A stretch of DNA of 64,000 nucleotides, taken from positions 38,955 to 102,954 of the forward strand of contig CAYUTO010000002.1 in assembly GCA_964447765.1 (NCBI GenBank), given 5' to 3'. Positions 1-64,000 of the stretch are shown here, piece after piece. Each line of letters begins with the position of its first letter. The stretch's first letter is position 1. The notes under the pieces were generated by a model that was not told the DNA's origin, did no database searches, and worked only from the letters and a program-made list of their open reading frames with translations. The position numbers were made by a program, and so were the translations under genes. The DNA is from an uncultured Gammaproteobacteria bacterium (lineage in GTDB: Bacteria > Patescibacteriota > Patescibacteriia > Magasanikbacterales > UBA922).

Positions 1-77
1 TCTCTCTCAATGGAGCCTCAACTCATGGTATACTAGAAGAGGACGAAGTATTCGGAATTGTGATGAAGCAAGAATAA
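1..77 (+). CDS. 3' end of an upstream CDS (partial; reads ...EEDEVFGIVMKQE then stop TAA at 75-77)
   Basis: Open frame from the window edge to TAA at 75-77. Too short to identify. Confidence 0.2.
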   Translation, partial: SLNGASTHGILEEDEVFGIVMKQE

Positions 78-89
78 TTTTTTTATCTT

Positions 90-2180
90 ATGGCACACGA
101 AAAAAATCCAAAAGATATCGAGGATGTAGAAGAGCTCGAACGTGAATGGAACAATGATACTCCTGGTCATGAAGATGAGGATACTCTTAAGGTTGAGGAG
201 CCTAAACATGGTGAATTTGTAGAACATGATTTGGAAACAGGGGAAAAAATAGAAAAAAAATCCGCCTTGGGTGGAAAGAAAAAAGGAAAGCATGTAGTGA
301 AACATGAAAAAAAGAAAAAACATGCACATGAAAAAGTAGTAGCGTCTGGCGTTGTTGAAGATTCTATTGAGGATGAAGTAATGATAGCCCCAACAGAAGA
401 TGGTGGCGGTCGGGGAAAAGTGATTGCAGATCAGCTTTCTCAGATTTATGAAAATAGTGATGGGTCCATGCCAGACATGAAAACATTTGAGAGTAGAAAA
501 ACGAGTAGATTTGTCCGTGCATTAATGGTTTTTTTGATTTCATGTTTATTTTTTGGAGCATCTGCATGGGTAGGACTTTTTGTACTTCAACCAAAATCAC
601 AGTTTTCTGAAACCGATGTAACACTAGAAATTTCTGGAGAAGATAGTGTGCTTGCAGGGAGTGAAGTGACATACCGAATCCGATATCGAAATGCTCAGAG
701 TGTCTCGCTTCATGATGTGGTGCTCGAAGCGCGTTTTCCTGGAGGATTTAGAATCACTACGACGACGAGACCAGGGGATGATGAGTCAAATGGGAAATGG
801 ACTTTAGGTACTCTTGATCCAGGGAGCGGAGGATATATTGACGTAACCGGAAGATTTTTTGGTGATAGTGGCGGAACACAATCAATTCGAAGCTTTTTAT
901 CTTATAAGCCAGATAATTTTACCTCTACTTTTCAGGCAGTAACCACGAAAACGATTCAAGCAAAAGCAGATGCAGTGACACTGGAAATTGGTGTAGCAGA
1001 GAGTGTCCCTCGCGGTGGAAAAACTCCACTCACTATTACGATTACGCCTACTCCGGATGTAGTGCTTGAACATGTAGAGCTCAGTTGTGATTCACTCGAT
1101 TTTACTCCAGATATCAAGAGTACTCCTGCTTCAAAAGAAGGTTCTCCTTGCTCATGGACTTTTGATGTGATACGCGAAAAAACAGTGATTGAGCTCACTG
1201 GTATGTTTGCTAGTCCAACATCTTCAAGTGATTTTGCAATCGAGCTGCGGGGATGGGAGAATGCAGATCGTATAGGGGAAGGGTTTATACTCGGTAGTGC
1301 GCAAAAGAATGTCGTATTGACTGAGTCAACTACGAATGTAAGTCTGGTCATTAACGGTGGAGCAGGAGATACGACTATTTCTCCCGGAGAAACAATGTCT
1401 GCGAGTATTGTTGTTCAAAACAAAGGAGAAACACCGTTGACTGATGTAGTAATTGAAGCGGTGATTGACGGACCATCATATAGTAATCGCAGTATTTTAG
1501 GGTGGCAAGATTTGGTGCTTACCGGAGATGCTAATGTAGGTGGGGAACAACTAACCCCAGACACCAGACGTGGAAAAATAACCTGGAACAAACAATATGT
1601 TCCTGAACTCGGATCAATTGCTCCTGGCAAGGAGGTTCGGGTGGATGTTTCAATTCCAATTCGCTCGGGGGAGCAGATTACTCTCGGTAACTTTACTACG
1701 AATAATATTGTATTTGCATCGAGCTTTACACATGGAAAAACAGATGAACGCAAAACAATTTCTTCAAATCAAATTAATCTAACGCTCGTGTCTGATTTTG
1801 CACTTAAAACAGAGTACGATCTTACTTCTACGAGTGGATTAGCTGGAACCTACGATATTTCATGGAGACTTACCAATTCATTCCATGGTTTGAAGAATAT
1901 TAAACTAGAAATGGATCTGTATGGCGATGTGGAAGTTGATTCAAGCAAATTTACGGTCGCTGCAGGTGAGATGAAATATGATGAGACAAACAAGCGTATT
2001 ACGTGGACTATACCTGAAATGCCAACAAGCGTTGATATTCTTTCAGCTGAATTCCCAGTAATTCTAAAAGCCGATAATCCTACACAAAAAGATCTTGCAT
2101 CAAAGGTGCGTATGAGTGCTGATGATCAGACGACGAATGTAGTGATAAAAAAAGTAGGGGATGGGATTACGTTGAGATAA
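90..2180 (+). CDS. Membrane-anchored surface protein with DUF11-like (conserved repeat domain) repeats. Has a K/E/H-rich ~150-aa N-terminal tail and a single TM.
   Basis: ORF track 696 aa. Charged N-terminus (HVVKHEKKKKHAHEK). TM at FVRALMVFLISCLFFGASAWVGLFVL. Repeated beta-rich segments resembling DUF11 (TYRIRYRNAQSVSLHDVVLEARFPGGF...). Confidence 0.6.
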   Translation: MAHEKNPKDIEDVEELEREWNNDTPGHEDEDTLKVEEPKHGEFVEHDLETGEKIEKKSALGGKKKGKHVVKHEKKKKHAHEKVVASGVVEDSIEDEVMIAPTEDGGGRGKVIADQLSQIYENSDGSMPDMKTFESRKTSRFVRALMVFLISCLFFGASAWVGLFVLQPKSQFSETDVTLEISGEDSVLAGSEVTYRIRYRNAQSVSLHDVVLEARFPGGFRITTTTRPGDDESNGKWTLGTLDPGSGGYIDVTGRFFGDSGGTQSIRSFLSYKPDNFTSTFQAVTTKTIQAKADAVTLEIGVAESVPRGGKTPLTITITPTPDVVLEHVELSCDSLDFTPDIKSTPASKEGSPCSWTFDVIREKTVIELTGMFASPTSSSDFAIELRGWENADRIGEGFILGSAQKNVVLTESTTNVSLVINGGAGDTTISPGETMSASIVVQNKGETPLTDVVIEAVIDGPSYSNRSILGWQDLVLTGDANVGGEQLTPDTRRGKITWNKQYVPELGSIAPGKEVRVDVSIPIRSGEQITLGNFTTNNIVFASSFTHGKTDERKTISSNQINLTLVSDFALKTEYDLTSTSGLAGTYDISWRLTNSFHGLKNIKLEMDLYGDVEVDSSKFTVAAGEMKYDETNKRITWTIPEMPTSVDILSAEFPVILKADNPTQKDLASKVRMSADDQTTNVVIKKVGDGITLR

Positions 2181-2192
2181 AGATTAAAAAAT

Positions 2193-2242
2193 AAAGATTG
2201 AAGATTAGGAGAACGTATATACGAAAATCTTCAATCTTCTAT
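2193..2242 (+). repeat. Hairpin made of perfect 13-bp inverted repeat AAGATTGAAGATT / AATCTTCAATCTT. Member of a dispersed hairpin-repeat family; terminator-like.
   Basis: Read directly: aaagattgaagatt (2193-2206), loop with gtatatac, aatcttcaatctt (2226-2238). Same motif recurs at 5158-5185 and 5569-5593. Confidence 0.6.
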
Positions 2243-2248
2243 TATTCT

Positions 2249-2467
2249 ATGATTAAACTTGGAAAATATAGGCACTACAAAGGTCATATATGCAATGTGA
2301 TTGGTATTGCAAAGCATAGTGAAAATCCTGAAGAGGAATTGGTTGTATATTCTCATCCTGATGAGAATGGTGTCGATCAGCTCTGGGCACGACCAAAAAG
2401 TATGTTTGTGAGTGACGTAGAAGTTGGGGGAAAAACAATGAAAAGATTTGAGTATGTAGGAGAGTAG
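2249..2467 (+). CDS. DUF1653 family protein
   Basis: MIKLGKYRHYKGHICNVIGIAKHSENPEEELVVY...QLWARP matches the DUF1653 signature (YRHYKG...). Start moved to the internal Met because the annotated N-terminus overlaps the upstream hairpin. Confidence 0.6.
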   Translation: MIKLGKYRHYKGHICNVIGIAKHSENPEEELVVYSHPDENGVDQLWARPKSMFVSDVEVGGKTMKRFEYVGE

Positions 2468-2488
2468 TTGTTACAAAATTTAAAAAAA

Positions 2489-2518
2489 CAGTCTTGAGTG
2501 TATCAAGACTGTTTTTTT
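2489..2518 (+). terminator. Rho-independent terminator (bidirectional; A-run upstream, T7 downstream)
   Basis: cagtcttga-gtgta-tcaagactg followed by ttttttt. Confidence 0.7.
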
Positions 2519-2521
2519 ATA

Positions 2522-2596
2522 TGGTGCCTCCAGAGGGAATCGAACCCCCATCAACGGTTCCGAAGACCGTAGTTTTATCCATTAAACTATAGAGGC
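2522..2596 (-). tRNA. tRNA-Arg (anticodon TCG)
   Basis: Reverse complement folds as a cloverleaf: acceptor GCCTCTA/TGGAGGC, anticodon stem ACGGT/ACCGT, loop CTTCGGA, T-arm GGTTCGATTCC. CCA is encoded. Confidence 0.8.
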
Positions 2597-2648
2597 ATGG
2601 TAAGTTAAAAGGCATAAGTAATAAAATTACTTATACGTTTGTAACTAG

Positions 2649-2721
2649 TGGGTTGCCTGGGGATCGAACCCAGGACCTTGGGCTTAAGAGGCCCCTGCTC
2701 TACCAACTGAGCTAGCAACCC
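2649..2721 (-). tRNA. tRNA-Lys (anticodon CTT)
   Basis: Reverse complement: acceptor GGGTTGC/GCAACCC, D-arm GCTCAGTTGGTAGAGC, anticodon loop CTCTTAA, T-arm GGTTCGATCC. No encoded CCA. Confidence 0.8.
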
Positions 2722-2806
2722 GTGATGGAATAATGGCTCACGAATAAACGTGAGCGTGAGTATATATCAAGTTGTATGTAAAATCAAGAGGTTAACTGTC
2801 AGGATC

Positions 2807-3568
2807 TTACCCAATAGGATCATCATTTTTTCGAGGTGTGACCTGAATTTTTGGCCCTTTCCATGCTTTTACCTTCAAAGCTTCTTCAGCGGCAGCAGTT
2901 TGAGCTTCTTGTTTACTGGTTCCAAATCCTTCGGCAATTTTTTCTTTATTAAGAAAGATTCCAACGACAAAGTTTTTTGCATGATCAGGTCCATCCTCAC
3001 TCATTACTTTGTATGTTGGGGTAATGCCCGTAATTTCTTGCGCTGCTTCTTGGAAGCGTGATTTTGCATCCATCCACAGTCCTTGTTCAAGAACTTCAGG
3101 AAGTTTGGTAATAATAAAACGAGTGACAAATTGTTCAGCCATTTCCCAGCCACGATCAAGGTATATTGAGCCAATCACTGCTTCAAGCGCATTCGCAAGA
3201 ATATAGTCACGTGCTTTTACATTTGAATCCTTTGATTCACCATGACTCAAAAACAAAAACTGCTCAAGATTAAGTTCTCGTGCAACTCGGGCACACATGG
3301 TGCCGTTCACGAGTGCTGCTCGCCAGTTGGTGAGCTCTCCTTCAGGATTGAGATAGTTTTCAAATAAGAATTCAGTGACTGCGAGTTCGAGAATTGCGTC
3401 ACCGAGAAATTCCAATCGTTCATTATGTCCGAGAGGGAAATCACGATTTTCATTGAGGTATGATCGATGAACAAATGCTTGTACCAATAGTTTTTTGTCC
3501 TCAAAGACAACTCCAATGGTATCTTCAATTTTGTGAAATTCTTTTTCTTCGTATACAGCGAGAGACAT
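2807..3568 (-). CDS. rnc: Ribonuclease III
   Basis: RNase III signature ERLEFLGDAILELAVTEFLF, plus a C-terminal dsRBD-like region. 253 aa. Confidence 0.9.
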   Translation of the reverse strand: MSLAVYEEKEFHKIEDTIGVVFEDKKLLVQAFVHRSYLNENRDFPLGHNERLEFLGDAILELAVTEFLFENYLNPEGELTNWRAALVNGTMCARVARELNLEQFLFLSHGESKDSNVKARDYILANALEAVIGSIYLDRGWEMAEQFVTRFIITKLPEVLEQGLWMDAKSRFQEAAQEITGITPTYKVMSEDGPDHAKNFVVGIFLNKEKIAEGFGTSKQEAQTAAAEEALKVKAWKGPKIQVTPRKNDDPIG

Positions 3569-3598
3569 AAATGGGAAAAGCGGAAATGTCTAATTGTT

Positions 3599-3660
3599 CT
3601 AATTATTCTAAATAAAGTCTAAACAAAAAGTGCGTTGAAATTATTTTTTAGAATAATTAG
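3599..3660 (-). promoter_or_regulatory. Long stem-loop in the rnc 5' leader (perfect 14-bp stem, ~34-nt loop). Candidate RNase III autoregulatory target.
   Basis: ctaattattctaaa (3599-3612) and tttagaataattag (3647-3660) are exact reverse complements, located between the rnc start and the nusB stop. Confidence 0.45.
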
Positions 3661-3700
3661 GTCAATTAGTATAATTTAAGATTTATTTAGTTAACCGATA

Positions 3701-4177
3701 TTACGTTTTTTCTTTTGGTTCCTCAGAATCATGTGCGACTTCCTTCACGACTCCTTTTTTTACCAAATCTTTGTAGAGTGCACCAAGTATTCCATTGACG
3801 AATTTTCCGCTGGTTGGTCCGCCGTAATTTTTTGCAAGTTCGATTGCTTCATTAATTGCAACTTTAGGAGGAACATCTGCGGCATTATAGAGGATTTCAT
3901 AAATACCGATACGCAAAATATTTCGGTCTACTAGAGTCATCTGTTCGACCGACCAATGTGTTGCGTATCCGGCAATATGCTCGTCGATCTCTTTCTGATG
4001 TGCGATAACACCATCAATCAGAGACTCGACAAAAGGCTCATGTTCTTCAAGTCCAACACCGAATTCGTGCATCGTCTCCTTGATAATCGCAGGAATTGCA
4101 GCGGAAGGATTACCACGAAAATCCCATTGATAGAGTGTCTGCATGGCGATTGATCGGGCAAGGTGGCGTTTGGACAT
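3701..4177 (-). CDS. nusB: Transcription antitermination factor NusB
   Basis: [20 protein letters not shown]... NusB fold signature. 158 aa. Confidence 0.85.
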
Positions 4178-4187
4178 ACTGCAAGTA

Positions 4188-4403
4188 TTATTTAGCAGCT
4201 TTGTGTGCTCGAGCGAATCGTGCTTTTCGTTTGGTAGTATTTACGACGGTTTTACCTTTGTATTTACCAGTTGCTTTGTTTGCTCGATGAGGAAGCTGAG
4301 GATTGCCGGCTTCATCGTAGGTAACATGAACTTTAGTTAATCCATGATGTGCGCGGCGTTCTCTTTGTGAACGCTTGGTGCGCTGTTTTGAGGGGACTCC
4401 CAT
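4188..4403 (-). CDS. rpmF: 50S ribosomal protein bL32 (form lacking the Zn-binding cysteines), with a C-terminal basic extension
   Basis: [20 protein letters not shown]...[15 protein letters not shown] aligns with the bL32 consensus (RRSHxALT ... LRHH..GYYKGR). Confidence 0.7.
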
Positions 4404-4543
4404 ATACAGGTTGCTACATTAAAAAATAAGGGCCATCGAGTAATTCGATGAAATATAGCTTGAGTATAGCTAATTCCAGAAAAAAAATCAAGCCCTTTCT
4501 ATATATTGCATCTACCCTCTAACTACGCTATGCTTACAGTACT

Positions 4544-5167
4544 ATGTTACACACCGTATCTATTACCGACTCAGAAGCTCTTGATCGAGCTCTAGGAGCA
4601 CTAAATAGTGGTTCTACCCTTATATATCCTACTGAAACATGCTATGGACTTGGCTGTGATGCGAGGAATAGTGCAGCGGTTGACCGTATTTTTAAGATTA
4701 AGGTGCGGGAACCTGATAAGTCAGTATTGGTAATAGTGCATGATATTTCAATCATAATGAAGTACGTTGAGTGGAATGAAACAATTGACGAATTGGCGCG
4801 TACCTACTGGCCAGGACCACTTACCATCGTCGCTCCGCTCAACACGTCGTATGTGGATGAATTGGCGCCAGGCGTGGTGGGTGAGGGGGGTACCCTCGCA
4901 TTTCGGGTCACCAATCATCCGTTTGCTGCATCTCTTGCTCGAAGCTTGGGTGCTCCTATTGTCTCAACGTCTGCAAATATCAGTTCATATTCAAATCCGT
5001 ACGATATTGACTATGTCATAGGGATGTTTGATGGACGTGAATATATGCCTGACTTGATTGTTGACGCAGGTAATCTACCACATCACAGCCCCTCTACTAT
5101 TGTAAAAGTGGAGGCTGATGGGGCAAAGACAATTTTGAGGCAAGGTGAAATAATTATAGAAGATTAA
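4544..5167 (+). CDS. tsaC: L-threonylcarbamoyladenylate synthase, YrdC/TsaC type (single domain)
   Basis: TLIYPTETCYGLGCDARNSAAVDRIFKIKVR...VLVIV is a YrdC/Sua5 domain. 207 aa, with no Sua5 C-terminal domain. Confidence 0.8.
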   Translation: MLHTVSITDSEALDRALGALNSGSTLIYPTETCYGLGCDARNSAAVDRIFKIKVREPDKSVLVIVHDISIIMKYVEWNETIDELARTYWPGPLTIVAPLNTSYVDELAPGVVGEGGTLAFRVTNHPFAASLARSLGAPIVSTSANISSYSNPYDIDYVIGMFDGREYMPDLIVDAGNLPHHSPSTIVKVEADGAKTILRQGEIIIED

Positions 5168-5185
5168 AGACTAAAGATTATTGAA
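5158..5185 (+). repeat. Left arm of a ~25-bp inverted repeat bracketing the four-helix-bundle gene
   Basis: gaagattaaagactaaagattattgaat versus the reverse complement of 5569-5593 (aataatcttcaatctttaatcttc) gives about 22/25 matches. Confidence 0.55.
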
Positions 5186-5191
5186 TCCATA

Positions 5192-5566
5192 TTGGGGGGT
5201 ATGGAATACAAAGATTTTTATCAACTTCAAATTTGGAGGGATGGTTATGATCTCTTGATGAACGTGTATACCTGTACAAATGAATTTCCGGTACACGAAC
5301 AATACGCACTTATCGCGCAAGTATGCCGGTCAGCAAATTCAATTATTGCAAATATAGCCGAATCACATGGTCGGTACTCATATGCTGATAAAATCAGGGT
5401 ACTATACATTGCGCGAGGAGAAATCTTTGAAACTCGTAGTCATATATCTGTTGCGTATGGACGTAGATATGTCTCACTTGAAATGTTTACTCAATTAAAT
5501 GCAGGTTACAAGAAATTAATAAAAGACATAAATTCATATATCAAAAGCCTTCAGAGCAAAAAATAA
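5192..5566 (+). CDS. Four-helix bundle protein (23S rRNA intervening-sequence protein family, TIGR02436-like)
   Basis: MEYKDFYQLQIWRDGYDLLMNVYTCTNEFPVHEQYALIAQVCRSANSIIANIAESHGR is the typical family signature. TTG start per the ORF track. Confidence 0.75.
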   Translation: MGGMEYKDFYQLQIWRDGYDLLMNVYTCTNEFPVHEQYALIAQVCRSANSIIANIAESHGRYSYADKIRVLYIARGEIFETRSHISVAYGRRYVSLEMFTQLNAGYKKLIKDINSYIKSLQSKK

Positions 5567-5568
5567 TC

Positions 5569-5593
5569 TTCAATCTTTAATCTTCTATAGTAT
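5569..5593 (+). repeat. Right arm of the inverted repeat bracketing the four-helix-bundle gene. Contains AATCTTCAATCTT.
   Basis: See the left arm at 5158-5185. Same 13-mer as the hairpin at 2193-2242. Confidence 0.55.
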
Positions 5594-5597
5594 ATTT

Positions 5598-6422
5598 ATG
5601 AGTCTGTTGACCCCAACCCAAATCAAACGTTTGTGCGAAGAGTATTCCTTGTCCCCAAGTAAAAAATACGGGCAGAATTATTTGATTTCAGAGTTACCGG
5701 TACAAAAGATGGTTGAGGCGGCGGGTATTAAACCAGGAGATGTGGTATATGAAATAGGTCCGGGCTTTGGTATTTTAACCTTTGAATTATTGAAAGCTGG
5801 CGCAGTGGTGAGAGCATTTGAAATCGAACAAAAATTAAAACCATATTGGGAAAAATATCAAGCAGAGTATCCAAATTTAGAAATTGTGTGGGGAAATGTA
5901 TTATGGCAATGGGATGAGTATGTAAAAAATGAAAAGCGTCCATATAAAGTAATTGCAAATTTGCCTTATCAAATTACGTCTGAAGTACTAGAAACCATAC
6001 TTGAATCTTCCAATCAGCCAGAGCAAGTGATCTGTATGGTGCAAAAAGAAGTGGCTGAGCGTATTGTTGCTCGTCCGGGGGATATGTCTATTCTTGCTAC
6101 CTCAATCCAGTATTTTGGAATTCCAAAGATTGTGGCAAAAGTATCTCGAGGATCATTTTGGCCGAGTCCCAAGGTGGATTCAGCGGTGATTTCAATTACA
6201 CAGATTCAACCTCGAGCTGACAGTACGATTTTTTTTAAACTTGTTAAAGCAGGTTTTCATCATAAAAGAAAAAAATTGCTCAATAATATTGTCGAAGCGT
6301 ACCATATACCAAAAACAGAGGTTGAAACGGTATTTGAAAGTCTCAATCTCAATTATAATATTCGGGCAGAGGAGTTATCGATTGAAGAGTGGGAAAAATT
6401 TTCAAAGTTACTCACAAGATAG
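5598..6422 (+). CDS. rsmA: 16S rRNA (adenine1518/1519-N6)-dimethyltransferase
   Basis: KYGQNYLISELPVQKMVEAAGIKPGDVVYEIGPGFGILT is a KsgA SAM-binding motif. 274 aa. Confidence 0.9.
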   Translation: MSLLTPTQIKRLCEEYSLSPSKKYGQNYLISELPVQKMVEAAGIKPGDVVYEIGPGFGILTFELLKAGAVVRAFEIEQKLKPYWEKYQAEYPNLEIVWGNVLWQWDEYVKNEKRPYKVIANLPYQITSEVLETILESSNQPEQVICMVQKEVAERIVARPGDMSILATSIQYFGIPKIVAKVSRGSFWPSPKVDSAVISITQIQPRADSTIFFKLVKAGFHHKRKKLLNNIVEAYHIPKTEVETVFESLNLNYNIRAEELSIEEWEKFSKLLTR

Positions 6423-6483
6423 TTTTGTGGGGTGTCTGAATTTTTGCTATACTTACGCTTGAATATATTTAAGCTCTGATTTC

Positions 6484-7152
6484 ATGAATTCGTCGGAGCC
6501 TCGACAATTAGACTCTGCACAAAAGGCTGGATTTATTTCTTTGCTTGTTTTTGCTTTAGTGACCTTTTCATTTAGTTTTCTACATTTGAGAAACACGGTC
6601 TATGGTCGTTTTACGACAGCACAACAAACGTCTTCTGAATTACAACTCGGGGAATATAGTGAAACAGTTCGTCTGCAGAGTATTGATACAGACAAAGACA
6701 CCTTGAGCGATTACGATGAGTTGTATATGTATAGCACCAGTCCCTATCTGCCTGATAGTGATAGTGATGGCAGAACTGACGCGACAGAAATTACTGAAGG
6801 CACTGATCCACTCTGTCCTGAGGGTGAGTCGTGTGGTGAAGGAGAATTTGGATCGGGTACGCCTGAGGAAATTTCACCCGAGTCACCGCTTCTAGAAGAT
6901 AGCGCGACGCCAAGCGATATTGTGCTCCAGAGCCAGCTCGGCACTGCAAGTGGAGGAGCAATTGATCCAGAAGCCGTTGCTGCAATCCTCCAGGACCCCG
7001 TACAAATCAGACAATTGATCCTAAATACGGGAAAAATATCAAAAGAAGATCTGGACCGAATCGATGATGCAACCTTGAAACAACTCGCAGAAGAAATGAT
7101 CAAAGAATATAGTGCTTCAGAAAATAATTCCTCAACCTCGACTGCTCAATAA
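6484..7152 (+). CDS. Membrane-anchored acidic protein with thrombospondin-type-3-like Asp-rich (Ca-binding-like) repeats
   Basis: N-terminal TM (FISLLVFALVTFSFSFL). DTDKDTLSDYDEL and DSDSDGRTDATE DxDxDG-like motifs. Stop lies 2 nt before the giant ORF start. Confidence 0.55.
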   Translation: MNSSEPRQLDSAQKAGFISLLVFALVTFSFSFLHLRNTVYGRFTTAQQTSSELQLGEYSETVRLQSIDTDKDTLSDYDELYMYSTSPYLPDSDSDGRTDATEITEGTDPLCPEGESCGEGEFGSGTPEEISPESPLLEDSATPSDIVLQSQLGTASGGAIDPEAVAAILQDPVQIRQLILNTGKISKEDLDRIDDATLKQLAEEMIKEYSASENNSSTSTAQ

Positions 7153-7154
7153 GT

Positions 7155-10100
7155 ATGTTTTTTCTCTCCAAAAGAACAAAGAAGCATTCAGTCATCGCTA
7201 TTATTGCGGTGGTTGTAGTAGTGAATGTGCTTGGTTTTAATTTACTCCGTCCAACTCCGGTACGTGCGTTTGTCGACGTAAATCAGGGACTCAGAAACGT
7301 CACTGATAATATTGGTGATTCGCTGTTGGCTGCTGGACTGGGAGCTCTCGTTAATGGAGCATCGTATTTCATGCGAAAAATAGCGTATGATACGGCAAAA
7401 TATATTGCTTCAGGTGGAAAAGGGCAGGGAGCGCTTGCATTCCAGGATGGCTTTGGTAGTTATCTGGGAAATGTTGCAGCAGATAGTGCGTTTGATGCGA
7501 TTGATGAATTAGGAAAACCATTCGGTTTGAATATTTGTCAACCTCCCGATATACGATTACAAATTGGGCTTCAGGTCAGTATTTCAAATATTTTTGCTCA
7601 GGATGGTCCGCAGCCAAGTTGTACATACAATCAGTTTAAGGAAAAATGGGACAATGCACGTGATAGTTTGGTGGGTGATCAAAACTTACTTGAAAACTTC
7701 AATGTATCACTCAAAACTTCTCAAGGAAGTTTAGGAACAGCACTTTCAATTTTGGGAAAAGTAGACAGTATCGTTGCTAAGAGTGAGTTGGGGGCACAGT
7801 TGGAGCGACTTGAGGGTGGAGGATTTAAATCGATTACAGGACTTATTTCAGGTGAAATCAAAACTCCTGCGCAAATAACTCGTGAAGAAGCAACTGGACA
7901 ATTGACCGCAACAGCTCAAACCAAATCGAGTGCCGAACAAATTGCTGGACTCTACGGAGCAGATGCTCTTTCCATTTTCCCCATGGCTTTGTCAGTATTT
8001 GCAAATACTCTCGCAAGTACACTACTTCAAAATGTGCTTGAGAAAGGATTATTACCAACCAAAGGTGATCCTTCATCAGTTGCTGATTTTTATGCTTCCA
8101 CAGTGAACAGAAATCGTCAGATTGCAGAAACTGCATTCTCATACCTTATTGCAGGAATTCCACAAAGACCTTTGACTGCATATGACGTGGTCACTGAGTA
8201 TAGTACCTGTGGTAGTAATCCTGGGCTTAATAATTGCGTCATGGATTCAGGTCTTGCTCAGGCTCTTGATCGTGCTCGACTGGGAACACCGCTTACGATT
8301 GGAGAAGCGATGTCATCGCAAAATAATTTACTTCATGATGATTGGTTGCTGATAGCAGATCATCTCGAGGGTATTGACCCAAGTGTAAGTAAAACAAATC
8401 TTACTAATACTAATTTAGAGTATTGTCACAGTTCTGCATACTGTATTTCTAATGTTGAAAAATTGAGAAAAGCTCGTATTTTACCTTTGGGATTTGAAAT
8501 CGCCGTAATGAAATCTCCTCCAGATAATCCATGGAAATTAGGTGATGTGGTGAGAGGATTTAATACTTGTGATCCGAGTGGTAAGCCGAGCGATGCGTAT
8601 CCATACTGCAAATTGATTGATCCTAATTGGATACTCAAAGCTCCTGAAGCTCGCTGTGAAGCTCGGGTGTCTGGTCCTGAACTGTTGACCGAATCTACTC
8701 CAACGAGACGCGAGGAATGTGTAGATTTTTCAACATGCCTTGAAACAGATGAGAATGGTCAGTGTAAAGGTTTTGGGTATTGCACCAAAGAAGAAAATAT
8801 TTGGAACATGCCTGGTCAAGCCTGTGCCCCACAGTTTAATACGTGTAAAACATATGTTTCTGCTAGTGATGGGAAAATTGCCTCGTATCTTTCGCGTACT
8901 CTCGATGTAGAGTCATGTAGTGCTGATTCAATCGGATGTCGTGCCTATAGTCTGGATAAGGACGGAGATGCGTGGGTAACGTCAGCCGAAGCTGATCCTG
9001 CTACTGCATTTTCGGGACGCACACAAGCAATTCATTTCACGAATATTGCTCAGTGCCCATCGTCATCAGAAGGATGTTCGCTCTTCATGGATCCAACAAT
9101 TAGTGACGCCTCAAGTGATGAAGCCCGTGTATTCCTAAAAAAAGCCCCTGATTATTTACAATGCTATGACAGTGATCTTACAACTTCAGATGTAGTTGAA
9201 TGGCCACAAACTCAGGCTGAAATCGTGAAGCTTGATACACAAAAAGCTGCAGCATGTTCGGCATTTGCTGGAGCGTGTACAGGAGAAGAAGTAGGATGTG
9301 AAGTGTATGCTCCTAAAAATGGGGGAGCATCAGTTACTGGTATTATTGGGGGGAATAGCTGTCCTACTCAATGTGTAGGATACGAAACATTCAAACAAGA
9401 AGCTACTACATTTGAATCTGAGAAATTCCCCTTACATTTTATCGCGTCAAATGCCAGAACTTGTACTAGTTTGCAGGTAGGGTGTGATGAGTTTACTAAT
9501 ATTGGTGTGGCGAGTGAGGGTGGAGAAGCGCTCGAATATTATACTGCACTCAAGCGTTGTGAGCGTCCAAGTGGTGATAATAGTGGAGTATTTTATTCAT
9601 GGGAAGGGTCGGAAAGTCAGGGATACCAATTGAGACGAAACATTTTACTACCAATTACATCATCTGACCGCGACTACATTAGTAGTCATGGATTGAATTA
9701 CAAGTCGGGTGATTCACTTGAATCAGTATTCCCTGTGGGATCACCTGCATACGTAGAAGATCTCAAATCAGCCATGCAATCAAATTATGATCAATGTAAT
9801 CAGGAATCATATAATTTGTTATTGAATAATGTGTTGAATGATTCAAGAGTTGCTGATAATGATTGTCGAGCGCTCTATAATTCAAATGGACAAATTTTTT
9901 ACCGAGTATTCAGAAATACCGTAACCGTATCAAATTCTTGCACACCTCTTCGAAAGACCAATTCAGAATTGATGGTAGACGAAAATATTACTGCGGGAAA
10001 TGGGGGACAAACTCTTTGCGAAGCAAAAGGTGGAGTATGGGGTGCGGGAGAATGTAAACGTTGTGCGGCCGGTGGAACATACGAAGTAAATACTGAAGGA

Positions 10101-13100
10101 ATTGGTTCGTGTATCTATCAATCAATTAAAGCAGAAGCAACGAGTTGTCCTGCTGTCGCAAATGGATGTCGATCATATATTGGAAACACCGGTAATAATT
10201 TACAAATCATTACTACCTTTGGATTTGAGCCATCAGGAACCGGAGCAGCTGCACTTGATACAGCGAATGACGGATGGAGTGAGAATACGGTGGTCCAGGC
10301 AGAAGCACTACAGGTAGGGTTGCATTCTCTCAGGGTAAATGGACAAAGTACCAATTATACGTTTGAATCAGGGACATTACAGACAGGTGCGTGGTATGAG
10401 ATCCGTTTCTCTGCACGTGGTAATGCAGCATTTGGATTATCAATTGGATTTAGTCAGGGCGGGCAAAATATCGGGAATGCCTTTACTTACGACCCGTCGC
10501 TTAATCAGAATGCACCAGCTTCTATTGGTTCACAATGGCAGGAATATCGTGTAGGCCCCGTACAATTCACTGGTAATAGTAATGATCCTGTACAATTATA
10601 CTTTGAGGGATCTGGTGGTTCTCAGTTTTATTTCCTTGATACTATTGAATTTGCAAAAATTGGTGATTCAACAGATGATCATATTTTCCGTATAAAAAAT
10701 TCATGGAGAACTTCTGAAGGATACGAAGTTCCTCTTGCATGTGATTCGCAGCCTAATAATGGGCTTCCTGGTGAATATCTAGGATGTCGTGAGTATACAA
10801 ATAATGGAGTATCGTTCCCATTGACTGGCTTTGATCGACTCTGTCGTGATGAGGCAGTAGGTTGTCGTGCGCTTGTTGACACACAGAATACCGTTGAGGG
10901 AGTTCGTCCAGCAGAAAAACAGGCGTATGGAGTGGTGTGTCGAAAAGCTATTGGAGTAACATCGCCGACTCCATGTTCGGTTACACTGACTGAATCATCT
11001 ACCGTGTCTGCAACATATGGCTGTACCGTATCTCGTGGAGAACGCGAATGTCGGTTACCAAACCCTGTAGTAATTCCTGCACAAGCAGACGATGCGCCAG
11101 TGGTATTCGCGAATCTTCAGCAGGTCGCAGGCACTTGTATTTCGCTCAATGGATCATGTGCAATCAATAATAATGATAAATTAGTTATTGATGAATCTAC
11201 GGTTGTGGTGAAAGAAGATTCTGGTTTGATTTACCTTGCGGCACAAGATCAATTTGTATGTCAGGAAGACAACCTCGCATGTACCCGTGTAGGATTGGAA
11301 ACAAAAAATGTGAATGCAAATACGACGAGTGCATACAGTTATCAAGATGCATTTATCAAAAATGACCCACGTATTTATGCGGATATTTTGTGCTCGGGTG
11401 ACGAAGTAGGTTGTGCAGCATTCAAGAATGATAATTCTCTGGTGTATTTCAAGGATCCAGAAGTAAGTGGAGATACACAGTGTGTATATAAAGATAAGGT
11501 TACCCTGGGTGAAGGATTGGCAGCCCGAACGTACAGTGGATGGTTCAAAGATACAGGGAAATGCGCCGTGAGTAATCAGGAATGCCGGGCTGATGCGGAT
11601 TGTGGAGGGAATGATCGATGTATTGATATTGGTGTAGTACCATGTTACGAAAACTATCTGGATTCAGGTAATGAATACAGTATCTGGTCACAGGGAAGCC
11701 TGCAGTACGAAGGTAATGTGGGTATGTGCGATACTAATAACAATGGCTGTACCGAGCTTATTGATCGTGCGGCAATCACCTCTTCGACACCAAATGGAAA
11801 ATCCTACTATGCACTAATGAATGATCGACTCAAAGAAAATATTGCTCAGTGTGAAGGTAGAGTAAGTCAGAAAGAAGGATGTGTGTTATTCGATGTGACT
11901 GAGAATCCAGATAAAATCTTTGATACTTCAGCATCATATGATGCAAGTCGAGCAGCAACGCCGATTGATAGCCTGGTAAATCCAGTCCGCTCACAAAATA
12001 CAAATGATGCTAATTTTATTCTTAAGGTTGAGAGAGACCGTCAGTGTAGCGAGTGGCTTGCGTGTGGAAGCTCTATTACCGTGACTGATGAAAATGGTAA
12101 TGAACAAGTCTTATGTCAGCAATATATCGCATGTAGTAAATTCAATTCGACTGGAGAGTGTATTCAGCCAGTGAATACCTCGCAGGATAACTCGCAGATG
12201 ACTGAGGAAAAATATATTGCTCGAAGTACTGGCTGGACTGCACCAGAATATTCAGGGTACTCATTCTTTGGTCTGTATAATGCAAGTAATTTTGTTTACT
12301 TATTATTTGAAGGAAAAACAGAGGCATACATGGGGTATGAAATGAGTCATTCGTTTTTCCGTAACGAAGATGTGGGTGCAGGATGTCGTGCTACAGCTAA
12401 CATAGGAGGTGATACTAATTATGTAAAAGCTGATGGAGCCGTGTGTGGATTTGATGCGGGTGGACGATGTTATCGTCAGAGATGTATTTATCCAATCGAA
12501 GGAACGTTTGATTTTACTCCAGCTCCTGGAAATGATGTGGCTACGTCACAGGCAAATGTAGAAAAAATGTTGGTAGAGATGCAGCCAGGAATTTGTAAAT
12601 CATACCCAGAATCAACCAGTCCATTCTCTGTTGAGGTTGCAGTGAAAAATACTAATGAAGAAGTGGATATAAAAAGGAATGATGAATTTACCCGATATGA
12701 TTTTACTGAGAAAAAAGAATTATATGAGCGTGCAAATGTATGTCAGCCTGGTAGTGATTCCACTGATTGTTCGTGTGAATATTTGAAGGTTGAATACAAA
12801 AACGGAACCGTGGATTATTGGGCAACAAAAGATACTGAATTAGTAGCTCCTGGAATTTGTGTGGGGGGAGATAATGATGGAAACCCATGTGCTGCTGCAA
12901 GTGAATGTGGAGTTGGGGGAATGTGCAGTACGGTGAAGCAGAAAGGAACGTTTATCGGACAGCGTGGACTCTGTATCGAATATGATCTTAGTCGACCATT
13001 GGGAACTTCAAAATCTACTGCTCGATTGCACGAATCATTTGCCTGCCTCACCTGGCTTCCAATTCAGGTTTCAGCTTCATCAATTGATTTGAATAATCTC

Positions 13101-16100
13101 AATCCAGCCGCTGGGTACTATCCAGTGTCAAATTACGATTCTCCTCTTGGTGGGGGGCATGCATATTGTACGGAGAGCACGAATCGTGGTGCGGGATATT
13201 ATTTTACTGGTCTTGATGTTGAGGCAAACATAGGACCTTTCGGTACTCCTGGTTTGACTGGCGGTGAGAACATACGATTATGGGGTACGAATGTAGATGA
13301 CTTTACGTATTATGAGGATGTACCAGGTGTTCCAGGTGTCTTTAGTTCGAGTGAAACTATTAATTATGACACAATTGGTACGGTGGGAGGAAAATATAGA
13401 AGTCTGATGGAGTCTGCATCAGAAACAGCGGCACATAGATTGAAGATATATCGCGCAATACAGACGTGGGCGTGGAAACATATTGGAAATTCTGCTCGTA
13501 TTCTTCGGGTGGATGTGGCTGGAGGAGATACACCAAGGTATTATTATCCGAATAATGGTAAAATAAGTGATATAGATAGTAATATTGATATGCTTGGGTT
13601 TGCCCCAGATATTAATAACTCTGATATTACTCATGAAGATACGGGTACGGTAATGCACCCTCCAAGGTTGTTCAGTGCTGCTGGGATTGGGTTGGGCGAA
13701 TACTTAATGAACCCGGGAGATGGTGATTTTGGAATCATCGGAAGTGCTGCATTTTCTCCCGAGGTAAACAATAGTGCGGTACTCGATAAATATGTTGCGA
13801 TCGATAGAGAAGTTGAGAAAAAATTGAATGAAGAAGATATTCAGAGCATGCATTTTGTCCCTATAGCATATCCAGGCGGAGCAGAGGGTGATAATCCTGC
13901 AATGTTGACCAAAGAGTTGGCTATCGATTTCGCTAGTCTACGTTCTCTGCCCCGTGGACAGAATCGGGCATATCAAACTACTGTGCCCGCATACCGTGAT
14001 AATGATAATAATGAAGATCAGATTCGGTATAATACCTACGATGCAGATGAACAAATGGTACAGGTGGCATATCTGCTTGAACGAGGTACCAATGGGGTGA
14101 CTGGAGATGGGCTATTGTCGTACGGCGAGTATAAAGATGCGTCAGGTAGTTATTGGAGTGACTATCTTGGTAAGACAGATAAACATGAACGAACAAAAAT
14201 CCATCGTCGGTATGTATCATTGGTATTTAGTAAAAATGAGACAACATTCACAAGCTTGAATGTGAGTCCAACGCAGATTCCTTCAGGCATGTCTGACCCA
14301 TTTGCTACTAATGGTTGTGAAACTCCATCAAACAATATCTCAAAGAATTGGTTTGCAATTGGTATGGATTTCAATAAAGATGGTGAGTTCCTGGGGTACA
14401 TTTCTCGATGGTGTATGAATACACGAAATGAGGGAGACGAAGCAAATGGTATACGTTTTGCGACGATTGCACATATGCAAGATAGATGTCTCGAGTACAA
14501 TGCTGTTGTTGATAATCAGGTTGCTCTCAGTGGAGATAATAATAAAGCATGGACTGACCGTGTGTGGATTAATAGTACCTATCAGTCCGGATCAAGTTTA
14601 CTTGCAATTCTTAAAGCAGGGGCAACTGGGTTGGCACCATATGGATCACTCCCACAAAGTGTGGCGAGCGCTGAAATTCTCCGAGCAAATCCTACAAAAC
14701 CTGTTCCATCCTACGGTTTCCCGGATTATAATTTTGGTGTGCAATATCAGTGTAGTGGTGGTGATGGTTTTTCGAATGACCCGCGTTCTCTATTTGGTTC
14801 AAAAAATTGTGCACGTCCTATTGGAGAGTCAGAAAGTATTACCAACATCACTTTCGAGATTAGTAGGGATCCAAAAGAAGGGCGAGACAAACTTCGTGAG
14901 TTGTTCATGAAATATTATGAAATGAAGAATTTTGAAGCCATTGGTATTGCTCCAAAAGATATTAATACTTTTAACCCTGAAGTTATTGCAGATTTAGGCG
15001 GTGATGTAGGTGCAATTGGTAATGCAACAAGACCTCCGCAGATCTTCTCGATCAATCCATATACCTGTAGTCAAAGAGGAGGAAATTGTACTGCAGCAGA
15101 AGTAGATGCGTTTACTATAAATTTCAGAAACTTCACCTCTACTGATTATAATAATGATGGTAGTCCTGATGAAGATTCAAATCTGCAGGATGGAATCGAT
15201 CCGATTGTTGCCGAGGGAACGTATTATGCAATTGCAAACTTCTTTGCCTATGCCGATGACAATCGAATGCCTATCAAGAGTGTGAAAGTAGAGTGGGGTG
15301 ATAATTCATTCCAAAATGATAGTCCAGATGGATTGTATAAGAATCGAAAACCATACTGTGGTGCAACTGATAATTTTACGTATAACTATAATGCTAATAC
15401 AAATAGTGGACTAGGGCGCTGTGTAGGTACGCAGATTACCTGTAATAGCAGTGAAGATTGTCGGTATGCAGGAGTGAATGGCGCTGCAGTAGCGTGCGAG
15501 AGTCCAGGCATTCCAACTCCATCTCGTGTAGGTGTGTGTAGGTATACCCCAACAGGCCCTGCAACCGTTCCTGGTGTAGCATGCCAATCGGTCGATGAAT
15601 GTCAGCCGTATGATCCTGCCAACTATGTGACAGAGTGTGTACTACCAAATCAGGGTAGTGATCATAGTGGGGGGCAGTGTCTTTCGACTAGACGTCAAAA
15701 TACAGTATTTACCAATAATGTAGACTGTCAGCAGAGCAGTGTGTGTCCGCTTATAAGTGGTGCTGTTGCTGCATGTGATCTTCCCCCGCTTGCTACTCCT
15801 CCTGCAGGACAACGACATTTCGGAGACGCACCACGCGCATGTAGGAGTCAATACTTCGAATACGCACATACTTATCAGTGTACGAGTGCTGATACAAATG
15901 CGAAGGTCGGAGAGTTACAAAATTCTACAGACGATGGAGATCAAGAGGCGTACAGAAGATTGATCGGTCGGGCAGGAGTGACTCCTGAAACAGATATTTG
16001 TGTATTCATACCAAAGGTCCAGGTAATCGATAACTGGGGATGGTGTAATGCTTCACAAATAGCTGCATTAGAAGAAAATGGGGACTTTACACTTTGTCCA

Positions 16101-16214
16101 AATGATAATACAGGCAAAGGGTGTTACGAAGGTAATAATCAATTATGTAGCAGGTCGGTTAACGCTTATACTCAATATAAAGGTAAGATTATTCTACTAC
16201 CAATAAGTGAATAA
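7155..16214 (+). CDS. Giant (3019 aa) N-terminally membrane-anchored, cysteine-rich surface protein with an internal CBM/lectin-like beta-sandwich domain
   Basis: Single uninterrupted ORF. TM near the N-terminus (IAIIAVVVVVNVLGF). More than 12 copies of a G-C-x-x-[YFL] motif (GCRAYSL, GCEVYAP, GCDEFTN, GCRSYIG, GCREYTN, GCRALVD, GCAAFKN, GCTELID...). The region ...FEPSGTG...AWYEIRFSARGNAAFG...QWQEYRVG...FYFLDTIEF resembles CBM4_9 / galactose-binding-like domains. Confidence 0.7.
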   Translation: MFFLSKRTKKHSVIAIIAVVVVVNVLGFNLLRPTPVRAFVDVNQGLRNVTDNIGDSLLAAGLGALVNGASYFMRKIAYDTAKYIASGGKGQGALAFQDGFGSYLGNVAADSAFDAIDELGKPFGLNICQPPDIRLQIGLQVSISNIFAQDGPQPSCTYNQFKEKWDNARDSLVGDQNLLENFNVSLKTSQGSLGTALSILGKVDSIVAKSELGAQLERLEGGGFKSITGLISGEIKTPAQITREEATGQLTATAQTKSSAEQIAGLYGADALSIFPMALSVFANTLASTLLQNVLEKGLLPTKGDPSSVADFYASTVNRNRQIAETAFSYLIAGIPQRPLTAYDVVTEYSTCGSNPGLNNCVMDSGLAQALDRARLGTPLTIGEAMSSQNNLLHDDWLLIADHLEGIDPSVSKTNLTNTNLEYCHSSAYCISNVEKLRKARILPLGFEIAVMKSPPDNPWKLGDVVRGFNTCDPSGKPSDAYPYCKLIDPNWILKAPEARCEARVSGPELLTESTPTRREECVDFSTCLETDENGQCKGFGYCTKEENIWNMPGQACAPQFNTCKTYVSASDGKIASYLSRTLDVESCSADSIGCRAYSLDKDGDAWVTSAEADPATAFSGRTQAIHFTNIAQCPSSSEGCSLFMDPTISDASSDEARVFLKKAPDYLQCYDSDLTTSDVVEWPQTQAEIVKLDTQKAAACSAFAGACTGEEVGCEVYAPKNGGASVTGIIGGNSCPTQCVGYETFKQEATTFESEKFPLHFIASNARTCTSLQVGCDEFTNIGVASEGGEALEYYTALKRCERPSGDNSGVFYSWEGSESQGYQLRRNILLPITSSDRDYISSHGLNYKSGDSLESVFPVGSPAYVEDLKSAMQSNYDQCNQESYNLLLNNVLNDSRVADNDCRALYNSNGQIFYRVFRNTVTVSNSCTPLRKTNSELMVDENITAGNGGQTLCEAKGGVWGAGECKRCAAGGTYEVNTEGIGSCIYQSIKAEATSCPAVANGCRSYIGNTGNNLQIITTFGFEPSGTGAAALDTANDGWSENTVVQAEALQVGLHSLRVNGQSTNYTFESGTLQTGAWYEIRFSARGNAAFGLSIGFSQGGQNIGNAFTYDPSLNQNAPASIGSQWQEYRVGPVQFTGNSNDPVQLYFEGSGGSQFYFLDTIEFAKIGDSTDDHIFRIKNSWRTSEGYEVPLACDSQPNNGLPGEYLGCREYTNNGVSFPLTGFDRLCRDEAVGCRALVDTQNTVEGVRPAEKQAYGVVCRKAIGVTSPTPCSVTLTESSTVSATYGCTVSRGERECRLPNPVVIPAQADDAPVVFANLQQVAGTCISLNGSCAINNNDKLVIDESTVVVKEDSGLIYLAAQDQFVCQEDNLACTRVGLETKNVNANTTSAYSYQDAFIKNDPRIYADILCSGDEVGCAAFKNDNSLVYFKDPEVSGDTQCVYKDKVTLGEGLAARTYSGWFKDTGKCAVSNQECRADADCGGNDRCIDIGVVPCYENYLDSGNEYSIWSQGSLQYEGNVGMCDTNNNGCTELIDRAAITSSTPNGKSYYALMNDRLKENIAQCEGRVSQKEGCVLFDVTENPDKIFDTSASYDASRAATPIDSLVNPVRSQNTNDANFILKVERDRQCSEWLACGSSITVTDENGNEQVLCQQYIACSKFNSTGECIQPVNTSQDNSQMTEEKYIARSTGWTAPEYSGYSFFGLYNASNFVYLLFEGKTEAYMGYEMSHSFFRNEDVGAGCRATANIGGDTNYVKADGAVCGFDAGGRCYRQRCIYPIEGTFDFTPAPGNDVATSQANVEKMLVEMQPGICKSYPESTSPFSVEVAVKNTNEEVDIKRNDEFTRYDFTEKKELYERANVCQPGSDSTDCSCEYLKVEYKNGTVDYWATKDTELVAPGICVGGDNDGNPCAAASECGVGGMCSTVKQKGTFIGQRGLCIEYDLSRPLGTSKSTARLHESFACLTWLPIQVSASSIDLNNLNPAAGYYPVSNYDSPLGGGHAYCTESTNRGAGYYFTGLDVEANIGPFGTPGLTGGENIRLWGTNVDDFTYYEDVPGVPGVFSSSETINYDTIGTVGGKYRSLMESASETAAHRLKIYRAIQTWAWKHIGNSARILRVDVAGGDTPRYYYPNNGKISDIDSNIDMLGFAPDINNSDITHEDTGTVMHPPRLFSAAGIGLGEYLMNPGDGDFGIIGSAAFSPEVNNSAVLDKYVAIDREVEKKLNEEDIQSMHFVPIAYPGGAEGDNPAMLTKELAIDFASLRSLPRGQNRAYQTTVPAYRDNDNNEDQIRYNTYDADEQMVQVAYLLERGTNGVTGDGLLSYGEYKDASGSYWSDYLGKTDKHERTKIHRRYVSLVFSKNETTFTSLNVSPTQIPSGMSDPFATNGCETPSNNISKNWFAIGMDFNKDGEFLGYISRWCMNTRNEGDEANGIRFATIAHMQDRCLEYNAVVDNQVALSGDNNKAWTDRVWINSTYQSGSSLLAILKAGATGLAPYGSLPQSVASAEILRANPTKPVPSYGFPDYNFGVQYQCSGGDGFSNDPRSLFGSKNCARPIGESESITNITFEISRDPKEGRDKLRELFMKYYEMKNFEAIGIAPKDINTFNPEVIADLGGDVGAIGNATRPPQIFSINPYTCSQRGGNCTAAEVDAFTINFRNFTSTDYNNDGSPDEDSNLQDGIDPIVAEGTYYAIANFFAYADDNRMPIKSVKVEWGDNSFQNDSPDGLYKNRKPYCGATDNFTYNYNANTNSGLGRCVGTQITCNSSEDCRYAGVNGAAVACESPGIPTPSRVGVCRYTPTGPATVPGVACQSVDECQPYDPANYVTECVLPNQGSDHSGGQCLSTRRQNTVFTNNVDCQQSSVCPLISGAVAACDLPPLATPPAGQRHFGDAPRACRSQYFEYAHTYQCTSADTNAKVGELQNSTDDGDQEAYRRLIGRAGVTPETDICVFIPKVQVIDNWGWCNASQIAALEENGDFTLCPNDNTGKGCYEGNNQLCSRSVNAYTQYKGKIILLPISE

Positions 16215-16231
16215 TTAGTTCACAATAAAAT

Positions 16232-16268
16232 AAAGCACTCTCTAAAATTTTAGAGAGTGCTTTATTAA
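16232..16268 (+). terminator. Rho-independent terminator downstream of the giant ORF
   Basis: aaagcactctctaaaa-ttttagagagtgcttt is a perfect 14-bp stem, followed by a T-rich tail. Confidence 0.7.
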
Positions 16269-16309
16269 TATAAAAAAATACTCAAGTAGAGTATATGATT
16301 GGGTCAGGG

Positions 16310-16341
16310 CTGGAGACTCGGGTGTGAAACCGAGTCTCCAG
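16310..16341 (-). terminator. Stable hairpin downstream of the lipoprotein gene (12-bp stem, no U-tract)
   Basis: ctggagactcgg-gtgtgaaa-ccgagtctccag. Confidence 0.4.
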
Positions 16342-16370
16342 TTCAGAAGTGTGCTGTCGACGAGCATCTG

Positions 16371-16889
16371 TCACCGGTAGAACGTGGTGAGCAGCGAAGA
16401 GCCTGGCAGGTCAGCTCGGACATCCTTTCGAATGAGGGCCTCTCCTTCGATGAAGAGATAGCTTGTATATTCGTGGATGCCTGAAGCCCATTGACTCGAC
16501 AGCGGTAGCGTCTTGCCGAAGAAGCGTTGTGTGCCGCAGCCGTCGCAGGCGAAGATGAGTTCGCACTGGTCGCCAGCAGCAGAGACCTGGACCGTGATCT
16601 CGAGTCGATCACCGTCGATCAGGTTGTTGTCGCTCTCGCACCACCAGATTCCCCGTAGGTCGAAGAGATCTTCGCAGAGGTCCTCGGCAGTGAGTGGTGG
16701 TGTGAACGTGTCATTTGTGGCGGTATCTGGGACCGCCGTGTAGGTGTCGGGCTGGTGGGGATCATCTCCCTTACCAGTGTCCGACGTATCGGTGGTAGTG
16801 ATTGGACCAGGTTCGACACCTGGATCCGAAGAGTCGCAAGCCGCCATCGCGAGGGCGGCAGCGATGACGGCAATCATCCTGCAGAGCAT
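16371..16889 (-). CDS. Lipoprotein (GC-rich island A); signal peptide with lipobox ALAMAAC
   Basis: MLCRMIAVIAAALAMAACDSS..., T/D/P-rich linker, 4 Cys. GAGGAG SD sits 8 nt upstream of the ATG. Local GC is far above the flanks. Confidence 0.6.
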   Translation of the reverse strand: MLCRMIAVIAAALAMAACDSSDPGVEPGPITTTDTSDTGKGDDPHQPDTYTAVPDTATNDTFTPPLTAEDLCEDLFDLRGIWWCESDNNLIDGDRLEITVQVSAAGDQCELIFACDGCGTQRFFGKTLPLSSQWASGIHEYTSYLFIEGEALIRKDVRADLPGSSLLTTFYR

Positions 16890-17158
16890 ATGCTCATCTC
16901 CTCAACAGTGGAAGCTTTCACTTAGCCGGAACCTACCGACAGAGTAATCACTCCAACATATCAAACCAATAAGATCGAGCTTATAAGGGCCTAATATGTT
17001 GGAGCGACGATACGATTTACGAAGGTACATTCTATGGCGATTAGACCATTTTTTTTGGGTTTTGTCAAGTTTTTATGGAATTCCTCCATAGGGCTTGAAA
17101 AAGAGTAGTATAATTGGTACACTCAACCTATCTTTTCTATAGATAAAATACATACAAT

Positions 17159-18925
17159 ATGTACCGAACGCATACATGTGGAGAGCTCTCAAAAGAAGCT
17201 GTGGGATCAGTAGTAACGCTCGCTGGATGGGTGAATAAACGACGTAAATTTGGAAATTTGGTATTTGTGGATTTGCGTGATCGATATGGTATTACCCAGG
17301 TAGTTTTTAACCCTGAAAAAACAAAAGAATTTGAGCTTGCTGAAAAATTGAAGTATGAGTATGTAATCTCAGTCACCGGGACTGTGGTTGCGCGTGATGA
17401 GAAGAACATTAACACGGAAATTCCGACCGGAACGATTGAACTCTTAGCAAGTGAAATCAAAATTCTCAGCGAAGCAGAGACCTTACCATTTGAAATTTTT
17501 GATTCAGGAAAAGGTGAAGAAGATGAAGAGCTTCGTTTGAAATATCGCTTTCTCGAACTTCGTCGTGAACGCCTCAAAGAAAATATTTTGTTTCGTGCAC
17601 GCATGATTGGGCACATCAGAAATTTCATGGAGTCACGAAATTTTGTAGATATTGCAACTCCGATTTTAACCGTGAGTTCTCCTGAAGGTGCTCGTGATTT
17701 TCTTGTTCCGTCACGTCTACACAAAGGAAAATTCTACGCACTTCCACAAGCTCCACAGCAATACAAACAACTTCTCATGGTTGCAGGATTCGATCGTTAT
17801 TACCAGGTAGCCCCTTGTATGCGTGATGAAGATCCTCGTGCAGATCGCTCACCCGGAGAATTTTATCAGCTGGATTGTGAAACGAGTTTCATGACGCAGG
17901 ATGAATTTTTTGCGCTCATGGAACCACTCTTTGTCGAGCTCACCGAAAAAGTCGCAGGAAAAAAAGTAAAATCAAAACCTTTTCCCCGAATTCCATTTCG
18001 AGAAGTAATGGAAACATACGGCAGTGATCGCCCTGATTTGCGGTATGATTTAAAAATGGTAGAAGTAACTGAATGGGCAAAGAAAAGCTCATTTGAAGTA
18101 TTTACCAAAGCCGATCATGTGCGGTTGCTCGTAATTCCAGGTGGAGACAAATTCACTCGAGCAGAAATCGACAATGAGTATACTGATGCGGCAAAGCGTG
18201 CACATGGCAAAGGGCTAGCGTGGATGAAATATGATGGTAGTGCATTCGATGGTGGTATCACCAAATTCTTTACAGAAGTTCAATTACAAGAATTAGTGCA
18301 GACTCAAAAACTAGAGGCTGGAAGTATTCTATTCTTTGCAGCAGACACATGGGAAGTGTCTTGCAAGGCACTTGGTGCAGTGAGAGATCTTGCGGGAAAA
18401 AAATTACAGCTCGCAGACGATAGTGAAATTGCATGGGCGTGGGTAGTTGATTTCCCATTTTACGAATGGAATGAGGATCAGAAAAAAATTGATTTTGCTC
18501 ACAATCCATTTTCCATGCCACAGGGTGGAATGGATGCACTTCTCAATCAAGATCCGCTTACGATCAAGGCATTTCAATACGATATTATTGCAAATGGTCT
18601 CGAGCTTTCAAGTGGGGCTGTACGAAATAAAGACGCAAGTCTCATGTATAAAGCATTTGAGATCGCAGGGTATGGACCAGAAGTCGTAGATAAGAAATTC
18701 GGCCACATGATTAAGGCCTTTAGCTATGGAGCTCCGCCTCACTGCGGATTTGCGCCAGGAATTGAGCGCCTCGTTATGCTTCTTCGAGGTGAAGATAATA
18801 TCAGGGCCGTTGTTCCATTCCCAAAGAACCAAAAAGCCGAAGAACCAATGGTTGGAAGTCCTGCAGAAGTAGAGGACGTGCAATTGAAAGAATTGGGAAT
18901 AAAAGTTGATATTACAAAAAAATAA
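17159..18925 (+). CDS. aspS: Aspartate--tRNA ligase
   Basis: MYRTHTCGELSKEAVGSVVTLAGWVNKRRKFGNLVFVDLRDRYG is an OB-fold anticodon-binding N-terminus. Class II motifs present (FRNE-like, GGAPPHCGFAPGIER). 588 aa. Confidence 0.9.
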   Translation: MYRTHTCGELSKEAVGSVVTLAGWVNKRRKFGNLVFVDLRDRYGITQVVFNPEKTKEFELAEKLKYEYVISVTGTVVARDEKNINTEIPTGTIELLASEIKILSEAETLPFEIFDSGKGEEDEELRLKYRFLELRRERLKENILFRARMIGHIRNFMESRNFVDIATPILTVSSPEGARDFLVPSRLHKGKFYALPQAPQQYKQLLMVAGFDRYYQVAPCMRDEDPRADRSPGEFYQLDCETSFMTQDEFFALMEPLFVELTEKVAGKKVKSKPFPRIPFREVMETYGSDRPDLRYDLKMVEVTEWAKKSSFEVFTKADHVRLLVIPGGDKFTRAEIDNEYTDAAKRAHGKGLAWMKYDGSAFDGGITKFFTEVQLQELVQTQKLEAGSILFFAADTWEVSCKALGAVRDLAGKKLQLADDSEIAWAWVVDFPFYEWNEDQKKIDFAHNPFSMPQGGMDALLNQDPLTIKAFQYDIIANGLELSSGAVRNKDASLMYKAFEIAGYGPEVVDKKFGHMIKAFSYGAPPHCGFAPGIERLVMLLRGEDNIRAVVPFPKNQKAEEPMVGSPAEVEDVQLKELGIKVDITKK

Positions 18926-18926
18926 G

Positions 18927-20579
18927 ATGAGTGTAATCATCGGTGCCATGTTTAAGAAATTTGTAAGTTCTTACATTTTTTTGATTATTTCAGGCGCCAT
19001 TGGTGCAGTATTTTTTTTGTTACTCTACAGCGAGCTACTCGATACGTCTTACATTGAGTGGACCTTGTGGATCGGGGGAGATCCATTCCAGCACTACATT
19101 GGCTGGGAATTATTCAGGGATTCTCCGTGGTCATTTCCGCTGGGGAATATTAGTCATTTAGTATATCCAAACGGCGTACCACTTACCTTCACTGACTCCA
19201 TTCCTCTGCTTTCATTTATTTTGAAATTATTTTCGACTTGGCTTCCATTTCCATTCCAGTTTGATGGCATCTGGATACTGAGTTGTTTTATTCTGCAAGG
19301 AATGTTTGGGTATCTACTTACCTATCACTATCTGCAGAAGAAAGCTTTGTCTGTAATTGGAAGTATATTTTTTATTTTGTCTCCGATTATGCTCTTCCGT
19401 CTCGGCGGACACTCAGCACTCGGAGCTCACTGGCTGATACTGTGGTCGTTGTGGTTGTTACTAAAAAATGGGAAAACCAGAATCTGGCAGTGGACTACAA
19501 TTTTAATATTGACGGTATTGATTCATCCGTACCTGCTATTTATTTGCGGAGCGTTATTTGTAGCAGATTTAGTGAGACGAATAATGCTGCTCAAAGTATT
19601 ATCAGCACAGAAAGGAAGTTTATTTTTTGGGATCGATGTCGCACTCGTGCTTCTACTTTCATGGGTAGTCGGGGTATTCTCGACTGGAAGCGGAGCAGCG
19701 CCCGGGTATGGAGTCTTCTCTCTTGATCTGAATAGTCTTATCAATCCCTATGGCTGGTCTACGATTATTAAAAACATGAATGTTCGTGAACCCAATGAAG
19801 GGTTTGCTTATCTGGGTCTTGGTGTCCTTATACTTCTAGGACTCTCTCTCTATCAGTTTGTACAGGATAAAAAATATACGAGCATTAAGGAAAAACTCCG
19901 CGAATGGTGGCCACTGATTTCTATTTCAGGAATCCTCATTATTCTTGCTATCTCAAATGTAGTTTCAGTATGGGGTAAAGAAATAGTACTTTTTCCATTA
20001 CCTGACAGTATTCGTGAAGGAATGATGGGTATTGTTCGGTCATCGGGCAGATTATTCTGGCCCGTGTATTACCTAATTGTACTTGCATCTTTTTTTGTCA
20101 TAAAAAAATCTCGTACGTATATTGCGTATGGTCTTATGATTTTTGCGGTTGCGGTACAGGTGTATGATTTCAAGGATAAGCTTTTGGAATTGGATAATTT
20201 TTATGAAGCAGTTGTGTGGCAAAATCCACTAGTTGATCCGTTTTGGAATCGCGCTGCCGAAGAAATAAAACATATTTCATTTGTACCTTCGTATGTACCA
20301 GGAACCTATGAAGCAATTGCATTTTTTGCTGCAGAACATAATATGACATTGAATACAGGGTATGTAGTACGAGCAGCAGGACTTCTCAATAAAGATTTTA
20401 TGGATGCAGAAGTTCGTTCTCTCGAAGAGGGTATCGTTGCGGACAACACACTTTATATGTTTCTTAATGAAAAAACAGCACATGAAATGACTGAGAAAGT
20501 TGATGAATCACTCTACGCGGTAAAAATAATTGATGGGTATGCAATTCTTGCACCAGTCGATTTGTTAATCGAGAAATAA
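18927..20579 (+). CDS. Polytopic integral membrane protein, putative GT-C-type glycosyltransferase
   Basis: More than 10 predicted TM helices with large loops. Directly upstream of a GT2 gene. Start moved to the Met just after the aspS stop. Confidence 0.4.
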   Translation: MSVIIGAMFKKFVSSYIFLIISGAIGAVFFLLLYSELLDTSYIEWTLWIGGDPFQHYIGWELFRDSPWSFPLGNISHLVYPNGVPLTFTDSIPLLSFILKLFSTWLPFPFQFDGIWILSCFILQGMFGYLLTYHYLQKKALSVIGSIFFILSPIMLFRLGGHSALGAHWLILWSLWLLLKNGKTRIWQWTTILILTVLIHPYLLFICGALFVADLVRRIMLLKVLSAQKGSLFFGIDVALVLLLSWVVGVFSTGSGAAPGYGVFSLDLNSLINPYGWSTIIKNMNVREPNEGFAYLGLGVLILLGLSLYQFVQDKKYTSIKEKLREWWPLISISGILIILAISNVVSVWGKEIVLFPLPDSIREGMMGIVRSSGRLFWPVYYLIVLASFFVIKKSRTYIAYGLMIFAVAVQVYDFKDKLLELDNFYEAVVWQNPLVDPFWNRAAEEIKHISFVPSYVPGTYEAIAFFAAEHNMTLNTGYVVRAAGLLNKDFMDAEVRSLEEGIVADNTLYMFLNEKTAHEMTEKVDESLYAVKIIDGYAILAPVDLLIEK

Positions 20580-20584
20580 AGCAT

Positions 20585-21322
20585 ATGGAAAAATCGCGAG
20601 CGATAATTATTCCCGTGTATAATGGGGCACCATACTTATCTGAAACATTTCGAGAATTGGGTCAGTTGGTAAACAATCATCAGATTATTTTTGTTGACGA
20701 TGGAAGTATCGATGATACAGGGGTGCTTTTGGAAAAATTCTATACAGAAAATGCGTCTTCGGTTGCGATTGTGACTTATACAAAAAACATGGGTAAAGGG
20801 TATGCGATACGCGAAGGATTAAAGAAGGTGGGTGAAGGGTGTAAGGTGGTAGCATTCACTGATGTAGAAATTCCTTATGGCGTTGAAGCTCTTCACTCTG
20901 GATTTCGTGTTCTTGAGGAGAGAGATGAATTATCATTTGTATATGGAACGAGAACTGCTGCAGAAAAGACTCAAAGTCAGTATTCAACATATCGAAAAAT
21001 TGGTACACGTTTGTTCAGGTTGTTATTGTCTCGAAAACTGAGAAATATTTCAGATACTCAGAGTGGTTTAAAAGTATTCAAGAAAAAAGCTGCAGAAAAA
21101 ATTTTTCCATTGATCAAAACAAATCGGTGGGTGTTTGATCTCGAGATTTTTCTGATTGCGGAAGAGTATAAAATGAACTATCAAGAATTGCCCGTACAAT
21201 TGAAACCGGCGTGCGTGACACGTAGGGGAGGGGTACACTTTGTGAAACACGGGTGGAAAATTGTAGCTGATATTATTCGTATTCGCTCCTATGCATCTCG
21301 CGGACTATATAAAAAAACCTAG
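20585..21322 (+). CDS. Family 2 glycosyltransferase (polyprenyl-phosphate sugar transferase-like)
   Basis: IIIPVYNGAPYLSETF...IIFVDDGSIDDTG... is a GT2 DxD region. 245 aa. Confidence 0.75.
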   Translation: MEKSRAIIIPVYNGAPYLSETFRELGQLVNNHQIIFVDDGSIDDTGVLLEKFYTENASSVAIVTYTKNMGKGYAIREGLKKVGEGCKVVAFTDVEIPYGVEALHSGFRVLEERDELSFVYGTRTAAEKTQSQYSTYRKIGTRLFRLLLSRKLRNISDTQSGLKVFKKKAAEKIFPLIKTNRWVFDLEIFLIAEEYKMNYQELPVQLKPACVTRRGGVHFVKHGWKIVADIIRIRSYASRGLYKKT

Positions 21323-22946
21323 AATACAAAATGGTCTAGTTGGTGTCGCGCTATTGATACTAGGGTTTTTATTGTATTACCAGACGCTTACCGTTGGATT
21401 TTTGAGTGATGATTGGCATGCAGTGTCAGTCGTCAAAGATACAAAAAATATTTTTCAATTTTTCGTTACGAATATTGTAGGAACTACCACTGGAAGTAGT
21501 TACGGGCCTTTTTGGAATCTTGCATTATTTTTTCAGTATCAATTATTTCATCTGCAGTCAGTTGGCTACCATGTGATAAGTATACTGACGATGGTTGCTA
21601 CCGCTCTCGCATTATACGGATTTACTCGCCGACTAACTAGGTCTTTCATAATCGCGTGTGGTGCTGCATTGCTATTTTTATTTGTACCAAGCCATGTTGA
21701 ATCGGTTGCTTGGATTTCGGGTCAACCACATCTGATAGCGACTGCACTCTATGTAGCTGCACTATATTGCTATAGTGTGTTCTCGTCACAAAAAAAGGTG
21801 ATGTATTATGTCAGTGCATGCGCTTTAGCTCTTGGTTCGTTATTAACAAAAGAAATTGGTATCAGTGTTATTGCAATATTTTTCCTTATTGATGTATGGT
21901 TTGGTACTATTTCATCCAAAAAAACAGAACTAAAAAAAACGTTAGTACATGTGCTGAAATATTATCTCCCTCTGCTGGTGATTTTTGTGTTGTACATGGT
22001 GATGCGTAGATACACAACGGGAGTAGTACTAGGTTATTACGGAAGTCAGTCGTTGATTTTTTCAGTAACAGAAATGATTGAAATGGCGATTCGAATGACT
22101 ATTGGATTATTTGCGTCCTATCCTTTGAGAGAGGATGTGGTTATGTGGATCATGGGTCATATTAGAATAGTCTCGGCGTGTATTGTTGTTGTATATGCAG
22201 GTATTCTGTGGGTGTGTAGAAAGCAGGTGTATAGCGTAATACTGATTACACTCTGCTATGTAGCTTCACTCATGCCGTACCTCACGCTTCAGTATAATGC
22301 TCTAAGTAACGAGGGTGAGCGTTATACCTATTTACCCTCCTTATTTGTATCGTTGGGTATGGCTTATTGCTTGTATGTTATCCTAAACCGATTTCGTGGG
22401 GGTAAAATAATCTATGGGGCAGTTATAGTGGTTATTATGTGGGTATGTATTTTTCCTATTCAGAAAAAAAATGCTGAATGGGTGCGAGCAGGGCGTATGG
22501 TACAAGAAACATTGCCAACAATAGAAAAAATAGACCTTGATCTGGGTAAGCCAATTATACTAGTGGGACTACCCGATCGAATCGAAGGAGCTCAGCTATT
22601 CAGAAATGGAACACTGCTTGCACTAGAATTATTAGGGTATGGTAAGTTTACAGGGGATCGCGTGTTGATGTCGCCCTTATTAGCAGACAGTTATTCAGAA
22701 GAAACTGCGGTTATTGATATGCGTACGTGCGAGGATGATGTGGAAGCACTATGTGTATTCTCAGGAGAGGGTAAAGATCATCAGTTCACTGGATTACCAT
22801 TAGTAGAAATGTTCGATGTAAAGTTTACCTTGGAAGATTTTAGAAAAACTGATCATACGGGAGAATATATACGGATTGAAGGCGCGATTGAAAACACTAA
22901 CATAGTGTATTTCAATCATAATACGTTTCAATTATTTGCCAAATAA
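21291..22946 (+). CDS. Polytopic membrane protein, GT-C-like (PMT/ArnT-like) putative glycosyltransferase
   Basis: First extracytoplasmic loop carries LSDDWH (a DD motif typical of GT-C). About 12 TM helices. C-terminal soluble domain. Confidence 0.4.
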   Translation: MHLADYIKKPRIQNGLVGVALLILGFLLYYQTLTVGFLSDDWHAVSVVKDTKNIFQFFVTNIVGTTTGSSYGPFWNLALFFQYQLFHLQSVGYHVISILTMVATALALYGFTRRLTRSFIIACGAALLFLFVPSHVESVAWISGQPHLIATALYVAALYCYSVFSSQKKVMYYVSACALALGSLLTKEIGISVIAIFFLIDVWFGTISSKKTELKKTLVHVLKYYLPLLVIFVLYMVMRRYTTGVVLGYYGSQSLIFSVTEMIEMAIRMTIGLFASYPLREDVVMWIMGHIRIVSACIVVVYAGILWVCRKQVYSVILITLCYVASLMPYLTLQYNALSNEGERYTYLPSLFVSLGMAYCLYVILNRFRGGKIIYGAVIVVIMWVCIFPIQKKNAEWVRAGRMVQETLPTIEKIDLDLGKPIILVGLPDRIEGAQLFRNGTLLALELLGYGKFTGDRVLMSPLLADSYSEETAVIDMRTCEDDVEALCVFSGEGKDHQFTGLPLVEMFDVKFTLEDFRKTDHTGEYIRIEGAIENTNIVYFNHNTFQLFAK

Positions 22947-22989
22947 CCCTTGCGAGCGAGGGTTATTTTTGCTAGACTAGACCGTACGT

Positions 22990-23676
22990 ATGGATATAAA
23001 AGTAGGACAATTTAGCGGTCCGCTTGATCTGTTGCTCGGGCTTATTCAGGAAGAGAAATTGGAAATCAGCGAGGTTTCCATGTCCAAGGTAACAGAGCAG
23101 TTTCTTCTGTATCTGGAAAAGCTCGAAGAAACAGATGCAGTTGAACTTGCAGATTTTCTGGTAGTCGCTGCAAAATTGTTGTTTGCAAAATCAAAACATT
23201 TGTTATCTTCGATTGAGCCAGATGAAGAGGAAGGACCTCCGTTGGAAGAACAATTGAGGCTATATAGACTATTTGTTGAAACGAGTAAGAAAATAGACGC
23301 GCTATGGCTAGGGCCATTTCATAGTTATGTGAGAATTGAGGAGCCACGACTTCCAACGTCTATTCCAGTTCCTGAAAATCTTACACTGAATAATTGGAGT
23401 CTTTCAATTGCAAATCTCCTCAAACGTTTGTCACCTCCGAAAGCATTGCCTGAAACACGAATTGATCGTACCGTTTCACTGAAAGAAACTATATCACGCT
23501 TGAAAAAATTATTAGAAGTAGAAGGGGCTACGAAGTTTTCAGATATTTTAGGAAGCAGTGCGACAAAAACAGAAATTATTGTGAGTTTTTTGGCACTTCT
23601 CGAATTAGTAAAACAGCGTGAGGCCGAAGTAAATCAAACAACTGCATTTTCAGACATTCACATTGCTAAAGCCTAA
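22990..23676 (+). CDS. scpA: Segregation and condensation protein A
   Basis: MDIKVGQFSGPLDLLLGLIQEEKLEISEVSMSKVTEQFL is the ScpA N-terminal signature. Confidence 0.85.
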   Translation: MDIKVGQFSGPLDLLLGLIQEEKLEISEVSMSKVTEQFLLYLEKLEETDAVELADFLVVAAKLLFAKSKHLLSSIEPDEEEGPPLEEQLRLYRLFVETSKKIDALWLGPFHSYVRIEEPRLPTSIPVPENLTLNNWSLSIANLLKRLSPPKALPETRIDRTVSLKETISRLKKLLEVEGATKFSDILGSSATKTEIIVSFLALLELVKQREAEVNQTTAFSDIHIAKA

Positions 23677-23685
23677 CATTCTCGT

Positions 23686-24237
23686 ATGAAAGACATCATC
23701 AGTATTCTCGAATCAATTCTATTTGTCGCCTCAAAGCCACTCACCGTGAAAGCGCTTGCGCGAGCACTCGAAGTGAATGAAGGGGATATTGAAGGTGGTT
23801 TAGTACCTATAAGTGAAAAATATACGGGGGTATGTGGGATACACTATCTCCGAGTAGATGATACCGTACAATTGGTCACGAATCCTGCAAATACGGTAGA
23901 AGTTGAAAAATTTGTAGCACGGGACATCTTAGGTGAACTTACCAAAGCACAATTGGAAACACTGACAGTTATTGGCTATCGAGGTCCGATTACCAGGCCT
24001 GAGATTGAAGAAATCAGAGGAGTGAATTGTGCGGTCATACTTCGTACATTGCTCATTCGTGACTTGGTGGAAGAACATGAGTCAAGTGACAGTGTTCTTC
24101 CAACATATACCGTGTCTCTCACTGCATTACGACAATTGGGTGTAGGGAAAGTGGAAGAATTGCCAGACTACGCAGAAATTCATAATCATGCCTATTTTTC
24201 TCGACCGGGAGAAAGTTCACCTGCAGAAACAAATTAA
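23686..24237 (+). CDS. scpB: Segregation and condensation protein B
   Basis: ILESILFVASKPLTVKALARALEV is a ScpB winged-helix signature. Confidence 0.85.
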   Translation: MKDIISILESILFVASKPLTVKALARALEVNEGDIEGGLVPISEKYTGVCGIHYLRVDDTVQLVTNPANTVEVEKFVARDILGELTKAQLETLTVIGYRGPITRPEIEEIRGVNCAVILRTLLIRDLVEEHESSDSVLPTYTVSLTALRQLGVGKVEELPDYAEIHNHAYFSRPGESSPAETN

Positions 24238-24256
24238 TTGTCCAAAGATTTTGTAT

Positions 24257-25309
24257 ATGGAAGAACCAAAAATAATTGATACGATGAACAGAATTTCCCC
24301 AAACGCATGGAGGAATAGTATCTGTGTAGTAGTCTTGAGCGCGATTGCGACTGGTTGGGGACTGTATGTATTTCATGGTCGTCTCTACAAACCGCTTGAG
24401 CTCACTGAGTCTGAGCAGACTATGCTCGTGGTGAATAAACCAATCACCGAAGTAAAGGGAATAAAAGAATATCGTCCCTATATCATTGGGGGAGATGTCG
24501 CTCATACGGTGATCATGCCAAAAAAACGGGACATGTTTATCCCGTTTGATATGAGGGGAATTTCTGCTGAGACCGTGTTGATAAAAGATATGGAAACCGG
24601 GGAAGTGTTATTTGGTAATAATGAATACACTTCTCGTTCGCTTGCGAGTATTACTAAATTGATGAGTGCACTAGTTCTCGAAGAACGTGTCTCTGATTGG
24701 AATGCGGTTGTTGCAAGTCCTGCTGATACGATCTTTGATTCCCACATATATGCCTATGACTCAACGTCCCTTGAAGAATGGTTTAGGGTTGCATTGATTG
24801 GATCATCTAATCGCGCAATGCTTACCTTGGTTGATGGTAGTGGGTATACACGCGAGGAGTTTGTTAATCGCATGAATGAAAAAGCTTTTGAATTGGGGAT
24901 GACTGATACTCATTTTACAGAGCCTACCGGAATTGATTCCGGGAATGTTTCTACTGCGTCAGATGTCGCTCTTCTTCTTCGTGAAGCATTGCGTCACGAG
25001 CATATTGTAGCCTCACTCGGAATACACTCAATTGATCATCGGTCTTCGGTAACAGAAAAAACAACCACTATTCGGAATACAAATCGATTACTAACTCAAT
25101 GGGTTGTGAATGAATTTGCTGAATCAGTGATAGGAAAAACAGGCTATATCGTCGAGTCTAAATATAATTTTGCAGGTAAATTTTCAAAAAGTTCTGAACG
25201 TCAGTTGTTGGTCGTAGTGCTTGGGTCAGAGAATGAAACAACGCGTTTTACGGATGCATCAACTCTTGCTGGTTGGGCATTTACGAACTATGAATGGGTT
25301 ATTAACTAA
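24257..25309 (+). CDS. D-alanyl-D-alanine carboxypeptidase (serine-type, peptidase S11 / PBP5-like), membrane-anchored
   Basis: SxxK motif (SITK) in RSLASITKLMSALVVLEE. SGN-like and KTG (GKTGY) motifs present. N-terminal TM. Confidence 0.75.
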   Translation: MEEPKIIDTMNRISPNAWRNSICVVVLSAIATGWGLYVFHGRLYKPLELTESEQTMLVVNKPITEVKGIKEYRPYIIGGDVAHTVIMPKKRDMFIPFDMRGISAETVLIKDMETGEVLFGNNEYTSRSLASITKLMSALVLEERVSDWNAVVASPADTIFDSHIYAYDSTSLEEWFRVALIGSSNRAMLTLVDGSGYTREEFVNRMNEKAFELGMTDTHFTEPTGIDSGNVSTASDVALLLREALRHEHIVASLGIHSIDHRSSVTEKTTTIRNTNRLLTQWVVNEFAESVIGKTGYIVESKYNFAGKFSKSSERQLLVVVLGSENETTRFTDASTLAGWAFTNYEWVIN

Positions 25310-25321
25310 GACATGAAACAA

Positions 25322-26281
25322 TTAACTTTTGTTCGTTGTTTCATGTTCGTTGCTAATAGTAAGAAGTACAATTTCCGGCATGCAGAATAATCGTGCACGC
25401 GGCTCTGATTCTCCCAGTCCTCGTGAAACAAATAAATACTCTCCTTTTCGTTCAGGTTCGTGAAGTCCTTGATATAAGTTTTTGGGGAGGAGGTTGTCTG
25501 CTTTTGCGAGTGGTCCGATATAGGGGAGTCGGAGCTGTCCTCCGTGAGTATGTCCAGAAATCGTCAAGTCAATTCCTTCGGGGTGAGGGTGGTAGAGATA
25601 AGCTGGATTATGGACAAGGGCAATAATAGGAAGTTGGGTGTCTCTCGTATTAACAGATGAATAATTGAGCGTATTTTTCCACACTTCATCTCCGCCAAAT
25701 AAATAGAGTTCCTGGTTTTTGATTTTCAATTTGAGAATTTGGTTTTGAAGGTATTTTATTCCATATGAGTGGAGTATTTTTTTTGTGTGCTCACTCACAT
25801 CGGCATATCGTTTCTGTATAGGGTTAGTACCGATATGATCACTCAGTCCATATTCGTGATTTCCATGAACGGCGTAGACTGGATATTTTTCAGTTAATTT
25901 TTTGAGTGGAGATAAGTAATTCACTTCATCTTGGTGGGGTACACAATTAAAGGTATGATCACCAACCAATACCACTATATCCGGATTAAGCTTAATGGTT
26001 TCTGCGACCACGCGTTCAAAAAAACTAGTCTTTTTATATGGACCTGCATGTAGGTCAGTAAGTACAGCTATGGTAAATTCATGGCGTACCTTGGAAAGTT
26101 TAATTGGTACGTGTTTTATTTCAATTATTTTTGGTTCAATAAAACTTCCCCAGATTAATACAATCGCTGCAATCAGGGAAAAAACTGAGAGCAGAGGAAT
26201 AAATAATAAAAATGCTAGCCACATGAGGAGGCCAAGTAGGATTCCACTACCAATGATTGAATCGTAATATACAGGTTTCAT
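25322..26281 (-). CDS. Membrane-anchored metallophosphoesterase (calcineurin-like, YkuE-type)
   Basis: VLTDLHAGPY, GDHTF, GNHEY, GHTHGGQ phosphoesterase motifs. Two N-terminal TM helices. Confidence 0.8.
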   Translation of the reverse strand: MKPVYYDSIIGSGILLGLLMWLAFLLFIPLLSVFSLIAAIVLIWGSFIEPKIIEIKHVPIKLSKVRHEFTIAVLTDLHAGPYKKTSFFERVVAETIKLNPDIVVLVGDHTFNCVPHQDEVNYLSPLKKLTEKYPVYAVHGNHEYGLSDHIGTNPIQKRYADVSEHTKKILHSYGIKYLQNQILKLKIKNQELYLFGGDEVWKNTLNYSSVNTRDTQLPIIALVHNPAYLYHPHPEGIDLTISGHTHGGQLRLPYIGPLAKADNLLPKNLYQGLHEPERKGEYLFVSRGLGESEPRARLFCMPEIVLLTISNEHETTNKS

Positions 26282-26377
26282 ATGTTAGTCTAATTATTCT
26301 TGAAGAAGAATAGTATTCAAAGATGAGGTGGAGTCTAGCATAGCATGTTCTTTTTGTACACATTAGGTATTCAAAAA

Positions 26378-26455
26378 CCGCATACAAATGCGGCTGCGTG
26401 TGTTGGTAGGGAAAGGTCGAGCAGCGCGTTGTGTTGCGCTGTACTCGACCTTTCC
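26378..26455 (-). terminator. Tandem hairpins: an 18-bp GC-rich stem, then a ccgcat/atgcgg stem with a U-run. Terminator of island-B gene 1.
   Basis: ggaaaggtcgagcagcgc...gcgctgtactcgacctttcc (26409-26455), and ccgcatacaaatgcgg preceded on the plus strand by aaaaa. Confidence 0.65.
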
Positions 26456-26462
26456 TCGGTGT

Positions 26463-27068
26463 TCATCCTGCCTTCCGCGCATCTTGCGCAGGACTGAAGA
26501 TGAACTTTTCTTTTCCCCCGCGACCATGATAGGTGATCGAACCACTGGTGGTCTTCGCATTCTTACCTGTGCGATGCCAGGTGATGGTGGTACCAGGAGA
26601 CATTACGAGAAGAACTTCGTAGATTACTCCGAGGTAGGCGAGTCGGAGAGAATCTTTTCGCCACTTCTCTCCCGACGCAATAGTGATCACCTTGTTGTTC
26701 GTATCGAGCCAGGCTTTGCCTTGGTCGCCAGACTCAATATGGAGGAGGACGAGAACTTTGTCCTCGATCATCGACTTCAGCCACGGTTTGACGATGAGAG
26801 GTTTTCCATTCCCTCCAATCACCACCTCGGCTTCGGCGAGATAGCGGCGCTCGCCCCTCTGTTCCATGCCGTCTTGGTTGGCACGTGTGAAGGGTTCGCG
26901 GATTACCAGCTGTCGTTCAGTACTTAAACTGAGATGAACAAATGTGCCATGTCTTCGAGGTCCTACACCAATGGGGATTGCGAGTCCATCACTGTGTGTG
27001 AAGAGTTGGATCTTTGGAGTATGTTTGTTCGCTCCATCTCGTTGGACTTTGATATCACTGAAATACAT
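26463..27068 (-). CDS. Hypothetical protein (GC-rich island B, gene 1)
   Basis: ORF track 26463..27101. Internal ATG at 27068 has SD GGAGGgaacaATG. No recognisable motif. TTGACT-17-TATCCT promoter candidate upstream. Confidence 0.5.
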   Translation of the reverse strand: MYFSDIKVQRDGANKHTPKIQLFTHSDGLAIPIGVGPRRHGTFVHLSLSTERQLVIREPFTRANQDGMEQRGERRYLAEAEVVIGGNGKPLIVKPWLKSMIEDKVLVLLHIESGDQGKAWLDTNNKVITIASGEKWRKDSLRLAYLGVIYEVLLVMSPGTTITWHRTGKNAKTTSGSITYHGRGGKEKFIFSPAQDARKAG

Positions 27069-27164
27069 TGTTCCCTCCAAGGAAAATGGGTTTGGCTGCA
27101 CATAGGATACTATAAATAAGCTAAAAAGTCAAGGTTAAAGGGACGAAAAGTCTTGTGTATAAAC

Positions 27165-27250
27165 AAAAAACATCCCAGATTAATTAGGATGTTTTATTGA
27201 AGACCGGCACTACTTTATCTAAATTTTATTTAGACAAAGTAGTTGTGGCC
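27165..27250 (-). terminator. Two tandem hairpins. The first is followed by a U-run. Terminator of island-B gene 2.
   Basis: aaaacatcc...ggatgtttt stem plus tract; then ccggcactactttatctaaat / atttagacaaagtagttgtggccgg imperfect ~22-bp stem. Confidence 0.55.
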
Positions 27251-27313
27251 GGCCTCATATGAATGAACGAGATCTCCACGGTTGCTCCTACCCCACGAAT
27301 GGGAGAAAGTAGT

Positions 27314-27814
27314 TTACGACCGGAGGAGGGTGAGGATGTTAGCGAGTCGGCTGCTGAAGCTTGTCGGCGGAGGGGCCAAGCGCTTCATGATGATCTCGAG
27401 AGCGAGAGTGAGCTTCGCCTTTGCTACTCGACCTTCGCCTTCGAAGTCGCCGAGGTAGAAGTGCAGGATGTCTGCTTGGTAAGGTCCGGTTATTTCATCG
27501 GCACTCCCTTCGTCTACTCGAGTGATCTTGATATAGAACACCCAGAGTCCATCGACTGAGGAGTCGTCGGAGGCATCGCCGGCTATGTTTGCCAGAGGAC
27601 CCCAGACAAATTTTTCTTCACGCTCCGTGAAGTTGCCCATTCCATTCGCGTTGCGCAGGTAGACCTGCACTTCACCACCTTCGCAGGTAGCGAGTCCGTT
27701 CAGAGGCTTCAATGCCTCGTGGAGTGAGCCGAGCCACTTTGCCAGAGCTGAGTCAGGACCATCCTGGCTTTCCAGAATGCCGGATTCTGGAAGAGGCACC
27801 GTGATACTTTTCAT
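27314..27814 (-). CDS. Hypothetical protein (GC-rich island B, gene 2)
   Basis: The ORF track extends it to 28084, but that N-terminus overlaps tRNA-Leu. First ATG beyond the tRNA is at 27814. TTGACA-17-TAATTT promoter candidate at ~27860-27890. Confidence 0.45.
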   Translation of the reverse strand: MKSITVPLPESGILESQDGPDSALAKWLGSLHEALKPLNGLATCEGGEVQVYLRNANGMGNFTEREEKFVWGPLANIAGDASDDSSVDGLWVFYIKITRVDEGSADEITGPYQADILHFYLGDFEGEGRVAKAKLTLALEIIMKRLAPPPTSFSSRLANILTLLRS

Positions 27815-27902
27815 TGTCTGTCCATTGTAGAAAGTGCATACCGAGATTCGGCATGGTCGAGAACGACCTATGAAATTATCAGCTTCTCTTCTTTTTGTCA
27901 AG

Positions 27903-27931
27903 AATAGGGGATAAAAAAGAAGTCTTATTAC
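27903..27931 (-). terminator. Terminator of tRNA-Leu
   Basis: agaagtctt-attac-aagacttct, with an A-run on the plus strand (U-run on minus). Confidence 0.65.
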
Positions 27932-27936
27932 AAGAC

Positions 27937-28020
27937 TTCTCATTAGTGCCCAGAGAGAGAATCGAACTCTCACGATATTGCTATCACGGGATTTTGAGTC
28001 CCGCGTGTCTACCAATTCCA
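27937..28020 (-). tRNA. tRNA-Leu (anticodon CAA), type II with a long variable arm
   Basis: Reverse complement GCCCAGATGGTGGAATTGGTAGACACGCGGGACTCAAAATCCCGTGATAGCAATATCGTGAGAGTTCGATTCTCTCTCTGGGCA; anticodon loop CTCAAAA. Confidence 0.8.
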
Positions 28021-28116
28021 CCATCTGGGCATTTTTCACACCATTGGTGAAGATGAGTATAGCCTTTACTCGTACACTTGTCAACGATATGCTATACTGT
28101 ATGAAGCAAAATACCT

Positions 28117-28881
28117 ATGGCAAAAGTAATCTCAGTGGTGAATCAAAAAGGTGGGGTGGGGAAAACTACGACAACAGTCAATGTAGCTGCTTTTTTGGCT
28201 GAATTGGGAAAAATGGTATTGATTATTGATATGGACCCACAGGGGAATGCCTCAAGTGGCCTTGGAGTTAATCGAAGCGAGGTTGAGCATGGAATTTACG
28301 AAGCACTCGCAAAACAAAAACATATTTCAGATACGATATTGGAAACAAGTCATGTGGGTCTTCGTATTGCACCAGCTACTCAAAATCTTGCGGGAGCATC
28401 GGTCGAATTAGTCTCAGTTGAAAATCGAGAATTCCAACTACGTGAATTATTGAGTGAAATTCGACATGGGTATGATTATATTTTAATTGATTGCCCTCCG
28501 TCACTCGGACTTCTTACCGTCAACAGTCTCGTTGCTGCAGATCAGATCCTCATTCCGGTGCAGGCAGAATATTATGCGCTCGAAGGATTGGGGCAATTAT
28601 TAGAAACCGTAAAATTAGTACAAACACATATTCATCCAGACTTACAGGTATTAGGTGCAGTGTTGACGATGTTTGATAAACGCACCAAACTTTCAACTGA
28701 AGTCATGAATGAATTATATAAATATTTCCCAAATAATATTTTTCGATCAGTGATTCCTCGCACGATTCGCCTAGCTGAAGCACCAAGTTTTGGTCAATCA
28801 ATTTTGCAATACGAACCAAACGGTAAAGGCTCAAAAGCATACGAAAAGTTGGCGAGAGAAATTATCGAACGTCACCAATAA
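28117..28881 (+). CDS. parA: Chromosome partitioning ATPase ParA/Soj
   Basis: MAKVISVVNQKGGVGKTTTTVN is a deviant Walker A. 254 aa. Confidence 0.9.
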   Translation: MAKVISVVNQKGGVGKTTTTVNVAAFLAELGKMVLIIDMDPQGNASSGLGVNRSEVEHGIYEALAKQKHISDTILETSHVGLRIAPATQNLAGASVELVSVENREFQLRELLSEIRHGYDYILIDCPPSLGLLTVNSLVAADQILIPVQAEYYALEGLGQLLETVKLVQTHIHPDLQVLGAVLTMFDKRTKLSTEVMNELYKYFPNNIFRSVIPRTIRLAEAPSFGQSILQYEPNGKGSKAYEKLAREIIERHQ

Positions 28882-28891
28882 TTTTTTCTAT

Positions 28892-29755
28892 ATGGCACTT
28901 GGCAAGGGCTTAAGCTCTCTCATTCCTCAACAAACAAAAGTACGTGATATTATCCGCAAAGAAACTGGATTAGTCCCACAAAAAAGAGACGCTATACTTC
29001 AGATTTCACAATCTGAAATTACTCCGAATTCAGAGCAACCTCGTAAAGAATTCAATCATCAGGATCTAGAAGATTTGGTTGCGTCAATAAAAAAACATGG
29101 CATTCTGCAACCACTTGTGGTAACCGAAAAATCAGAAGGTGGATATGAATTAATTGCAGGAGAACGACGTCTTAGAGCTTCTCAAATTGCAGGGCTTGCA
29201 ACCGTTCCAGTCATTGTGCGCACGGCTACACAGCAAGAAAAACTTGAGTTAGCACTTATTGAAAATATTCAGCGCCAGGCATTGAATGCGATTGAAGAAG
29301 CGTATGCATATTCACGGCTCATGGAAGAATTCAATTTGACTCAGGTGCAAGTGGCAGAGCAGGTGGGAAAAAGTCGTCCTGCAGTCGCAAACACGATTCG
29401 ATTACTTGATCTTCCTTCAGTCATTCAAAAAGCATTAATTAGTGGAGAGATTAATGCAGGAAAAGCTCGTGCACTACTTAGTCTGAAAGATGAAGCGGAA
29501 CAGCTCGAAGTATTTCACAGTATGGCAGGTCGAGAGATGAGTGTCCGTTCGCTCGAAGCAGAAGTATTTGGCAAAGGTGCTGCATCTCGCAAAGGATCAG
29601 TAAGACGCGACCCAAATCTGTCCGCACAAGAGCGTATGCTCGAAGATCGTCTTCATGCAAAAGTGCGAATTACGAGAAAAGGGGATCGAGGTACCATTGT
29701 GATTGAATATCATACAAGAGAAGAATTGAAACGAATTTTAGAAGAAATTCTCTAA
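28892..29755 (+). CDS. parB: Chromosome partitioning protein ParB/Spo0J
   Basis: MALGKGLSSLIP... GERRLRAS ParB box. HTH (LTQVQVAEQVGKSRPAVANTIRLLDL). Confidence 0.9.
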   Translation: MALGKGLSSLIPQQTKVRDIIRKETGLVPQKRDAILQISQSEITPNSEQPRKEFNHQDLEDLVASIKKHGILQPLVVTEKSEGGYELIAGERRLRASQIAGLATVPVIVRTATQQEKLELALIENIQRQALNAIEEAYAYSRLMEEFNLTQVQVAEQVGKSRPAVANTIRLLDLPSVIQKALISGEINAGKARALLSLKDEAEQLEVFHSMAGREMSVRSLEAEVFGKGAASRKGSVRRDPNLSAQERMLEDRLHAKVRITRKGDRGTIVIEYHTREELKRILEEIL

Positions 29756-29767
29756 ATAAAACAAAAA

Positions 29768-29800
29768 ACCAGACACAATATGCGTCTGGTTTTTAGTGTA
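29768..29800 (+). terminator. Rho-independent terminator after parB
   Basis: ccagac-acaatatgc-gtctgg followed by ttttt. Confidence 0.65.
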
Positions 29801-30094
29801 GCAAGGAAGATGACCTCAATGCCGAGGGTAATAATAAGGCTCTTCGCTTGCTACGCATGTCAGTATATCGTATACCAAATATAGTCTGCAAGTATGTAAA
29901 ATAGGGGGGTACAATCAGTATAAATAAGAAAACCCCGATCAATTAAGACTGGGGTTTCCTCTAAGCGTTGAGATCAACGCCTTATTATTACTTAGACGCA
30001 CTATGCCATATTTTAATGGTTTTGTCAAGATTAAAGGCTTATATTAAGCACTAAATTAGTGTAAATCTTGCCAAAAAAGTAAGCTGGTGATACA

Positions 30095-31603
30095 TTGAAT
30101 AATATGCCGAAAAGAAATAGAAATGAGACAATTGATGGGTTGATCGAGCTCGTCCGTGGGTATAATCCCAAGGCTGATTTTGATATGATCCGCCTGGCGT
30201 ATGATTTTGCAGAAGAAGCTCACCGCGGGCAGACCAGAAAATCAGGAGAGCCTTATATTACACATCCGCTATCAGCAGCATATATTTTGGCAGATATCCG
30301 TATTGATCCGGTTATTGTGATTGCAACCCTACTTCATGATGTGCCAGAAGATACGTCGCGCACACTTGAAGATGTTGAGAAGAATTTCGGATCAGAAGTT
30401 TCGTCAATGGTTCGAGGTATTACGAAGCTCGGAAAATTGAAATACCGTGGTGTCGAGCGTTATATTGAAAATCTTCGCAAAATGTTTGTTGCGATGGCTG
30501 AGGATATTCGAGTGATGATTATCAAATTCGCTGACCGTATTCATAATCTGGAAACACTGGATGCACTTCCTCCTCAAAAAAGATATCGAATCGCGCTTGA
30601 GAGTCTCGAGATTTATGCTCCGATTGCCAATAGACTAGGAATGGATGATATCAAGGGTCAACTGGAGGATTTATCTTTTAAACATGTCTATCCAAAAGAA
30701 TATGAGCGAGTGAAGAAGATTCGTGATGAGCGTCTTCAGGGAAAAGAAAAATATGTTGCAACTATTATCAAGAGAGCTAATGAAGAATTGATCAAAGCGG
30801 GGATTACACCTATTTCAACCGAGGGTAGAAATAAACGTCTCTATAGTTTGTATCGCAAACTTATTCGTAAAAATAACGATATCAATAAAGTGTATGATCT
30901 TGTTGCGATTAGAATTGTCGTAAAAACCGTAGGCGAATGTTATGCAACATTGGGAATTTTGCACAACGTGTGGACTCCGATGAAAGGAAGAATCAAAGAC
31001 TATATCTCTCAACCAAAACCCAATGATTATCAGTCACTCCATACAAGTGTGTTTGGGGACGAAGGAGAGGTAGTGGAATTTCAAATTCGAACCGAGGAAA
31101 TGGATGAAAATGCTGAGTTTGGTATTGCTGCACACTGGCATTATACCGAGAGTGGTAGTCGTATGCCGTCACGAGAAATAAAATGGGTAAAGGAACTGGC
31201 AGAAATTCAGAAAGATATTTTGAACAAATTATCAGACCTTGAAGAAATCAAAGTTGATTTTCTCCAAAGCCGTATCTTTGTCTTTACTCCAAAAGGAGAT
31301 GTGATTGATCTGCCCGAAGGAGCAACTTCGATTGATTTTGCGTACCATATTCACTCTGAAATTGGAAACAAATGTACTGCAGCTATTGTGAACGATAAAA
31401 TGGTTTCCCTTGATACCGAACTGAATAATGGAGATGTGGTCGAAATTGTGACTGATAAGAATCGCAAACTCCCGAGCCAAGATTGGTTGAAAATTGTAAA
31501 GACACATAGTGCGAGAGAGCATATTCGAAACGCGTTGAAGCAAGACGGAAAAATGACGATTAGAAAACTTTTGAAGTCAGTCATGCCGGGAAAAAAAGGA
31601 TAA
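30095..31603 (+). CDS. rel: Small bifunctional (p)ppGpp synthetase/hydrolase of the RelA/SpoT family (HD + synthetase + TGS; no ACT domain)
   Basis: HD motif LLHDVPEDT. Synthetase region (YISQPKPNDYQSLHTSV, RTEEMDENAEFGIAAHW). TGS (IFVFTPKGDVIDLPEGATSIDFAYHIH). 502 aa. Confidence 0.85.
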   Translation: MNNMPKRNRNETIDGLIELVRGYNPKADFDMIRLAYDFAEEAHRGQTRKSGEPYITHPLSAAYILADIRIDPVIVIATLLHDVPEDTSRTLEDVEKNFGSEVSSMVRGITKLGKLKYRGVERYIENLRKMFVAMAEDIRVMIIKFADRIHNLETLDALPPQKRYRIALESLEIYAPIANRLGMDDIKGQLEDLSFKHVYPKEYERVKKIRDERLQGKEKYVATIIKRANEELIKAGITPISTEGRNKRLYSLYRKLIRKNNDINKVYDLVAIRIVVKTVGECYATLGILHNVWTPMKGRIKDYISQPKPNDYQSLHTSVFGDEGEVVEFQIRTEEMDENAEFGIAAHWHYTESGSRMPSREIKWVKELAEIQKDILNKLSDLEEIKVDFLQSRIFVFTPKGDVIDLPEGATSIDFAYHIHSEIGNKCTAAIVNDKMVSLDTELNNGDVVEIVTDKNRKLPSQDWLKIVKTHSAREHIRNALKQDGKMTIRKLLKSVMPGKKG

Positions 31604-31646
31604 GTATATTTATATAAAATGCAGTGTGCGCTATAAAAATAGCGAA

Positions 31647-31679
31647 GCCCTGTCACGATGAATCGTGCAGGGCTTTTTA
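31647..31679 (+). terminator. Bidirectional rho-independent terminator (rel on plus; small-membrane-protein operon on minus)
   Basis: gccctgtcacga-tga-atcgtgcagggc, then ttttt. Confidence 0.7.
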
Positions 31680-31696
31680 CTTCAGCCATCTCCTCC

Positions 31697-31972
31697 TCAG
31701 TGATGGCTGGTATGTGTGTGTTTCTTTTTTTCGTCCTTCTTCTTGTCCTCCAGTTCAGAAATCTTCTCGAAGGGGTACATGATCGCTTCCCCTATACTCG
31801 GTGTGAAACCGACTGTGACTAGGAAGAACATTCCTAGAACGAAGTTTACATCAAAGAAACAATATGTGATGTACAGCGCCACGATTCCGAACCATGGGAA
31901 CTTGGCCCCTTCTTTCTTCTTCTTTTTCTTCTTCTTGGCTTTGGAGCCGTGACCGTGTGCGTCGTGAGACAA
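31697..31972 (-). CDS. Small 2-TM membrane protein with His-rich termini and a K8 tract (island C, gene 3)
   Basis: MSHDAHGHGSKAKKKKKKKKEG...HTHTSHH. TTG start preceded by GGAGGtgtcta. GC is elevated relative to the flanks. Confidence 0.5.
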   Translation of the reverse strand: MSHDAHGHGSKAKKKKKKKKEGAKFPWFGIVALYITYCFFDVNFVLGMFFLVTVGFTPSIGEAIMYPFEKISELEDKKKDEKKKHTHTSHH

Positions 31973-31982
31973 TAGACACCTC

Positions 31983-32228
31983 CTATGGAGTGGGTGTGTT
32001 CCTTGATTGGTACTCTCTCCAGAGCCAGACGCAGAGCCAGCCGAGGAGAGTGAATACTAGGATACACAGATTGATGAATGCCTGGATCATCCACGCCACG
32101 ATGGCGAAGGTGATGAATACACAGAATCCGATTGGTCCAGAGTTCAACGCGAGGTTGAGCAATATGACGAACATCCCTATCTTGATCCATGGAATATCCA
32201 TCTGTATACGTTCTTTTTTACGGAACAC
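31983..32228 (-). CDS. Small 2-TM membrane protein (island C, gene 2)
   Basis: Hydrophobic helices FVILLNLALNSGPIGFCVFITFAIVAWMI and LCILVFTLLGWLCVWLW. GTG start with AAGGAG 5 nt upstream. The ORF track starts 2 codons earlier. Confidence 0.45.
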   Translation of the reverse strand: MFRKKERIQMDIPWIKIGMFVILLNLALNSGPIGFCVFITFAIVAWMIQAFINLCILVFTLLGWLCVWLWREYQSRNTPTP

Positions 32229-32239
32229 AGACACTCCTT

Positions 32240-32464
32240 CTATTTTGATTTGAGAGTCTTCTCACGTTTGGATATTACTGCACCTAAGAGGACTATGAGC
32301 GGGGAGATGAGGAACTTGGCGATGCCTCGTAGTGTCGGCGGATGATTGTGAAACATTCCGGCGGACAGAGAGTTGGCGAAGTCCATCATGCCTAGCATCA
32401 CAGAACAGATGATGCATGTAATCAGGTAACCTATGATCAAAAGGACAATGACACCCGTCATCAT
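32240..32464 (-). CDS. Small 2-TM membrane protein (island C, gene 1)
   Basis: MMTGVIVLLIIGYLITCIICSVMLGMM...LISPLIVLLGAVIS. AAGGAGAcggat-ATG SD. Confidence 0.5.
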   Translation of the reverse strand: MMTGVIVLLIIGYLITCIICSVMLGMMDFANSLSAGMFHNHPPTLRGIAKFLISPLIVLLGAVISKREKTLKSK

Positions 32465-32530
32465 ATCCGTCTCCTTGGTTGTTTGGGTGACCCCACAGTA
32501 TAGCATATTTGAGTGATTTTGTCAATACAA

Positions 32531-32551
32531 AAGAGCCATATTTTGGCTCTG
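32531..32551 (-). terminator. Rho-independent terminator downstream of topA
   Basis: On the minus strand: agagcc-aaaatat-ggctct then ttttgtatt. Confidence 0.6.
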
Positions 32552-32608
32552 TTGAGATAAAAAATAAATCCCTGAACGGATCAGAGATTTATGATATGAA
32601 GTATATAT

Positions 32609-34900
32609 TTAGGTAACGGCTTTCTTGACTCTTTTTTTGAACCCTCCACGTCTCGGTCTACTTGGCGCTTCAGTTAATAGTTTCTGGCAATCTTCGAGTG
32701 TAAGATTCTGAGGCTCGGTATCTTTGGGAATTTTGGCATTTGTTTTTGTTGCAGTATCGGTGATGTATGGCCCATAGCGTCCATTCAATACTTGCACCGT
32801 TGATCCTTCAAATAGTTTAATGGTCTTTTCATCATCTGCTTTTTTCTTTGCTGCGATCACTTCATTCGCTTCTTCGAGCGTGATCGTATACGGGTCTTTA
32901 TCTTTGATTGAAATAAATTTTGAACCATGTTTTACATACGGACCAAAACGTCCAACATTTGCAATAATATCATTTCCTTCGGCATCCACGCCGAGTGTGC
33001 GGGGGAGATCAAACAGTTTTACCGCGTCTTCAATCGTAATTTCCTGAAGAGTTTGTCCTGGCCTTAGAGATGCAAACGCTGGTTTTTCTTCACTTTCGGC
33101 TTCACCTTTTTGTACAAAGGCTCCAAATCTTCCAATGCGACCATAAATTGGTTTACCACTTTTGGGGTCTGTACCAATGAGATGCAATTTCACGGTATCT
33201 TCTTTTGAAAGGTCTTCAGTTTTTTTGGTAATCAAATCATGAAATGGGTGATAGAAGGTCGCGATAATTGGTTGCCAATCTTTGGTACCTTCTGCGATTT
33301 CATCTAGATTTTCTTCCATCTGTGCCGTAAATTTGTAATCAACAATGTCTGGAAAATGTTCTACCAATAGATCACTTACCAAAAATGCAATATCATTTGG
33401 TTTCAATCGTTTACTGTCGTCTCGCTCTACGTACCCACGAGCTTCAATTGTTCCAATGGTTGGGGCATACGTTGAAGGTCGACCAATACCGTATTCTTCG
33501 AGTGCTTTGACGAGTGTCGCGTCAGAATACCTCGCTGGTGGCTCGGTAAAATGTTGTTCAGGGAGAACACTTTCGAGTTTCAGCGGATCATTTTCTTTGA
33601 GTTCAGGTAAAATCTCTTCTTTGATTTCCTGAGGATAGAGAGCCAGCCAGCCTGGGAAAATCATGGTTTGTCCGCTTGCTCTGAACGTATGATGGGTGCC
33701 TGAAATATCAATCGTCGTTTTATTAAGACGCGCTTCTGCCATCTGTGTCGCGACTGCGCGATTGTATATTAGCTGATAGAGCTTGTGTTGTTGTGGGCTC
33801 AAATAAGCTCTGATGCTATCAGGAGTGCGATTAGGGTCAGTAGGGCGGATTGCTTCGTGTGCTTCCTGGGCTCCTTTTGAAGTATTTTTAAATTTGCGTG
33901 GAGCATCGAGCGTATATTCTGTACCAAAATTTTTAGCTACCATTTCTTTGGTTTCAGCCAAAAATTTATCAGAAAGATTGAGAGAATCAGTACGCATATA
34001 GGTAATAAGACCTACTTCACCCTCATCTCCAACTTTCATACCTTCGTACAATTGTTGTGCCAATCGCATGGTTTGTTTTGCAGAATACCCGAGTTTATGA
34101 CTCGCTTGCTGCTGCATTGTTGAGGTAGTAAATGGAGCTGGGGGAGTACGCTTGGTTTCTTTTTTGGTAATTGATGAAATGGTGTATGATTCTTTTTGTA
34201 TTGCCTCAACAATTCCCTCAGCTTGTGCCTGATTTGCAATATCAAATTTGTCTAATTTTTTATCATCAATTGCACAGAGTTCAGAAGTGATGGCGACTCC
34301 TTTGTCTGCAAACATTCCTTTGATACTCCAATACTCCTGCGTTTTGAACGCCGTTCGTTCACGTTCACGTTCTACGACGAGTCGTACGGCGACAGATTGT
34401 ACACGCCCTGCAGACAATCCTCGAGCTACTTTTTTCCACAAAAAAGGAGAAAGCTCATACCCAACTAGTCGATCGAGAATACGTCGTGCTTGCTGCGCAT
34501 CGACGAGTTTCAAGTCAATCGTACGAGGATTTTTGATGGCCTCTTCAATCGCGTGTTTGGTAATTTCATGAAACACGATACGTTCTGCTTTTGCAGGGTC
34601 GATATCGAATAGTTCTGCCAAATGCCAGGAGATGGCTTCTCCTTCCCGGTCTTCGTCAGTTGCAAATATGATTCGCTTGTTTGCTTTTGCAAGTTTTTTG
34701 AGCTTATCTGCCTGGGGTTTGCGATCCTTGGAGACCGTATAGGTAGGTAGAAAAGTGCCCCCATCAATATCAATCCCCATTTTACTTTTTGGAAGATCAC
34801 GAACATGGCCGAATGATGATTCGACAATATATCCTTTTCCCAAAAAACGAGAAATTGTTTTGGCTTTGGTAGGTGACTCGACGATTACTAATATTCCCAT
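32609..34900 (-). CDS. topA: DNA topoisomerase I
   Basis: MGILVIVESPTKAKTISRFLGKGY is a TOPRIM domain. Active-site Tyr region present. C-terminal repeats without Zn ribbons. 763 aa. Confidence 0.9.
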   Translation of the reverse strand: MGILVIVESPTKAKTISRFLGKGYIVESSFGHVRDLPKSKMGIDIDGGTFLPTYTVSKDRKPQADKLKKLAKANKRIIFATDEDREGEAISWHLAELFDIDPAKAERIVFHEITKHAIEEAIKNPRTIDLKLVDAQQARRILDRLVGYELSPFLWKKVARGLSAGRVQSVAVRLVVERERERTAFKTQEYWSIKGMFADKGVAITSELCAIDDKKLDKFDIANQAQAEGIVEAIQKESYTISSITKKETKRTPPAPFTTSTMQQQASHKLGYSAKQTMRLAQQLYEGMKVGDEGEVGLITYMRTDSLNLSDKFLAETKEMVAKNFGTEYTLDAPRKFKNTSKGAQEAHEAIRPTDPNRTPDSIRAYLSPQQHKLYQLIYNRAVATQMAEARLNKTTIDISGTHHTFRASGQTMIFPGWLALYPQEIKEEILPELKENDPLKLESVLPEQHFTEPPARYSDATLVKALEEYGIGRPSTYAPTIGTIEARGYVERDDSKRLKPNDIAFLVSDLLVEHFPDIVDYKFTAQMEENLDEIAEGTKDWQPIIATFYHPFHDLITKKTEDLSKEDTVKLHLIGTDPKSGKPIYGRIGRFGAFVQKGEAESEEKPAFASLRPGQTLQEITIEDAVKLFDLPRTLGVDAEGNDIIANVGRFGPYVKHGSKFISIKDKDPYTITLEEANEVIAAKKKADDEKTIKLFEGSTVQVLNGRYGPYITDTATKTNAKIPKDTEPQNLTLEDCQKLLTEAPSRPRRGGFKKRVKKAVT

Positions 34901-34958
34901 AGGATGTGTGATTGGAATTGATTTTGAGCCGTGAGCATACGTGAACGGACTCTAATTG

Positions 34959-36284
34959 TCAACCAAGGAGACGTCCTCGTAATTCTCCTGACATAAAAAT
35001 AGAACCCGTCGCAAGAATACAATCATGTGGTTTCGCGATCCTCTTAGTATACTCGTATGCGTCTTTTGGATCAAGAAAAATTTCTACTTTGCATTTCGGT
35101 AATGTGCGTCGTATATGCGTTCGGATCAAATCCATCGCGGCAACTTTGCGAAACGGGTTAACACTGTTTCGTGTAATCGAAATGCTCGTGGGTTTTAAAC
35201 TAAGTAATTGTTTGAGCATTCCCAAAACATCTTTATCACCTGAAAAGCTAATAATAAGATGGAGATTTTTGATTCCAAAAAGTGGAAGTAATGTCGCTGT
35301 AGTTTCGGTAGTAGAGCGTATCTTGTCTCTATTGTGCGCGCCATCAAGTATCGTGAGAGGTTTTGGCAAAACTACCTCCATTCGAAGTGGTTGTGTAGTG
35401 TCTCGAAGACCTTGTGCAATATGCTTACTATTGATGTGTAATTTTTTTGCAGATTCAATACAGAGAACTGCGTTGTGAATTTGGTGAGTACCGTATGCTC
35501 TAAGTTTGAAAGTGGTATTATCGTACACAAATGAGGTGCCCATTTTTGAAATCGACACATCGGTAACTTGGGGTTTGTTGATGCGAGTATAAGGAACTCG
35601 ATGTTTATACGCTTCTGCCTCAATAATATGTGCAAAACGAGTATTTTTTTCAGACGTTATCGCATGTTTGGTTTTCTTGGTAATAATTCCTGCTTTTTCA
35701 TAGGCAATCTCTGATTTATTATTTCCAATAATTCCCACATGGTCGAGTCCAATATTGGTAATAATGGCAATATCTTTGTGAGGAATAATATTGCTTGAAT
35801 CATATCTTCCGCCACATGCAACTTCCATTACCACATGTGTCACACGGTGACGTGCAAAAAATATGAAGCCGATTGCTTCGGTGAGTTCAAAAAAAGAAAT
35901 CATGTCATATTTCGTAGTTCGGATATATTCATCAAGTTTTGGCTTGAGATATTCCACAATTGAGATAAATTCCTTTTCGCTCATATACGCGTCTCCGATT
36001 TTCCATCTTTCAGTAATACTGCTCGGGTGCGGAGAATAGGTGGAGCCAACTTTGTATCCCGCTGCATGGAGAATGCCATGCATAAATGCGGTAGTCGAGC
36101 CTTTACCACTCGTACCAGTTACGTGTATGTAGTGTTTTATTTTTTTTTCTGGGTTTCCGAGGACATCAAGAAATGCTTGGAGCCGATCTAGATACCATCC
36201 GCATGCTCGTGGATCAGTCATGTATTCTTTTCGTGGAATATTTGATAACGATAGAATCCAACTGTAAGCTTCATTGAATGTCAT
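34959..36284 (-). CDS. Mur-ligase-family enzyme, folylpolyglutamate synthase/dihydrofolate synthase-like
   Basis: HVTGTSGKGSTTAFMHGIL is a P-loop of Mur ligase/FolC type. 441 aa. Confidence 0.6.
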   Translation of the reverse strand: MTFNEAYSWILSLSNIPRKEYMTDPRACGWYLDRLQAFLDVLGNPEKKIKHYIHVTGTSGKGSTTAFMHGILHAAGYKVGSTYSPHPSSITERWKIGDAYMSEKEFISIVEYLKPKLDEYIRTTKYDMISFFELTEAIGFIFFARHRVTHVVMEVACGGRYDSSNIIPHKDIAIITNIGLDHVGIIGNNKSEIAYEKAGIITKKTKHAITSEKNTRFAHIIEAEAYKHRVPYTRINKPQVTDVSISKMGTSFVYDNTTFKLRAYGTHQIHNAVLCIESAKKLHINSKHIAQGLRDTTQPLRMEVVLPKPLTILDGAHNRDKIRSTTETTATLLPLFGIKNLHLIISFSGDKDVLGMLKQLLSLKPTSISITRNSVNPFRKVAAMDLIRTHIRRTLPKCKVEIFLDPKDAYEYTKRIAKPHDCILATGSIFMSGELRGRLLG

Positions 36285-36295
36285 ATTTTTTCTTT

Positions 36296-37390
36296 TTACT
36301 TTTTAATTACGTACATCATATTCCCGATATTTTGCACCCTACCTTTCATTTCAAGTACGGTGAGCATTGCAATTACTGTAGGTGGGGTAAAGGTTGATTT
36401 TCGTGTAATTTCATCAATGTGTAGTGGTTCGAGACTGAGAAGTGCTATGAGTTGCGCTTCATCACTGGTATCGGGGATAGTTTCTTGTACTTTGATGTGT
36501 CCTTCAAATGCGATGAGGTTTAGATTTTCAAGTATGTCCTCGGCATTTCGCACGAGATACGCTCCGTCACGGATTAGTTTGTGAGGGCCAGCTCCGGTAG
36601 GCGAGGTGAGTGCATGAGGTACAGCGTATACATCACGCCCATATTCGAGAGAGCATGTTGCGGTAATGAGGGCGCCTGATTTTTCAGGAGCTTCAATAAC
36701 CAATGTTGCAAGAGAGATCCCAGCTACAATTCGGTTTCGTTTGGGGAAACTATAGGTGGTTGGGAGTGCTCCTGGTGGGTATTCTCCAATAAGAGCACCA
36801 TTTTTGTCAATGATAGCTTCTGCAAGCTGATAATGCGCCCGAGGGTACACTGATTTTCGATCTATGCCCGAGCCAAGTACTCCGATCGTGGTACCTCCTC
36901 CACTAATAGAAGCTTTGTGGGCTACGCCATCAATGCCTAGTGCCAACCCACTGACCACTTCAACTCCATGCTTTACAAGCTCGCCTGCGATTTCTTCAGT
37001 CATTTGTTTTCCATATACAGTCATTTTCCGAGTGCCCACAATTGCCACTCGAGGACGAGAATTATCGAGAATTCCTCGAACAAAGAGTGCGACCGGTGGA
37101 TCAAAGATTTCTTTCAATAGTGGAGGATAAGCAGCGTCTTCGATTGAAATAACCCTCATTGCATCATCCGCAAGAATGCGTTCGTATTCTTCTTTCCTAA
37201 ACGCATCTCTCCACTCAAGAAATTCATGTGCGTCGACACTATCAAATCCTGCTTTGGTGAGTTCTCCGAATTCCGCAGACCAAGCATATTCAAAATCACC
37301 AAACACACGTTTCAATATGCGGTATTTTGAGAGAGTAAATTTTGGATAAAAAACAAACTTCTGTAACCCCTCCATAGGTTGATAGAACAC
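36296..37390 (-). CDS. dprA: DNA processing protein DprA (Smf)
   Basis: RVAIVGTRKMTVYGKQMTEEIAGELVKHGVEVVSGLALGIDGVAHK is a DprA Rossmann signature. Confidence 0.85.
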   Translation of the reverse strand: MFYQPMEGLQKFVFYPKFTLSKYRILKRVFGDFEYAWSAEFGELTKAGFDSVDAHEFLEWRDAFRKEEYERILADDAMRVISIEDAAYPPLLKEIFDPPVALFVRGILDNSRPRVAIVGTRKMTVYGKQMTEEIAGELVKHGVEVVSGLALGIDGVAHKASISGGGTTIGVLGSGIDRKSVYPRAHYQLAEAIIDKNGALIGEYPPGALPTTYSFPKRNRIVAGISLATLVIEAPEKSGALITATCSLEYGRDVYAVPHALTSPTGAGPHKLIRDGAYLVRNAEDILENLNLIAFEGHIKVQETIPDTSDEAQLIALLSLEPLHIDEITRKSTFTPPTVIAMLTVLEMKGRVQNIGNMMYVIKK

Positions 37391-37452
37391 AGATTTCCAT
37401 GATTCCCAAGATAAACCCAGATGTTATTTTGGGTAAATCCAGGTGATCCTGG

Positions 37453-37998
37453 TTATCTGCGTTCTATGAACGAGAGTAATTTCTGCGTGCTCTCATTAAG
37501 CATCACGTCTAATTTTTTCTTTTCAAACAATCCAAACTTTTTTAACACAAATTCTCCCGTGTCTTTCATTTTTTTTGGATCTGCGATTCCTAATCGTACG
37601 CGAGTAAATTCTTTGGTGGTAGTATGTTCAATAATTGATTTCACTCCATTGTGACCTGCATGTCCACGATCTTCTTGCACTTTAATTTCCCCAAGTAGAA
37701 TATCTTTCTCATCATGTACGACAATCAAATCCCTGGCTGGTATTTTATAAAAATGCATAATCATGGCGACTGATTCGCCAGACTGATTCATGTAGGTAGT
37801 CGGTTTTGCAAGAATGATTTTGTTTCCATTAATCGTCGTGCCTGAGATGTGCGCATTGAATTTGGTGCTCAATTCCCAATCATTAATTCCGCTGCTTTTT
37901 AGTGTGCGATGGAGTCGGTCGAGCGCCATAAATCCTGCATTATGGCGAGTACGTTCATATTTTTTCCCGGGGTTACCAAGGCCGACAATGAGTTTCAT
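37453..37998 (-). CDS. pth: Peptidyl-tRNA hydrolase
   Basis: MKLIVGLGNPGKKYERTRHNAGFMALDRL. Confidence 0.9.
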   Translation of the reverse strand: MKLIVGLGNPGKKYERTRHNAGFMALDRLHRTLKSSGINDWELSTKFNAHISGTTINGNKIILAKPTTYMNQSGESVAMIMHFYKIPARDLIVVHDEKDILLGEIKVQEDRGHAGHNGVKSIIEHTTTKEFTRVRLGIADPKKMKDTGEFVLKKFGLFEKKKLDVMLNESTQKLLSFIERR

Positions 37999-37999
37999 A

Positions 38000-39394
38000 C
38001 TAGATACGCTTCATTTTGGTCATTTTGATTACAATAGGAGTTCCTTCGAAATTAAACTGTTCACGAAGTTGTCTCTCGAGATATTGTAGATATGAGCGAT
38101 GCAATGAAGTGCGATATTTGATAAACGCTTCAAATATTGGTGGATCAGTATTAATCTGTCTGAAGCGCATAATCGAAGGTTGTCTCGTACCTTTTCCTCG
38201 TGCAGGTTTGTGTAGGAAGGTGACTCGTTTGATGAAGATATCAAGCTGTGCCTGAGGAACCTCTGTTTTTCTGGCTTCGGCAATGCTTGCAAGTAAGGGG
38301 AATACTTGTTGTACACGATATCCAGATTTTCCACTGACAAAAAGAATAGCAGCAAAATCTAGGTGGGGGAAGTGAGCATAAACCATTTCCTTTACCGCAT
38401 TGCGGTTTGCATCACTATTGTCTTCAGCAAGATCCCATTTGTTCACGAGAATGACGACACTCTTGCTGCGTTTTTCAATAAGTCCTGCAAGTTGCATATC
38501 TTGCACAGAAATCGGCTCACTTCCGTCAATCACCATGAGAATAATATCTGAATGCTCGATCATTTTGATACTTTTGCTGATACCTTGTCGTTCGAGTTGT
38601 CCTGATACTTTTGCTTTGCGTCTAATACCTGCAGTATCAATAAAAGTAATTAAATATTTTTTACCATCCATATCATAATCAACGGTGGTATCAAAAGGTT
38701 CGCGGGTAGTATGCGCGATGGGGGATACGATTACTTTTTCTTCATCAATCAATTTATTAAACAAACTTGATTTTCCTGCATTTGGTTTGCCAATAAGTGC
38801 TACATGGATAGTTTCTACTTGTTCCAAACTTTTTAGTTTTGGTTTTTTTGATGCAAGATCAAGTGATTGGTATATGAGGTCGAGTAAATCTCCAACACCT
38901 CGTCCAGTTGCGGCTGAAATCATGTGTGGTTCTCCCATAGCAAGAGACGCCCAGTCTGAAATGAGAAATCCCTGCTCAATTTTTTTACTATCAGCTTTAT
39001 TTGCAACGAGAAATAAGTCAGCATTTTTTTTGTATGTGCGCACAATCATTCGAGCGAGCTCCTTATCCTGAGGAAGAACTCCTTCTTGTGAATCAATCAC
39101 AAATAGTATGATATCCGCCTCTTTGAGAGCTTTGCCCGACTGCTCGAGAATTTCACTAGCAAACAATTCATTTTCTTTTGAATCGATTCCACCAGTATCA
39201 ATCAGACGCACATATTGTCCGCGCCAGAGGATATTACCTTCGTTATTGGTGCGAGTGGTACCTGCGATATCAGAAACCAGAGCTTTGTTTTCTTCAATAA
39301 GCGCGTTAAACAACGTCGATTTACCTGCATTTGCTCGGCCGACGATAACCACGACTGGTAATTGTTCTTTGAGTGCGACTCCAGGTATTGCCAT
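38000..39394 (-). CDS. der: Ribosome-biogenesis GTPase Der (EngA)
   Basis: Two GTPase domains (GRANAGKSTLFNAL; GKPNAGKSSLFNKL) plus a KH-like C-terminus. 464 aa. Confidence 0.9.
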   Translation of the reverse strand: MAIPGVALKEQLPVVVIVGRANAGKSTLFNALIEENKALVSDIAGTTRTNNEGNILWRGQYVRLIDTGGIDSKENELFASEILEQSGKALKEADIILFVIDSQEGVLPQDKELARMIVRTYKKNADLFLVANKADSKKIEQGFLISDWASLAMGEPHMISAATGRGVGDLLDLIYQSLDLASKKPKLKSLEQVETIHVALIGKPNAGKSSLFNKLIDEEKVIVSPIAHTTREPFDTTVDYDMDGKKYLITFIDTAGIRRKAKVSGQLERQGISKSIKMIEHSDIILMVIDGSEPISVQDMQLAGLIEKRSKSVVILVNKWDLAEDNSDANRNAVKEMVYAHFPHLDFAAILFVSGKSGYRVQQVFPLLASIAEARKTEVPQAQLDIFIKRVTFLHKPARGKGTRQPSIMRFRQINTDPPIFEAFIKYRTSLHRSYLQYLERQLREQFNFEGTPIVIKMTKMKRI

Positions 39395-39421
39395 AGTAGT
39401 TGTAGTATATAGGATGATGAG

Positions 39422-40861
39422 TTATTCAACAAAGTCGTCGCCCAGTAATACCACAATATTGGTACTTGTGGCAAGGGGGGAGGCATGGGGCGGAAGTGTG
39501 GTCTTGATTGGAATATCTAATTCTTCAGAGATTTGCTTGGCTATAGACTCCACGTTAGGGTTGAGTACGTAGATAGCGCTCGAGGCGACGGGCTTGTATT
39601 CAGGGTCAATATTTCCAATAGTATCTGAGTAGATCTGTTTTTCTTTGAGCTGTGCCTCTACACGTGCAGCTAATCCGGCGCTCCAGGTGCCATTTTGGAT
39701 CTCAATTGCAGGTTCTACTATTACGACCTCTGGTGCGGTTTGTACGGGCGGTGTGGAGGTGAGGGGGGTGCTGGTCGAAGTGAAAATATTCTCTATTGCG
39801 GAAGATATGTCATCAAAAGAGTTCTTTTTTGGACTAAGAATGAATGCTCCTCCAGGAGTCGAAGCATTTACCAGGTATCCAGTAGGACTATCGTCAAGAA
39901 CGAGCGTTTGCATATTTGTGGTATCAAGTTCACGCCCCAAACTCACGAGCTCGATAATTTCATCAAACTGCATATTGGTGGACATATTCTTTTCCAGTGC
40001 ATCCATGATTTTTTTGATTCGGAGCGGATTGGTAAGTGTTGCAAAAGATAATACTTTTTCTTTGAGGGCTAAAAGTATTTGTTGTTGTCGTCGTGCTCGT
40101 GCAAAGTCTGAGCCTTCTCCATTGTTGCCATGACGGGAGCGTGCATATTTGAGTGCGGTTTCTCCATCCATAGTTTGAGGTCCGGCTTTGAAACTTACGG
40201 TCTGGTAACTATCTTTCGGACCGGGGTATTGGTAATCGGTAAATGTTTTTGCAACTTCGATTCGCACGCCACCGACTTCATCAATAATTTCTTTGAAAGC
40301 AGTAAAATCAAGTCGAATATAGTAGGGAATATCCACTCCAAACGTTTCGGATATTACTTCGGTTGCGTACGCTCCTCCCCAGCCTGGTTTATCAGTCTCA
40401 CCATACGCATTTGCACTGTTGATTCGATATACTCCACGATCTTTCAGGGGTACTCCTAAATCACGAGGAATAGAAATGAGAGCTACTTGATTGGTAGAAG
40501 GCTGGATACTAGCAATAATAATAGTGTCCGTGAGATAGGGCCCATCGTGTCCAGGACCACCCATACCAAGAAGTAATATATTGATACGATCCATCTTTTC
40601 TCCCTCGAGGTTGATGTCTTTTTTGAATACCAAATAGCTTAATTTTTTGAAAAATCCCTCAGGCTGTTTTGGTTCAAGGGTATTTGGATCATACGCAAGT
40701 GTGTCGCTCCTGTGACTAATAATAGCAAGTGCGCTACATCCGCCTACTATCAGGACAATAATTGCAATCAACAAAAAAAGCCACCTCGATTTTTTTCGAG
40801 GGACTGGTTGTTCGAAATTAGCATGCTTTTTAAGCAGGTTGATATGTTGTTCGTCTAACAT
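39422..40861 (-). CDS. LytR-CpsA-Psr (LCP) family cell-envelope phosphotransferase, membrane-anchored
   Basis: INILLLGMGGPGHDGPYLTDTIIIASIQP...ISIPRDL is an LCP signature. N-terminal TM. Start chosen at the internal Met (the ORF track extends to 41011). Confidence 0.75.
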   Translation of the reverse strand: MLDEQHINLLKKHANFEQPVPRKKSRWLFLLIAIIVLIVGGCSALAIISHRSDTLAYDPNTLEPKQPEGFFKKLSYLVFKKDINLEGEKMDRINILLLGMGGPGHDGPYLTDTIIIASIQPSTNQVALISIPRDLGVPLKDRGVYRINSANAYGETDKPGWGGAYATEVISETFGVDIPYYIRLDFTAFKEIIDEVGGVRIEVAKTFTDYQYPGPKDSYQTVSFKAGPQTMDGETALKYARSRHGNNGEGSDFARARRQQQILLALKEKVLSFATLTNPLRIKKIMDALEKNMSTNMQFDEIIELVSLGRELDTTNMQTLVLDDSPTGYLVNASTPGGAFILSPKKNSFDDISSAIENIFTSTSTPLTSTPPVQTAPEVVIVEPAIEIQNGTWSAGLAARVEAQLKEKQIYSDTIGNIDPEYKPVASSAIYVLNPNVESIAKQISEELDIPIKTTLPPHASPLATSTNIVVLLGDDFVE

Positions 40862-40970
40862 AGATAACGGAAAGTATAGAATAATTTTTCGTTTTTTGCA
40901 ATTTATCGGAGCTCTAGCAGTCGCAAGTAAATTTGTGCTATACTTACCCACAGTAATTTTAGAGATATCT

Positions 40971-41474
40971 ATGCCAAAAGTAGTTGATGATTCAACAATT
41001 GTAGGGAACACACTTCTTGAGTGGAGTGTTGCAGAATATGAACGTCATATGCGTCCAGTAGCGTGGTACGTAATTATGACCATTGTGGGGTGTTTTCTCG
41101 TAGGGTATGCAATATTTACTGATAATTTCATGTTTGCGATTATCGTAGTGTTGTTTTCGATTATTCTATTTTTACAATCACATCAGAGCCCAATTGTGGT
41201 TCCTTTTAGAATTACTGAGCTTGGTATTATTATCAACAATCGTTTGTACATCTATTCTGAACTTAAAGATTTTTTTATTATCTACAAACCACCAGAGATC
41301 AAAATGCTTTTTATCGAAACTAATTCCACGATTCGTCCGCGACTGCGTGTACCTCTGATGGATGTGAACCCAAACGATGTGCGTGAATTATTACTTGAAT
41401 TTCTTGAGGAGAATTTGCAAAAAGAAGAGGAACCTTTCAGTGATATGGTGGCAAGGCAGTGGAGGATTCATTAG
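40971..41474 (+). CDS. Hypothetical 2-TM membrane protein
   Basis: MPKVVDD...WYVIMTIVGCFLVGYAIFTDNFMFAIIVVLFSIILFL. Divergent from the LCP gene. The ORF track begins at 40839. Confidence 0.45.
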   Translation: MPKVVDDSTIVGNTLLEWSVAEYERHMRPVAWYVIMTIVGCFLVGYAIFTDNFMFAIIVVLFSIILFLQSHQSPIVVPFRITELGIIINNRLYIYSELKDFFIIYKPPEIKMLFIETNSTIRPRLRVPLMDVNPNDVRELLLEFLEENLQKEEEPFSDMVARQWRIH

Positions 41475-41483
41475 TCGAAAGTA

Positions 41484-41555
41484 AAAAGTCATAAAGTCAA
41501 AAAGTCACGCTCTCTCAGTGTGTTCGGTTTTCGACTTTAAGGACTTTATGACTAG
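41484..41555 (+). repeat. Iteron-like array: AAAGTCA x3 direct, then an inverted copy (gactttaaggactttatgact) forming a ~25-bp imperfect hairpin
   Basis: gtaaaaagtcataaagtcaaaaagtcacg ... cgactttaaggactttatgactag. Confidence 0.5.
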
Positions 41556-41569
41556 TCCTCGTATTATTC

Positions 41570-41599
41570 TTGACTTTTAACTATTTTTTGGGGTATACT
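41570..41599 (+). promoter_or_regulatory. Sigma70-like promoter TTGACT-18-TATACT upstream of tRNA-Arg
   Basis: ttgacttttaactattttttggggtatact. Confidence 0.5.
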
Positions 41600-41623
41600 T
41601 CGCCTCGTTGTTTTTATATTTAC

Positions 41624-41695
41624 GCACTCGTCGTTTAATGGATAGGACACTAGCTTGCGGAGCTGGTAATCGTGGTTCGATTCCACGCGAGTGCA
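41624..41695 (+). tRNA. tRNA-Arg, anticodon read as GCG (unusual; bacteria normally encode ACG)
   Basis: GCACTCGTCGTTTAATGGATAGGACACTAGCTTGCGGAGCTGGTAATCGTGGTTCGATTCCACGCGAGTGCA. Anticodon stem CTAGC/GCTGG, loop TTGCGGA. D-arm GTTTAATGGATA is shared with the other two Arg tRNAs in the window. Confidence 0.65.
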
Positions 41696-41699
41696 CACT

Positions 41700-41728
41700 T
41701 ACAAAAGAACCTTAAAAGGTTCTTTTGT
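41700..41728 (+). terminator. Perfect 10-bp hairpin after tRNA-Arg(GCG)
   Basis: caaaagaacc-ttaaaa-ggttcttttg. Confidence 0.55.
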
Positions 41729-41754
41729 ATTGGCAATTGTATAGAATATTATTT

Positions 41755-41773
41755 TGTGATATTACTTATCACA
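41755..41773 (+). promoter_or_regulatory. Palindromic operator-like site TGTGATATTACTTATCACA upstream of ORF 41803
   Basis: TGTGA-N9-TCACA perfect dyad, 30 nt upstream of the SD AGGAGGGG. Confidence 0.4.
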
Positions 41774-41802
41774 CACGACTGCATCCCTGAATAGGAGGGG
41801 AT

Positions 41803-42270
41803 ATGGAATCTGAAAAGTCTAAAATACCTCAATGGGCAAAGGGGTTTATTCTAAAAAAAGGAGGTACAGGGATTGTAGAGTATCGGAACAAGCAATACGA
41901 GTATGTGGTCCTGAAAAGGGGGATGATACCAGGTCTTTTGAATTTCGTCGGATTTGTCGAGAGCAGCAATTTTCTGTATATCTCTGAAGATGTTCCAGTC
42001 AAATACCGAAAATATGTGCTCAGGCACGAGCTTCGAAAGTGTCTAGGATACGGCGGAAGTGGTAAAGAAAAGTGCCGTAGGTCGCTTGAAGCAGAGTTGA
42101 AAGAAGTTCCTGACGCACTCAAAAGAAGGTATATCTGGTGGCGATTCAGATCTTTCAATAATCTGTTTTGGTATTACAGTGAAGGACCAGGAAGAGTGGC
42201 GTATAACGAGAAATGTCTATATGAAATTCTCGGGAGCCTGCTTTTTCTTGAAAGTGCTCTAAATGCATAG
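41803..42270 (+). CDS. Hypothetical protein encoded between two tRNA-Arg genes
   Basis: 155 aa. Strong SD (aggaggggatATG). No recognisable catalytic motif (HELRK has no second His). Followed by a GC-rich hairpin terminator gcgcgtatgg...ccatgcgcgc. Confidence 0.5.
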   Translation: MESEKSKIPQWAKGFILKKGGTGIVEYRNKQYEYVVLKRGMIPGLLNFVGFVESSNFLYISEDVPVKYRKYVLRHELRKCLGYGGSGKEKCRRSLEAELKEVPDALKRRYIWWRFRSFNNLFWYYSEGPGRVAYNEKCLYEILGSLLFLESALNA

Positions 42271-42334
42271 TGGGCGCGTATGGGGTGGAGAACCATGCGC
42301 GCTTCGTCTGTTTATGGTAGTATTAGGCGATTAG

Positions 42335-42406
42335 GTCCTCGTAGGTTAATGGATAGACCTCTGGCCTCCGAAGCCGGAAATTCAGGTTCGACTCCTGACG
42401 GGGACA
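42335..42406 (+). tRNA. tRNA-Arg (anticodon CCG)
   Basis: GTCCTCGTAGGTTAATGGATAGACCTCTGGCCTCCGAAGCCGGAAATTCAGGTTCGACTCCTGACGGGGACA; anticodon loop CTCCGAA. Confidence 0.8.
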
Positions 42407-42445
42407 CAACGTAAAAATCCTTGCGGATTCACGTTGTGATACGCA

Positions 42446-43054
42446 TTGACCAATGGTGATGGAACAAGCTATGATTTACACAGTATGGAACAAAAAAAAA
42501 TTCTAAAACTTATTCTTCAGGGATTATCATTGATTATTGTTATTGCGGTTGCGTTTTATTTTGCGGATCTCGCTCGAGGAAATGAAAATATACAAAAAAT
42601 AATTGCCGGATACGGGTATATTGGAATTTTTATCGTGTCATTGATTAGTGGGTTTAATTTTGTCGTACCAATACCTGCGATTTCATTTTTACCACTGTTT
42701 CTCGAATCAGGACTTAGTTTTCCAATAACCATTGCGATTATTAGTCTTGGAATGACAACTGCGGATACTATTGCATATCTTCTGGGAAACCTGGGAAAAA
42801 AAATGGTTTCTGGTTCGTATATGGAAAAAATACAGTTGAAAATAAAGATTATTCATGAAAAATATAATTGGGCACCATTAGTAATATTATTTCTGTTTGC
42901 GTCAGTGGCTCCGCTTCCCAATGAAGTGTTGTTGGTTCCATTTGCATTCCTCAATTACCGGCTACTTCATATTCTGCCAATAATATTTACGGGAAATGTA
43001 GTTTTCAATTTGCTTTATTCAAAAGGGATAGTGAATATTTTTAATTTATTGTAA
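42446..43054 (+). CDS. DedA/SNARE-associated (TVP38/TMEM64) family membrane protein
   Basis: GYIGIFIVSLISGFNFVVPIPAISFLP...VAPLPNEVLLVPFAFLNY. Confidence 0.65.
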   Translation: MTNGDGTSYDLHSMEQKKILKLILQGLSLIIVIAVAFYFADLARGNENIQKIIAGYGYIGIFIVSLISGFNFVVPIPAISFLPLFLESGLSFPITIAIISLGMTTADTIAYLLGNLGKKMVSGSYMEKIQLKIKIIHEKYNWAPLVILFLFASVAPLPNEVLLVPFAFLNYRLLHILPIIFTGNVVFNLLYSKGIVNIFNLL

Positions 43055-43079
43055 TTTGTAAAGAAAAGTGTGGAGTTTT

Positions 43080-43105
43080 GACACACGCTACGGGTGTGTT
43101 TTTTT
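43080..43105 (+). terminator. Rho-independent terminator after the dedA-like gene
   Basis: acacac-gctacgg-gtgtgt followed by ttttttt. Confidence 0.6.
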
Positions 43106-43111
43106 GTTTTG

Positions 43112-43666
43112 ATGAGCGGGGTATTACATGCTACTATAGTATGTACTATGGTAGATTTACTTCTCACAATAGCTTGTGTCTTCCTCATGACGCTTTTGTT
43201 CACCTATGTCTATGGGGGACTAAAAGCAGCCCCATGGGTTCCTATGCGTTCTCGTGATCTCTCGAGGCTTGATCGATTGATTCCGGTTAGGTCAACCGAT
43301 CGGGTGTACGATCTCGGCTGTGGTGACGCACGCACGCTCGCTCATGCGCTAGAAAAAGGAGCTCATTCGGCAACGGGGTATGAAGTCTCCTTGATTCCAT
43401 TTATTTTGGCACAGAGATACAAGAGGGTATATGGTAAAAAACTAAGACTATTGTTCCGAGATTTCTGGAAAGAAGATTTATCCGACGCAACGGTTATTTT
43501 TATATTTTTAAGTTACAAGGCTCATGCTCGACTCGGCAAAAAGTTTATGAATGAATTGAAACCAGGTACACGAATCGCAACATACGTCTGGCCAATTGAA
43601 GGTTGGACTCCGATAGTCGTGGATAAACCAATAGATGATTTATCGATCTATGTGTATGAAAGGTAA
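43112..43666 (+). CDS. Class I SAM-dependent methyltransferase with an N-terminal TM helix
   Basis: RVYDLGCGDARTLAHALEKGAHSATGYE is methyltransferase motif I. Start placed after the upstream terminator (the ORF track starts at 43094). Confidence 0.6.
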   Translation: MSGVLHATIVCTMVDLLLTIACVFLMTLLFTYVYGGLKAAPWVPMRSRDLSRLDRLIPVRSTDRVYDLGCGDARTLAHALEKGAHSATGYEVSLIPFILAQRYKRVYGKKLRLLFRDFWKEDLSDATVIFIFLSYKAHARLGKKFMNELKPGTRIATYVWPIEGWTPIVVDKPIDDLSIYVYER

Positions 43667-45778
43667 TTGTGTATGAGTACACTTCGTCTTACAACTCCGG
43701 TTGCCGAGCTCCATCGCGTGGGAAAAAATCTAGAAAATAAACTAGCCAATCTTCGGATACAAAAAGTACAGGATGTATTGTTTCATTTTCCTTTTCGATA
43801 TGAAGATTATCGTTCAGTTGTTGCAATCGCGAATGTAATGCCAGGAGTTGACCTTACGATTAAAGGTACCATTGAACTTATTGCTAATAAGCGCAGCCCT
43901 CGTAAACGCACGATGATTACTGAAGCAGTGGTTCGAGATGAGACTGATGTGATTCGAGTAATTTGGTTTGGTCAGCCATTTATCGGGAAAATATTGAAAG
44001 TGGGTGATGAAGTGTTTTTATCTGGTTCGATAAAAGAAGATATGTTTGGAGTGCACATGGCAAGTCCAGCGTATGAACGTGTGCGTGAAGACAAGCAGGC
44101 AACGCATACCGCACGCATTGTTCCTATGTATCCACTTACTGCAGGTGTGACACAAAAACAAATGCGATTTCTTGTGGAGCAAGTACTCCCGCTCGCTGAG
44201 CAAATCAAAGAATGGATTCCTGAAAGCATTCTTAAAAATAACGAGCTCATTCCATTGTCTCGTGCAATACAAAAAATTCATTTTCCAGAAAATCATGAAG
44301 AACGAACCCTCGCGGAACAAAGGCTAAAATTTGGAGAATTATTTGTCTTACAACTGCGAGCAGAGTTGATTCGCCAGGCAAATGCGAGACAAATTGCACC
44401 AAATATTGGGTTTAAAGAAAAAGAAATCCGTGAGTTTGTACAGGAACTTCCTTTTGAATTGACGGTGGATCAGAAAAAGTCTGCCTGGGAGATTTTTCAA
44501 GATATTGACCGTGGGACCCCCATGAACCGTCTTCTTCAGGGAGACGTGGGATCGGGAAAAACAATTGTTGCTGGTTTATGTGCGTATTTGAGTTTCCTTA
44601 ATGGGTATCAGACCGTTATTATGGCCCCGACAGAAATTTTGGCAACTCAGCATTTCGAAACATTTGGTAAAGTGTTTGGTGACAAGCTGAATTTTTGTCT
44701 ACTGACTGGTTCAGAAATAAGGAATTGGAAAGATGGTATTGAAGGGGAATCGAAAGCAGCACGGAAGTTGTACTTAAAAAAAGAAATTTTTGAAGGTAGG
44801 GTGAATGTTATTATTGGAACGCATGCACTTCTGACGGAAGATACACAGTTTCATAAATTAGGCCTCGTGGTAATCGACGAGCAACATCGATTTGGGGTAG
44901 AGCAGCGAAAAACAATTCGTGATAAATCGGGAATGGAAGGAATGTATCCACATTTTTTATCCATGACTGCAACGCCAATTCCACGCTCGTACGCACTGAC
45001 CTTGTATGGGGATCTTGATGTGTCGTATATCAAAACAAAACCAGCAGGGAGAAAAGATATTATTACGAGACTAGTCGAGCCAAGTAAAAGGGATCGCGCA
45101 TATGGATTTATCAGAGAACAGGTACACAAAGGGCGACAAGTGTTTGTCGTGTGTCCTTTGATTCAGGAAAAAACCAAAGAAGGTGAAAGTATGGGGGTAG
45201 TATCAGAAAAGAAAACCGTGTTGTCTGAATACGAAAAGTTATCAACAAAAATTTTTCCTGATTTGCGAGTCGACTATCTTCATGGAAAAATGAAATCAAA
45301 AGAAAAAGAAGGAATCATGAAAAAGTTCGCAGAGGGCGTTACTGATATTCTAGTTTCAACTTCTGTAATTGAAGTTGGGGTAAATATTCCAAACGCGTCG
45401 ATCATGATGATTGAAGGTGCTGAGCGATTTGGGTTGGCGCAGCTGCACCAATTCCGTGGAAGGGTGGGGCGAGCCGAACATCAGTCGTATTGTATTTTGT
45501 TTACCGAGATTGAGAGTGTAACATCAAAAGGGCGATTAGAGTACTTCGCTAAAACACTTGATGGATTTGCGCTTGCTGAATACGACCTTGAAACAAGAGG
45601 TCCAGGAGAAGTATATGGTACTGCGCAGAGCGGAATGGAAGAACTCCGTCTTGCGACTATGCGTGATCAAAGTATCATTAAAGCTGCGAGAGAATCAGCG
45701 CGAGGTATGGATTTTGAAAAGTTCCCCGAGCTGAAAGATCGGGTGCAAGAGTGGGAAGCACGGGTGCATATGGAATGA
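43667..45778 (+). CDS. recG: ATP-dependent DNA helicase RecG
   Basis: Wedge/OB N-terminus. Helicase motifs GDVGSGKT and DEQHRFGV. 703 aa. Confidence 0.9.
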   Translation: MCMSTLRLTTPVAELHRVGKNLENKLANLRIQKVQDVLFHFPFRYEDYRSVVAIANVMPGVDLTIKGTIELIANKRSPRKRTMITEAVVRDETDVIRVIWFGQPFIGKILKVGDEVFLSGSIKEDMFGVHMASPAYERVREDKQATHTARIVPMYPLTAGVTQKQMRFLVEQVLPLAEQIKEWIPESILKNNELIPLSRAIQKIHFPENHEERTLAEQRLKFGELFVLQLRAELIRQANARQIAPNIGFKEKEIREFVQELPFELTVDQKKSAWEIFQDIDRGTPMNRLLQGDVGSGKTIVAGLCAYLSFLNGYQTVIMAPTEILATQHFETFGKVFGDKLNFCLLTGSEIRNWKDGIEGESKAARKLYLKKEIFEGRVNVIIGTHALLTEDTQFHKLGLVVIDEQHRFGVEQRKTIRDKSGMEGMYPHFLSMTATPIPRSYALTLYGDLDVSYIKTKPAGRKDIITRLVEPSKRDRAYGFIREQVHKGRQVFVVCPLIQEKTKEGESMGVVSEKKTVLSEYEKLSTKIFPDLRVDYLHGKMKSKEKEGIMKKFAEGVTDILVSTSVIEVGVNIPNASIMMIEGAERFGLAQLHQFRGRVGRAEHQSYCILFTEIESVTSKGRLEYFAKTLDGFALAEYDLETRGPGEVYGTAQSGMEELRLATMRDQSIIKAARESARGMDFEKFPELKDRVQEWEARVHME

Positions 45779-45815
45779 TGGTGTGTAGATACGTCAAAAG
45801 AGTGGAAAATCGTCC

Positions 45816-45854
45816 CCAGTTTGCATTGACAAACTGGGTTTTTTTGTGTATACT
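45816..45854 (+). promoter_or_regulatory. recG rho-independent terminator whose loop contains the -35 box of a consensus promoter TTGACA-17-TATACT driving the island-D gene
   Basis: ccagtttg-cattga-caaactgg then gttttttt. TTGACA at ~45826 and TATACT at ~45849. Confidence 0.65.
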
Positions 45855-45919
45855 CCGCCAGTCTGTTCCACAGGGGCAGGCACCGTCACGCACGAAAGTG
45901 CATTATCAGGAGTCTCACT

Positions 45920-46405
45920 TTGAAAGAATCGGTTCTCAATCGGATCAACAAGATGTCCTATGAGGAGGGTGCCAACCTCCTCACGAACCTCCGCCTGAAC
46001 GCGATCCCTCCGTACCGTCTCCACACCCACCCCGTCGAGTTCACGATCCACACCTTCGGCGTCGACTGCGAGGCCAGGGTCAAGTCGGACACGATGGATA
46101 CGCGTCGTGCCATGAGTGATCTCGGCATGCCGCGGGTCCAGGAGATCGCCAACACGATCTACTTGCACCCGACGCTCGGGGAGGATGCTCTGAACGCGAT
46201 GCTCGACGGCAAACGTGTCGTGATCAACGTCCAGCGTCACCCGAAGACGGAGACGAAGCCCGCGATGCAGGCGGTTCCGATGGCGCCGGTCGAGGTCATC
46301 GCCTCGGTGCTCGACGACGTGCCGGAGGACAAGAGCAAGAAGAAGGTCGAGAACAAGTCTCGGCGCAAGCAGCAGCCCGCGGTCTCCGCGGAATTGCTCC
46401 ACTAG
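45920..46405 (+). CDS. Hypothetical protein (GC-rich island D, ~65% GC). TTG start with AGGAG SD.
   Basis: ORF track 161 aa. AGGAG sits 7 nt upstream of TTG. Opposite-strand ORF 45794..46492 is Arg-rich, typical of an antisense artefact in GC-rich DNA. Confidence 0.55.
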   Translation: MKESVLNRINKMSYEEGANLLTNLRLNAIPPYRLHTHPVEFTIHTFGVDCEARVKSDTMDTRRAMSDLGMPRVQEIANTIYLHPTLGEDALNAMLDGKRVVINVQRHPKTETKPAMQAVPMAPVEVIASVLDDVPEDKSKKKVENKSRRKQQPAVSAELLH

Positions 46406-46558
46406 GTCAAATGATCTAGTAAGAGAAGCAGGCGGTCGCCCATGGCGACTGTCCTGCGTCTCGAATACAAAATCCACACTCGAATCACGCAATAAGTCTC
46501 ATCTATATGGGAACTATCGCGGGAGGGCGAGTGTGGATTTTTGTTTTGCAGTGTATTA

Positions 46559-46591
46559 TTCCTCTCCTAAGAGGAGAGGTTAGGTGAGGTC
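46559..46591 (+). repeat. Left terminal inverted repeat: palindromic core cctctcctaagaggagagg plus aggtgaggtc
   Basis: Pairs with 47049-47080 (gacctcacct plus the same palindromic core). Confidence 0.6.
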
Positions 46592-46628
46592 ATTCGAAGG
46601 GTATAATTATGAGTGACTATCTTATTGC

Positions 46629-47000
46629 TTAAGTAGTTAACTGAGAAGAAATATTGCAGGCATTTTTTATTTTCTCTATTACACTTTCTCTTTCAAATAA
46701 TACTTTATCATTTTTAAATCGTATTATTTTGAATCCTTTATTTTTTAGAAAATTTTCTCGTCGGCGATCATATTCTTTCTGTTCGTCATGAACCGGTCCA
46801 TCGAGTTCGATTACCAATCTAAATTCATGACAATAAAAATCAACAATAAATGATCCAATACTGTATTGTCTTCTAAATCTTATTCCTATTTTTCCACCAT
46901 ACAATTCTCGCCAGAGTATTTGCTCAGCCTTGGTCGGATTTTTTCGAAGTAATTTTCTCTTATTAATTAAAGAACGTTTGTTTGAATAAACATACGGCAT
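46629..47000 (-). CDS. DUF559 endonuclease-domain protein (Vsr/MutH-like restriction endonuclease fold)
   Basis: LWRELYGGKIGIRFRRQYSIGSFIVDFYCHEFRLVIELDGPVHDEQ...ENFLKNKGFKIIRFKNDKVL matches DUF559. AAGGAGGG SD. Confidence 0.7.
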   Translation of the reverse strand: MPYVYSNKRSLINKRKLLRKNPTKAEQILWRELYGGKIGIRFRRQYSIGSFIVDFYCHEFRLVIELDGPVHDEQKEYDRRRENFLKNKGFKIIRFKNDKVLFERESVIEKIKNACNISSQLTT

Positions 47001-47048
47001 AATCCCTCCTTGTTAAGTTTTAGTATAGAGTAAAGTCGAAGCTTCGGT

Positions 47049-47080
47049 AGACCTCACCTGTCCTCTCCTAAGAGGAGAGG
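47049..47080 (+). repeat. Right terminal inverted repeat of the DUF559 cassette
   Basis: gacctcacctg + tcctctcctaagaggagagga. Confidence 0.6.
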
Positions 47081-47091
47081 AACGTTTTAAG

Positions 47092-48432
47092 TTAAGTCTT
47101 CTTTATCAACTCTTCAATATTTTTAACTTCAATCATATTCACTCCAGGTTGTTCGGTAATTTTTTTTCCGGCAGGAACAATGATACGTTTCATGCCAAGA
47201 TCAACTGATTCTTTGATTCGTTTTTCATTATGTCGCACTGAGCGTACTTCTCCGCCGAGTCCTACTTCACCAAACACTACCGTGTCACGACCGAGAGATT
47301 TATCTTTGTACGAGCTTGCAATTGCGAGGCATACTGCCAGATCAGCTGCTGGTTCTTGAATCTTTATTCCACCCACAATATTCAGGTGAATATCGTATTG
47401 TGCAAGAGTGAGTCCTGCGCGTTTTTCAAGCACCGCAGTGAGCAGATGTAAACGGTTCAGATCAAATCCACTTGCTTTCCGAACGGGGTATCCAAACGTA
47501 GTCTTATGAACTAATGCTTGTACTTCTACGAGAAGTGGGCGAGTACCTTCCATCACACAAGTCACCACATTCCCGGGCATATCCTCTCCGCGTTCGCGAA
47601 GTAGTGATGCCGAAGGATTTGCAACCGAGATAAGACCTACTCCTTCCATTTCAAAAATTCCTACTTCATCAGTCGCACCAAATCTATTTTTTACTGCACG
47701 TAAAATTCGATACGTATGATACTGGTCTCCCTCGAGGTAGAGCACGGTATCGACGAGATGTTCAAGAGTTTTTGGTCCCGCGACACTACCTTCTTTTGTC
47801 ACGTGCCCGATAATCACAATCGGTGTTCCAGATTGCTTTGCTACATCGAGAAGTAGCGTTGCGCATGCGCGTACCTGAGACACTGATCCAGCTTCGCCCT
47901 GTACCTGTTCACTTGAGATTGTCTGGATCGAATCAATAATCGCAAGTTTGGGTTTGTGTGCAGAAATAGTTGCTATAATCGTTTCAACCGAGGTTTCATT
48001 CGAAAGGGAAAGAGTGGGGGAGGTAATATTCAGTCTATCAGCGCGCATCTTTACCTGGCTTACTGATTCTTCTGCAGAAATGTAGAGAGAAGAGGGAATT
48101 GCAGCTGCCAGCTGTAATGCGAGAGTTGATTTACCAATACCAGGTTCTCCACCAAGTAACATAAAACTACCAGGGACAATTCCGCCACCAAGTACACGAT
48201 CAAGTTCTGAAATCGTAGTTTGTGTTCTTTCGGTCGAATGGGAATCAACGCTTGCGAGTGTGTGAATTGAAGCGGGTTGGGAAGTAGACGTGGTGGTATT
48301 GTTTTCTGGAATTTTCTCAGCTGTTTCTATGACCGTACCCCACGAGCCGCATTCGAGGCATCTCCCAATCCATTTTTGGTATTGAGCATCACACTTGGAG
48401 CAGGCGAAAATTGTTTTTGTTTTTGAGGACAT
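47092..48432 (-). CDS. radA: DNA repair protein RadA (Sms)
   Basis: N-terminal C4 zinc finger (CSKCDAQYQKWIGRCLECGSW). RecA-like Walker A (GEPGIGKST). Lon-like C-terminus. Confidence 0.9.
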   Translation of the reverse strand: MSSKTKTIFACSKCDAQYQKWIGRCLECGSWGTVIETAEKIPENNTTTSTSQPASIHTLASVDSHSTERTQTTISELDRVLGGGIVPGSFMLLGGEPGIGKSTLALQLAAAIPSSLYISAEESVSQVKMRADRLNITSPTLSLSNETSVETIIATISAHKPKLAIIDSIQTISSEQVQGEAGSVSQVRACATLLLDVAKQSGTPIVIIGHVTKEGSVAGPKTLEHLVDTVLYLEGDQYHTYRILRAVKNRFGATDEVGIFEMEGVGLISVANPSASLLRERGEDMPGNVVTCVMEGTRPLLVEVQALVHKTTFGYPVRKASGFDLNRLHLLTAVLEKRAGLTLAQYDIHLNIVGGIKIQEPAADLAVCLAIASSYKDKSLGRDTVVFGEVGLGGEVRSVRHNEKRIKESVDLGMKRIIVPAGKKITEQPGVNMIEVKNIEELIKKT

Positions 48433-48599
48433 AAATCTAATAGGTTTACCACTGAAGTAGTATACATATAGGTAGAAGAGAATTACAAGTTATACTAAGA
48501 AAATATAGGTTGAGCCGTCTAATCTATTTTCGGCATTACTTATTGAGTTTTGAATAAGTAAATGTTTATTTTTCTATATTGTTTAAACACTAGATATAA

Positions 48600-50708
48600 T
48601 CATTGCTTACAGGTACAAAGAGGGGTAGGAACTCCTCTATTAGAATCTCCCACAGCTGTTGTGGTGCAAGTATTGGTTCTGCATCCTGATGAAGTATTGT
48701 AATCAAAATGCCACACCTCTCCAGTAAATCGTTTCCATCCAACGACTGAGTAGAACAGTTCGGCAAGTATTTTGTTACCTATTTTCCATTTACCATCTCC
48801 AGTGCTGGTGCACACTTTACTACTACCTGATCCTGTACATGTTTTTGAATTTTCTTGAAGTATGACAGCAGTATCAAAATCAGGGTTTGTAATTGGTTCA
48901 TTATTTTTGTCAAAAAGAATGGTGTCAACTGCGCCCCCGCCCGCATAGTTATGGGCATTAGCGCCAGGAAAAGATAGTTTGGTTCCTAGATCTCCTGTAT
49001 TATTAGGGAATTTAGTGCAGACACGTGTTATAGCGTCTTCCAAAGATCTCCATGAACTATTAATTTGTATGGTAAAAGGTCCAGCTGGATGAGCTTGTGC
49101 TTTTAATCCGACAGCCTTTAAAGGTTCTACAAGCATTATAGGGATGCGTTTGCTCGTTCGAATTCCAGGAGCCCTAAGACCAACTTGTGTTTCGGATATT
49201 GGCATAGATCCTATCACACTTTGTTCTGGCCATGTCTCAGGTGGGTGTTGAGCACACCATTGGCGACAGCCCTCTATGCTGTCACACACATAACCTCTGG
49301 GACCAGTATATGGTCTTGGTAACGTGCTACCACCTGGGGTAGTTGGGGGAGGAGTGGTACCTGGGGTAGTTTGAGCTGATTGATCAGATTGATACGATAC
49401 ATGTGTACCATTATCTGAGTTAACTGTTTCACTAGCTTCAATCTCAGGTTCCTCAAGAAGTTTTTGGGGTATTACTAATATCTTCAAATTCTTCAAATTC
49501 ACCAAATCAGGATTCACGGTATAGAGAATCGTGTATGATCCTGCAGTAATTACAATTGCAATTACTGAGGACACAATTCGATGTTTCGCGCTACTGATAG
49601 TCTCGCTATTTCCAGCTGAAGTAATAATCTGCACTCCAGAGATAATGAGTACCATGACTGCAATAAGTGAGATCAGTCCTACACTATATTTATAAATCGC
49701 AGAAATAAATTCTCCGAGAAATGGAATATTGAGCCAGCTTGCACCAAATTCATCAGTAGTGATGTGAGTCTCTTTGGTAATATTGGTAAAAAATACTCCA
49801 GGTATCCCAATTTTTGTTTCAGGTGTGACGAGCTCTGGGGCCTCCATCGAAATATCAAAGCCGAGGAAAGTGGTCTGAACTAGATTATCTGGAGAGCTAG
49901 GAGAAGTGGGTCCTGCCCATGTACGCATCGTCTGAAGGGAAGTCGGCATCCAGTTGTTTTTTGCAGTATTCTGACACACATGAAGATTGGCTAAATCACC
50001 TGTTCCGTCTGCCTTAACCCAGGTGCCATCTCCATATTGCTCGGTGCAAACTTCCTGTATGGTGTTCGCAGGAGCTACATTGACAATAGTACCTAAATTA
50101 CAGATTTTAAGTTCTTTATCCTGAGCAAACCATGGATCATTTTCAACAGTGCTTGCGATAGTAGTGGAGTCACACACATGGTATCCTCCTCGTTGAGATA
50201 AACATGCATCATGGTCATCGCATGCATAGCCCATAAGAATTTTTTTTTCAACAGGATACTTAACATCATTTGTCGAATTTTTTGGAAGACTACTAAGATA
50301 GTCCGCTTTTTTACAAAAATTCCATTCAGCTCGGGACGAATCAGGATCTTGATCTGAGTCCATACACTTCCAGCCAGAAGCAGTGCCCCCATATCCGCCG
50401 TATAAGGTGTTTTCGCAATGGTCACTTTTTTGCTTATCCTGGTCATCGCATACACAAAAACTATTCTGGCATAGGCCTGTAGTACACTGATCATCATCAC
50501 TACAAGCTTGTCCAATTTTTTTCCCAATACAGATTGAGGATTGGCACAATCCACTATCACAATCACTGTTGACGCTACATGCACCACCTGCGTCTGTTGC
50601 TGTATGTACAGAGATTGCCTGTGTGATTCCAAGTATAATAAAAAACAAACTTGCTAGGATACGTAATGTAATTGCGTGTATTTTCATAACCCAAGTATAC
50701 GCTCCCAA
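48600..50708 (-). CDS. Secreted/membrane Cys-rich protein: signal peptide, EGF/Dickkopf-like CxxC modules, two central TM helices, Pro/Thr linker, C-terminal peptidase M15 (VanY / L-Ala-D-Glu endopeptidase-like) domain
   Basis: CSVNSDCDSGLCQSSICIGKK...CSDDDQCTTGLCQNSFCVCDD. TMs ISAIYKYSVGLISLIAVMVLIISGV and IVSSVIAIVITAGSYTILY. C-terminal SFPGANAHNYAGGGAVD and EVWHFDY resemble the M15 SxHxxGxAxD and EWWHF motifs. Confidence 0.55.
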   Translation of the reverse strand: MGAYTWVMKIHAITLRILASLFFIILGITQAISVHTATDAGGACSVNSDCDSGLCQSSICIGKKIGQACSDDDQCTTGLCQNSFCVCDDQDKQKSDHCENTLYGGYGGTASGWKCMDSDQDPDSSRAEWNFCKKADYLSSLPKNSTNDVKYPVEKKILMGYACDDHDACLSQRGGYHVCDSTTIASTVENDPWFAQDKELKICNLGTIVNVAPANTIQEVCTEQYGDGTWVKADGTGDLANLHVCQNTAKNNWMPTSLQTMRTWAGPTSPSSPDNLVQTTFLGFDISMEAPELVTPETKIGIPGVFFTNITKETHITTDEFGASWLNIPFLGEFISAIYKYSVGLISLIAVMVLIISGVQIITSAGNSETISSAKHRIVSSVIAIVITAGSYTILYTVNPDLVNLKNLKILVIPQKLLEEPEIEASETVNSDNGTHVSYQSDQSAQTTPGTTPPPTTPGGSTLPRPYTGPRGYVCDSIEGCRQWCAQHPPETWPEQSVIGSMPISETQVGLRAPGIRTSKRIPIMLVEPLKAVGLKAQAHPAGPFTIQINSSWRSLEDAITRVCTKFPNNTGDLGTKLSFPGANAHNYAGGGAVDTILFDKNNEPITNPDFDTAVILQENSKTCTGSGSSKVCTSTGDGKWKIGNKILAELFYSVVGWKRFTGEVWHFDYNTSSGCRTNTCTTTAVGDSNRGVPTPLCTCKQ

Positions 50709-51349
50709 TCACTCAATAACTTTGGAGTCTCTATTTGTACATTATTTATAAATAATGTGGGAACAGACTGAAGATTGAGTGTGTTCGCAATATTTTTATT
50801 AAGTTCAATAATCCGATCTGGACGATCTGATTCAAGACATGTATTTAATTTTTCGATATCAAGTTTGATTTCTTGGCTAATTTTGGTAAGCGTGCCTTCT
50901 GAGAGATTGTCGCTGTTGGAGAATGCATAGGCTGCAAACTGATCGAATTGTTTTTGTTCATGAGCGCATACCCCATATCGAAGTGCGGTCAGTGAAGGGT
51001 GGGGAAAATTATTCACCGGGAGACCTTTCCAAACCATCTTTACTTTATCCGGGTGTTTTTGTTGTACCTGGAGAAAGAGATCGTGTTGTGTTCTGCATGC
51101 ACTACAGGAAAAGTCTTCAAATGCGATTACGGTTATGGGTGATTTTTTGCTTCCAATGATGGGGTCTGTCGGGAGGGTAGGAATTTTGAATTCAGAAGCT
51201 ACATTTTCTTCTACTGCTGCAATTTTTGGATTGAGTGGTTGGTAGCGAACAATTTGGATAAAAAGCGCAAGAGCCCCTAGGAGAATAGCTGGTAAAAAGA
51301 CGGCGTAGATTTTTTTGTGTGTGAGTTCGTGGGACATAGTTTTTTGCAA
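50684..51349 (-). CDS. DsbA-like thiol:disulfide oxidoreductase, membrane-anchored
   Basis: Thioredoxin-fold CxxC (FEDFSCSACRTQHDLF). N-terminal TM. Confidence 0.7.
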   Translation of the reverse strand: MQKTMSHELTHKKIYAVFLPAILLGALALFIQIVRYQPLNPKIAAVEENVASEFKIPTLPTDPIIGSKKSPITVIAFEDFSCSACRTQHDLFLQVQQKHPDKVKMVWKGLPVNNFPHPSLTALRYGVCAHEQKQFDQFAAYAFSNSDNLSEGTLTKISQEIKLDIEKLNTCLESDRPDRIIELNKNIANTLNLQSVPTLFINNVQIETPKLLSDWERILGL

Positions 51350-51354
51350 CTCCC

Positions 51355-52605
51355 TTATTTAAGTGGAATGCTAAACAATCCACTTTGATTTTTGTCAGTG
51401 AAGTAGAGTGTACTTCCATCTCCACTGACAAACATAGAGTCTACTACATGCGAGTCGTCAGTCTGGAGTGCTGTTCTAATTCCTGTGACGGTATCAATTC
51501 GATAAAAAGTATCTGCCGTAAAATTGGCAACTTCGGGGGCAAATCCTGCGCCACTTTCAAGGGTCGTTGGTACCCCGCAGTAGACGGTGCGTTCATCTGC
51601 CATCGTACATTTGGATGCCCAAGTGTTTACGCCCAATGGTTTTCGGTTTGCGCCAGCATTTTCTGGGCTTGCGTCCACAATCCATAATTCAGGCTTATAA
51701 TCAGTTCGTGAGCTGTGCACACTGTGTAGTAGTTTATTGCCTTCAGGAGACCATTGAGTTTGCAGTCCGCGTCCTTCGACTTCGATTGATCTAAAATTTT
51801 CATTGTTTTGTCCGACGAGGAGTAATTCTTGTCGCTGTCCACCAATTTCGTCTCCAGTCAAAGAAAGTGCTACTACTTGTCGGTTGGGTGACCAATCAAC
51901 GATTACTTTTGATGCATTATTACCAAGTGCCTCGACAAGGGATACATTATTTCCTGTAGGGTCACTCGTGATAAGCCAACGATTGTCGGGGGATAACCCC
52001 ATGCTTTTTGCAGTGATTTGTGAGCCTTCTTCGGAGAAAGAAAATGATTCCCAGTGTTTGGGGAGTGTTACCTGAGTATTCGAATCAAAATCATAATAAA
52101 TATTTGATCCATCAGGGTATTCAATAATTGTTTCATTGGTCTCGGGTGACCATGTAGCCTGAGTGACATTATAAAACACCGTATCACTCAGTACTCGTAC
52201 ACCCCCATTTCGATCAAGGGTATAAAATTTTCCGTCATTCTCATTGTAAAATCGTGCATTTCCGCTCGGTCCCGGACTAGGACTCCCTATGCTCACGTCT
52301 ACTACACGGGTAATTAATGGTTGGGAATTTGGTCGGTTGATCGTATTCGGCTGGATAATCCCTCCGGTTGTTTGTCCGCCACCCGTCTGACCGCTGCCAG
52401 TCGGTAAGGTACCTCCTCCTGAGGTGATAGGGGGAATATCCCGTTCTCCCGTCTCGGGGAATAGACTGCCGTCAGTTTGTGTTCCGGTCCCAGGAGGAAC
52501 AGTGCTTACAGGAGCTTGTCGAAAAAATACCCAATAAATGGCAAATCCCAAGAGTACACAAATGCCGAGAAAACCGACGGTAAGTAATATTTGCTTTTTT
52601 TCCAT
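51355..52605 (-). CDS. TolB-like beta-propeller (PD40/WD40-like) protein, N-terminally membrane-anchored
   Basis: TM, then G/T/P-rich linker, then repeated WSPETN / WSPNRQ / WSPEGN blades. Confidence 0.6.
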   Translation of the reverse strand: MEKKQILLTVGFLGICVLLGFAIYWVFFRQAPVSTVPPGTGTQTDGSLFPETGERDIPPITSGGGTLPTGSGQTGGGQTTGGIIQPNTINRPNSQPLITRVVDVSIGSPSPGPSGNARFYNENDGKFYTLDRNGGVRVLSDTVFYNVTQATWSPETNETIIEYPDGSNIYYDFDSNTQVTLPKHWESFSFSEEGSQITAKSMGLSPDNRWLITSDPTGNNVSLVEALGNNASKVIVDWSPNRQVVALSLTGDEIGGQRQELLLVGQNNENFRSIEVEGRGLQTQWSPEGNKLLHSVHSSRTDYKPELWIVDASPENAGANRKPLGVNTWASKCTMADERTVYCGVPTTLESGAGFAPEVANFTADTFYRIDTVTGIRTALQTDDSHVVDSMFVSGDGSTLYFTDKNQSGLFSIPLK

Positions 52606-52649
52606 ACCACGTAGGGAATCAGAGAGAAAATAATTTCTAATTATTTATC

Positions 52650-53786
52650 TTAAGTTGCTTGCGGGACATCAAACTTCGGGGTAGGTGCACGAGGTCCACT
52701 TCTTTTTTGTCGCTGGATAGATTGTATCACATTTACAGCTTTTTCTCGATCTTTTTTGGCTTTATCGATTTTTTCATCGATTGTTTTGATTTGCTTTTCG
52801 AGTAGATCTATCAATTCGCTTATTCCGTATTGTATGAATTTCAATAACCAATCTAAACCTTTGAGTATTAACCCGATAATAGCGAGGATGATAGTGAAAT
52901 ATAATATTGCTATCACAATGGCAAGGAGTCCTCGGGCAATCAAAATAAATAGTTTTGAAACTTGTAGAGTGCGCAGTGCGACTTGTAGAGGTAATTTTTT
53001 TAACCGTAAATTTTTGATTTTTTGATCCAGTTTTTGCTTGATACGCATGACACGATTCATCTTTTGTGACGCCTGTTGATCCTGCTTCATGGACATTTCC
53101 TGTCCTTGAGTCTGTTGCAAAACTCTCATTCCCAAATTTCGTTTTTGTTGCACTTCCTGTTTTTTCTTCCCACGCTCTTGTTCAAGTTGTTGCTCTCGGA
53201 CTTGTTCTTCTTGGAGTGCTTGATCTAGGAATGCACTCTGATCTTCTTCGCTTTGATCTTCATTTTCTTCGTCGCCCTCTTTGGTACCTTCTTTGGAAGA
53301 AGGATTTGATTCGGCATCAGCGAGGGGAAATGGATTTTCTTCTGTACCCTCCCCTTGGTCAGGGGTATCGGGGACGGTATCAGGAGTAGAGGGGTCGGTC
53401 TGTTGAGTTTGGTTTTGAGTAGATGAGTTTCGTTGTGTTCGGCGTGCGGAAGGTGATAATTGTGTCTGTGCAGAAGATGGTACATCAAATTTGAGTTTTA
53501 ACTTTACACCAGCTGAACCATCCGATGTTGTTTCAAGACTAGAACTATCATTACCCCCTGATTCGAGGCTTGCTTGGATATGATCAATTTCAAGACCAGT
53601 AGCCTCATCTTCGTTATTAATTGCTAGTTTTGCATCATTTCGTGCGCTATTCTGACTGCGATATATCTGAGATGCTTGGTTCTGCTCCGTAGGTGTGGCG
53701 GACGCAGGTTTACCGGAACCGATGGCAGCAGCAAGAGCGGCTCCGCGAGCAAAACGTCCGACGAAGTTGCCTTTTTTTGATGCCAT
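52650..53786 (-). CDS. Q/E/S-rich intrinsically disordered protein with coiled-coil segments and a C-proximal TM helix
   Basis: QEEQVREQQLEQERGKKKQEVQQKRN... TM LFILIARGLLAIVIAILYFTIILAIIGLIL. Start overlaps the stop of the upstream Clp gene. Confidence 0.5.
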   Translation of the reverse strand: MASKKGNFVGRFARGAALAAAIGSGKPASATPTEQNQASQIYRSQNSARNDAKLAINNEDEATGLEIDHIQASLESGGNDSSSLETTSDGSAGVKLKLKFDVPSSAQTQLSPSARRTQRNSSTQNQTQQTDPSTPDTVPDTPDQGEGTEENPFPLADAESNPSSKEGTKEGDEENEDQSEEDQSAFLDQALQEEQVREQQLEQERGKKKQEVQQKRNLGMRVLQQTQGQEMSMKQDQQASQKMNRVMRIKQKLDQKIKNLRLKKLPLQVALRTLQVSKLFILIARGLLAIVIAILYFTIILAIIGLILKGLDWLLKFIQYGISELIDLLEKQIKTIDEKIDKAKKDREKAVNVIQSIQRQKRSGPRAPTPKFDVPQAT

Positions 53787-53787
53787 A

Positions 53788-56373
53788 CTAACTTAAGAGA
53801 TACTCATCTTTTTTACGAGTGAGTGTATACGCTTTCTTTTTCTTTTTTGAGAGTATGTCGATTACTAGTTGTTCAATAATTCGCTCGAGCTTTCGTTCGA
53901 TGTTTCGTGCACCCAAATCTTTGTCCCGAGTTTCCCGAGCCAGAGCCTCAAGAGCATCAGTATCGGTGGCAATCGTAATCTGCTGACTCTCATTGAGAGA
54001 ATTACTTAGTTTTGCAATATGCTTCAAGATAATATTGCGCACATCTGCTTCGGTGAGCTGATTGAATACACATACGGCATTGATTCTGCTCATGAGTGCT
54101 GAAGAGAAGCCTTCTTTGAGTTTTCCCATGATTGCTTTTTCGAGCGTGTGCCTCGTTTCAACGGTACTCTTGTGCGTATCTCCAAATCCGATTCCCTGAG
54201 ATTTGTATAACTCAGCTCCGATGTTTGAGGTAAGAATGATAATTGAGTGTGTGAGTTTTACTTTTTTTCCATTGGTATCACTGATTTCTCCTTCATCAAG
54301 AATCTGGAGTAATAATTTCATGACATCAGGATGCGCTTTGTCGATTTCATCAAACAACAATACTGAATATGGTCGTAATTTTAATTTTTCGAGGAATGGG
54401 TTACGGTCTTTGTACCCAATATATCCAGCAGGGGAGCCAAGTAGCTTTGCCGTACTATTTCCTTCTGAAAATTCACCCATGTCGAGACGAATAAAAGCTT
54501 TGGCATCATGGTACAGTGCTTCGGCTAGTTGCTTTGCAAGCTCAGTTTTGCCCACTCCAGATGGCCCGGTGAAGAGAAATGAGGCGTAGGGCTTTTTGGT
54601 ATCTCTAATACCCAGTTCGGCCATTTTGAGGGTTTCTACTACTTCTTCCAATACCTCATCTTGTCCCATGATATGAGTTTTCAGTTTTTCTTTGAGTGTT
54701 TTCAACTGTTCCCATTCATTCTGATTGAGCATGGTCCGGTCAATATGCATTTTTTTACTAAGCACATCGCGCACGTGTTCGACCGTAACAGAAGGGAGAG
54801 TGAGTACCTTCTTTTTTGAAGTTTTTTCGAGAGCATTTTTTGCTCGAGCTAATTTTTTTTCAAGTGCTGTTATTGCATCTTTGATTTTTGCCGCATCTTT
54901 CAATCGTTCTTCGGCAATCGCTTGGTTCTTTTTTTCAATATATTCTTCGAGTTTTTTTTCAAGCGTCTCAAATTTTGCAACAGACACGGGTGTTTTTTGT
55001 TTGGTTTTGACCGAGCTTGCTGCTTCATCAATCAGGTCGAGTGCTTTATCAGGCTGGAAATTATCATGGATATAACGGTTGCTGAGGCGCACTGCTTCCT
55101 CAATTGCATCGTCAAGAATTTGTACCTGGTGGTACCCTTCGTAGTGTTTCTTGACACCAGTAAGAATCGTAAGTACTTCATCACGATTTGGTTCATCCAC
55201 ATCAATTTTCTGGAAACGTCGTTCAAGCGCGGGGTCAGAAGAAATATATTTTTTGTATTCATCATACGTGGTTGCACCAATACAGCGGAGAAGACCTCTG
55301 GCAAGGGCGGGTTTCAGAATATTTGCCGCATCCATCGTACCTTGATTGGATCCCGCACCAATAATATTATGGAGCTCGTCGATAAACAGGATGTAATTTG
55401 GGTTTTTCGCGCATTCATCAATAATTGATTTGAGTCGTGCTTCGAATTCTCCGCGATAAATAGTCCCTGCAACGAGGAGGGTAAGGTCGAGAGAGAGAAT
55501 TTTTTTTCGTTTCAAAATATCTGGAATATCTCCTTCGGCAATTCGTTTTGCAAGACCTTCAACAATCGCTGTTTTTCCAACGCCAGGTTCCCCGACGAGA
55601 ATCGGGTTGTTTTTGTTTCTTCGTGAAAGGATGTTGATCATTCGCTCGATCTCATCTTCGCGACCAATCACTGGGTCAATTTTTTCAGTATGCTGGCGAT
55701 GAGTAAGGTTGGTGGTAAATAGGGCGACTGCCGACGTTTGTTTTCGATCACGAGAGAGTGATGCGGGCATGGTATCTGGTTTTGAGTTTTCTGACGGTTG
55801 TTCTTCGTGTTCGTCTTCTTCGGTTTCTTCCTCATGGGCAGATTCGAGTGGAGTACCTTGAATTTCCTCAAATATTTCCATCACTTCTCCCATCTGGGTA
55901 AATTTTTCCGCGTTATGGAATGAAATATCGAGTTGCGCTTTGAGTTCGCCCACATTTACCGAAAGAGTCCCGAATAATTCTTGTATTTCTTTATTTTTGA
56001 GAGATAGTATTCCAAAAAGTAAATGCTCGGTACCAATATATGAATGTCCTTCCTCGTGTGCGCGAAGGAGTGCTTTTTCGAGTGCGCTTCGGGAAGTGGT
56101 ACTGAGATTAGGGACTGGAGTAGAAACTTTGTCTGAGGTGACGGTATGAGCTTCCTCGAAATGTTCCGTCAAATGATCACTAATAAGCTCGGGTGTAATT
56201 GAGAATTTTTTTAAAAGCTCACTACCAATACTTCCGGTTTCTTCGGTAAGTGCATGCAAAAGGTGAGGCAATTCTACCTGTGATTTCTTCAAGCGTGCAG
56301 CAAGAGAAATCGATCGGGCGATCGTATTTTTTAAATGTGTAGAGAAATTATCAAGAAGTTTTTGTGCGTCCAT
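53788..56373 (-). CDS. clpC: Clp/Hsp100 AAA+ chaperone, ClpC/ClpB-type (two AAA+ modules, Clp_N repeats, short middle coiled-coil)
   Basis: Walker A GEPGVGKTAIVEGLA and GPSGVGKTELAK. Clp_N at the N-terminus. ~60-aa M-domain. 861 aa. Confidence 0.8.
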   Translation of the reverse strand: MDAQKLLDNFSTHLKNTIARSISLAARLKKSQVELPHLLHALTEETGSIGSELLKKFSITPELISDHLTEHFEEAHTVTSDKVSTPVPNLSTTSRSALEKALLRAHEEGHSYIGTEHLLFGILSLKNKEIQELFGTLSVNVGELKAQLDISFHNAEKFTQMGEVMEIFEEIQGTPLESAHEEETEEDEHEEQPSENSKPDTMPASLSRDRKQTSAVALFTTNLTHRQHTEKIDPVIGREDEIERMINILSRRNKNNPILVGEPGVGKTAIVEGLAKRIAEGDIPDILKRKKILSLDLTLLVAGTIYRGEFEARLKSIIDECAKNPNYILFIDELHNIIGAGSNQGTMDAANILKPALARGLLRCIGATTYDEYKKYISSDPALERRFQKIDVDEPNRDEVLTILTGVKKHYEGYHQVQILDDAIEEAVRLSNRYIHDNFQPDKALDLIDEAASSVKTKQKTPVSVAKFETLEKKLEEYIEKKNQAIAEERLKDAAKIKDAITALEKKLARAKNALEKTSKKKVLTLPSVTVEHVRDVLSKKMHIDRTMLNQNEWEQLKTLKEKLKTHIMGQDEVLEEVVETLKMAELGIRDTKKPYASFLFTGPSGVGKTELAKQLAEALYHDAKAFIRLDMGEFSEGNSTAKLLGSPAGYIGYKDRNPFLEKLKLRPYSVLLFDEIDKAHPDVMKLLLQILDEGEISDTNGKKVKLTHSIIILTSNIGAELYKSQGIGFGDTHKSTVETRHTLEKAIMGKLKEGFSSALMSRINAVCVFNQLTEADVRNIILKHIAKLSNSLNESQQITIATDTDALEALARETRDKDLGARNIERKLERIIEQLVIDILSKKKKKAYTLTRKKDEYLLS

Positions 56374-56530
56374 AGGGCATTAGTCAGAAAGTCGAAAGTA
56401 AAATACGCAACTTATTGCGTCTAGTATGGTAGGTAGTATATACTGTTTTTACATCAAAATCAATCAGGATAAAGCCTAAAAGGCTAATGCAACTTAAAAA
56501 GCTCTAAATTAACCAGACAACCAGAAAAAT

Positions 56531-57892
56531 ATGCATCCCAAACACATATTCAAAGCCTACGATATTCGTGGACTCGCTGAATCAGAACTTTCAGAAGAAC
56601 TCGCATGGTCAGTAGGTCATGCATTTGCACATATACTTGAAAAAAACGGAGTAGCATTGTCGGACCGGTCTATCGTAGTTGGTTATGACATGAGACCGAC
56701 GAGCATTCCATTTGCCAAAAAAGTAATTGAAGGAATCCAGGCGCACGGAGTGTCGGTCGTAGATATTGGGCTTACCTCGACTCCAGTATTTAATTTTGCG
56801 TGTGCGCATTACCCGGCTCATGCGGGGGGAATTATGGTGACTGCAAGTCACAATCCTGCAGAATACAATGGGTTCAAACTTACGTATGAAAATGGACTAG
56901 CATTGGGTACCGGAAGCGGGATGGAAGAGCTCCGTGATTTGATTATTTCCAATTATCGAGAAGAAAAACCAGAAAAAGGAGGGTATACAACATATGCGGT
57001 AGTTGATGAATATATTGAATATATTTTGAGCTTAGTGGATACCTCAAAAATTAGACCCATGAAAATCGTGGTCGATGCGGGAAATGGAATGGCAAGTGTC
57101 TCAATTCCAAAATTACTCGAAAAACTTCCAGTCACTGTTGAGTATCTATTTCTCGAACCAGATGGGACATTCCCCAATCATGAAGCAAATCCGCTGAAAG
57201 AGGAAACACTGAGAGATCTGCAAAAGAAAGTAATAGAAAATAACGCAGATTTTGGATTTGCACTCGATGGTGACGCTGATCGTATTGGATTGGTGGATGA
57301 ATTGGGCCAAGTCGTTCCTGCGTCATTTGTTGGTGGGTTGGTAGGGCTTGAAATTTTAAAACTACATCCAGGAGCGCACATGTTCTACGATCTTCGTATG
57401 AGTAGGAGTGTCAAAGAATCATGGGAATCCCATGGGGCAACTACTGAAATATGCAAAGTAGGACATGCGAACATTAAGAAGATGATGAAAGATAAGAAGG
57501 CAGTATTTGCTGCTGAGTTGTCACTTCATTTGTTCTATCAAGATACGCATGATGTAGAATCAACTGATTTTTCATTACTACTCACCCTCCTTATGCTTTC
57601 GACATCGGAGACACCTTTGAGTGCGCTCTGGAAAACACTGGAGAAATATGCACATTCAGGTGAGATTAATTTTCATGTAGAACATACGGATGAGGTGATA
57701 CAAAAAATCACCGAACGTTTTTCAGACGCACAAATCAGTGAACTAGACGGAGTATTATTTGAATATCCGGAGTATTGGATTAGTGTGCGCAAAAGTAATA
57801 CTGAGCCAGTGCTCAGATTGAATGTCGAAGCGCATAATAAACAGAAGATGAATGAAATTGTTGAGGAGATTAGAGGGCTGATTGTACTTTGA
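56531..57892 (+). CDS. Phosphoglucomutase/phosphomannomutase (alpha-D-phosphohexomutase)
   Basis: Active-site TASHNPAEYNGFK. Mg-binding DGDADR. 453 aa. Confidence 0.85.
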   Translation: MHPKHIFKAYDIRGLAESELSEELAWSVGHAFAHILEKNGVALSDRSIVVGYDMRPTSIPFAKKVIEGIQAHGVSVVDIGLTSTPVFNFACAHYPAHAGGIMVTASHNPAEYNGFKLTYENGLALGTGSGMEELRDLIISNYREEKPEKGGYTTYAVVDEYIEYILSLVDTSKIRPMKIVVDAGNGMASVSIPKLLEKLPVTVEYLFLEPDGTFPNHEANPLKEETLRDLQKKVIENNADFGFALDGDADRIGLVDELGQVVPASFVGGLVGLEILKLHPGAHMFYDLRMSRSVKESWESHGATTEICKVGHANIKKMMKDKKAVFAAELSLHLFYQDTHDVESTDFSLLLTLLMLSTSETPLSALWKTLEKYAHSGEINFHVEHTDEVIQKITERFSDAQISELDGVLFEYPEYWISVRKSNTEPVLRLNVEAHNKQKMNEIVEEIRGLIVL

Positions 57893-57934
57893 GATGTGGA
57901 AAATTAAATAAGATTATTTATTGTCATAAAAAAT

Positions 57935-58666
57935 ATGTCTGAAAGAGGTGAGGGGTTTGATAGAAATAATTCTGAAAATGTACACGAAGAATCTGTGAAT
58001 GATATTTTTAACGAGTCGTCTGATAAAGAACCGAGACGTGCTTTGGTTGAAAAATTCCAGGGGTTGTATAGTAAGATTGATCAGCTAAAGTTTAAGGAGG
58101 AAAAAGAAATCGCAATTCAAAATTTTTATACTGCATTAGATACGTGGGCTCGTGAAAATGGAGTAGTATTTTCACCATTTGAAGGCGCAGAAAGCCCCCT
58201 CCTGAATAAAGGTGATATAGTGAGGCGTGATAATCCTGAGAGAGTGCTAGCACTACTTACAGGGCAGGAACCGATTCATATACAGCCACTGAACGAAGGA
58301 GACGCTAATGTGGCAACAGATGCGTATGAAGGTCTTAATCTTGCACTTACTGAAGGGTTCCATGGAAAAAATGTTGTCTCCATATACGGATTTCATCCAA
58401 ATAAAGATGCAAAGGTTGTTCAGGTGAAAAAACCCTCAGAAGATATGCGAGATCCAAAACGATTTCACTATATACGTTCATTTTCTGGAGAGGTGAATCC
58501 AGAAGATATTAGATTTGTGTTATTTCGGTTTCCGAGTGTTGGAGTTCCAGAAAGTGCATTGACTGAGTCAGAAGAAGAAAAACTAGAAGATGATATACCT
58601 TTGCGATATATATATCGGTCAATTTCCTTTCCAAAAGGAATTAACGGTCAACAAAAAACTCAATAA
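57935..58666 (+). CDS. Hypothetical acidic protein
   Basis: ORF track 243 aa. No recognisable motif. Confidence 0.45.
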   Translation: MSERGEGFDRNNSENVHEESVNDIFNESSDKEPRRALVEKFQGLYSKIDQLKFKEEKEIAIQNFYTALDTWARENGVVFSPFEGAESPLLNKGDIVRRDNPERVLALLTGQEPIHIQPLNEGDANVATDAYEGLNLALTEGFHGKNVVSIYGFHPNKDAKVVQVKKPSEDMRDPKRFHYIRSFSGEVNPEDIRFVLFRFPSVGVPESALTESEEEKLEDDIPLRYIYRSISFPKGINGQQKTQ

Positions 58667-58671
58667 AAACA

Positions 58672-58702
58672 GAAAGGCGTTTCCCCGAAAGGAAACGCCG
58701 TG
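58672..58702 (-). terminator. Terminator of the island-E operon (perfect 9-bp stem; U-run on the minus strand)
   Basis: ggcgtttcc-ccgaaa-ggaaacgcc, preceded on the plus strand by aaaaacagaaa. Confidence 0.65.
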
Positions 58703-58706
58703 TGGT

Positions 58707-58964
58707 CTACGGAGCAGATCGGACTAAGCCGACAAACTCTATAAACGGCAAGTGGTCGCAAGTGATCAAGTCCTGTTCGGACTCGGTCAGCTCGACAAAC
58801 CGCTTTGCAAGTACAGTGTCTAAGGTCATCTGAATTCGCTGATGCATTCGCACCCAGATCGCTCGGAGTGCTATTACGTCAGTCGAATCCGGCAAGAAAA
58901 TCGTCTCGGCCAATGCCTCGGAGATGATTGTCTGCCAAACGCTTTCTTCGCTAGAGTTACTCAT
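58707..58964 (-). CDS. Hypothetical small protein co-transcribed with the TraR/DksA-like gene (island E)
   Basis: MSNSSEESVWQTIISEALAETIFLPDS... AGGAGagagcatc-ATG SD. The ORF track extends it to 59078 in another frame, overlapping the zinc-finger gene. Confidence 0.4.
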   Translation of the reverse strand: MSNSSEESVWQTIISEALAETIFLPDSTDVIALRAIWVRMHQRIQMTLDTVLAKRFVELTESEQDLITCDHLPFIEFVGLVRSAP

Positions 58965-59269
58965 GATGCTCTCTCCTGGTCGGACTTTTCCAAATCGGAA
59001 AGGCATGAGACACAGAAACGAGTCTCCGGACGGTGCATCAATCTCTTGAATGAGATCGCTTCGTCGCACCGCTCGCAAACGCCGATGGTCCCGAATTCGA
59101 GCCGCTTCAAGGCGGCCTCCACTTCCGGGATCTCAATCGTCGTCTTGTGGGTACGGAGCTGCTCCAGCATGCTGGTGTCTCTTAAGGAGACCCAAACAGC
59201 CATAAGCTTGTCGCTTAGGCGGTTCTTGAGCTTCTGGAGCTCGACTTCGGTCATGATGTGCGTGGACAA
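58961..59269 (-). CDS. TraR/DksA family C4-type zinc-finger protein
   Basis: CERC-x17-CVSC spacing (CERCDEAISFKRLMHRPETRFCVSCL). AGAGGTGA SD. 102 aa. About 52% GC versus ~40% in the flanks. Confidence 0.65.
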   Translation of the reverse strand: MSTHIMTEVELQKLKNRLSDKLMAVWVSLRDTSMLEQLRTHKTTIEIPEVEAALKRLEFGTIGVCERCDEAISFKRLMHRPETRFCVSCLSDLEKSDQERAS

Positions 59270-59313
59270 AATTCACCTCTTTCGTGTAAAGGAACAAGTT
59301 AAGACAACAAAAG

Positions 59314-59349
59314 AATATATCATAAAATGACTATATTGTCAATAGTCAT
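59314..59349 (-). promoter_or_regulatory. Consensus promoter TTGACA-17-TATATT whose -35 lies in the centre of a 23-bp palindrome (atgactatattgtcaatagtcat). Promoter plus operator of the TraR/DksA-like gene.
   Basis: Read directly: palindrome 59327-59349; on the minus strand TTGACA at 59342-59337 and TATATT at 59319-59314. Confidence 0.6.
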
Positions 59350-59390
59350 TCTAAGAGAGGGGGAGGTTGGTTGAGGAAATGAGGGGGAGG

Positions 59391-60266
59391 TTATGCTATA
59401 TTCTCTCTTAATCGCTTAACCCGCTCTTCAATCGGCGGATGAGTGGAGAATGCCGACGCAAACATTTTGCCTTTAAATGGGTTTGAAATAAACAAATGCG
59501 CAGTTGCGGAGTTTGCAGTTTTCAAGGGTACATTTGATTGCTGAATTTTTTCAAGGGCTTTTGCTAGTCCTTCGGGGTATCTGGTCATGAGAGCCCCAGA
59601 CGCATCAGCGAGATATTCGCGTTTGCGTGATACTGCAAGCTTGATGAGCTCAGCAATAATCGGGGAGAGGATGAGTAATACAATTCCAACGATTGCAAGA
59701 ACTCCACCGGCTTTGCTATCAGAATCACGTTTGCCAAAAAGTCCAAATCGGAAAAACATATCAGCAAGAAGTGATACTGCTCCGACCAGTACAATGACGA
59801 TGGTCATGACACGAATATCATAATTTTTTACGTGTGATAATTCATGTGCCAGTACTCCTTCGAGCTCTTCGTTTTCAAGAGCCTCGATCAATCCGGTGGT
59901 GACTGCAATTGAAGCGTGTTCAGGATCTCGTCCAGTCGCAAAGGCATTTAAGGCAGGAGAATCAATAATGTGTACACGTGGCGTAGGCATACCATTTGCA
60001 ATCGCGAGGTTTTCTATCATGCGATACACATAGGGATTATCTTCTTTTTTAATTTCCTTGGCACCTGTCGATCGGAGTGCTATTGCATCGCCTTTGTAAT
60101 ACGACACCAGGGTCATGACGATCGAGATGATGAGTGCGAGAAAAACTGATTCATATCCGAGACCAAGATAACTTGCGCCAAGCCAGCCAAGACCAATGAT
60201 GAACGCACAAAAAATTGCGATAAGCATTCTCGTTTTTCGTTTGTTGGAATCAATCTGACTATACAT
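59391..60266 (-). CDS. htpX: Zinc metalloprotease HtpX (peptidase M48)
   Basis: HELSHVKNYD HExxH motif. Four TM helices. 291 aa. Confidence 0.9.
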   Translation of the reverse strand: MYSQIDSNKRKTRMLIAIFCAFIIGLGWLGASYLGLGYESVFLALIISIVMTLVSYYKGDAIALRSTGAKEIKKEDNPYVYRMIENLAIANGMPTPRVHIIDSPALNAFATGRDPEHASIAVTTGLIEALENEELEGVLAHELSHVKNYDIRVMTIVIVLVGAVSLLADMFFRFGLFGKRDSDSKAGGVLAIVGIVLLILSPIIAELIKLAVSRKREYLADASGALMTRYPEGLAKALEKIQQSNVPLKTANSATAHLFISNPFKGKMFASAFSTHPPIEERVKRLRENIA

Positions 60267-60273
60267 AGTTTCT

Positions 60274-60837
60274 TTAGAACGCTACTTTAACATTTTCACG
60301 CTCAGCAGCATCTTCGATTTCGAAGTATTCAAACTTAGTGAATTTCAATTGTCCTGCAATCATGTTGTTTGGGAATGATTCAATTTTGGTATTGAAATCA
60401 CGTACCATGGTGTTGTAGAAGCGTCGTGATGCCTGGATTTTGTTTTCAGTGTCTGACAATTCGTCCATCAATTGTGCAACATTCGTGTTTGCCTTGAGAT
60501 CTGGATATGCTTCGAAAGCGACTTGTAATTTGCCGAGACTACTTCCGAGCATGCTTTCAGCTGAGGCAAGAGCCTGAGTATCACCACTACTTTGTGCAGA
60601 CATTGCTGCTGTTCGATACTTCGTTACATTTTCGAGGATTTCACGCTCATGAGTCATGAATCCTTTGACACTGGCGATTAAGTTTGGGATCAGATCATGG
60701 CGGCGTTTGAGCTGGACATCAATATCGCTCCATCCTTCTTGGGTACGATTGCGGAGGCGGATAAGGGCATTGTAGAGAAACACGACCCAGAGCACAATTA
60801 CTCCTACTACTATTAATACAATGAAAAGTGGTGACAT
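60274..60837 (-). CDS. lemA: LemA family protein
   Basis: N-terminal TM then LemA domain (YNALIRLRNRTQEGWSDIDVQLKRRHDLIPNL). Confidence 0.85.
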   Translation of the reverse strand: MSPLFIVLIVVGVIVLWVVFLYNALIRLRNRTQEGWSDIDVQLKRRHDLIPNLIASVKGFMTHEREILENVTKYRTAAMSAQSSGDTQALASAESMLGSSLGKLQVAFEAYPDLKANTNVAQLMDELSDTENKIQASRRFYNTMVRDFNTKIESFPNNMIAGQLKFTKFEYFEIEDAAERENVKVAF

Positions 60838-60969
60838 AGACTTGAGACTAAGATTAAATAATTTAAATAAAACTGTCTATTGAAAAAAACTATTATCTAT
60901 GGAATACTTGAGGCTATTACAATTAGATTGTAGAGAAAATATAACTTTTGGTCAATACTAAGCGAAATT

Positions 60970-62139
60970 ATGGTTACTATCCTTTTGTTTATTGTCATCC
61001 TCGGTATTTTGGTAGTTGTACATGAATGGGGTCATTATTACACGGCAAAAAAATTCGGTATTAAAGTCCATGAGTTTGGATTTGGCTATCCACCACGCGC
61101 GTTCGGGTGGTATCGGGATCCGAAGACGAAAAAGCTCGTGTGGATCTGGGGAAAGGGAAAGAGTAGTCTCAAAGAGACCGTATCTGGTAACGAACAAAAT
61201 GCTGAATTTCCTGGAATGCTCTGGAGTATTAATTGGCTTCCGCTTGGTGGATTTGTACGAATCAAAGGTGAGAATGGTGAACGTGCTAAGGAAGCAGACA
61301 GTTTTGGGTACCATAAAGCATGGAAACGAATTACGGTTCTTGCTGCTGGGGTTATCATGAATTTTATCCTTGCTGCAGTCGTCCTTTCCTTTGGTTTTAT
61401 GATCGGACTTCCAACTGATTTATCCCAAGGGATAGATAAACATGCTGAAATCGTTGAAGCTCCAAGTGTCATTGTAGAGTCAGTGGAAGAAGGCTTGCCC
61501 GCTGATCTAGCAGGTATGGTATTTGGAGATAAGATTACCTCAGTTGATGGTGTTCTTGTGGCTGGAGCAAACGACCTAATTGAATATATCAAGACACATG
61601 GGGACAATGAAGTCACGGTACATATCGTCCGGGGACAAGAAGAACTTGATATAAAACTTAAGCCTACTGTAACAGACGGCAGTACGGCGCCTCGGCTTGG
61701 AATTGCAATTGCTGAAGCCGGAATTATTAGGTACCCATGGTATATTGCACTCTATAAAGGATTTGTTGCAGCAGGAATTGGTCTGGTAACTATATTTGTC
61801 TCATTTTATTATCTCATTGGAAGTCTAGTTACTGGACAGGGTCTCATGTTTGATATCGCAGGTCCTGTCGGAATCGCACAGATTGTAGGACAGAGTGCAA
61901 AACTTGGTTTCCATTATGTATTAAATGTAGTCGCCATGCTCTCGCTTAGTCTCGCGGCAATTAATATTCTGCCCATTCCAGCGCTTGATGGGGGGCGTAT
62001 CTTGTTTATCCTCATTGAAAAAATCATTGGTCGACCAGTATCTATGAAATACGAGCAAATTGCTCATACGATTGGGTTTGTATTGCTTATGGCGCTCGTC
62101 GTGGTCGTTACTTGGAGAGATATCGCGAAATTATTCTAA
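60970..62139 (+). CDS. rseP: RIP site-2 zinc metalloprotease RseP
   Basis: HEWGHYYTAKKFG HExxH in TM1. PDZ domain. C-terminal LDGG motif. 389 aa. Confidence 0.85.
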   Translation: MVTILLFIVILGILVVVHEWGHYYTAKKFGIKVHEFGFGYPPRAFGWYRDPKTKKLVWIWGKGKSSLKETVSGNEQNAEFPGMLWSINWLPLGGFVRIKGENGERAKEADSFGYHKAWKRITVLAAGVIMNFILAAVVLSFGFMIGLPTDLSQGIDKHAEIVEAPSVIVESVEEGLPADLAGMVFGDKITSVDGVLVAGANDLIEYIKTHGDNEVTVHIVRGQEELDIKLKPTVTDGSTAPRLGIAIAEAGIIRYPWYIALYKGFVAAGIGLVTIFVSFYYLIGSLVTGQGLMFDIAGPVGIAQIVGQSAKLGFHYVLNVVAMLSLSLAAINILPIPALDGGRILFILIEKIIGRPVSMKYEQIAHTIGFVLLMALVVVVTWRDIAKLF

Positions 62140-62145
62140 TCAGGT

Positions 62146-63177
62146 ATGATTGAAAAATTAGAGAACTTAAAAAAAGAAGCAATTAGTGCAGTCAAAAAAG
62201 TAACTTCACTTATTGAGCTCGAAGCAGTGCGCGAACGTTTTTTTTCTAGAAAAACAGGTACGTTCACTTTGCTTACAAAAAACATGAAAGGGTTAACAGA
62301 TGCTGAGCGTAAAGAAGTGGGGCAAAAAATAAATGAAGTGAAGGTTGCGATTGAATCTGAATTTGAAAACAAAAAAGGAGAGTTTGAAAGTCAAGTATGG
62401 GATTCAATTGGAATAACTGAAGCGCTTGATGTAACACAGCCACAAGTGCAAGGGGTTAGTCGGGGTCACGTCCATCCAATGTCTACTGTCCATACTGAAC
62501 TCGAAGATTTGTTTACCTCAATGGGGTTCATGCTCCTCGATGGTCCTGAACTTGAGAGTGAACATTATAATTTTGACGCATTGAATATCCCAGAAAACCA
62601 TCCAGCAAGAGATTCACAAGATACTTTTTTTATCAAAGATCATGACGAATGGGTAATGCGCACACACACCAGTCCGGTACAAATTCGCGCAATGCAAAAA
62701 TATGGAGCACCCTTGCGTGCTGTAGTTTCTGGTCGCTGTTTTAGAAATGAATCAACTGATGCGAGTCATGAGCATACGTTCTATCAAATGGAAGGTATTG
62801 TGATTGATAAAGATATATCAATTGCAAACTTGATTGGGGTTATGAAAGAATTGTTACAAGGCGTGCTTCGAAAAGATGTTGAAGTACGATTGCGCCCTGG
62901 ATATTTTCCTTTTGTCGAACCTGGATTTGAACTTGATATGAAATGTTTGGTATGTGCGGGAGTAGGATGCGGTGCATGCAAACATAGTGGCTGGATCGAA
63001 ACTCTGCCGTGTGGATTGGTACATCCAAAAGTGATTGAAGCGGGAGGACTTGATCCGAAAGTATGGAGCGGTTTTGCATTTGGTCTTGGATCCATGCGTC
63101 TCTGTATGCAAAAATACGGAATTGAAGATATTCGCCAATTGCACGGAGGAAATGTAAGTTTTCTTGAACAATTCTAA
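62146..63177 (+). CDS. pheS: Phenylalanine--tRNA ligase alpha subunit
   Basis: FRNESTDASHEHTFYQMEG class II motif 2. GFAFGLGSMRL motif 3. 343 aa. Confidence 0.9.
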   Translation: MIEKLENLKKEAISAVKKVTSLIELEAVRERFFSRKTGTFTLLTKNMKGLTDAERKEVGQKINEVKVAIESEFENKKGEFESQVWDSIGITEALDVTQPQVQGVSRGHVHPMSTVHTELEDLFTSMGFMLLDGPELESEHYNFDALNIPENHPARDSQDTFFIKDHDEWVMRTHTSPVQIRAMQKYGAPLRAVVSGRCFRNESTDASHEHTFYQMEGIVIDKDISIANLIGVMKELLQGVLRKDVEVRLRPGYFPFVEPGFELDMKCLVCAGVGCGACKHSGWIETLPCGLVHPKVIEAGGLDPKVWSGFAFGLGSMRLCMQKYGIEDIRQLHGGNVSFLEQF

Positions 63178-63179
63178 TT

Positions 63180-64000
63180 ATGCTTATTTCATACAAGTGG
63201 CTTAAACAATATGTAGATCTCCCAGACTCTCTATCGCCCGCAGAGCTAGGACTTGCTTTGACTATGTCGACGGTTGAAGTCGAAGGAGTGGAATATCAGG
63301 CAAAGCAGTTTGAAAATCTCGTGGTTGGTGTCATACAAAAAGTAAGAAAACATGAAAATGCTGACTCGCTCAAAGTATGTGATGTAGATGCAGGGACTGA
63401 AATCGTACAAATTGTGTGCGGTGGATCAAATGTGCGCGAAGGAATGAAAGTAATTTTGGGAAAAATTGGTGCGCGTGTAAAATGGCATGGAGAAGGTGAA
63501 CTGGTTGAGCTTGCGCCAACCAAAATTCGCGGAGTTGAATCATTCGGCATGATTTGTGGTGCTGATGAAGTGGGACTGCTTGAAATGTTTGGAAAATTAG
63601 AAGAAAAAGAAATTGCAGATTTATCAAAACTCAAAGCAAAAGCAGGGACTCCACTTGCAGAAGCGCTACAGCTTAACGACGTAGTGATTGAAGTAGATAA
63701 TAAATCAATCAATCATCGTCCAGACCTGTGGGGACACTATGGAATCGCTCGCGAAGTTGCGGCAAAATACCGAAAGAAATTGGCGCCGTACACGATTCCT
63801 GAAATCAAAGAAGGTGATGAGAAAAAAATTAAAGTCACGATTGAGGACGGAAATGATTCAATGAAATATACAGCAGTTGCACTTGATGGAATAACTATTA
63901 GTCCATCACCTGAGAAACTACAAGCCCGTCTACGAGCTGTTGGAATTCGTCCAATCAATAATATTGTCGACATTACCAATTACGTCATGTGTGATTTGGG
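63180..64000 (+). CDS. pheT: Phenylalanine--tRNA ligase beta subunit (5' partial; runs off the window)
   Basis: MLISYKWLKQYVDLPDSLSPAELGLALTMSTVEVEGVEY is the PheT N-terminus. No stop before 64000. Confidence 0.8.
   Translation, partial: MLISYKWLKQYVDLPDSLSPAELGLALTMSTVEVEGVEYQAKQFENLVVGVIQKVRKHENADSLKVCDVDAGTEIVQIVCGGSNVREGMKVILGKIGARVKWHGEGELVELAPTKIRGVESFGMICGADEVGLLEMFGKLEEKEIADLSKLKAKAGTPLAEALQLNDVVIEVDNKSINHRPDLWGHYGIAREVAAKYRKKLAPYTIPEIKEGDEKKIKVTIEDGNDSMKYTAVALDGITISPSPEKLQARLRAVGIRPINNIVDITNYVMCDL

Follow-up and report, generated by a model that had tools for sequence, protein, structure and literature searches.

The locus raises the question of where five short GC-rich segments, set among genes of a different composition, came from, and why their composition departs from that of the genome around them. 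The segments, here called cassettes A to E, lie in a stretch of 64,000 nucleotides (the window) of a metagenome-assembled genome (MAG) of Candidatus Magasanikbacteria, a candidate-phyla-radiation (CPR) bacterium. On balance, they are probably a lineage-wide class of small autonomous accessory units at fixed intergenic hot spots, with fast turnover of the open reading frames (ORFs) and a maintained GC bias. The nine cassette genes are as follows:

16371..16889, minus strand: A, ORF of 172 aa, GC of 0.58, SD GAGGAG
26463..27068, minus strand: B2, ORF of 201 aa, all-beta protein, SD GGAGGG
27314..27814, minus strand: B1, ORF of 166 aa, no SD (also called as 166 aa on L162)
31697..31972, minus strand: C1, ORF of 91 aa, membrane protein with His/Lys-rich ends, SD GGAGGTG
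31983..32228, minus strand: C2, ORF of about 81 aa, small membrane protein, SD AAGGAG 5 nt before GTG
32240..32464, minus strand: C3, ORF of 74 aa (called as 74 aa on L162), two predicted transmembrane helices, SD AAGGAG
45920..46405, plus strand: D, ORF of 161 aa, TTG start, SD AGGAG, fold without assignment
58707..58964, minus strand: E2, ORF of 85 aa, start overlapping the E1 stop (ATGA), SD GGAGA
58961..59269, minus strand: E1, ORF of 102 aa, DksA/TraR-type C4 zinc-finger protein, SD AGAGGTGA

The start codons of C3 (32464) and E2 (58964) are corrected relative to the preliminary description, and C2 probably starts at 32228.

The five segments stand out in sliding-window GC, as had been claimed. 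Background windows of 400 bp have a mean GC of 0.411 (standard deviation, 0.032; maximum, 0.497), and the cassettes peak at 0.600 in A (z = 5.9), 0.560 in B (z = 4.7), 0.632 in D (z = 6.9), and 0.540 in E (z = 4.0). The deviation is weakest in C (0.487; z = 2.4), where GC3 is nevertheless 0.61 to 0.64 in all three genes. The other cassette genes have GC3 values of 0.66 (A), 0.61 (B1), 0.53 (B2), 0.87 (D), 0.74 (E1), and 0.57 (E2), against a mean of 0.330 (standard deviation, 0.042; maximum, 0.415) in the 43 other genes of the window. The anomaly is mostly one of synonymous codon choice: AAG makes up 69% of the lysine codons in cassette genes versus 19% in native ones, while the amino acid composition of the proteins is native-like and unlike that of a high-GC proteome. 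The cassette UTRs share the bias, with a GC of 0.49 versus 0.35 in native intergenic DNA.

The expression signals and neighboring elements of the cassettes are as follows:

16229-16266: bidirectional terminator shared by cassette A, after the A hairpin
16310..16341, minus strand: hairpin downstream of A, without T-run (sequence, terminator scan)
26380..26462, minus strand: B2 3' UTR, a long GC-rich hairpin and then a terminator hairpin (CCGCA...TGCGG plus T-run)
27104..27132, minus strand: B2 promoter TTGACT-17-TATCCT, kept in 7 genomes
27167..27195, minus strand: B1 terminator hairpin (terminator scan)
27873..27901, minus strand: B1 promoter TTGACA-17-TAATTT, directly downstream of tRNA-Leu
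27946-28030: tRNA-Leu, adjoining island B
32497..32525, minus strand: C promoter TTGACA-17-TATACT, 11 of 12 consensus positions, with TG
45815-45838: recG terminator hairpin, its loop containing the -35 box of the D promoter
45826..45854, plus strand: D promoter TTGACA-17-TATACT
58676..58699, minus strand: E terminator hairpin, 10 pairs, 6 of them GC
59314..59342, minus strand: E promoter TTGACA-17-TATATT

A scan of both strands of the window for TTGAC[AT]-N16-18-TAnnnT retrieved eight near-consensus promoters, five belonging to cassettes, two to tRNA genes, and one to topA. The three that had been quoted before were located at 45826 (plus strand) and at 59342 and 27901 (minus strand), and two further cassette promoters start at 32525 and 27132 (minus strand). 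An SD core of at least 5 nt precedes eight of the nine cassette genes, the exception being B1, versus 2 of the 43 others (41803-42270 and a DUF559 gene at 46629-47000, both accessory), which bears out the described contrast with native genes. Terminator-like hairpins are present for B1, B2, C, D, and E; the hairpin of A lacks a T-run and is followed by the shared bidirectional terminator. The description of the cassettes as accessory transcription units, complete in themselves and serving no housekeeping role, is supported, as are their anomalous composition and their use of SD sites in a genome whose core genes have none. Judged only from promoter and SD quality, they are probably strongly expressed. 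Among the products are a lipoprotein, small membrane proteins, a beta-sandwich protein, and a DksA/TraR-like protein; the others are unknowns. They look lineage specific, with several apparently located at the envelope or interface, and are possibly under diversifying selection.

Comparison with related genomes, all of them MAGs and each covered over about 20 kb, shows collinear flanks, with gaps in the alignment precisely at the islands, and the relatives have GC-rich segments in these positions too. Homologues of A, B2, C1, C2, and D occupy the same loci and are equally GC-rich. Their proteins are 33 to 55% identical, against 90 to 98% for flanking genes. Homologues are confined to the close clade, where identity is 30 to 55%, against 88 to 98% for rel, ParA, and the Metallophos gene. 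Conservation of promoters and UTRs extends as far as the start and stop codons. Fourfold-site identity between the window and L001 is 0.31 to 0.46 in cassette genes and 0.63 in rel, and fourfold sites between cassette alleles are saturated; a locally raised mutation rate would also produce such saturation. Because GC3 is 0.49 to 0.87 in all alleles across the relatives despite saturated synonymous sites, the composition is not that of an un-ameliorated donor, and the bias is therefore maintained in place. Rather than marking a donor, the high GC is a bias of synonymous sites and UTRs that is kept across all alleles.

These comparisons bear directly on the origin proposed in the preliminary description, a recent transfer from a higher-GC, SD-using host, phage, or plasmid whose traces have not yet been ameliorated. 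That proposal could hold for at most part of the set. B1, C3, and the E operon are lineage specific and absent from the closest relatives compared, and they are therefore gains or replacements in this lineage. No homologue of B1 or C3 was found at the other compared loci, both occurring only in this genome among those compared, and L001 is without the ~850-bp B1 segment. The E locus holds an HAD hydrolase gene in L168, L169, and L172 and other genes in L171, and E takes the place of this ancestral gene. Having no relatives anywhere, B1, C3, and E may be of foreign origin. Recent transfer would also fit the sharp difference of composition and SD use from the core genome, the position of island B next to tRNA-Leu, and the E1 family, which is common on phages and plasmids. 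For the whole set, it is contradicted by the syntenic, equally GC-rich homologues of A, B2, C1, C2, and D with their saturated synonymous divergence, a pattern that the preliminary description itself had named as speaking against recent acquisition. The native-like amino acid composition, and promoters that match the genome's own tRNA-type consensus, argue against it as well. The expected hits were absent, with no cassette homologue found in the high-GC genomes, phages, or viral contigs searched; nor do the cassettes in the window have an integrase, transposase, att site, flanking direct repeat, or common repeats or motifs. Recent transfer is thus an unlikely source of the cassettes as a set.

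The individual cassettes show how sharply the variable part is delimited. The A product is probably a lipoprotein, as predicted from a signal peptide ending in ...LAMAAC, and has no match in Pfam, PHROG, PADLOC, or NCBIfam. Its homologue in L005 (40% identical; GC3 of 0.65) adjoins aspS, and the 5' UTR and signal-peptide codons of the two align as nucleotides, whereas the mature part does not. Between B2 and its L001 counterpart, identity steps at the ORF borders from ~85% on the promoter side to ~45% in the ORF and 80 to 97% in the 3' UTR, the stems of which covary in an alignment of 7 genomes. The B2 protein is 33% identical to that of L001 and 55% identical to that of L164, whereas the neighboring gene is 92% and 62% identical, respectively, and the B2 allele tree disagrees with the species tree. 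C2 homologues (49 to 54% identical; GC3 of 0.58 to 0.68) occupy the same site in L002, L006, and L007, as do members of the C1 HMM family in L001-L004 (GC3 of 0.52 to 0.63). The B2 spot in L005 is occupied by a GIY-YIG gene. Small free-standing nuclease genes (DUF559/Vsr-like, GIY-YIG, PD-(D/E)XK) share the cassette spots.

Cassette D keeps, besides its promoter (TTGACA...TTTTTTGTnTATACT, also present in L171, L172, L174, L175, L176, and L179), a structured RNA downstream of the ORF:

46424..46546, plus strand: D 3' structured RNA of 125 nt, with a short hairpin, then a conserved linker, then a long hairpin in three parts with a T-run at its end

This RNA folds with a minimum free energy of -60.2 kcal/mol (z = -9.0), has no Rfam match, and was found by a covariance model in L171, L172, L175, L176/L178, and L179 (E values of 1e-22 to 1e-40). 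In an alignment fitted to the model, 95% of the cells are paired, with compensatory changes in 10 of 40 pairs; none of 500 shuffles reached this, and slid controls were 37 to 57% paired. Among relatives, the D frame holds D, X plus D, X, or an unrelated 138-aa ORF, and the RNA also stands after unrelated ORFs. The unit of promoter, D-family ORF, and 3' RNA is present at two different loci.

Such a distribution might arise if the cassettes were repeatedly re-imported from an unsampled CPR pool of mobile genes with moderately high GC, for instance phages or plasmids, in which the families evolve and for which the frames serve as landing pads. This would accommodate alleles that predate the species splits and conflict with the species tree, unrelated ORFs in one frame, the two D loci, and the high GC3 of every copy. 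We nonetheless regard it as improbable: a search of 2.9 million viral contigs and 50,697 phage records turned up no copy of the families or the 3' RNA, all B2 and D homologues with an examined contig lie in a chromosomal housekeeping context, and the frames include host-specific elements, for example, the recG terminator, which is fused with the promoter.

GC-rich islands in AT-rich genomes are classically RNA genes, and the conserved RNA of D, together with long ORFs on both strands, could suggest that the segments are structured noncoding RNA genes with ORFs arising by chance from GC-rich sequence. This is very improbable in view of the strong codon periodicity (GC1/2/3 of 0.60/0.36/0.87 in D), the in-frame conservation of proteins across genomes though DNA identity is lost, confident AF2 models, the lack of Rfam matches, and ORF regions whose folding is barely better than that of shuffled sequences (z of -2.2 and -1.8). 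Foreign GC-rich reads stitched into the genome by assembly or binning can practically be dismissed: the genome is a MAG and two Logan contigs break inside B1 and D, but two runs assembled independently and the NCBI record all contain identical cassettes joined to the same flanks, and homologous cassettes lie at the same junctions in many independent MAGs.

In the favored reading of fixed sites with fast ORF turnover, each cassette would combine a frame of conserved regulatory sequences, namely, a sigma-70 promoter of tRNA grade, an SD-bearing 5' UTR, and 3' hairpins, with a short ORF inside it. From start codon to stop codon, this ORF would turn over much more quickly than the genome around it. 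ORFs would be replaced by divergent alleles of great age, gained or lost as a whole, and, now and then, exchanged for unrelated ones. The most likely route would be homologous recombination in the frame and the flanking housekeeping genes, as for the minimal mobile elements of Neisseria. As far as that concept (Saunders & Snyder 2002) is outlined where PMC1797815 and PMC3787668 use it, both systems place one to three alternative genes, unrelated or divergent, at syntenic sites between conserved flanking genes, carry no mobility genes, and presumably exchange through the flanks. The cassettes differ in keeping promoter, UTRs, and 3' RNA around the variable ORF and in sharing a persistent GC3-rich codon usage as well as SD sites, both foreign to the rest of the genome; for this organism, natural transformation is at most putative.

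The preferred cause of the GC bias would be GC-biased gene conversion at cassette recombination hot spots, which the nuclease genes sharing these spots may stimulate; alternatively, selection could act on the transcripts themselves. To our knowledge, the effects reported for such conversion in bacteria fall far short of a change in GC3 from 0.33 to 0.87, and the shift needed here (0.33 to 0.5-0.87 in ~500-bp units) is much larger and more local. The likeness lies in higher GC tied to recombination, mainly at synonymous and noncoding sites. GC-biased gene conversion is reported to be widespread in bacteria, with recombination tied to higher GC chiefly at synonymous and noncoding sites and independently of codon selection (Lassalle et al. 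2015, PMC4450053).

Two other known systems share features with the cassettes. Phage morons (Hendrix and colleagues) are single genes or small operons that bring their own promoter and terminator and differ in composition from their neighbors. The cassettes have these features too but lie outside prophages, between housekeeping flanks, are syntenic across species, and have a composition that is maintained rather than a relic. The second, replacement flexible genomic islands (Rodriguez-Valera and colleagues), span tens of kilobases (e.g., O-antigen clusters) and are usually of low GC; they resemble the cassettes in their fixed chromosomal sites, which often encode exposed structures, their highly divergent but functionally equivalent alleles, and allele trees that disagree with the species tree, whereas the cassettes are GC-rich single transcription units of 0.5 to 1.5 kb.

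E1 matches Pfam PF01258 at 2.4e-9, above the gathering score, and NCBIfam DksA_like at 6.5e-16, below the cut-off, as it is for all NCBIfam equivalogs; further matches are PHROG 54 and PDB 2kq9 (7e-6). Like DksA/TraR proteins, it has a four-cysteine zinc finger preceded by a helical region, but it is shorter, shows no DxxDxA-type acidic tip in its sequence, and is coupled through the ATGA overlap to E2, which has no family match in Pfam, PHROG, PADLOC, or NCBIfam-type searches.

Similar islands recur across a phylum sample, with 111 in 2.08 Mb, or ~1 per 19 kb. Four of the 111 overlap tRNA genes, their ORFs are mostly singletons, and consensus promoters are enriched 2.9-fold at them (p = 5e-11).

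The window has an overall GC content of 41.7%, above which rise five short islands (A to E) carrying nine cassette open reading frames (ORFs), namely, A, B1, B2, C1 to C3, D, E1, and E2. In 400-bp windows the background lies at 0.411 ± 0.032 (maximum, 0.497), whereas islands A, B, C, D, and E peak at 0.600, 0.560, 0.487, 0.632, and 0.540, respectively. Island C is marginal against the background in raw GC, and third codon positions separate the cassettes more clearly, with third-position GC (GC3) values of 0.53 to 0.87 in the nine cassette ORFs (0.87 in D and 0.74 in E1) versus 0.330 ± 0.042 (maximum, 0.415) in the 43 other ORFs of the window. Both measures confirm the GC-rich segments in AT-rich surroundings of the preliminary description, which put the stretch at 45.9 to 46.4 kb at about 65% GC against flanks of about 40%, and the contrast is statistically clear. 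Synonymous codon preference is reversed relative to native genes, with shares in cassettes and native genes of 69% and 19% for AAG (Lys), 85% and 26% for TTC (Phe), and 79% and 22% for AAC (Asn). Base composition and codon usage are therefore both unlike those of the host genome, as in genomic islands, but the amino acid composition of the cassette proteins is native-like, with a GARP fraction of 0.17 to 0.28 versus 0.229 ± 0.025 in native proteins. Transcribed noncoding cassette DNA has a GC content of 0.49, a figure to which hairpins and Shine-Dalgarno (SD) sites contribute, compared with 0.35 in native intergenic DNA.

An SD core of at least 5 nt at the proper distance was found for eight of the nine cassette genes and for 2 of the 43 other genes of the window, both of which are accessory, revealing a clear split between SD and non-SD genes inside one genome. 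None of the sequences analyzed contains a 16S rRNA 3′ end, the site of the anti-SD. The motif TTGAC[AT]-N16-18-TAnnnT has only eight matches in the whole window, both strands included, and these lie at B2, B1, C, D, and E (five), at tRNA-Leu and tRNA-Arg (two), and at topA (one); a general promoter-consensus scan puts the same sites at the top. These results indicate that the cassettes use the strongest promoter type of the genome itself. Terminator-like hairpins, detected by consensus scans, end B1, B2, C, D, and E. These counts bear out the earlier claims of SD sites in most island ORFs and not in native genes, of near-textbook cassette promoters, and of hairpin terminators on most units.

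SD sites and products of the cassette genes
A: GAGGAG; probable lipoprotein
B1: no SD
B2: GGAGGG
C1: GGAGGTG; small membrane protein
C2: AAGGAG; small membrane protein
C3: AAGGAG; small membrane protein
D: AGGAG; predicted helix-rich core of 110 residues, with no fold match
E1: AGAGGTGA; DksA/TraR zinc-finger protein
E2: GGAGA; partner of E1, translationally coupled to it by an ATGA overlap

Pfam, PHROGs, PADLOC, and NCBIfam retrieved nothing for eight of the nine cassette proteins, and E1 was the only one matched in defense-system and phage libraries, where it gave the sole PHROG match. The sequence of E1 shows the CxxC...CxxC pattern of a C4 zinc finger of the dksA/traR type and matches PF01258 (2.4e-9; 37.5 bits against a cutoff of 24.9), but it falls below the DksA equivalog cutoffs (58.6 versus 105 bits for NF033459 and 38.9 versus 115.5 bits for TIGR02420). 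The proposed TraR/DksA protein with a partner thus stands as a zinc-finger protein coupled to E2, and not as an equivalog-level match to the RNA polymerase-binding DksA.

A search of GTDB genomes with rel (30095-31603) retrieved 366 relatives, the closest matches having protein identities of 98, 96, 93, 90, and 89%. Exact look-ups retrieved nothing for aspS and only a 2.6-kb contig for radA. As judged from Pfam domains and from the gene tables that accompany public contigs, the housekeeping genes of the window include rnc, nusB, ksgA, aspS, scpA/B, parA/B, rel, topA, dprA, recG, radA, clpC, PGM, htpX, lemA, and pheST, and it is among such genes that the islands lie, flanked by aspS (A), a Metallophos gene, tRNA-Leu, and parA (B), rel and topA (C), recG and radA (D), and PGM and htpX (E). 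Eight close relatives have flanks in the same order as the window, with 65 to 90% DNA identity, and the alignments stop exactly at the islands; the matching spots are also GC-rich (0.47 to 0.52 overall, with peaks of 0.55 to 0.62). A scan of metagenome contigs with ClpC revealed distant relatives only (≤57% identity), without cassette homologues. Many GTDB records of evident close relatives (L001, L004 to L007, and others; L numbers denote loci or contigs from other genomes or assemblies) are titled “uncultured Gammaproteobacteria bacterium,” which appears to be a labeling problem in the source records.

Homologues of B2, a family of 7 clusters in 5.8 billion proteins, occur in L001, L003, L004, L007, L008, and L164, always adjoining the Metallophos gene, and are 31 to 55% identical to the window copy. 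The window and its sister L001 share 98% protein identity in rel and ParA and 92% in the Metallophos protein. The window B2 is 55% identical to that of the more distant L164 versus 33% to that of L001, while the neighboring gene shows the opposite order (62% and 92%). In a sliding comparison with L001, identity is about 85% in the B2 promoter, about 45% in the ORF, and back at 80 to 97% from the last 40 coding bases onward. The sharp steps at the ORF borders and the incongruence between alleles and species would fit exchange by DNA uptake and homologous recombination in the flanks.

B1 is an insertion of about 850 bp that is missing from L001. C1 has relatives in L001 to L004, C2 has relatives of about 50% identity in L002, L006, and L007, and C3 has none among the loci compared; the gene content of the C spot is a mosaic. 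A public gene call in island C (L162 4879-5223, equivalent to window 31846-32190 on the minus strand) places a 114-residue ORF that overlaps both C2 and C1 but is read in a different frame; the frames given here for C1 and C2 are the ones conserved across genomes, which favors them over this call. A homologue of A with 40% identity adjoins aspS in L005; at the DNA level only the 5′ untranslated region (UTR) and the signal peptide codons align. The E locus is occupied by a HAD hydrolase gene in L168 (whose ClpC is 98% identical), L169, and L172, and by different genes in L171. Where relatives carry the hydrolase gene, the E operon is missing together with the gene at 57935-58666 (+), which encodes 243 residues, has native-like composition (GC3 of 0.25, no SD), and matches no family. 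The different occupants of this locus indicate that the E operon and the 243-residue gene replaced other content in the lineage of the window. Two copies of GAGGGGGAGGTT, spaced 24 bp apart, lie at 59357-59392 (+), after the stop codon of htpX and before the promoter of E.

Cassette D yielded no relatives in a k-mer-based search, but a complete phmmer search over 1.84 billion representatives retrieved four proteins of 120 to 130 residues with 37 to 51% identity and GC3 values of 0.56 to 0.87. Two occupy the same recG-radA interval as D (L174 and L175), and two lie between the S20 gene and rmuC (L176 to L179) in genomes of 32 to 34% GC. All copies share the promoter TTGACA...TTTTTTGTnTATACT, a partly conserved 5′ UTR, and a 125-nt element directly 3′ of the stop codon (window 46424-46546). 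Its predicted fold has a minimum free energy of −60.2 kcal/mol (z = −9.0) and consists of a short hairpin joined by a conserved linker to a long hairpin in three parts, which ends in a T-run. Comparison with Rfam gave nothing at gathering score and only chance-level matches (E ≥ 2), and the element represents an undescribed conserved RNA structure. Its covariance model also finds the recG-radA spots of L171 and L172. In an alignment of six sequences, pairing extends to 95% of cells, and compensatory changes occur in 10 of 40 pairs, a count that is flattered because the alignment was fitted to the model; no shuffle reached this level, and slid controls were 37 to 57% paired. In L172 the conserved elements enclose an 83-residue ORF of another family, X, which shares 40% identity with the leading gene of a two-gene unit in L175, and in L171 they enclose a 138-residue ORF. 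The latter resembles D by eye and was rejected as a relative (hhalign probability, 0.8%). The occurrence of D, X plus D, X alone, or another ORF between the same elements shows that one regulatory frame serves all.

Taken together, these comparisons show that reading the five segments as fresh foreign DNA, as the preliminary description did, is mostly wrong. Recent acquisition is contradicted for A, B2, C1, C2, and D by syntenic homologues at the same loci in relatives, and the segments that are absent from relatives' loci are B1, C3, and E only. No matching higher-GC donor emerged for B2 and D, the two cassettes covered by this search, the relatives of which occur only in Magasanikbacteria-like, AT-rich contexts. 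Likewise, the proposed phage donor was not found by tblastn against phages or by six scans of viral contigs, which covered E1, the D and B2 families, A, B1, and the 3′ RNA motif. GC3 is 0.49 to 0.87 in all homologues of all genomes despite saturated synonymous sites between alleles. Had the composition been left over from a donor, it would have decayed by now, and a donor with a high-GC proteome would have left its mark on amino acid usage; since neither is seen, the GC bias is maintained in place. Fourfold-degenerate sites are 0.31 to 0.46 identical between cassette alleles, compared with 0.63 for rel between the window and L001, which points to alleles older than the species or to faster mutation.

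In the best-supported account, the cassettes are hot spots like the minimal mobile elements of Neisseria (PMC1797815) and encode lineage-specific proteins that evolve fast, several of which probably reside at the envelope. Homologous recombination within the conserved flanks and regulatory frames would exchange, insert, or delete the short ORFs, and this would yield old, incongruent alleles and alternative gene content. Breaks could be supplied by the small free-standing nuclease genes listed below, which share these spots and may act as homing-type elements that initiate recombination at them.

Nuclease genes at or near cassette spots
46629-47000 (−): DUF559/Vsr-like gene beside D, GC of 0.296, strong AAGGAGG SD
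L005, approximately 7500-7800: GIY-YIG gene occupying the B2 spot
L168, 6439-6849: PDDEXK_3 (PD-(D/E)XK) gene between lemA and htpX

The GC bias would then arise from GC-biased gene conversion at recombination-prone cassette sites (PMC4450053). This cause is favored because of the regional extent of the bias, which takes in the UTRs, its largely synonymous character, and its coincidence with hyperdivergence. The main alternative is that selection acts on the transcripts and favors their stability or conditional translation; to our knowledge, the effect size needed here exceeds that reported for biased gene conversion in bacteria. The cassettes offer an extreme natural test case in which biased gene conversion in bacteria can be weighed against codon usage selection. 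A recent arrival from a high-GC donor is a possibility for B1, C3, and E only. Repeated import of cassettes from an unsampled mobile gene pool is quite improbable. As to the mobility signatures of recently acquired islands, flanking direct repeats were not found around the cassettes, integrase or transposase domains are absent from the window proteins scanned and from the gene tables of the loci, and only island B neighbors a tRNA gene. No k-mer or uptake-like motif is shared among the cassettes. Noncoding RNA genes are rejected on codon periodicity and in-frame conservation, and an assembly artifact is rejected on identical junctions in independent assemblies; the ORF regions, with folding z values of only −2.2 and −1.8, are not strongly structured RNAs. 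Logan contigs of SRR12712865 end inside two cassette ORFs (L161 at window position ~46313 in D; L163, starting at ~27370 in B1), which could reflect allele polymorphism in the population or low coverage of GC-rich stretches.

The cassettes are minimal-mobile-element-like or moron-like units, hypervariable, with a persistent bias to GC-ending codons, SD sites, and conserved RNA frames. Like minimal mobile elements, they vary in gene content at syntenic sites between conserved flanks (the E, B2, B1, C, and D spots) and contain no self-mobility functions. As in phage morons, one or a few genes of atypical composition have their own promoter and terminator according to the consensus scans, but the cassettes do not lie between phage genes inside a prophage. 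They differ from integron cassettes in that every unit has its own promoter and that there is neither an integrase nor a repeat or motif common to the units. Diversity-generating retroelements are also a poor match, as no reverse transcriptase domain was found among the window proteins scanned, there are no template-like direct repeats around the cassettes, and divergence spans whole ORFs and not a patch of about 100 bp.

GC-rich hypervariable cassettes are apparently general in the phylum. Magasanikbacteria-like genomes with a median GC below 0.47 provided 2.08 Mb of loci, in which there are 111 islands that measure 400 bp or more and exceed the local median GC by 0.10 or more; they occur about once per 19 kb and have a median length of 525 bp. 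Only four overlap tRNA genes and none contains rRNA motifs, near-consensus promoters in or near them are 2.9-fold enriched (48 observed versus 16.5 expected, p = 5e-11), and their candidate ORFs are nearly all singletons. The literature searched contained no work on how this phylum uses SD sites or on its GC-rich islands, and no description of GC-biased hypervariable cassettes with SD sites and RNA frames. Compositional islands are routinely taken as recent horizontal transfer, whereas here native hypervariable loci have shown such a signature over a long time, and inferring transfer from composition would be misleading in these genomes. Should the pattern prove general across genomes, the cassettes would mark where bacteria of the Candidate Phyla Radiation (CPR), which are uncultured and have small genomes, concentrate their fastest-evolving and probably most highly expressed lineage-specific proteins, which would be obvious candidates for a part in interactions with hosts or phages. 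A bolder and rather unlikely reading is that Magasanikbacteria, perhaps the wider CPR, actively maintain a second gene class of dozens of hypervariable mini-cassettes per genome, with tRNA-grade promoters, SD sites, GC-ending codons, and conserved RNA frames including the new 125-nt 3′ RNA, in which the GC bias is functional or mechanistic and the products form a fast-evolving host/phage interface. Candidate drivers of the bias would be nuclease-triggered biased gene conversion at the hot spots or selection favoring transcripts of unusual stability or conditional translation.

Several other features of the window were recorded.

Further features
2522-2596: tRNA-Arg(TCG)
5192-5566 (+): 23S rRNA intervening-sequence protein gene (PF05635)
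7155-16214 (+): ORF of 3,019 residues with no Pfam domain
41624-41696: tRNA-Arg(GCG)
41803-42270 (+): ORF of 155 residues, GC of 0.417, perfect AGGAGG SD, no family match
42335-42407: tRNA-Arg(CCG)

The 155-residue ORF lies between two of these three tRNA-Arg genes for CGN codons, and L006 and L008 lack the segment of about 1 kb that contains it; the ORF resembles a sixth accessory cassette, one of ordinary GC content. The window contains no tRNA-Arg with an ACG anticodon, and GCG is an anticodon not usual in bacteria. Among the tRNAs that read G-ending codons, the C34 species Lys-CTT, Leu-CAA, and Arg-CCG are kept. The 3,019-residue ORF is directly upstream of cassette A, with which it shares a bidirectional terminator. 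The intervening-sequence protein gene is free-standing between housekeeping genes and is also present in L164 (6048-6407).

Follow-up and report, generated by a model that had tools for sequence, protein, structure and literature searches.

The interval between the tRNA-Leu(CAA) gene and a metallophosphoesterase gene in the window (the entire 64,000-nucleotide stretch of DNA that was analysed) contains two genes, ORF1 and ORF2, and comparison with related genomes suggests that these are two autonomous single-gene cassettes, whose conserved frames probably serve as homology arms for replacement of the inserts by recombination. According to this model, a Candidatus Magasanikbacteria-type (CPR) lineage would keep two slots in the interval, each equipped with a sigma-70-type promoter, a 5'UTR, a stable 3' hairpin, and an intrinsic terminator of its own. 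Slot 2 is filled in every sampled relative, always by one orphan family (basic, predicted beta-rich, ~200 aa) with several deeply diverged allele classes under purifying selection, whose occurrence conflicts with the phylogeny of the genes on either side; slot 1 is facultative. The non-coding frames most likely double as expression signals and homology arms, and incoming DNA of related cells would, through homologous recombination that needs no integrase, exchange the coding insert for another or remove it. It should be noted that we infer recombination through the frames from patterns in the sequences.

Two genes with their own expression signals

The first-pass annotation had placed a tRNA-Leu(CAA) gene at 27937-28020 with a terminator at 27903-27931, followed by a promoter and by ORFs at 27314-27814 and 26463-27068, each ORF with its own terminator hairpins. 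The boundaries of the ORFs hold exactly, and their signals were located by scan and fold (Table 1). The tRNA and its terminator are likewise present but in other positions, the tRNA being displaced by ~10 nt according to ARAGORN and Rfam and the terminator having its stem at 27941-27917, followed by the T-run, according to the terminator scan.

Table 1. Features of the interval (window coordinates)
Feature	Position	Strand	Description	Basis
Promoter of tRNA-Leu	28056..28084	(-)	TTGACA-17-TATACT	consensus match 11/12
tRNA-Leu(CAA)	27946..28030	(-)	intact	ARAGORN; Rfam RF00005, 59.3 bits
tRNA intrinsic terminator	27911..27941	(-)	11-bp stem + T-run	terminator scan, fold
Slot-1 promoter	27873..27901	(-)	TTGACA, 17 nt, extended -10 TGaTAATTT	sequence reading
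Slot-1 5'UTR	27815..27872	(-)	two small hairpins, GGTCGttctCGACC and CATGCCGAatcTCGGTATG; weak SD (GGAC)	fold
ORF1	27314..27814	(-)	166 aa, ATG, acidic (pI 4.7), orphan, GC3 0.62; facultative slot-1 occupant	
Slot-1 3' long hairpin	27200..27256	(-)	GGCCGGCCACAACTACTTTGTCTAAAT...ATTTAGATAAAGTAGTGCCGGTC; G-U pairs on this strand	fold
Slot-1 intrinsic terminator	27161..27195	(-)		terminator scan
Slot-2 promoter	27104..27132	(-)	TTGACT-17-TATCCT	promoter reading
Slot-2 5'UTR	27069..27103	(-)	unstructured (fold z = +1.0); conserved	
ORF2	26463..27068	(-)	201 aa, ATG, basic (pI 9.9), predicted beta-rich orphan, GC3 0.53	
Slot-2 3' hairpin	26410..26455	(-)	GGAAAGGTCGAG..CAGCGC..GCGCTG CTCGACCTTTCC; no U-tract after it	
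Slot-2 intrinsic terminator	26371..26395	(-)	GCCGCATttgtATGCGGTTTTT; invariant CGGTTTTTGAATAC tail	fold

ORF1 and ORF2 are genuine protein-coding genes. The first-pass annotation had left their coding potential open, and it is confirmed by substitutions that are predominantly at the third codon position (20, 9, and 53 at the three positions of ORF1 and 40, 31, and 108 at those of ORF2) and by the dN/dS values, which are 0.15 for ORF1 and 0.07-0.19 within the allele classes of ORF2 and do not exceed 0.41 in any comparison; the orthologs keep the frame and are free of stops. Long antisense ORFs are present at the locus too. It is vanishingly improbable that structured non-coding RNAs account for the GC-rich stretches, with the ORFs as chance frames. 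RNA genes often form GC-rich patches in AT-rich genomes, and the antisense ORFs could be cited for such a reading, but Rfam 15 gives tRNAs only (at E ≤ 1 over 25.0-29.5 kb and at gathering thresholds over the whole window), the frames and substitution patterns are those described above, and homology at the protein level can still be recognised, at 35% identity, after similarity of the nucleotides has disappeared.

The signals of slot 1 extend to other genomes, designated here by L numbers. Its promoter is kept in L001, L003, and L013, the last having an unrelated downstream CDS; the 5'UTR is also present in L013, and its hairpins are conserved, a compensatory change being seen in L001 (CATGTCGA/TCGACATG). 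The 3'UTR has a fold z of -6.4, and its long hairpin, which occurs once in the window, is almost unchanged in L001 and L013, while the motif of the 5' arm is also found 3' of the slot-1 CDS in L003 and L014. The slot-1 terminator shows compensatory changes between genomes. With respect to slot 2, the -35 region CTTGACTTTTT is kept in all genomes that have upstream sequence except L008, whose contig begins within the promoter, and the -10 element is variable (TATCCT, TATACT, and others); a strong SD, GGAGGG, is present at 27074-27079. The slot-2 3'UTR has a fold z of -9.0, and the pairing of the 3' module is kept through double changes at 8 of 20 predicted pairs (8 genomes); the terminator occurs once in the window.

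The ORF1 and ORF2 units are set apart by two terminator hairpins and the second promoter, and ORF2 is found alone, without ORF1, in L006, L009, L011, and L012. Because they are independent transcription units with no obligatory co-occurrence, the two genes do not form one unit. A type II toxin-antitoxin pair, considered because ORF1 is acidic and ORF2 basic, was rejected on the same grounds and for want of family matches, and paralogy of the two is ruled out (hhalign probability 0.2%).

The segment looks foreign in composition and adjoins the 3' end of the tRNA, which supports that part of the first-pass reading. GC in 400-500 nt windows rises to 0.52-0.56 compared with a window mean of 0.417 (sd 0.038), so that the segment lies at about +3 to +3.7 sd. 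By codon position, GC is 0.61, 0.43, and 0.62 in ORF1 and 0.57, 0.43, and 0.53 in ORF2, compared with 0.53, 0.39, and 0.33 in 27 long host ORFs. A codon link to the adjoining tRNA-Leu(CAA) is ruled out, since the ORFs have 2 and 0 TTG codons and CTC is dominant.

Variation of the slots among related genomes

ParA and the metallophosphoesterase are the immediate neighbours, as identified by homology to Pfam-annotated genes of L001, and the same tRNA-Leu is found at the equivalent position in L001, L003, L006, L009, L011, L012, and L013. In six related lineages, the interval from tRNA-Leu to the metallophosphoesterase gene contains a member of the ORF2 family, and in two more, L004 and L007, such a gene is located immediately upstream of the metallophosphoesterase gene. 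The order ParB-ParA-tRNALeu-slot 1-ORF2 family-Metallophos-PeptS11-ScpB-ScpA is kept in all loci that span it, over metallophosphoesterase divergence of up to about 58-75% identity; sampling is thin, covering 8 lineages in the case of ORF2 and 3 in that of ORF1, and most of the loci are short metagenomic contigs.

Slot 1 is empty in some genomes and in others contains either ORF1 or a 114-aa gene that is unrelated to it. ORF1 has homologs in L001 (85% identity) and L003 (55-57%) but is missing from L006, L009/L010, L011, and L012, of which L006 and L009/L010 are very close relatives. In L013 and L014 its place is taken by the 114-aa gene, x114 (hhalign probability 0.1% for the L013 protein against ORF1), and x114 of L013 shares the promoter and UTR of ORF1, the two also having a 58-nt hairpin plus terminator in nearly the same form. 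In genomes that do not have ORF1, the tRNA terminator directly adjoins the slot-2 promoter, and the boundary between presence and absence is the -35 box of that promoter.

Slot 2 varies in its alleles. ORF2 of the window belongs to allele class A; its family, which extends over the clade, has 5 close alleles and more distant members (about 14 clusters in a set of 1.8 billion representative proteins), and versions from different relatives are homologous, with 30-71% identity. G147 and G182 are the only invariant residues in the wider family, which has no conserved catalytic-type residues. Between the window and L006, identity is 94% for the metallophosphoesterase and 96% for PeptS11 but 38% for ORF2; between L004 and L007, it is 58% for the metallophosphoesterase and 62% for ORF2. 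At the nucleotide level, the window and L006 have identities of 0.40-0.56 within ORF2 and 0.86-0.96 from about 26490 onward, and the window and L001 have identities of 0.76-0.93 over the tRNA and ORF1 and 0.41-0.57 within ORF2, the breaks being sharp and coincident with the CDS. The allele classes of ORF2 are thus deeply divergent and their distribution departs from the genome tree, and the locus is a hotspot of variation. A second locus, between RelA and TopA, similarly has conserved frames with unrelated GC-rich content.

It is unlikely that these are ordinary, lineage-specific, fast-evolving genes transmitted vertically, with a few losses of ORF1, no exchange of alleles, and a GC content arising from mRNA or codon selection. 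The strict synteny over the clade, the purifying selection, and the strong promoters, strong SD, and stabilizing 3' hairpins are consistent with such a history, as are two comparisons in which dS of an insert matches that of its flanks, namely ORF1 in the window and L001 (0.59, with 0.66 for ParA and 0.98 for the metallophosphoesterase) and ORF2 in L001 and L006 (1.05, with 0.94 for the flank). However, in the window and L006 the flanks have a dS of 0.49 and dN of 0.03, whereas the dS of ORF2 is saturated (about 3.1) and its dN is 0.59, which argues against vertical descent because synonymous sites cannot so far outpace those of neighbouring genes. Class A is also common to distant genomes at 57-62% identity, equal to or above that of the flanks (58-62%), and the occupant of slot 1 in L013 is non-homologous. 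In addition, GC3 is ≤ 0.42 in the gene for ribosomal protein L32 and in the rest of the core genes, so that expression-linked codon bias does not reach 0.53-0.62 in this genome. Some of the incongruence could also be imitated by ancient trans-specific polymorphism combined with the sorting of lineages.

The first-pass annotation had interpreted the segment as a decayed or minimal island. Site-specific entry of an island or prophage at the 3' end of tRNA-Leu, with subsequent loss of the integrase and att sites, would agree with the location beside the tRNA, with the presence/absence polymorphism of ORF1, and with the GC excess, the GC3 values of 0.62 and 0.53 compared with 0.33 in the host being atypical in the manner of islands, but we consider it quite improbable. 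There is no integrase at the locus, where neither ORF has a match in Pfam, NCBIfam, or PHROGs and the neighbours are ParA and the metallophosphoesterase. No tRNA k-mer of ≥ 12 nt is repeated in 15-40 kb, and 26-nt and 16-nt patterns from the 3' end of the tRNA match, with up to 3 mismatches, the tRNA itself only; the lack of an integrase and of a tRNA-fragment direct repeat, remarked in the first pass, is confirmed by these repeat and family searches. The sole flanking repeat, D2 (22/30 nt), was rejected as an att site, being low-complexity T-run/promoter sequence that is not kept in relatives. None of the eight lineages has an empty site for the whole element, since ORF2 is always present at the same site, with a divergence as deep as the clade, and ORF1 alone is present or absent. 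The variable segments are bordered by conserved promoter/UTR and hairpin/terminator frames and not by att sites, their GC3 shows no decay toward host values, and no relatives were found in phages, plasmids, or viral contigs.

Two further observations have been weighed in this connection. A distant ORF2-family member, also GC-rich (GC3 0.78), is found downstream of a tRNA-Leu with anticodon TAA in three contigs, which favours entry at a tRNA. This adjacency to tRNA-Leu in a distant lineage is not predicted by a pure homologous-replacement model. In L007, the final 4 nt of the tRNA mark the exact point at which similarity to sister contigs begins, and the DNA upstream of the junction is unrelated, with 62% GC, which also favours an insertion; however, this fragment has no Pfam match, no integrase was found at the junction, and it may be an assembly chimera. 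In the comparison of orthologous loci, variation in gene content at this site is upheld (ORF1 is absent in L006 and L009/L010 and an unrelated gene is present in L013) but an integrated island is not, the high-GC ORF2 family occurring at the locus in 8/8 lineages with no att remnant, which is an outcome that the first pass had named as refuting its reading. The conservation of the frames across relatives, while coding content is swapped or lost, argues against a decayed integrated island.

Base composition and the encoded proteins

The high GC content is a stably maintained property of the inserts and not the fading trace of a recent transfer. GC3 of the ORF2 family is 0.48-0.62 in 8/8 lineages compared with 0.27-0.38 in the flanks, the polarised synonymous changes within class A are balanced (15 GC>AT and 13 AT>GC), and the alleles show no decay in GC3 toward the host. 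Translational selection is ruled out as the source by the low GC3 of L32 and all core genes, and GC-biased gene conversion seems disfavoured, since the AT-rich frames, which are the presumed sites of recombination, are not enriched in GC. The GC excess falls outside what the slot-replacement model explains.

A more ambitious proposal, which we regard as speculative and rather unlikely, is that the CPR clade has an undescribed, integrase-independent system of cassette exchange, with docking frames, an accessory class of maintained GC content, and ORF2 as a polymorphic recognition or immunity factor. A docking frame would pair a promoter and 5'UTR at one end with a long, near-invariant hairpin and a terminator at the other, and would be recognised by some recombination mechanism or exploited by natural transformation, single GC-rich ORFs being swapped, inserted, or deleted between the frames. 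GC-rich accessory genes would then be a genome-wide feature, with five islets in the 64-kb window and conserved frames at at least two loci, and their composition would be actively maintained, for example, by mRNA selection or residence in an unseen gene pool of higher GC.

Neither protein had a motif recognised in the first pass, and searches of ORF1 and ORF2 against Pfam, NCBIfam, PHROGs, PADLOC, PDB sequences, phages, and plasmids likewise gave no credible match. PADLOC-DB v2 returned 0 families for either ORF; Pfam gave nothing credible for 10 relatives, nor did PADLOC and PHROGs for 16 members of the ORF2 family, one of which had a single PADLOC match at E = 0.035. Profile searches of PDB gave none for ORF2 and chance-level matches only for ORF1. 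AlphaFold2 models from 3- and 5-sequence alignments were poor, with pLDDT of 54 and 49, and fold searches gave no match at E ≤ 0.001, all query-normalised TM-scores being < 0.3. Scans of viral and metagenome contigs with both protein alignments gave no match, and the genome scan yielded only the already-known MAG. A 961-aa match from the exhaustive search, P0015, was discounted as a repeat-amplified chance match because it is a eukaryotic Ig-repeat protein, and we regard a weak tblastn match to the helicase of a Synechococcus phage (E = 5e-3) as spurious. By eye, no signal peptide or transmembrane segment is apparent in either sequence.

Returning to the slot-replacement model, ancient, discrete allele classes under purifying selection in a cytoplasmic protein are weakly suggestive of balancing or frequency-dependent selection on ORF2, as in recognition or conflict (immunity, phage defence), and the proteins may act in such a role, although no credible PADLOC match was found among 16 members of the ORF2 family. 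Accessory DNA in most bacteria is AT-richer than the core; the rule here is unusual in that variable genes are GC-richer than the core, even after synonymous saturation. To our knowledge, little is known of strain-to-strain variation in the ultra-small genomes of CPR bacteria, and a literature search on accessory genes of high GC in Patescibacteria or Magasanikbacteria yielded no specific report. Should the rule prove general, such mini-islets could serve to locate the flexible gene pool of CPR bacteria, which may include phage- or host-interaction factors, and the ORF2 family would become a candidate for a polymorphic recognition protein; otherwise, the finding would amount to two orphan genes at a variable locus.

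Comparison with known systems

Integron arrays consist of promoterless cassettes that end in attC and lie beside intI and a Pc promoter. The slots resemble these in having small, mostly orphan ORFs as swappable units, each followed by an imperfect inverted repeat, but they carry their own promoters and terminators and lie beside a tRNA and a metallophosphoesterase gene with no adjoining integrase; moreover, the slot hairpins are locus-specific and unlike each other, and attC core sites were not identified in them. Anti-phage defence hotspots of core genomes occupy fixed positions between core genes, often near tRNAs, and their cargo varies between strains. The likeness of the slots to these lies in the fixed position between conserved genes and the variable cargo, a population-genetic pattern only; the slots differ in having no credible PADLOC match and one small gene each.

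The additive flexible genomic islands of Alteromonas occur at tRNA hotspots, including tRNA-Leu, and often have a partial tRNA repeat and site-directed recombination (PMC4898812). The locus described here is similar in its position on the 3' side of a tRNA, in the presence or absence of a cassette independently of strain phylogeny, and in encoding mostly hypothetical proteins, but there is no tRNA repeat or integrase, the units are single genes within promoter/terminator frames, and ORF2 is never absent. Replacement islands are multi-gene clusters for surface polysaccharide or glycoprotein (the glycotype), whose versions are wholly different clusters (PMC4898812). ORF2 and slot 1 share with them an equivalent location in all strains, highly divergent versions between conserved flanks, a distribution disconnected from the core phylogeny, and versions that drift apart over long times. 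They differ in that slot 2 holds one 0.6-kb gene for a cytoplasmic-looking protein whose versions are homologous (30-71%), and neither ORF has a glycosyltransferase or other Pfam domain that would indicate synthesis of an outer-layer polysaccharide or glycoprotein. The slot locus may be likened to a miniature replacement-type flexible genomic islet, and would be a compact example of allele and gene replacement inside conserved regulatory frames without the machinery of mobile elements.

Two GC-rich genes downstream of tRNA-Leu(CAA)

The intact tRNA-Leu(CAA) gene, which has its own promoter and terminator, is followed on the same strand by ORF1 and ORF2 at exactly the coordinates of the first-pass annotation; the tRNA reported there is present, but its coordinates were about 10 nt off. 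As also noted there, terminator hairpins follow each ORF; they were recovered by sequence scan and folding, and a separate promoter precedes each of the two. At both genes the 3' structure is double, consisting of a long hairpin and then a terminator, and the 3'UTRs are far more stable than shuffled sequence (z = -9.0 for ORF2 and -6.4 for ORF1), whereas the 5'UTR of ORF2, with the Shine-Dalgarno sequence GGAGGG, is without structure (z = +1.0). Local GC rises to 0.52-0.56, compared with a window mean of 0.417 (sd 0.038).

Features of the locus, of related loci, and of other GC-rich segments (L numbers are comparison loci)
Feature	Sequence	Position	Strand	Remark
tRNA-Leu(CAA)	window	27946-28030	-	intact; ARAGORN and Rfam
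tRNA-Leu(CAA) promoter	window	28084-28056	-	near-consensus
tRNA-Leu(CAA) terminator	window	27941-27917	-	intrinsic
ORF1	window	27814-27314	-	166 aa
ORF2	window	27068-26463	-	201 aa
Sm_multidrug_ex gene (PF06695)	L001	4467-4970		
Sm_multidrug_ex gene	L007	2433-2930		
Sm_multidrug_ex gene	L011	7686-7988		
Sm_multidrug_ex gene	L013	7646-8146		
P0024 locus	L015	598-1822		
P0024 locus	L016	7406-8630		
P0024 locus	L017	771-1995		
Cys-rich giant protein	window	7155-16214	+	3019 aa
GC-rich mini-islet	window	16371-16889	-	lipoprotein-like ORF, 172 aa
GC-rich mini-islet	window	31716-32506		
GC-rich mini-islet	window	45794-46492		
ORF in mini-islet	window	45920-46405	+	GC3 0.87
GC-rich mini-islet	window	58707-59330		
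ORF in mini-islet	window	58961-59269	-	102 aa; GC3 0.75; DksA/TraR C4-type zinc finger (PF01258, E = 2.4e-9)
RelA/SpoT-TopA slot	window	31604-32608		
RelA/SpoT-TopA slot	L011	1792-2166		
RelA/SpoT-TopA slot	L012	1790-2409		
RelA/SpoT-TopA slot	L013	816-1618		

Both reading frames stay open in orthologs from other metagenomes, and substitutions over the three codon positions number 20, 9, and 53 for ORF1 (window and L001; dN/dS 0.15) and 40, 31, and 108 for ORF2 (window and L004; dN/dS 0.07); dN/dS is 0.19 for ORF2 of L001 and L006. These signatures show both to be protein-coding genes under purifying selection. An RNA gene was also considered, but the Rfam search matched only tRNAs and the orthologs carry the coding signature.

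The two proteins, one acidic (ORF1, pI 4.7) and one basic (ORF2, pI 9.9), are unrelated to each other, and neither matches Pfam, NCBIfam, PHROGs, PADLOC, PDB sequences, phage or plasmid records, or viral contigs. ORF1 has just two relatives (85 and 55% identity) in a set of 5.8 billion clustered proteins; ORF2 has four close relatives. Judged by the names of the sources from which the nearest homologs come, the organism belongs to the Candidatus Magasanikbacteria type, which is a CPR lineage. When 1.84 billion representatives were searched exhaustively with an ORF2 profile, there were 14 matches at E <= 0.001, of which one, a eukaryotic Ig-repeat protein, is spurious and five form a distant branch having only the C-terminal beta-rich core in common. 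Just two glycines are invariant across all 16 aligned family members, which suggests that the protein is less likely an enzyme than a structural scaffold whose surfaces vary. AlphaFold2 models were poor (pLDDT 54 and 49), and fold searches returned only noise. All 11 full-length Magasanikbacteria-type members of the alignment end in glycine (...RKxG, ...ATG, ...GTG) and have the motif M-x-x-x-(D/E)-I in common at the N terminus.

Conserved position and exchanged contents

The gene order (TopA-RelA/SpoT)-ParB-ParA-tRNALeu(CAA)-[slot 1]-[ORF2 family]-metallophosphoesterase-PeptS11-ScpB-ScpA recurs in L011-L013, three MAG contigs 44-81 kb long, and, with ParB as the first gene, in L001/L002; the short contigs L003, L004, and L006-L010 show parts of it only. 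An ORF2-family gene lies directly upstream of the metallophosphoesterase gene in all eight lineages, preceded by tRNA-Leu in six, and is GC-rich in every one (GC3 0.48-0.62, flanks 0.27-0.38). The first-pass annotation proposed a decayed or minimal island integrated at the tRNA 3' end, and had itself named such GC-rich genes at the same site in relatives, without an attachment-site remnant, as evidence against this. Its interpretation is only partly supported: the site is a hotspot of variation, but an integrated-island origin is not supported, since relatives carry the GC-rich gene and there is no integrase or tRNA-derived repeat, no copy of any part of the tRNA being found nearby even with three mismatches tolerated. 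Several relatives have a small Sm_multidrug_ex gene between the metallophosphoesterase gene and PeptS11; it is lacking in the window (25309-25322), and apparently in L006 and L012, where the gap is just 12 nt.

Each slot is a single-gene cassette whose promoter/5'UTR and 3' hairpin/terminator constitute its frame. In slot 2, divergence of ORF2 is decoupled from that of its flanks. The near-identical genome of L006 shares 94% identity with the window in the metallophosphoesterase and 96% in PeptS11 (flank dS 0.49) but only 38% in ORF2, with dS saturated; in the reverse case, L004 and L007 share 62% in ORF2 and only 58% in the metallophosphoesterase. Sliding nucleotide identity is about 0.4-0.56 precisely inside the ORF2 coding sequence and returns outside it to 0.86-0.96 (L006) or 0.70-0.86 (L001). 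At least five ORF2 allele classes can be distinguished, with purifying selection within classes. Between ORF2 and the L001 allele (class B), the first ~16 and last ~40 nt of the coding sequence are alignable as nucleotides and the remainder is not.

Slot 1 is facultative: the window, L001, and L003 carry ORF1, which is missing in L006, L009/L010, L011, and L012, where the ORF2 promoter adjoins the tRNA terminator. The occupant of the slot in L013/L014 is a 114-aa gene (GC3 0.74) with no relationship to ORF1 (hhalign probability 0.1%) but with the same promoter and 5'UTR hairpin, and a 58-nt hairpin and terminator almost identical to those of ORF1. The frames are specific to the locus, not dispersed repeats, and were not found in viral contigs; when eight genomes are compared, 8 of 20 pairs in the slot-2 3' module have been preserved through compensatory changes. 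The locus comprises two autonomous monocistronic cassettes. Their expression frames are conserved, and their coding inserts are swapped or lost without regard to the genome around them. The frames may serve as homology arms, so that homologous recombination after DNA uptake would replace alleles or cassettes; no integrase would be needed. Balancing or frequency-dependent selection is suggested by the discrete ancient classes of ORF2, a cytoplasmic-looking protein, which exist side by side and each evolve under purifying selection. Proteins that act in recognition, immunity, or defence typically show this pattern, and ORF2 may conceivably have such a role, although it matches no defence models.

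Two cases lend some residual support to a link with the tRNA. P0024, a distant ORF2-family member of 209 aa from a lineage of 47-52% GC, lies ~500 nt downstream of tRNA-Leu(TAA) on three contigs, with GC3 of 0.78 compared with 0.35-0.57 for its neighbors; the genes upstream of the tRNA differ between two of the three. The gene is preceded by a promoter of its own and by ~270 nt of GC-rich 5' leader, for which Rfam gave no match. Two other distant members show neither tRNA-Leu adjacency nor high GC3. In L007 (1-690), whose ORF2 protein is the same as in L009/L010, similarity to the sister contigs starts with the final four tRNA nucleotides (GCAC), the tRNA itself being missing; the DNA upstream is unrelated (62% GC in the first 300 nt), with no integrase and a truncated ORF without any Pfam domain. 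Either an insertion at the 3' end of the tRNA or a chimeric assembly may account for this junction.

GC excess and other mini-islets

GC3 is 0.62 in ORF1 and 0.53 in ORF2, compared with 0.33 in 27 long host ORFs, the surplus being mostly in C-ending codons (C3 0.40, 0.32, and 0.16, respectively), although part of this asymmetry is a strand bias common to all minus-strand genes. Expression-linked codon bias is not the cause, since GC3 of L32 ribosomal protein and all core genes is <= 0.42. Nor is it a fading trace of recent transfer: all alleles keep high GC3 despite saturated synonymous divergence. Polarised synonymous changes in class A, that of the window, are balanced (15 GC>AT, 13 AT>GC), which counts only weakly against fading because counts are small and sites near saturation. 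Candidates for the maintained excess are mRNA selection, a local mutational or repair bias, and an unsampled higher-GC gene pool.

The window holds five GC-rich mini-islets including this locus. The other four hold small orphan ORFs and are set between conserved core genes (GC3 0.53-0.87, core genes 0.20-0.42), with no Pfam match besides the PF01258 ORF, which overlaps other candidate ORFs of its islet. One of the four lies in the slot between RelA/SpoT and TopA, which likewise has a conserved promoter (TTGACA...TATACT; window 84% identical to L013) and terminator hairpin (window 85% identical to L012), and its GC-rich contents have no detectable nucleotide similarity among the window, L011, L012, and L013: small TM-like ORFs in the first two, x95 in L012, and His/Asp-rich x181 in L013. 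Immediately upstream of the 16.4-16.9 kb islet is the giant Cys-rich protein, whose N terminus contains a TM or signal segment.

Comparison with known systems

The description that fits the locus best is a replacement islet of two slots that lacks an integrase and in which conserved expression frames enclose GC-rich orphan inserts. The pattern at the slots is clean and the GC-rich rule is unusual for accessory genes, although sampling is thin. The separate promoters of the two genes, and the lack of an adjoining intI, show that the locus is no integron cassette array; ORF1 and ORF2 do not qualify as a toxin-antitoxin pair, and PADLOC models of known defence systems gave no match. Among known concepts, the flexible genomic islands of Alteromonas (PMC4898812) come nearest to the locus. 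Slot 1 resembles in miniature an additive hotspot at a tRNA, but without a tRNA repeat or site-specific recombinase, and slot 2 resembles a replacement island, but where such an island has a surface-glycan cluster, slot 2 has only one gene, for a cytoplasmic-looking protein.

Follow-up and report, generated by a model that had tools for sequence, protein, structure and literature searches.

The operon and its control elements

The DNA analysed here, a stretch of 64,000 nts referred to as the window, comes from an uncultured member of Candidatus Magasanikbacteria (Patescibacteria/CPR). In its spacer between topA and a relA/spoT-like gene are three consecutive minus-strand ORFs, orfA, orfB and orfC, which together occupy positions 31697–32464. 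The relA/spoT-like gene runs convergent to them, and the genes of the neighbourhood are der, pth, dprA, a Mur ligase gene, topA, relA, parB and parA. The ORFs are tightly coupled, with the stops of orfA and orfB abutting or overlapping the next Shine Dalgarno sequence. An initial annotation, made from the sequence alone, had described a small-membrane-protein operon of three consecutive minus-strand ORFs with strong Shine Dalgarno sequences, located between the topA terminator and a bidirectional terminator. The ORFs and the Shine Dalgarno sequences are all present, there are hairpins at both ends, and the operon has a promoter and a terminator of its own.

On the topA side, the first intrinsic terminator (32564–32592, minus strand) has a 12-bp stem followed by a T-run; its stem sequence differs among relatives with retention of pairing. 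A second hairpin, AGAGCCAAAATATGGCTCT (32532–32550, minus strand), is immediately upstream of the −35 box of the operon promoter, and the two fold together at −25.3 kcal/mol (z −6.3). In relatives with an occupied spacer the second hairpin mostly has a near-identical sequence, and pairing is disrupted in some variants; the hairpin is either a terminator/insulator or a palindromic operator.

The promoter (32497–32525, minus strand) is of the sigma-70 type, TTGACA-17 nt-TATACT with an extended −10 TG, and matches the consensus at 11 of 12 positions. It is of the same type as a promoter that precedes a tRNA gene. The 29-mer occurs once in the window, and with 0–4 changes in eight related contigs (L001, L002, L003, L005, L020, L081, L083 and L084). 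The copy in L011 is diverged, with about 9 changes, there is none in L016, where the spacer is empty, and none was found on the 637-bp fragment L082. The 5′ UTR (32465–32496, minus strand), which contains the Shine Dalgarno sequence AAGGAGA (32476–32470), has the sequence GTCACCCAAACAACCAAGGAG in common with L081, L084 and L002; it has no Rfam match and no significant fold. From these promoter and Shine Dalgarno signals, the operon is probably expressed strongly and constitutively.

At the other end, a hairpin with a 13-bp stem (31645–31675, without strand assignment) serves as bidirectional terminator for the operon and for the convergent relA/spoT-like gene (z −3.1 for the minus strand, −4.7 for the plus strand). 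Relatives keep its sequence, and it recurs in homologue searches as the pseudo-translation 'SPARFVVTGLRYF'. An Rfam scan of the cassette revealed no riboswitch, sRNA or antitoxin RNA (a PyrR-site match of 30.5 bits, where the gathering score is 54, was dismissed as chance), and no convincing antisense promoter was found. A search for repeats found none of att-like or integron-like kind on either side of the ORFs.

The encoded proteins

The first gene, orfA (32240–32464, minus strand), encodes a 74 aa protein with a two-TM hairpin, a CxxC in TM1 and a basic C-terminus. Its start linked to a Shine Dalgarno sequence is the ATG at 32464, after the AAGGAGA in the 5′ UTR, and the gene read from this ATG is the one called in public data (P0006). 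[The ORF list gave an alternative ATG at 32506; this is within the −10 box of the promoter and was rejected.] Invariant residues are C17-x-x-C20 in TM1 and, in the loop, D28/F29 and F38-H39-N40 (n=3 sequences). With only three sequences and some 42% of columns invariant, the CxxC conservation is weak evidence.

The second, orfB (31983–32228, minus strand), encodes 81 aa beginning MFRKKER, with a basic N-terminus, an MDIPW motif and a hydrophobic core. The homology-supported start is the GTG at 32228; another GTG, at 32234, overlaps the Shine Dalgarno sequence AAGGAG (32239–32234) and was discarded. The hydrophobic core is 60 residues in length, with a conserved GP turn and Cys residues, and an AF2 model (pLDDT 75) places helices at residues 12–29 and 32–77. 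The two hydrophobic helices originally attributed to each protein thus hold for orfA and orfC, while the 60-residue stretch of orfB could accommodate either two or three spans.

The third gene, orfC (31697–31972, minus strand), starts at a TTG at 31972 after GGAGG (31983–31979). Its 91 aa product has a His-rich N-terminus, a poly-lysine tract, a TM hairpin at approximately residues 27–56, a charged helix at 58–83, and HTHTSHH at its C-terminus. The HDAHGHG N-terminus, K8 and terminal HTHTSHH that had been noted initially are all there. The K8 tract, read from the sequence as (AAG)3AAA(AAG)3AAA, is at 31913–31936 (minus strand). In homologues the run of lysines is of 3–8 residues, so that K-richness is conserved and length is variable. 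Histidine accounts for 9 of the 91 residues, all of them in the first 8 and the last 7. The N-terminal motif is kept among homologues as M-[S/A]-H..H.GH, and the C-terminal HxHxxHH (31700–31720, minus strand) ends six orfC-type homologues; in L011 and L005 it continues into long H/D/G-rich tails (repeats). Four residues, H6, E62, H85 and H87, are the same in all of 8 homologues. As these His-rich ends are conserved, metal binding by them, as was suggested at the outset, is reasonable to propose.

A hydropathy and charge map has K-rich segments on both sides of the orfC hairpin, and because of this flanking a topology with both termini inside is favoured. In the AF2 model of orfC, of low confidence (pLDDT 62), the N-terminus is disordered and is followed by a TM hairpin and a long charged helix; the topology is based on this low-confidence model together with a hydropathy/positive-inside reading. 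Conserved juxtamembrane motifs, MYPF-E/Q-K in orfC and MDIPW in orfB, adjoin the membrane segments. Comparison of their sequences suggests that orfB is distantly paralogous to orfC, without the His ends: hhalign gives a probability of 68%, a K-rich-[F/I]PW-hairpin is common to both, and a protein of L005 bridges the motifs of the two.

When the three proteins and the alignments of their families were scanned against Pfam, PHROGs, NCBIfam and PADLOC, such matches as there were fell below threshold and were inconsistent. For metal-handling families there was nothing consistent in Pfam even at E≤10 and nothing in NCBIfam, and PADLOC gave no match for families A–F at E≤1. The sole match of bacteriocin-immunity type was to NCBIfam bfi2_fam, with an E of 0.28 and 10.6 bits where the cut-off is 350. 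A sequence profile search of the PDB gave no match with orfB, and with orfC only weak ones, such as AcrZ (5ng5_M, E 0.025, insignificant). The AcrZ and other weak matches look to be driven by a histidine tag: it is the C-terminal end of the AcrZ chain that aligns opposite the His-rich C-terminus of orfC. Foldseek, run with the AF2 models of orfC and orfB on PDB and BFVD, returned no match with an E under 2.

Homologues and turnover of the spacer

All homologues are from close relatives within Magasanikbacteria, where they lie in this topA/relA spacer. A word-indexed protein search yielded only 2–3 clade members per ORF. An exhaustive HMM search of 1.84 billion proteins with the orfC profile gave 5 matches at E<1e-3; two (P0008 and P0009) are low-complexity false positives, and the true ones are all clade members. 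The orfC and orfB profiles found nothing in JGI metagenome contigs or IMG/VR, tblastn found no match in INPHARED phages, and paralogues of the cassette ORFs are absent from the rest of the 64-kb window. Literature searches on CPR small membrane proteins and on His-rich ones yielded nothing specific.

Within the clade, the content of the spacer varies: it is empty, or has B only, C only, B and C, A-B-C, A-D-C or E-D. By contig, L081 has A-B-C, L084 A-D-C, L020 B and C, L001 C, L003 B, and in L016 the spacer is empty; orthologues are in the same spacer also in L082, L083, L011 and L005. The topA/relA spacer is a hotspot of gene turnover, at which modules have been gained, lost and swapped independently in sister genomes. 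Of the families at this hotspot, B, D, E, F and G are without His motifs.

Coding status and rate of evolution

The initial annotation would have been undermined had the ORFs been unconserved in relatives; orthologues are present at the same locus in 10 related contigs. In all pairwise comparisons of A, B and C, dN/dS is 0.21–0.52 (0.45 for orfA against L081, 0.21–0.52 for orfB and 0.23–0.35 for orfC), and substitutions by codon position are in the order pos3 > pos1 > pos2. All three are real protein-coding genes, and purifying selection acts on them.

That they are instead chance ORFs or non-coding spacer, by-products of local composition, has in its favour that gene callers overlooked some of them and that long antisense ORFs also remain open here. 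The antisense frames are open because the bias at third codon positions leaves few TTA, CTA or TCA codons. As to the gene callers, orfB, tested in three forms, is absent from a collection of 15 billion proteins and orfC is in it only via a Logan contig; both appear to have been missed by public gene calls. The dN/dS values and the codon-position order, however, effectively refute this explanation, and frames, Shine Dalgarno sequences and starts are kept in many relatives despite a dS of 0.5–1; it is scarcely credible.

The dS of the cassette (0.5–0.9) is similar to that of the flanks (0.43–0.75), while its dN is 10–25 times that of flanking genes. The genes have been inherited largely vertically and yet are fast-evolving. 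Cassette alleles much older than their flanks (trans-species polymorphism), or recent horizontal transfer, were considered and rejected on the comparable dS values.

The raised GC that was first reported for this region is only modest in bulk (0.46 against 0.417, at the 94th percentile of 850-bp windows), and it is at third codon positions that the shift is strong. GC3 is 0.60 for orfA, 0.64 for orfB and 0.62 for orfC, against 0.33 ± 0.03 for 34 long ORFs, and it is raised in every cassette ORF of every relative.

Possible functions

The best explanation, tentatively held and at less than an even chance, is that these are abundant accessory membrane proteins that handle a divalent metal. In this scheme orfC would insert as an N-in/C-in helical hairpin with its His motifs and poly-lysine at the cytoplasmic face of the membrane, where the His motifs would bind a divalent transition metal (of the Ni/Zn/Co/Cu class). 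The invariant CxxC of orfA would be on one face of TM1, with invariant His and Asp in an outer loop, and orfA might hold, or pass along, a thiophilic metal inside the membrane. Together the proteins would serve as accessories for metal uptake, buffering or hand-over, functionally analogous, though not homologous, to MerE/MerF and CbtB. On the other side, there is no metal regulator, transporter, chaperone or riboswitch near the operon, and, with His motifs missing from families B, D, E, F and G, a link to metal is not evident for the locus overall. His- and Lys-rich tails can alternatively bind anionic lipids, nucleic acids or polyphosphate.

CbtB (PF09489) belongs to the predicted cobalt transporter CbtAB as its small subunit. 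It is tiny and anchored in the membrane by one TM segment, with a His-rich tail presumed to capture divalent metal, and is encoded beside CbtA behind a B12 riboswitch. Like it, orfC is tiny, membrane-anchored and His-tailed, but with two TM segments and with His motifs at each end. Pfam gives no match to CbtB, and the operon has neither CbtA nor any multi-TM partner, nor is there a cobalamin riboswitch. The likeness of orfA is to the mercury proteins. MerE, MerF and MerT have 2–3 TM segments in about 80–116 aa. For metal to pass, they need two Cys residues midway along TM1 and an outward-facing His; in MerE, which has 2 TM segments, that His is periplasmic (PMC5715351). With its 74 aa, 2 TM segments, a CxxC in TM1 that is invariant in three sequences and an invariant loop His, orfA may be comparable, though the spacing is CxxC and not CC or CPC and the sample is small. 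The three orfA members have no match to Mer families in Pfam at E≤10, and merR, merP and merA are absent within about 10 kb on either side, where the context is one of housekeeping genes in a CPR genome.

Other functions for the set have to be set against metal handling. Each gene might independently encode a phage-exclusion factor, or a protein that gives immunity to a bacteriocin or toxin aimed at membranes, with the spacer being an array of 'orphan' protective genes that turn over in an arms race. The pattern of presence and absence, the swapping of modules between sister genomes and the fact that single genes stand alone are what such conflict would give, and the dN of 10–25 times that of the flanks, the confinement of the orphan families to one clade, the strong, constitutive-looking promoter and the atypical third-position composition are in keeping with it. 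However, the comparisons are between genomes of different species (flank dS 0.4–2), so that the turnover is not exceptionally fast; dN/dS remains well under 1 and gives no gene-level sign of positive selection; and the conserved His motifs are left unexplained. There is no PADLOC match either. The likeness to bacteriocin-immunity peptides that was drawn initially has found no direct support, in that there are no linked bacteriocin, processing or export genes and no family match, and an origin in conflict is judged unlikely. Somewhat less likely again is a role for the proteins as subunits, accessory or regulatory, of larger membrane machines whose genes are elsewhere in the genome; they would tune a transporter or ATPase in the manner of AcrZ, KdpF, MgtS or CydX. 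Lengths of 74–91 aa with hairpin architecture are typical of such subunits, and the juxtamembrane motifs MYPF-E/Q-K of orfC and MDIPW of orfB are conserved. The operon proteins have the size class and hairpin or single-helix architecture of AcrZ, KdpF and MgtS, which are, as with this operon, often missed by annotation. Those proteins, though, are encoded or regulated together with a defined partner; here none is evident in the operon or its neighbourhood, and the AcrZ match is the insignificant, apparently tag-driven one described above. A subunit of a core machine would also be expected to persist, whereas these genes are dispensable in close relatives (as the empty spacer of L016 illustrates).

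The initial annotation also likened the set to holin/antiholin sets or small-protein toxin systems, and had proposed a check for homologous sets in phages. Such membrane-permeabilising products, whether holins or toxins resembling those of type I systems, are very unlikely here. Like class II holins and PF07332, orfC is small, with two TM segments, a predicted N-in/C-in arrangement and a highly charged C-terminal tail; but small size with at least one TMD and such a tail is generic and does not discriminate. The family signals are below threshold: Phage_holin_3_6 (PF07332) for orfB has an E of 0.022 and 15.2 bits, far short of the gathering score of 28.4, with matches for 2 of 5 family members, the PHROG holin/anti-holin match of orfA (PHROG 5871) has an E of 0.28, and orfC has none. 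Homologues are absent from IMG/VR, INPHARED, PHROGs and BFVD, and no endolysin, lysin or prophage gene is nearby. Whereas class II holins come with a lysin partner, these genes are chromosomal, are retained across species under purifying selection, and have a near-consensus promoter of the strong constitutive type and strong Shine Dalgarno sequences that are unfit for a lethal product. Type I toxins (Hok, TisB, Ibs, Fst) are single peptides of <60 aa with one TM segment, an overlapping antisense RNA and restrained translation. In contrast, there are here three ORFs of 74–91 aa with 2 or more TM segments, consensus Shine Dalgarno sequences and a strong promoter, and neither an antisense promoter nor an RNA family was detected. 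Since single genes occur alone in relatives, obligate toxin/antidote or holin/antiholin pairs are argued against.

Wider context

CPR bacteria (Patescibacteria) have tiny genomes, in which small hypothetical membrane proteins of unknown role make up a large part of the gene set. The present locus is a well-delimited case, with three orphan families, clear expression signals and purifying selection on all of them. In orfC the histidines at either end, the poly-K and a single invariant Glu make a chemically suggestive motif set, to which orfA adds its CxxC pair. If the proteins should prove to be ordinary accessory membrane peptides, the gain would be a modest one for annotation.

A broader and quite speculative proposal, as improbable as the accessory-subunit one, is that the operon is one of a hitherto undescribed class of Magasanikbacteria modules, each with a consensus promoter, GC3-shifted orphan small ORFs and a terminator, that feed a membrane repertoire tied to episymbiosis. 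Such modules may be located in spacers behind the terminators of housekeeping genes and be exchanged, duplicated or lost between species, and their small membrane proteins may constitute a rapidly diversifying surface/membrane repertoire rather than serve housekeeping metal physiology. If the association of consensus promoters with GC3-rich small ORFs, seen in a genome that is otherwise AT3-rich, were general, it could be a practical finder of highly expressed or recently acquired CPR genes. The relatives themselves provide a natural 'experiment': with the spacer empty, with one gene or with varied combinations, they make simple tests feasible.

Locus and operon layout

The window comes from a Candidatus Magasanikbacteria (Patescibacteria/CPR) genome, and its topA product is 85–94% identical to that of several Magasanikbacteria MAGs. 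topA (32609–34900, minus strand) and a RelA/SpoT-type gene with HD, RelA_SpoT and TGS domains (30095–31603, plus strand) converge on a spacer of ~1 kb which holds, on the minus strand, the cassette of three small membrane-protein genes, orfA, orfB and orfC. Behind topA comes a hairpin terminator (32592–32564, minus) and then a second hairpin, the palindrome AGAGCCA-N5-TGGCTCT (32550–32532, minus), which abuts the −35 box of the operon promoter. The palindrome sequence is conserved at matching positions in related contigs (L001, L002, L005, L020, L081, L083 and L084) and its pairing is broken without compensation in some variants; this pattern suits a binding site for a protein better than a terminator alone.

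The promoter, TTGACA-17-TATACT with a TG extension (32525–32497, minus; 11 of 12 consensus positions), is followed by a 32-nt leader with AAGGAGA and then by orfA (ATG 32464 to TAG 32240, 74 aa), orfB (GTG 32228 to TAG 31983, 81 aa, preceded by AAGGAG) and orfC (TTG 31972 to TGA 31697, 91 aa, preceded by GGAGG), all on the minus strand. A hairpin with a 13-bp stem (31675–31645) can serve as terminator for relA as well as for the operon. Re-reading of the sequence bears out the initial annotation's description of these ORFs, Shine Dalgarno sequences and terminators in nearly every detail. In an ORF list made mechanically, orfA begins at ATG 32506, yet this lies inside the −10 box, and the 74-aa form is that in public gene calls (protein P0006); orfB and orfC appear to have been missed by such calls. 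In orfB the Shine Dalgarno sequence and the first GTG overlap, and that homologues begin MFRKKER supports the second GTG as the start.

Modular turnover and restricted distribution

Homologues of all three genes are found in the same spacer of related contigs, which is the conservation on which the initial annotation had made the ORFs depend. The L081 spacer has A-B-C and, as a fourth, another small membrane ORF, that of L084 has A-D-C (D and E being other small membrane ORF families), that of L001 only C, that of L003 only B, those of L011 and L005 longer C-type variants, that of L002 the pair E and D, and that of L016, at 92 bp, is empty. B and C each have their own promoter copy in front in L020 (the promoter 29-mer occurs twice within 1330–2150, at ~1330 and ~1744), and so form separate promoter-ORF-terminator units which in the window are fused into a single operon. 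Such modular turnover at a single spacer would surprise a specialist.

Differences in the cassette genes are most frequent at codon position 3, then 1, then 2, and dN/dS (Nei-Gojobori) is 0.45 for orfA, 0.21–0.52 for orfB and 0.23–0.35 for orfC. At synonymous sites the cassette genes have diverged about as far as their neighbours on either side (dS, window versus L001: C 0.90, topA 0.75, relA 0.60; versus L081: cassette 0.53–0.91, relA 0.43), while dN is 10–25 times higher than in the flanks (0.14–0.31 versus 0.00–0.03), and the genes are therefore old residents of the locus, mostly vertically inherited. They are constrained yet free to change fast, as expected for small hydrophobic proteins. 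All three are real genes, and a non-coding origin of the ORFs is excluded.

A word-indexed search of 5.8 billion clusters gave only 1–3 proteins per ORF. An orfC profile searched exhaustively with HMMER against 1.84 billion representatives gave five matches at E<1e-3: P0001, P0007 (in L084) and P0010 (in L011) belong to the clade, and the other two were rejected as low-complexity artefacts. There were no relatives in JGI metagenome contigs, in Pfam, PHROGs, NCBIfam, PADLOC, PDB sequences or Foldseek libraries, or in IMG/VR or INPHARED phages, where the initial annotation had proposed looking for homologous triplets. The families are absent from more distant Magasanikbacteria (in which relA is downstream of topA on the same strand), and no cassette paralogues were found elsewhere in the window. 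Distribution of the three families is thus very restricted and, as judged by these searches, they are new; small accessory membrane-protein operons bearing His/Cys motifs are a type already known.

The encoded proteins

The orfA product is a predicted 2-TM hairpin with invariant C17xxC20 in TM1, invariant D28/F29 and F38-H39-N40 in a predicted outer loop, and a basic C-terminus. That of orfB begins with a basic segment and carries MDIPW, and its 60-residue hydrophobic core contains a GP turn and three conserved Cys. For orfC, hydropathy and charge maps agree with the AF2 model (pLDDT 62): a predicted disordered N-terminal 26 residues (MSHDAHGHGSKAKKKKKKKKEGAKFP), a predicted helical hairpin (27–56), a long charged helix (58–83) and a terminal HTHTSHH. 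By the positive-inside rule, the K-rich segments on either side of the hairpin predict a cytoplasmic location for both ends of the protein. The two hydrophobic helices originally ascribed to each protein hold for orfA and orfC; orfB may have two or three spans, since its AF2 helices are 12–29 and 32–77.

The His-rich orfC ends of the initial annotation are present, and M1, H6, E62, H85 and H87 are invariant across eight homologues. Family members start with M-[S/A]-H and go on with H/G repeats, and six of the eight homologues end in HxHxxHH. C-type tails are lengthened to (SDHHHDGHH)x2 in L011 and to a 60-residue H/D/G tail in L005. The K-run is 3–8 residues among homologues, so K8 in the window reflects local lengthening of an (AAG)n run. 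B and C probably arose as paralogues that have since diverged, given a weak hhalign link (probability 68%, via the K-rich-[F/I]PW-hairpin part) and the B-like 'EIPWHVIKIG' in the L005 C-type protein.

Possible function

The initial annotation likened the set to holin/antiholin or small-toxin systems, but the holin, toxin and phage readings failed on every point that could be tested: there is no family membership, phage homologue or lysin, the gene context is housekeeping, the signals for expression are of a strong, constitutive kind, and lone single genes occur in relatives. A membrane-active lysis or toxin set is highly improbable. What remains, on sequence evidence, is an operon whose small membrane proteins are probably abundant and each dispensable on its own, and whose function we infer. 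The sole chemically specific clues are conserved His motifs at both ends of orfC, with H/D/G tails that can expand, and, in orfA, the loop His and the CxxC of its TM segment. They suggest that a divalent transition metal is bound or passed on at the membrane or within it. In function, the nearest analogues would be MerE/MerF, 2-TM mercury importers that depend on a TM1 Cys pair and on a periplasmic His (PMC5715351), and the His-tailed CbtB. Tests of family match and gene context failed for both, so these are analogies only. The metal binding first suggested is the most favoured of the readings, though a tentative one. An immunity or exclusion role is less probable, and service as accessory subunits of other membrane machines slightly less probable again.

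Third-position GC and consensus promoters

The cassette was described as GC-elevated, which is correct though understated: bulk GC is 0.46 versus 0.417, while GC3 is 0.60–0.64 versus 0.33 ± 0.03 (maximum 0.385) in 34 long window ORFs. GC3 is 0.52–0.74 in every cassette ORF of every family and relative, versus 0.29–0.39 in their topA/relA. NNC is preferred over NNT (Phe TTC 0.89 versus 0.28; Ile ATC 0.58 versus 0.23) and AAG over AAA, and among four-fold codons those ending in C or G are favoured. Since the shift persists across lineages at dS ~1–2, something maintains it.

Six promoter matches of at least 11/12 occur in the window: two are intragenic, one precedes a tRNA gene and three precede GC3-rich small ORFs. 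The tRNA gene (27947–28030, minus) has TTGACA-17-TATACT in front (28056–28084, minus), so the cassette's hexamer pair is the organism's native strong-promoter type. Besides the cassette, the GC3-rich ORFs are a DksA/TraR-type zinc-finger gene (58961–59342 including promoter, minus; 102 aa, Pfam E 2.4e-9, GC3 0.74), with an 11/12 extended −10 promoter at 59342–59314 and the same promoter/GC3 pairing, and ORF 45920–46405 (plus, 161 aa, GC3 0.87, GC1 0.60, against genome GC3 0.33). The latter, without a Pfam match, lies directly behind the recG terminator with its own 11/12 promoter (45826–45854, plus), where GC, at 0.56, is higher than in any other 850-bp stretch of the window, and is either a foreign gene or a case of extreme codon bias. 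The pairing is in keeping with codon bias linked to expression, and also with a pool of foreign mini-cassettes that bring their own promoters. That GC3 is shifted two-fold, persistently and in company with consensus promoters, would also surprise a specialist.

GC3-rich unrelated ORFs also occupy the topA-relA spacer of more distant Magasanikbacteria (L013 8599–9195, minus, a 198-aa membrane protein, GC3 0.62; L014 8702–9715, minus, 337 aa, GC3 0.67), so the spacer may be a general insertion hotspot of the lineage. Elsewhere in the window, a lipoprotein-like ORF of 172 aa (MLCRMIAVIAAALAMAACDSS...; 16371–17068 including the upstream site, minus) has GC3 0.66, no Pfam match and an upstream promoter-like TTGACA...TCTAAT site (17068–17040), and a 3019-aa ORF (7155–16214, plus) lies ~15 kb from the cassette.
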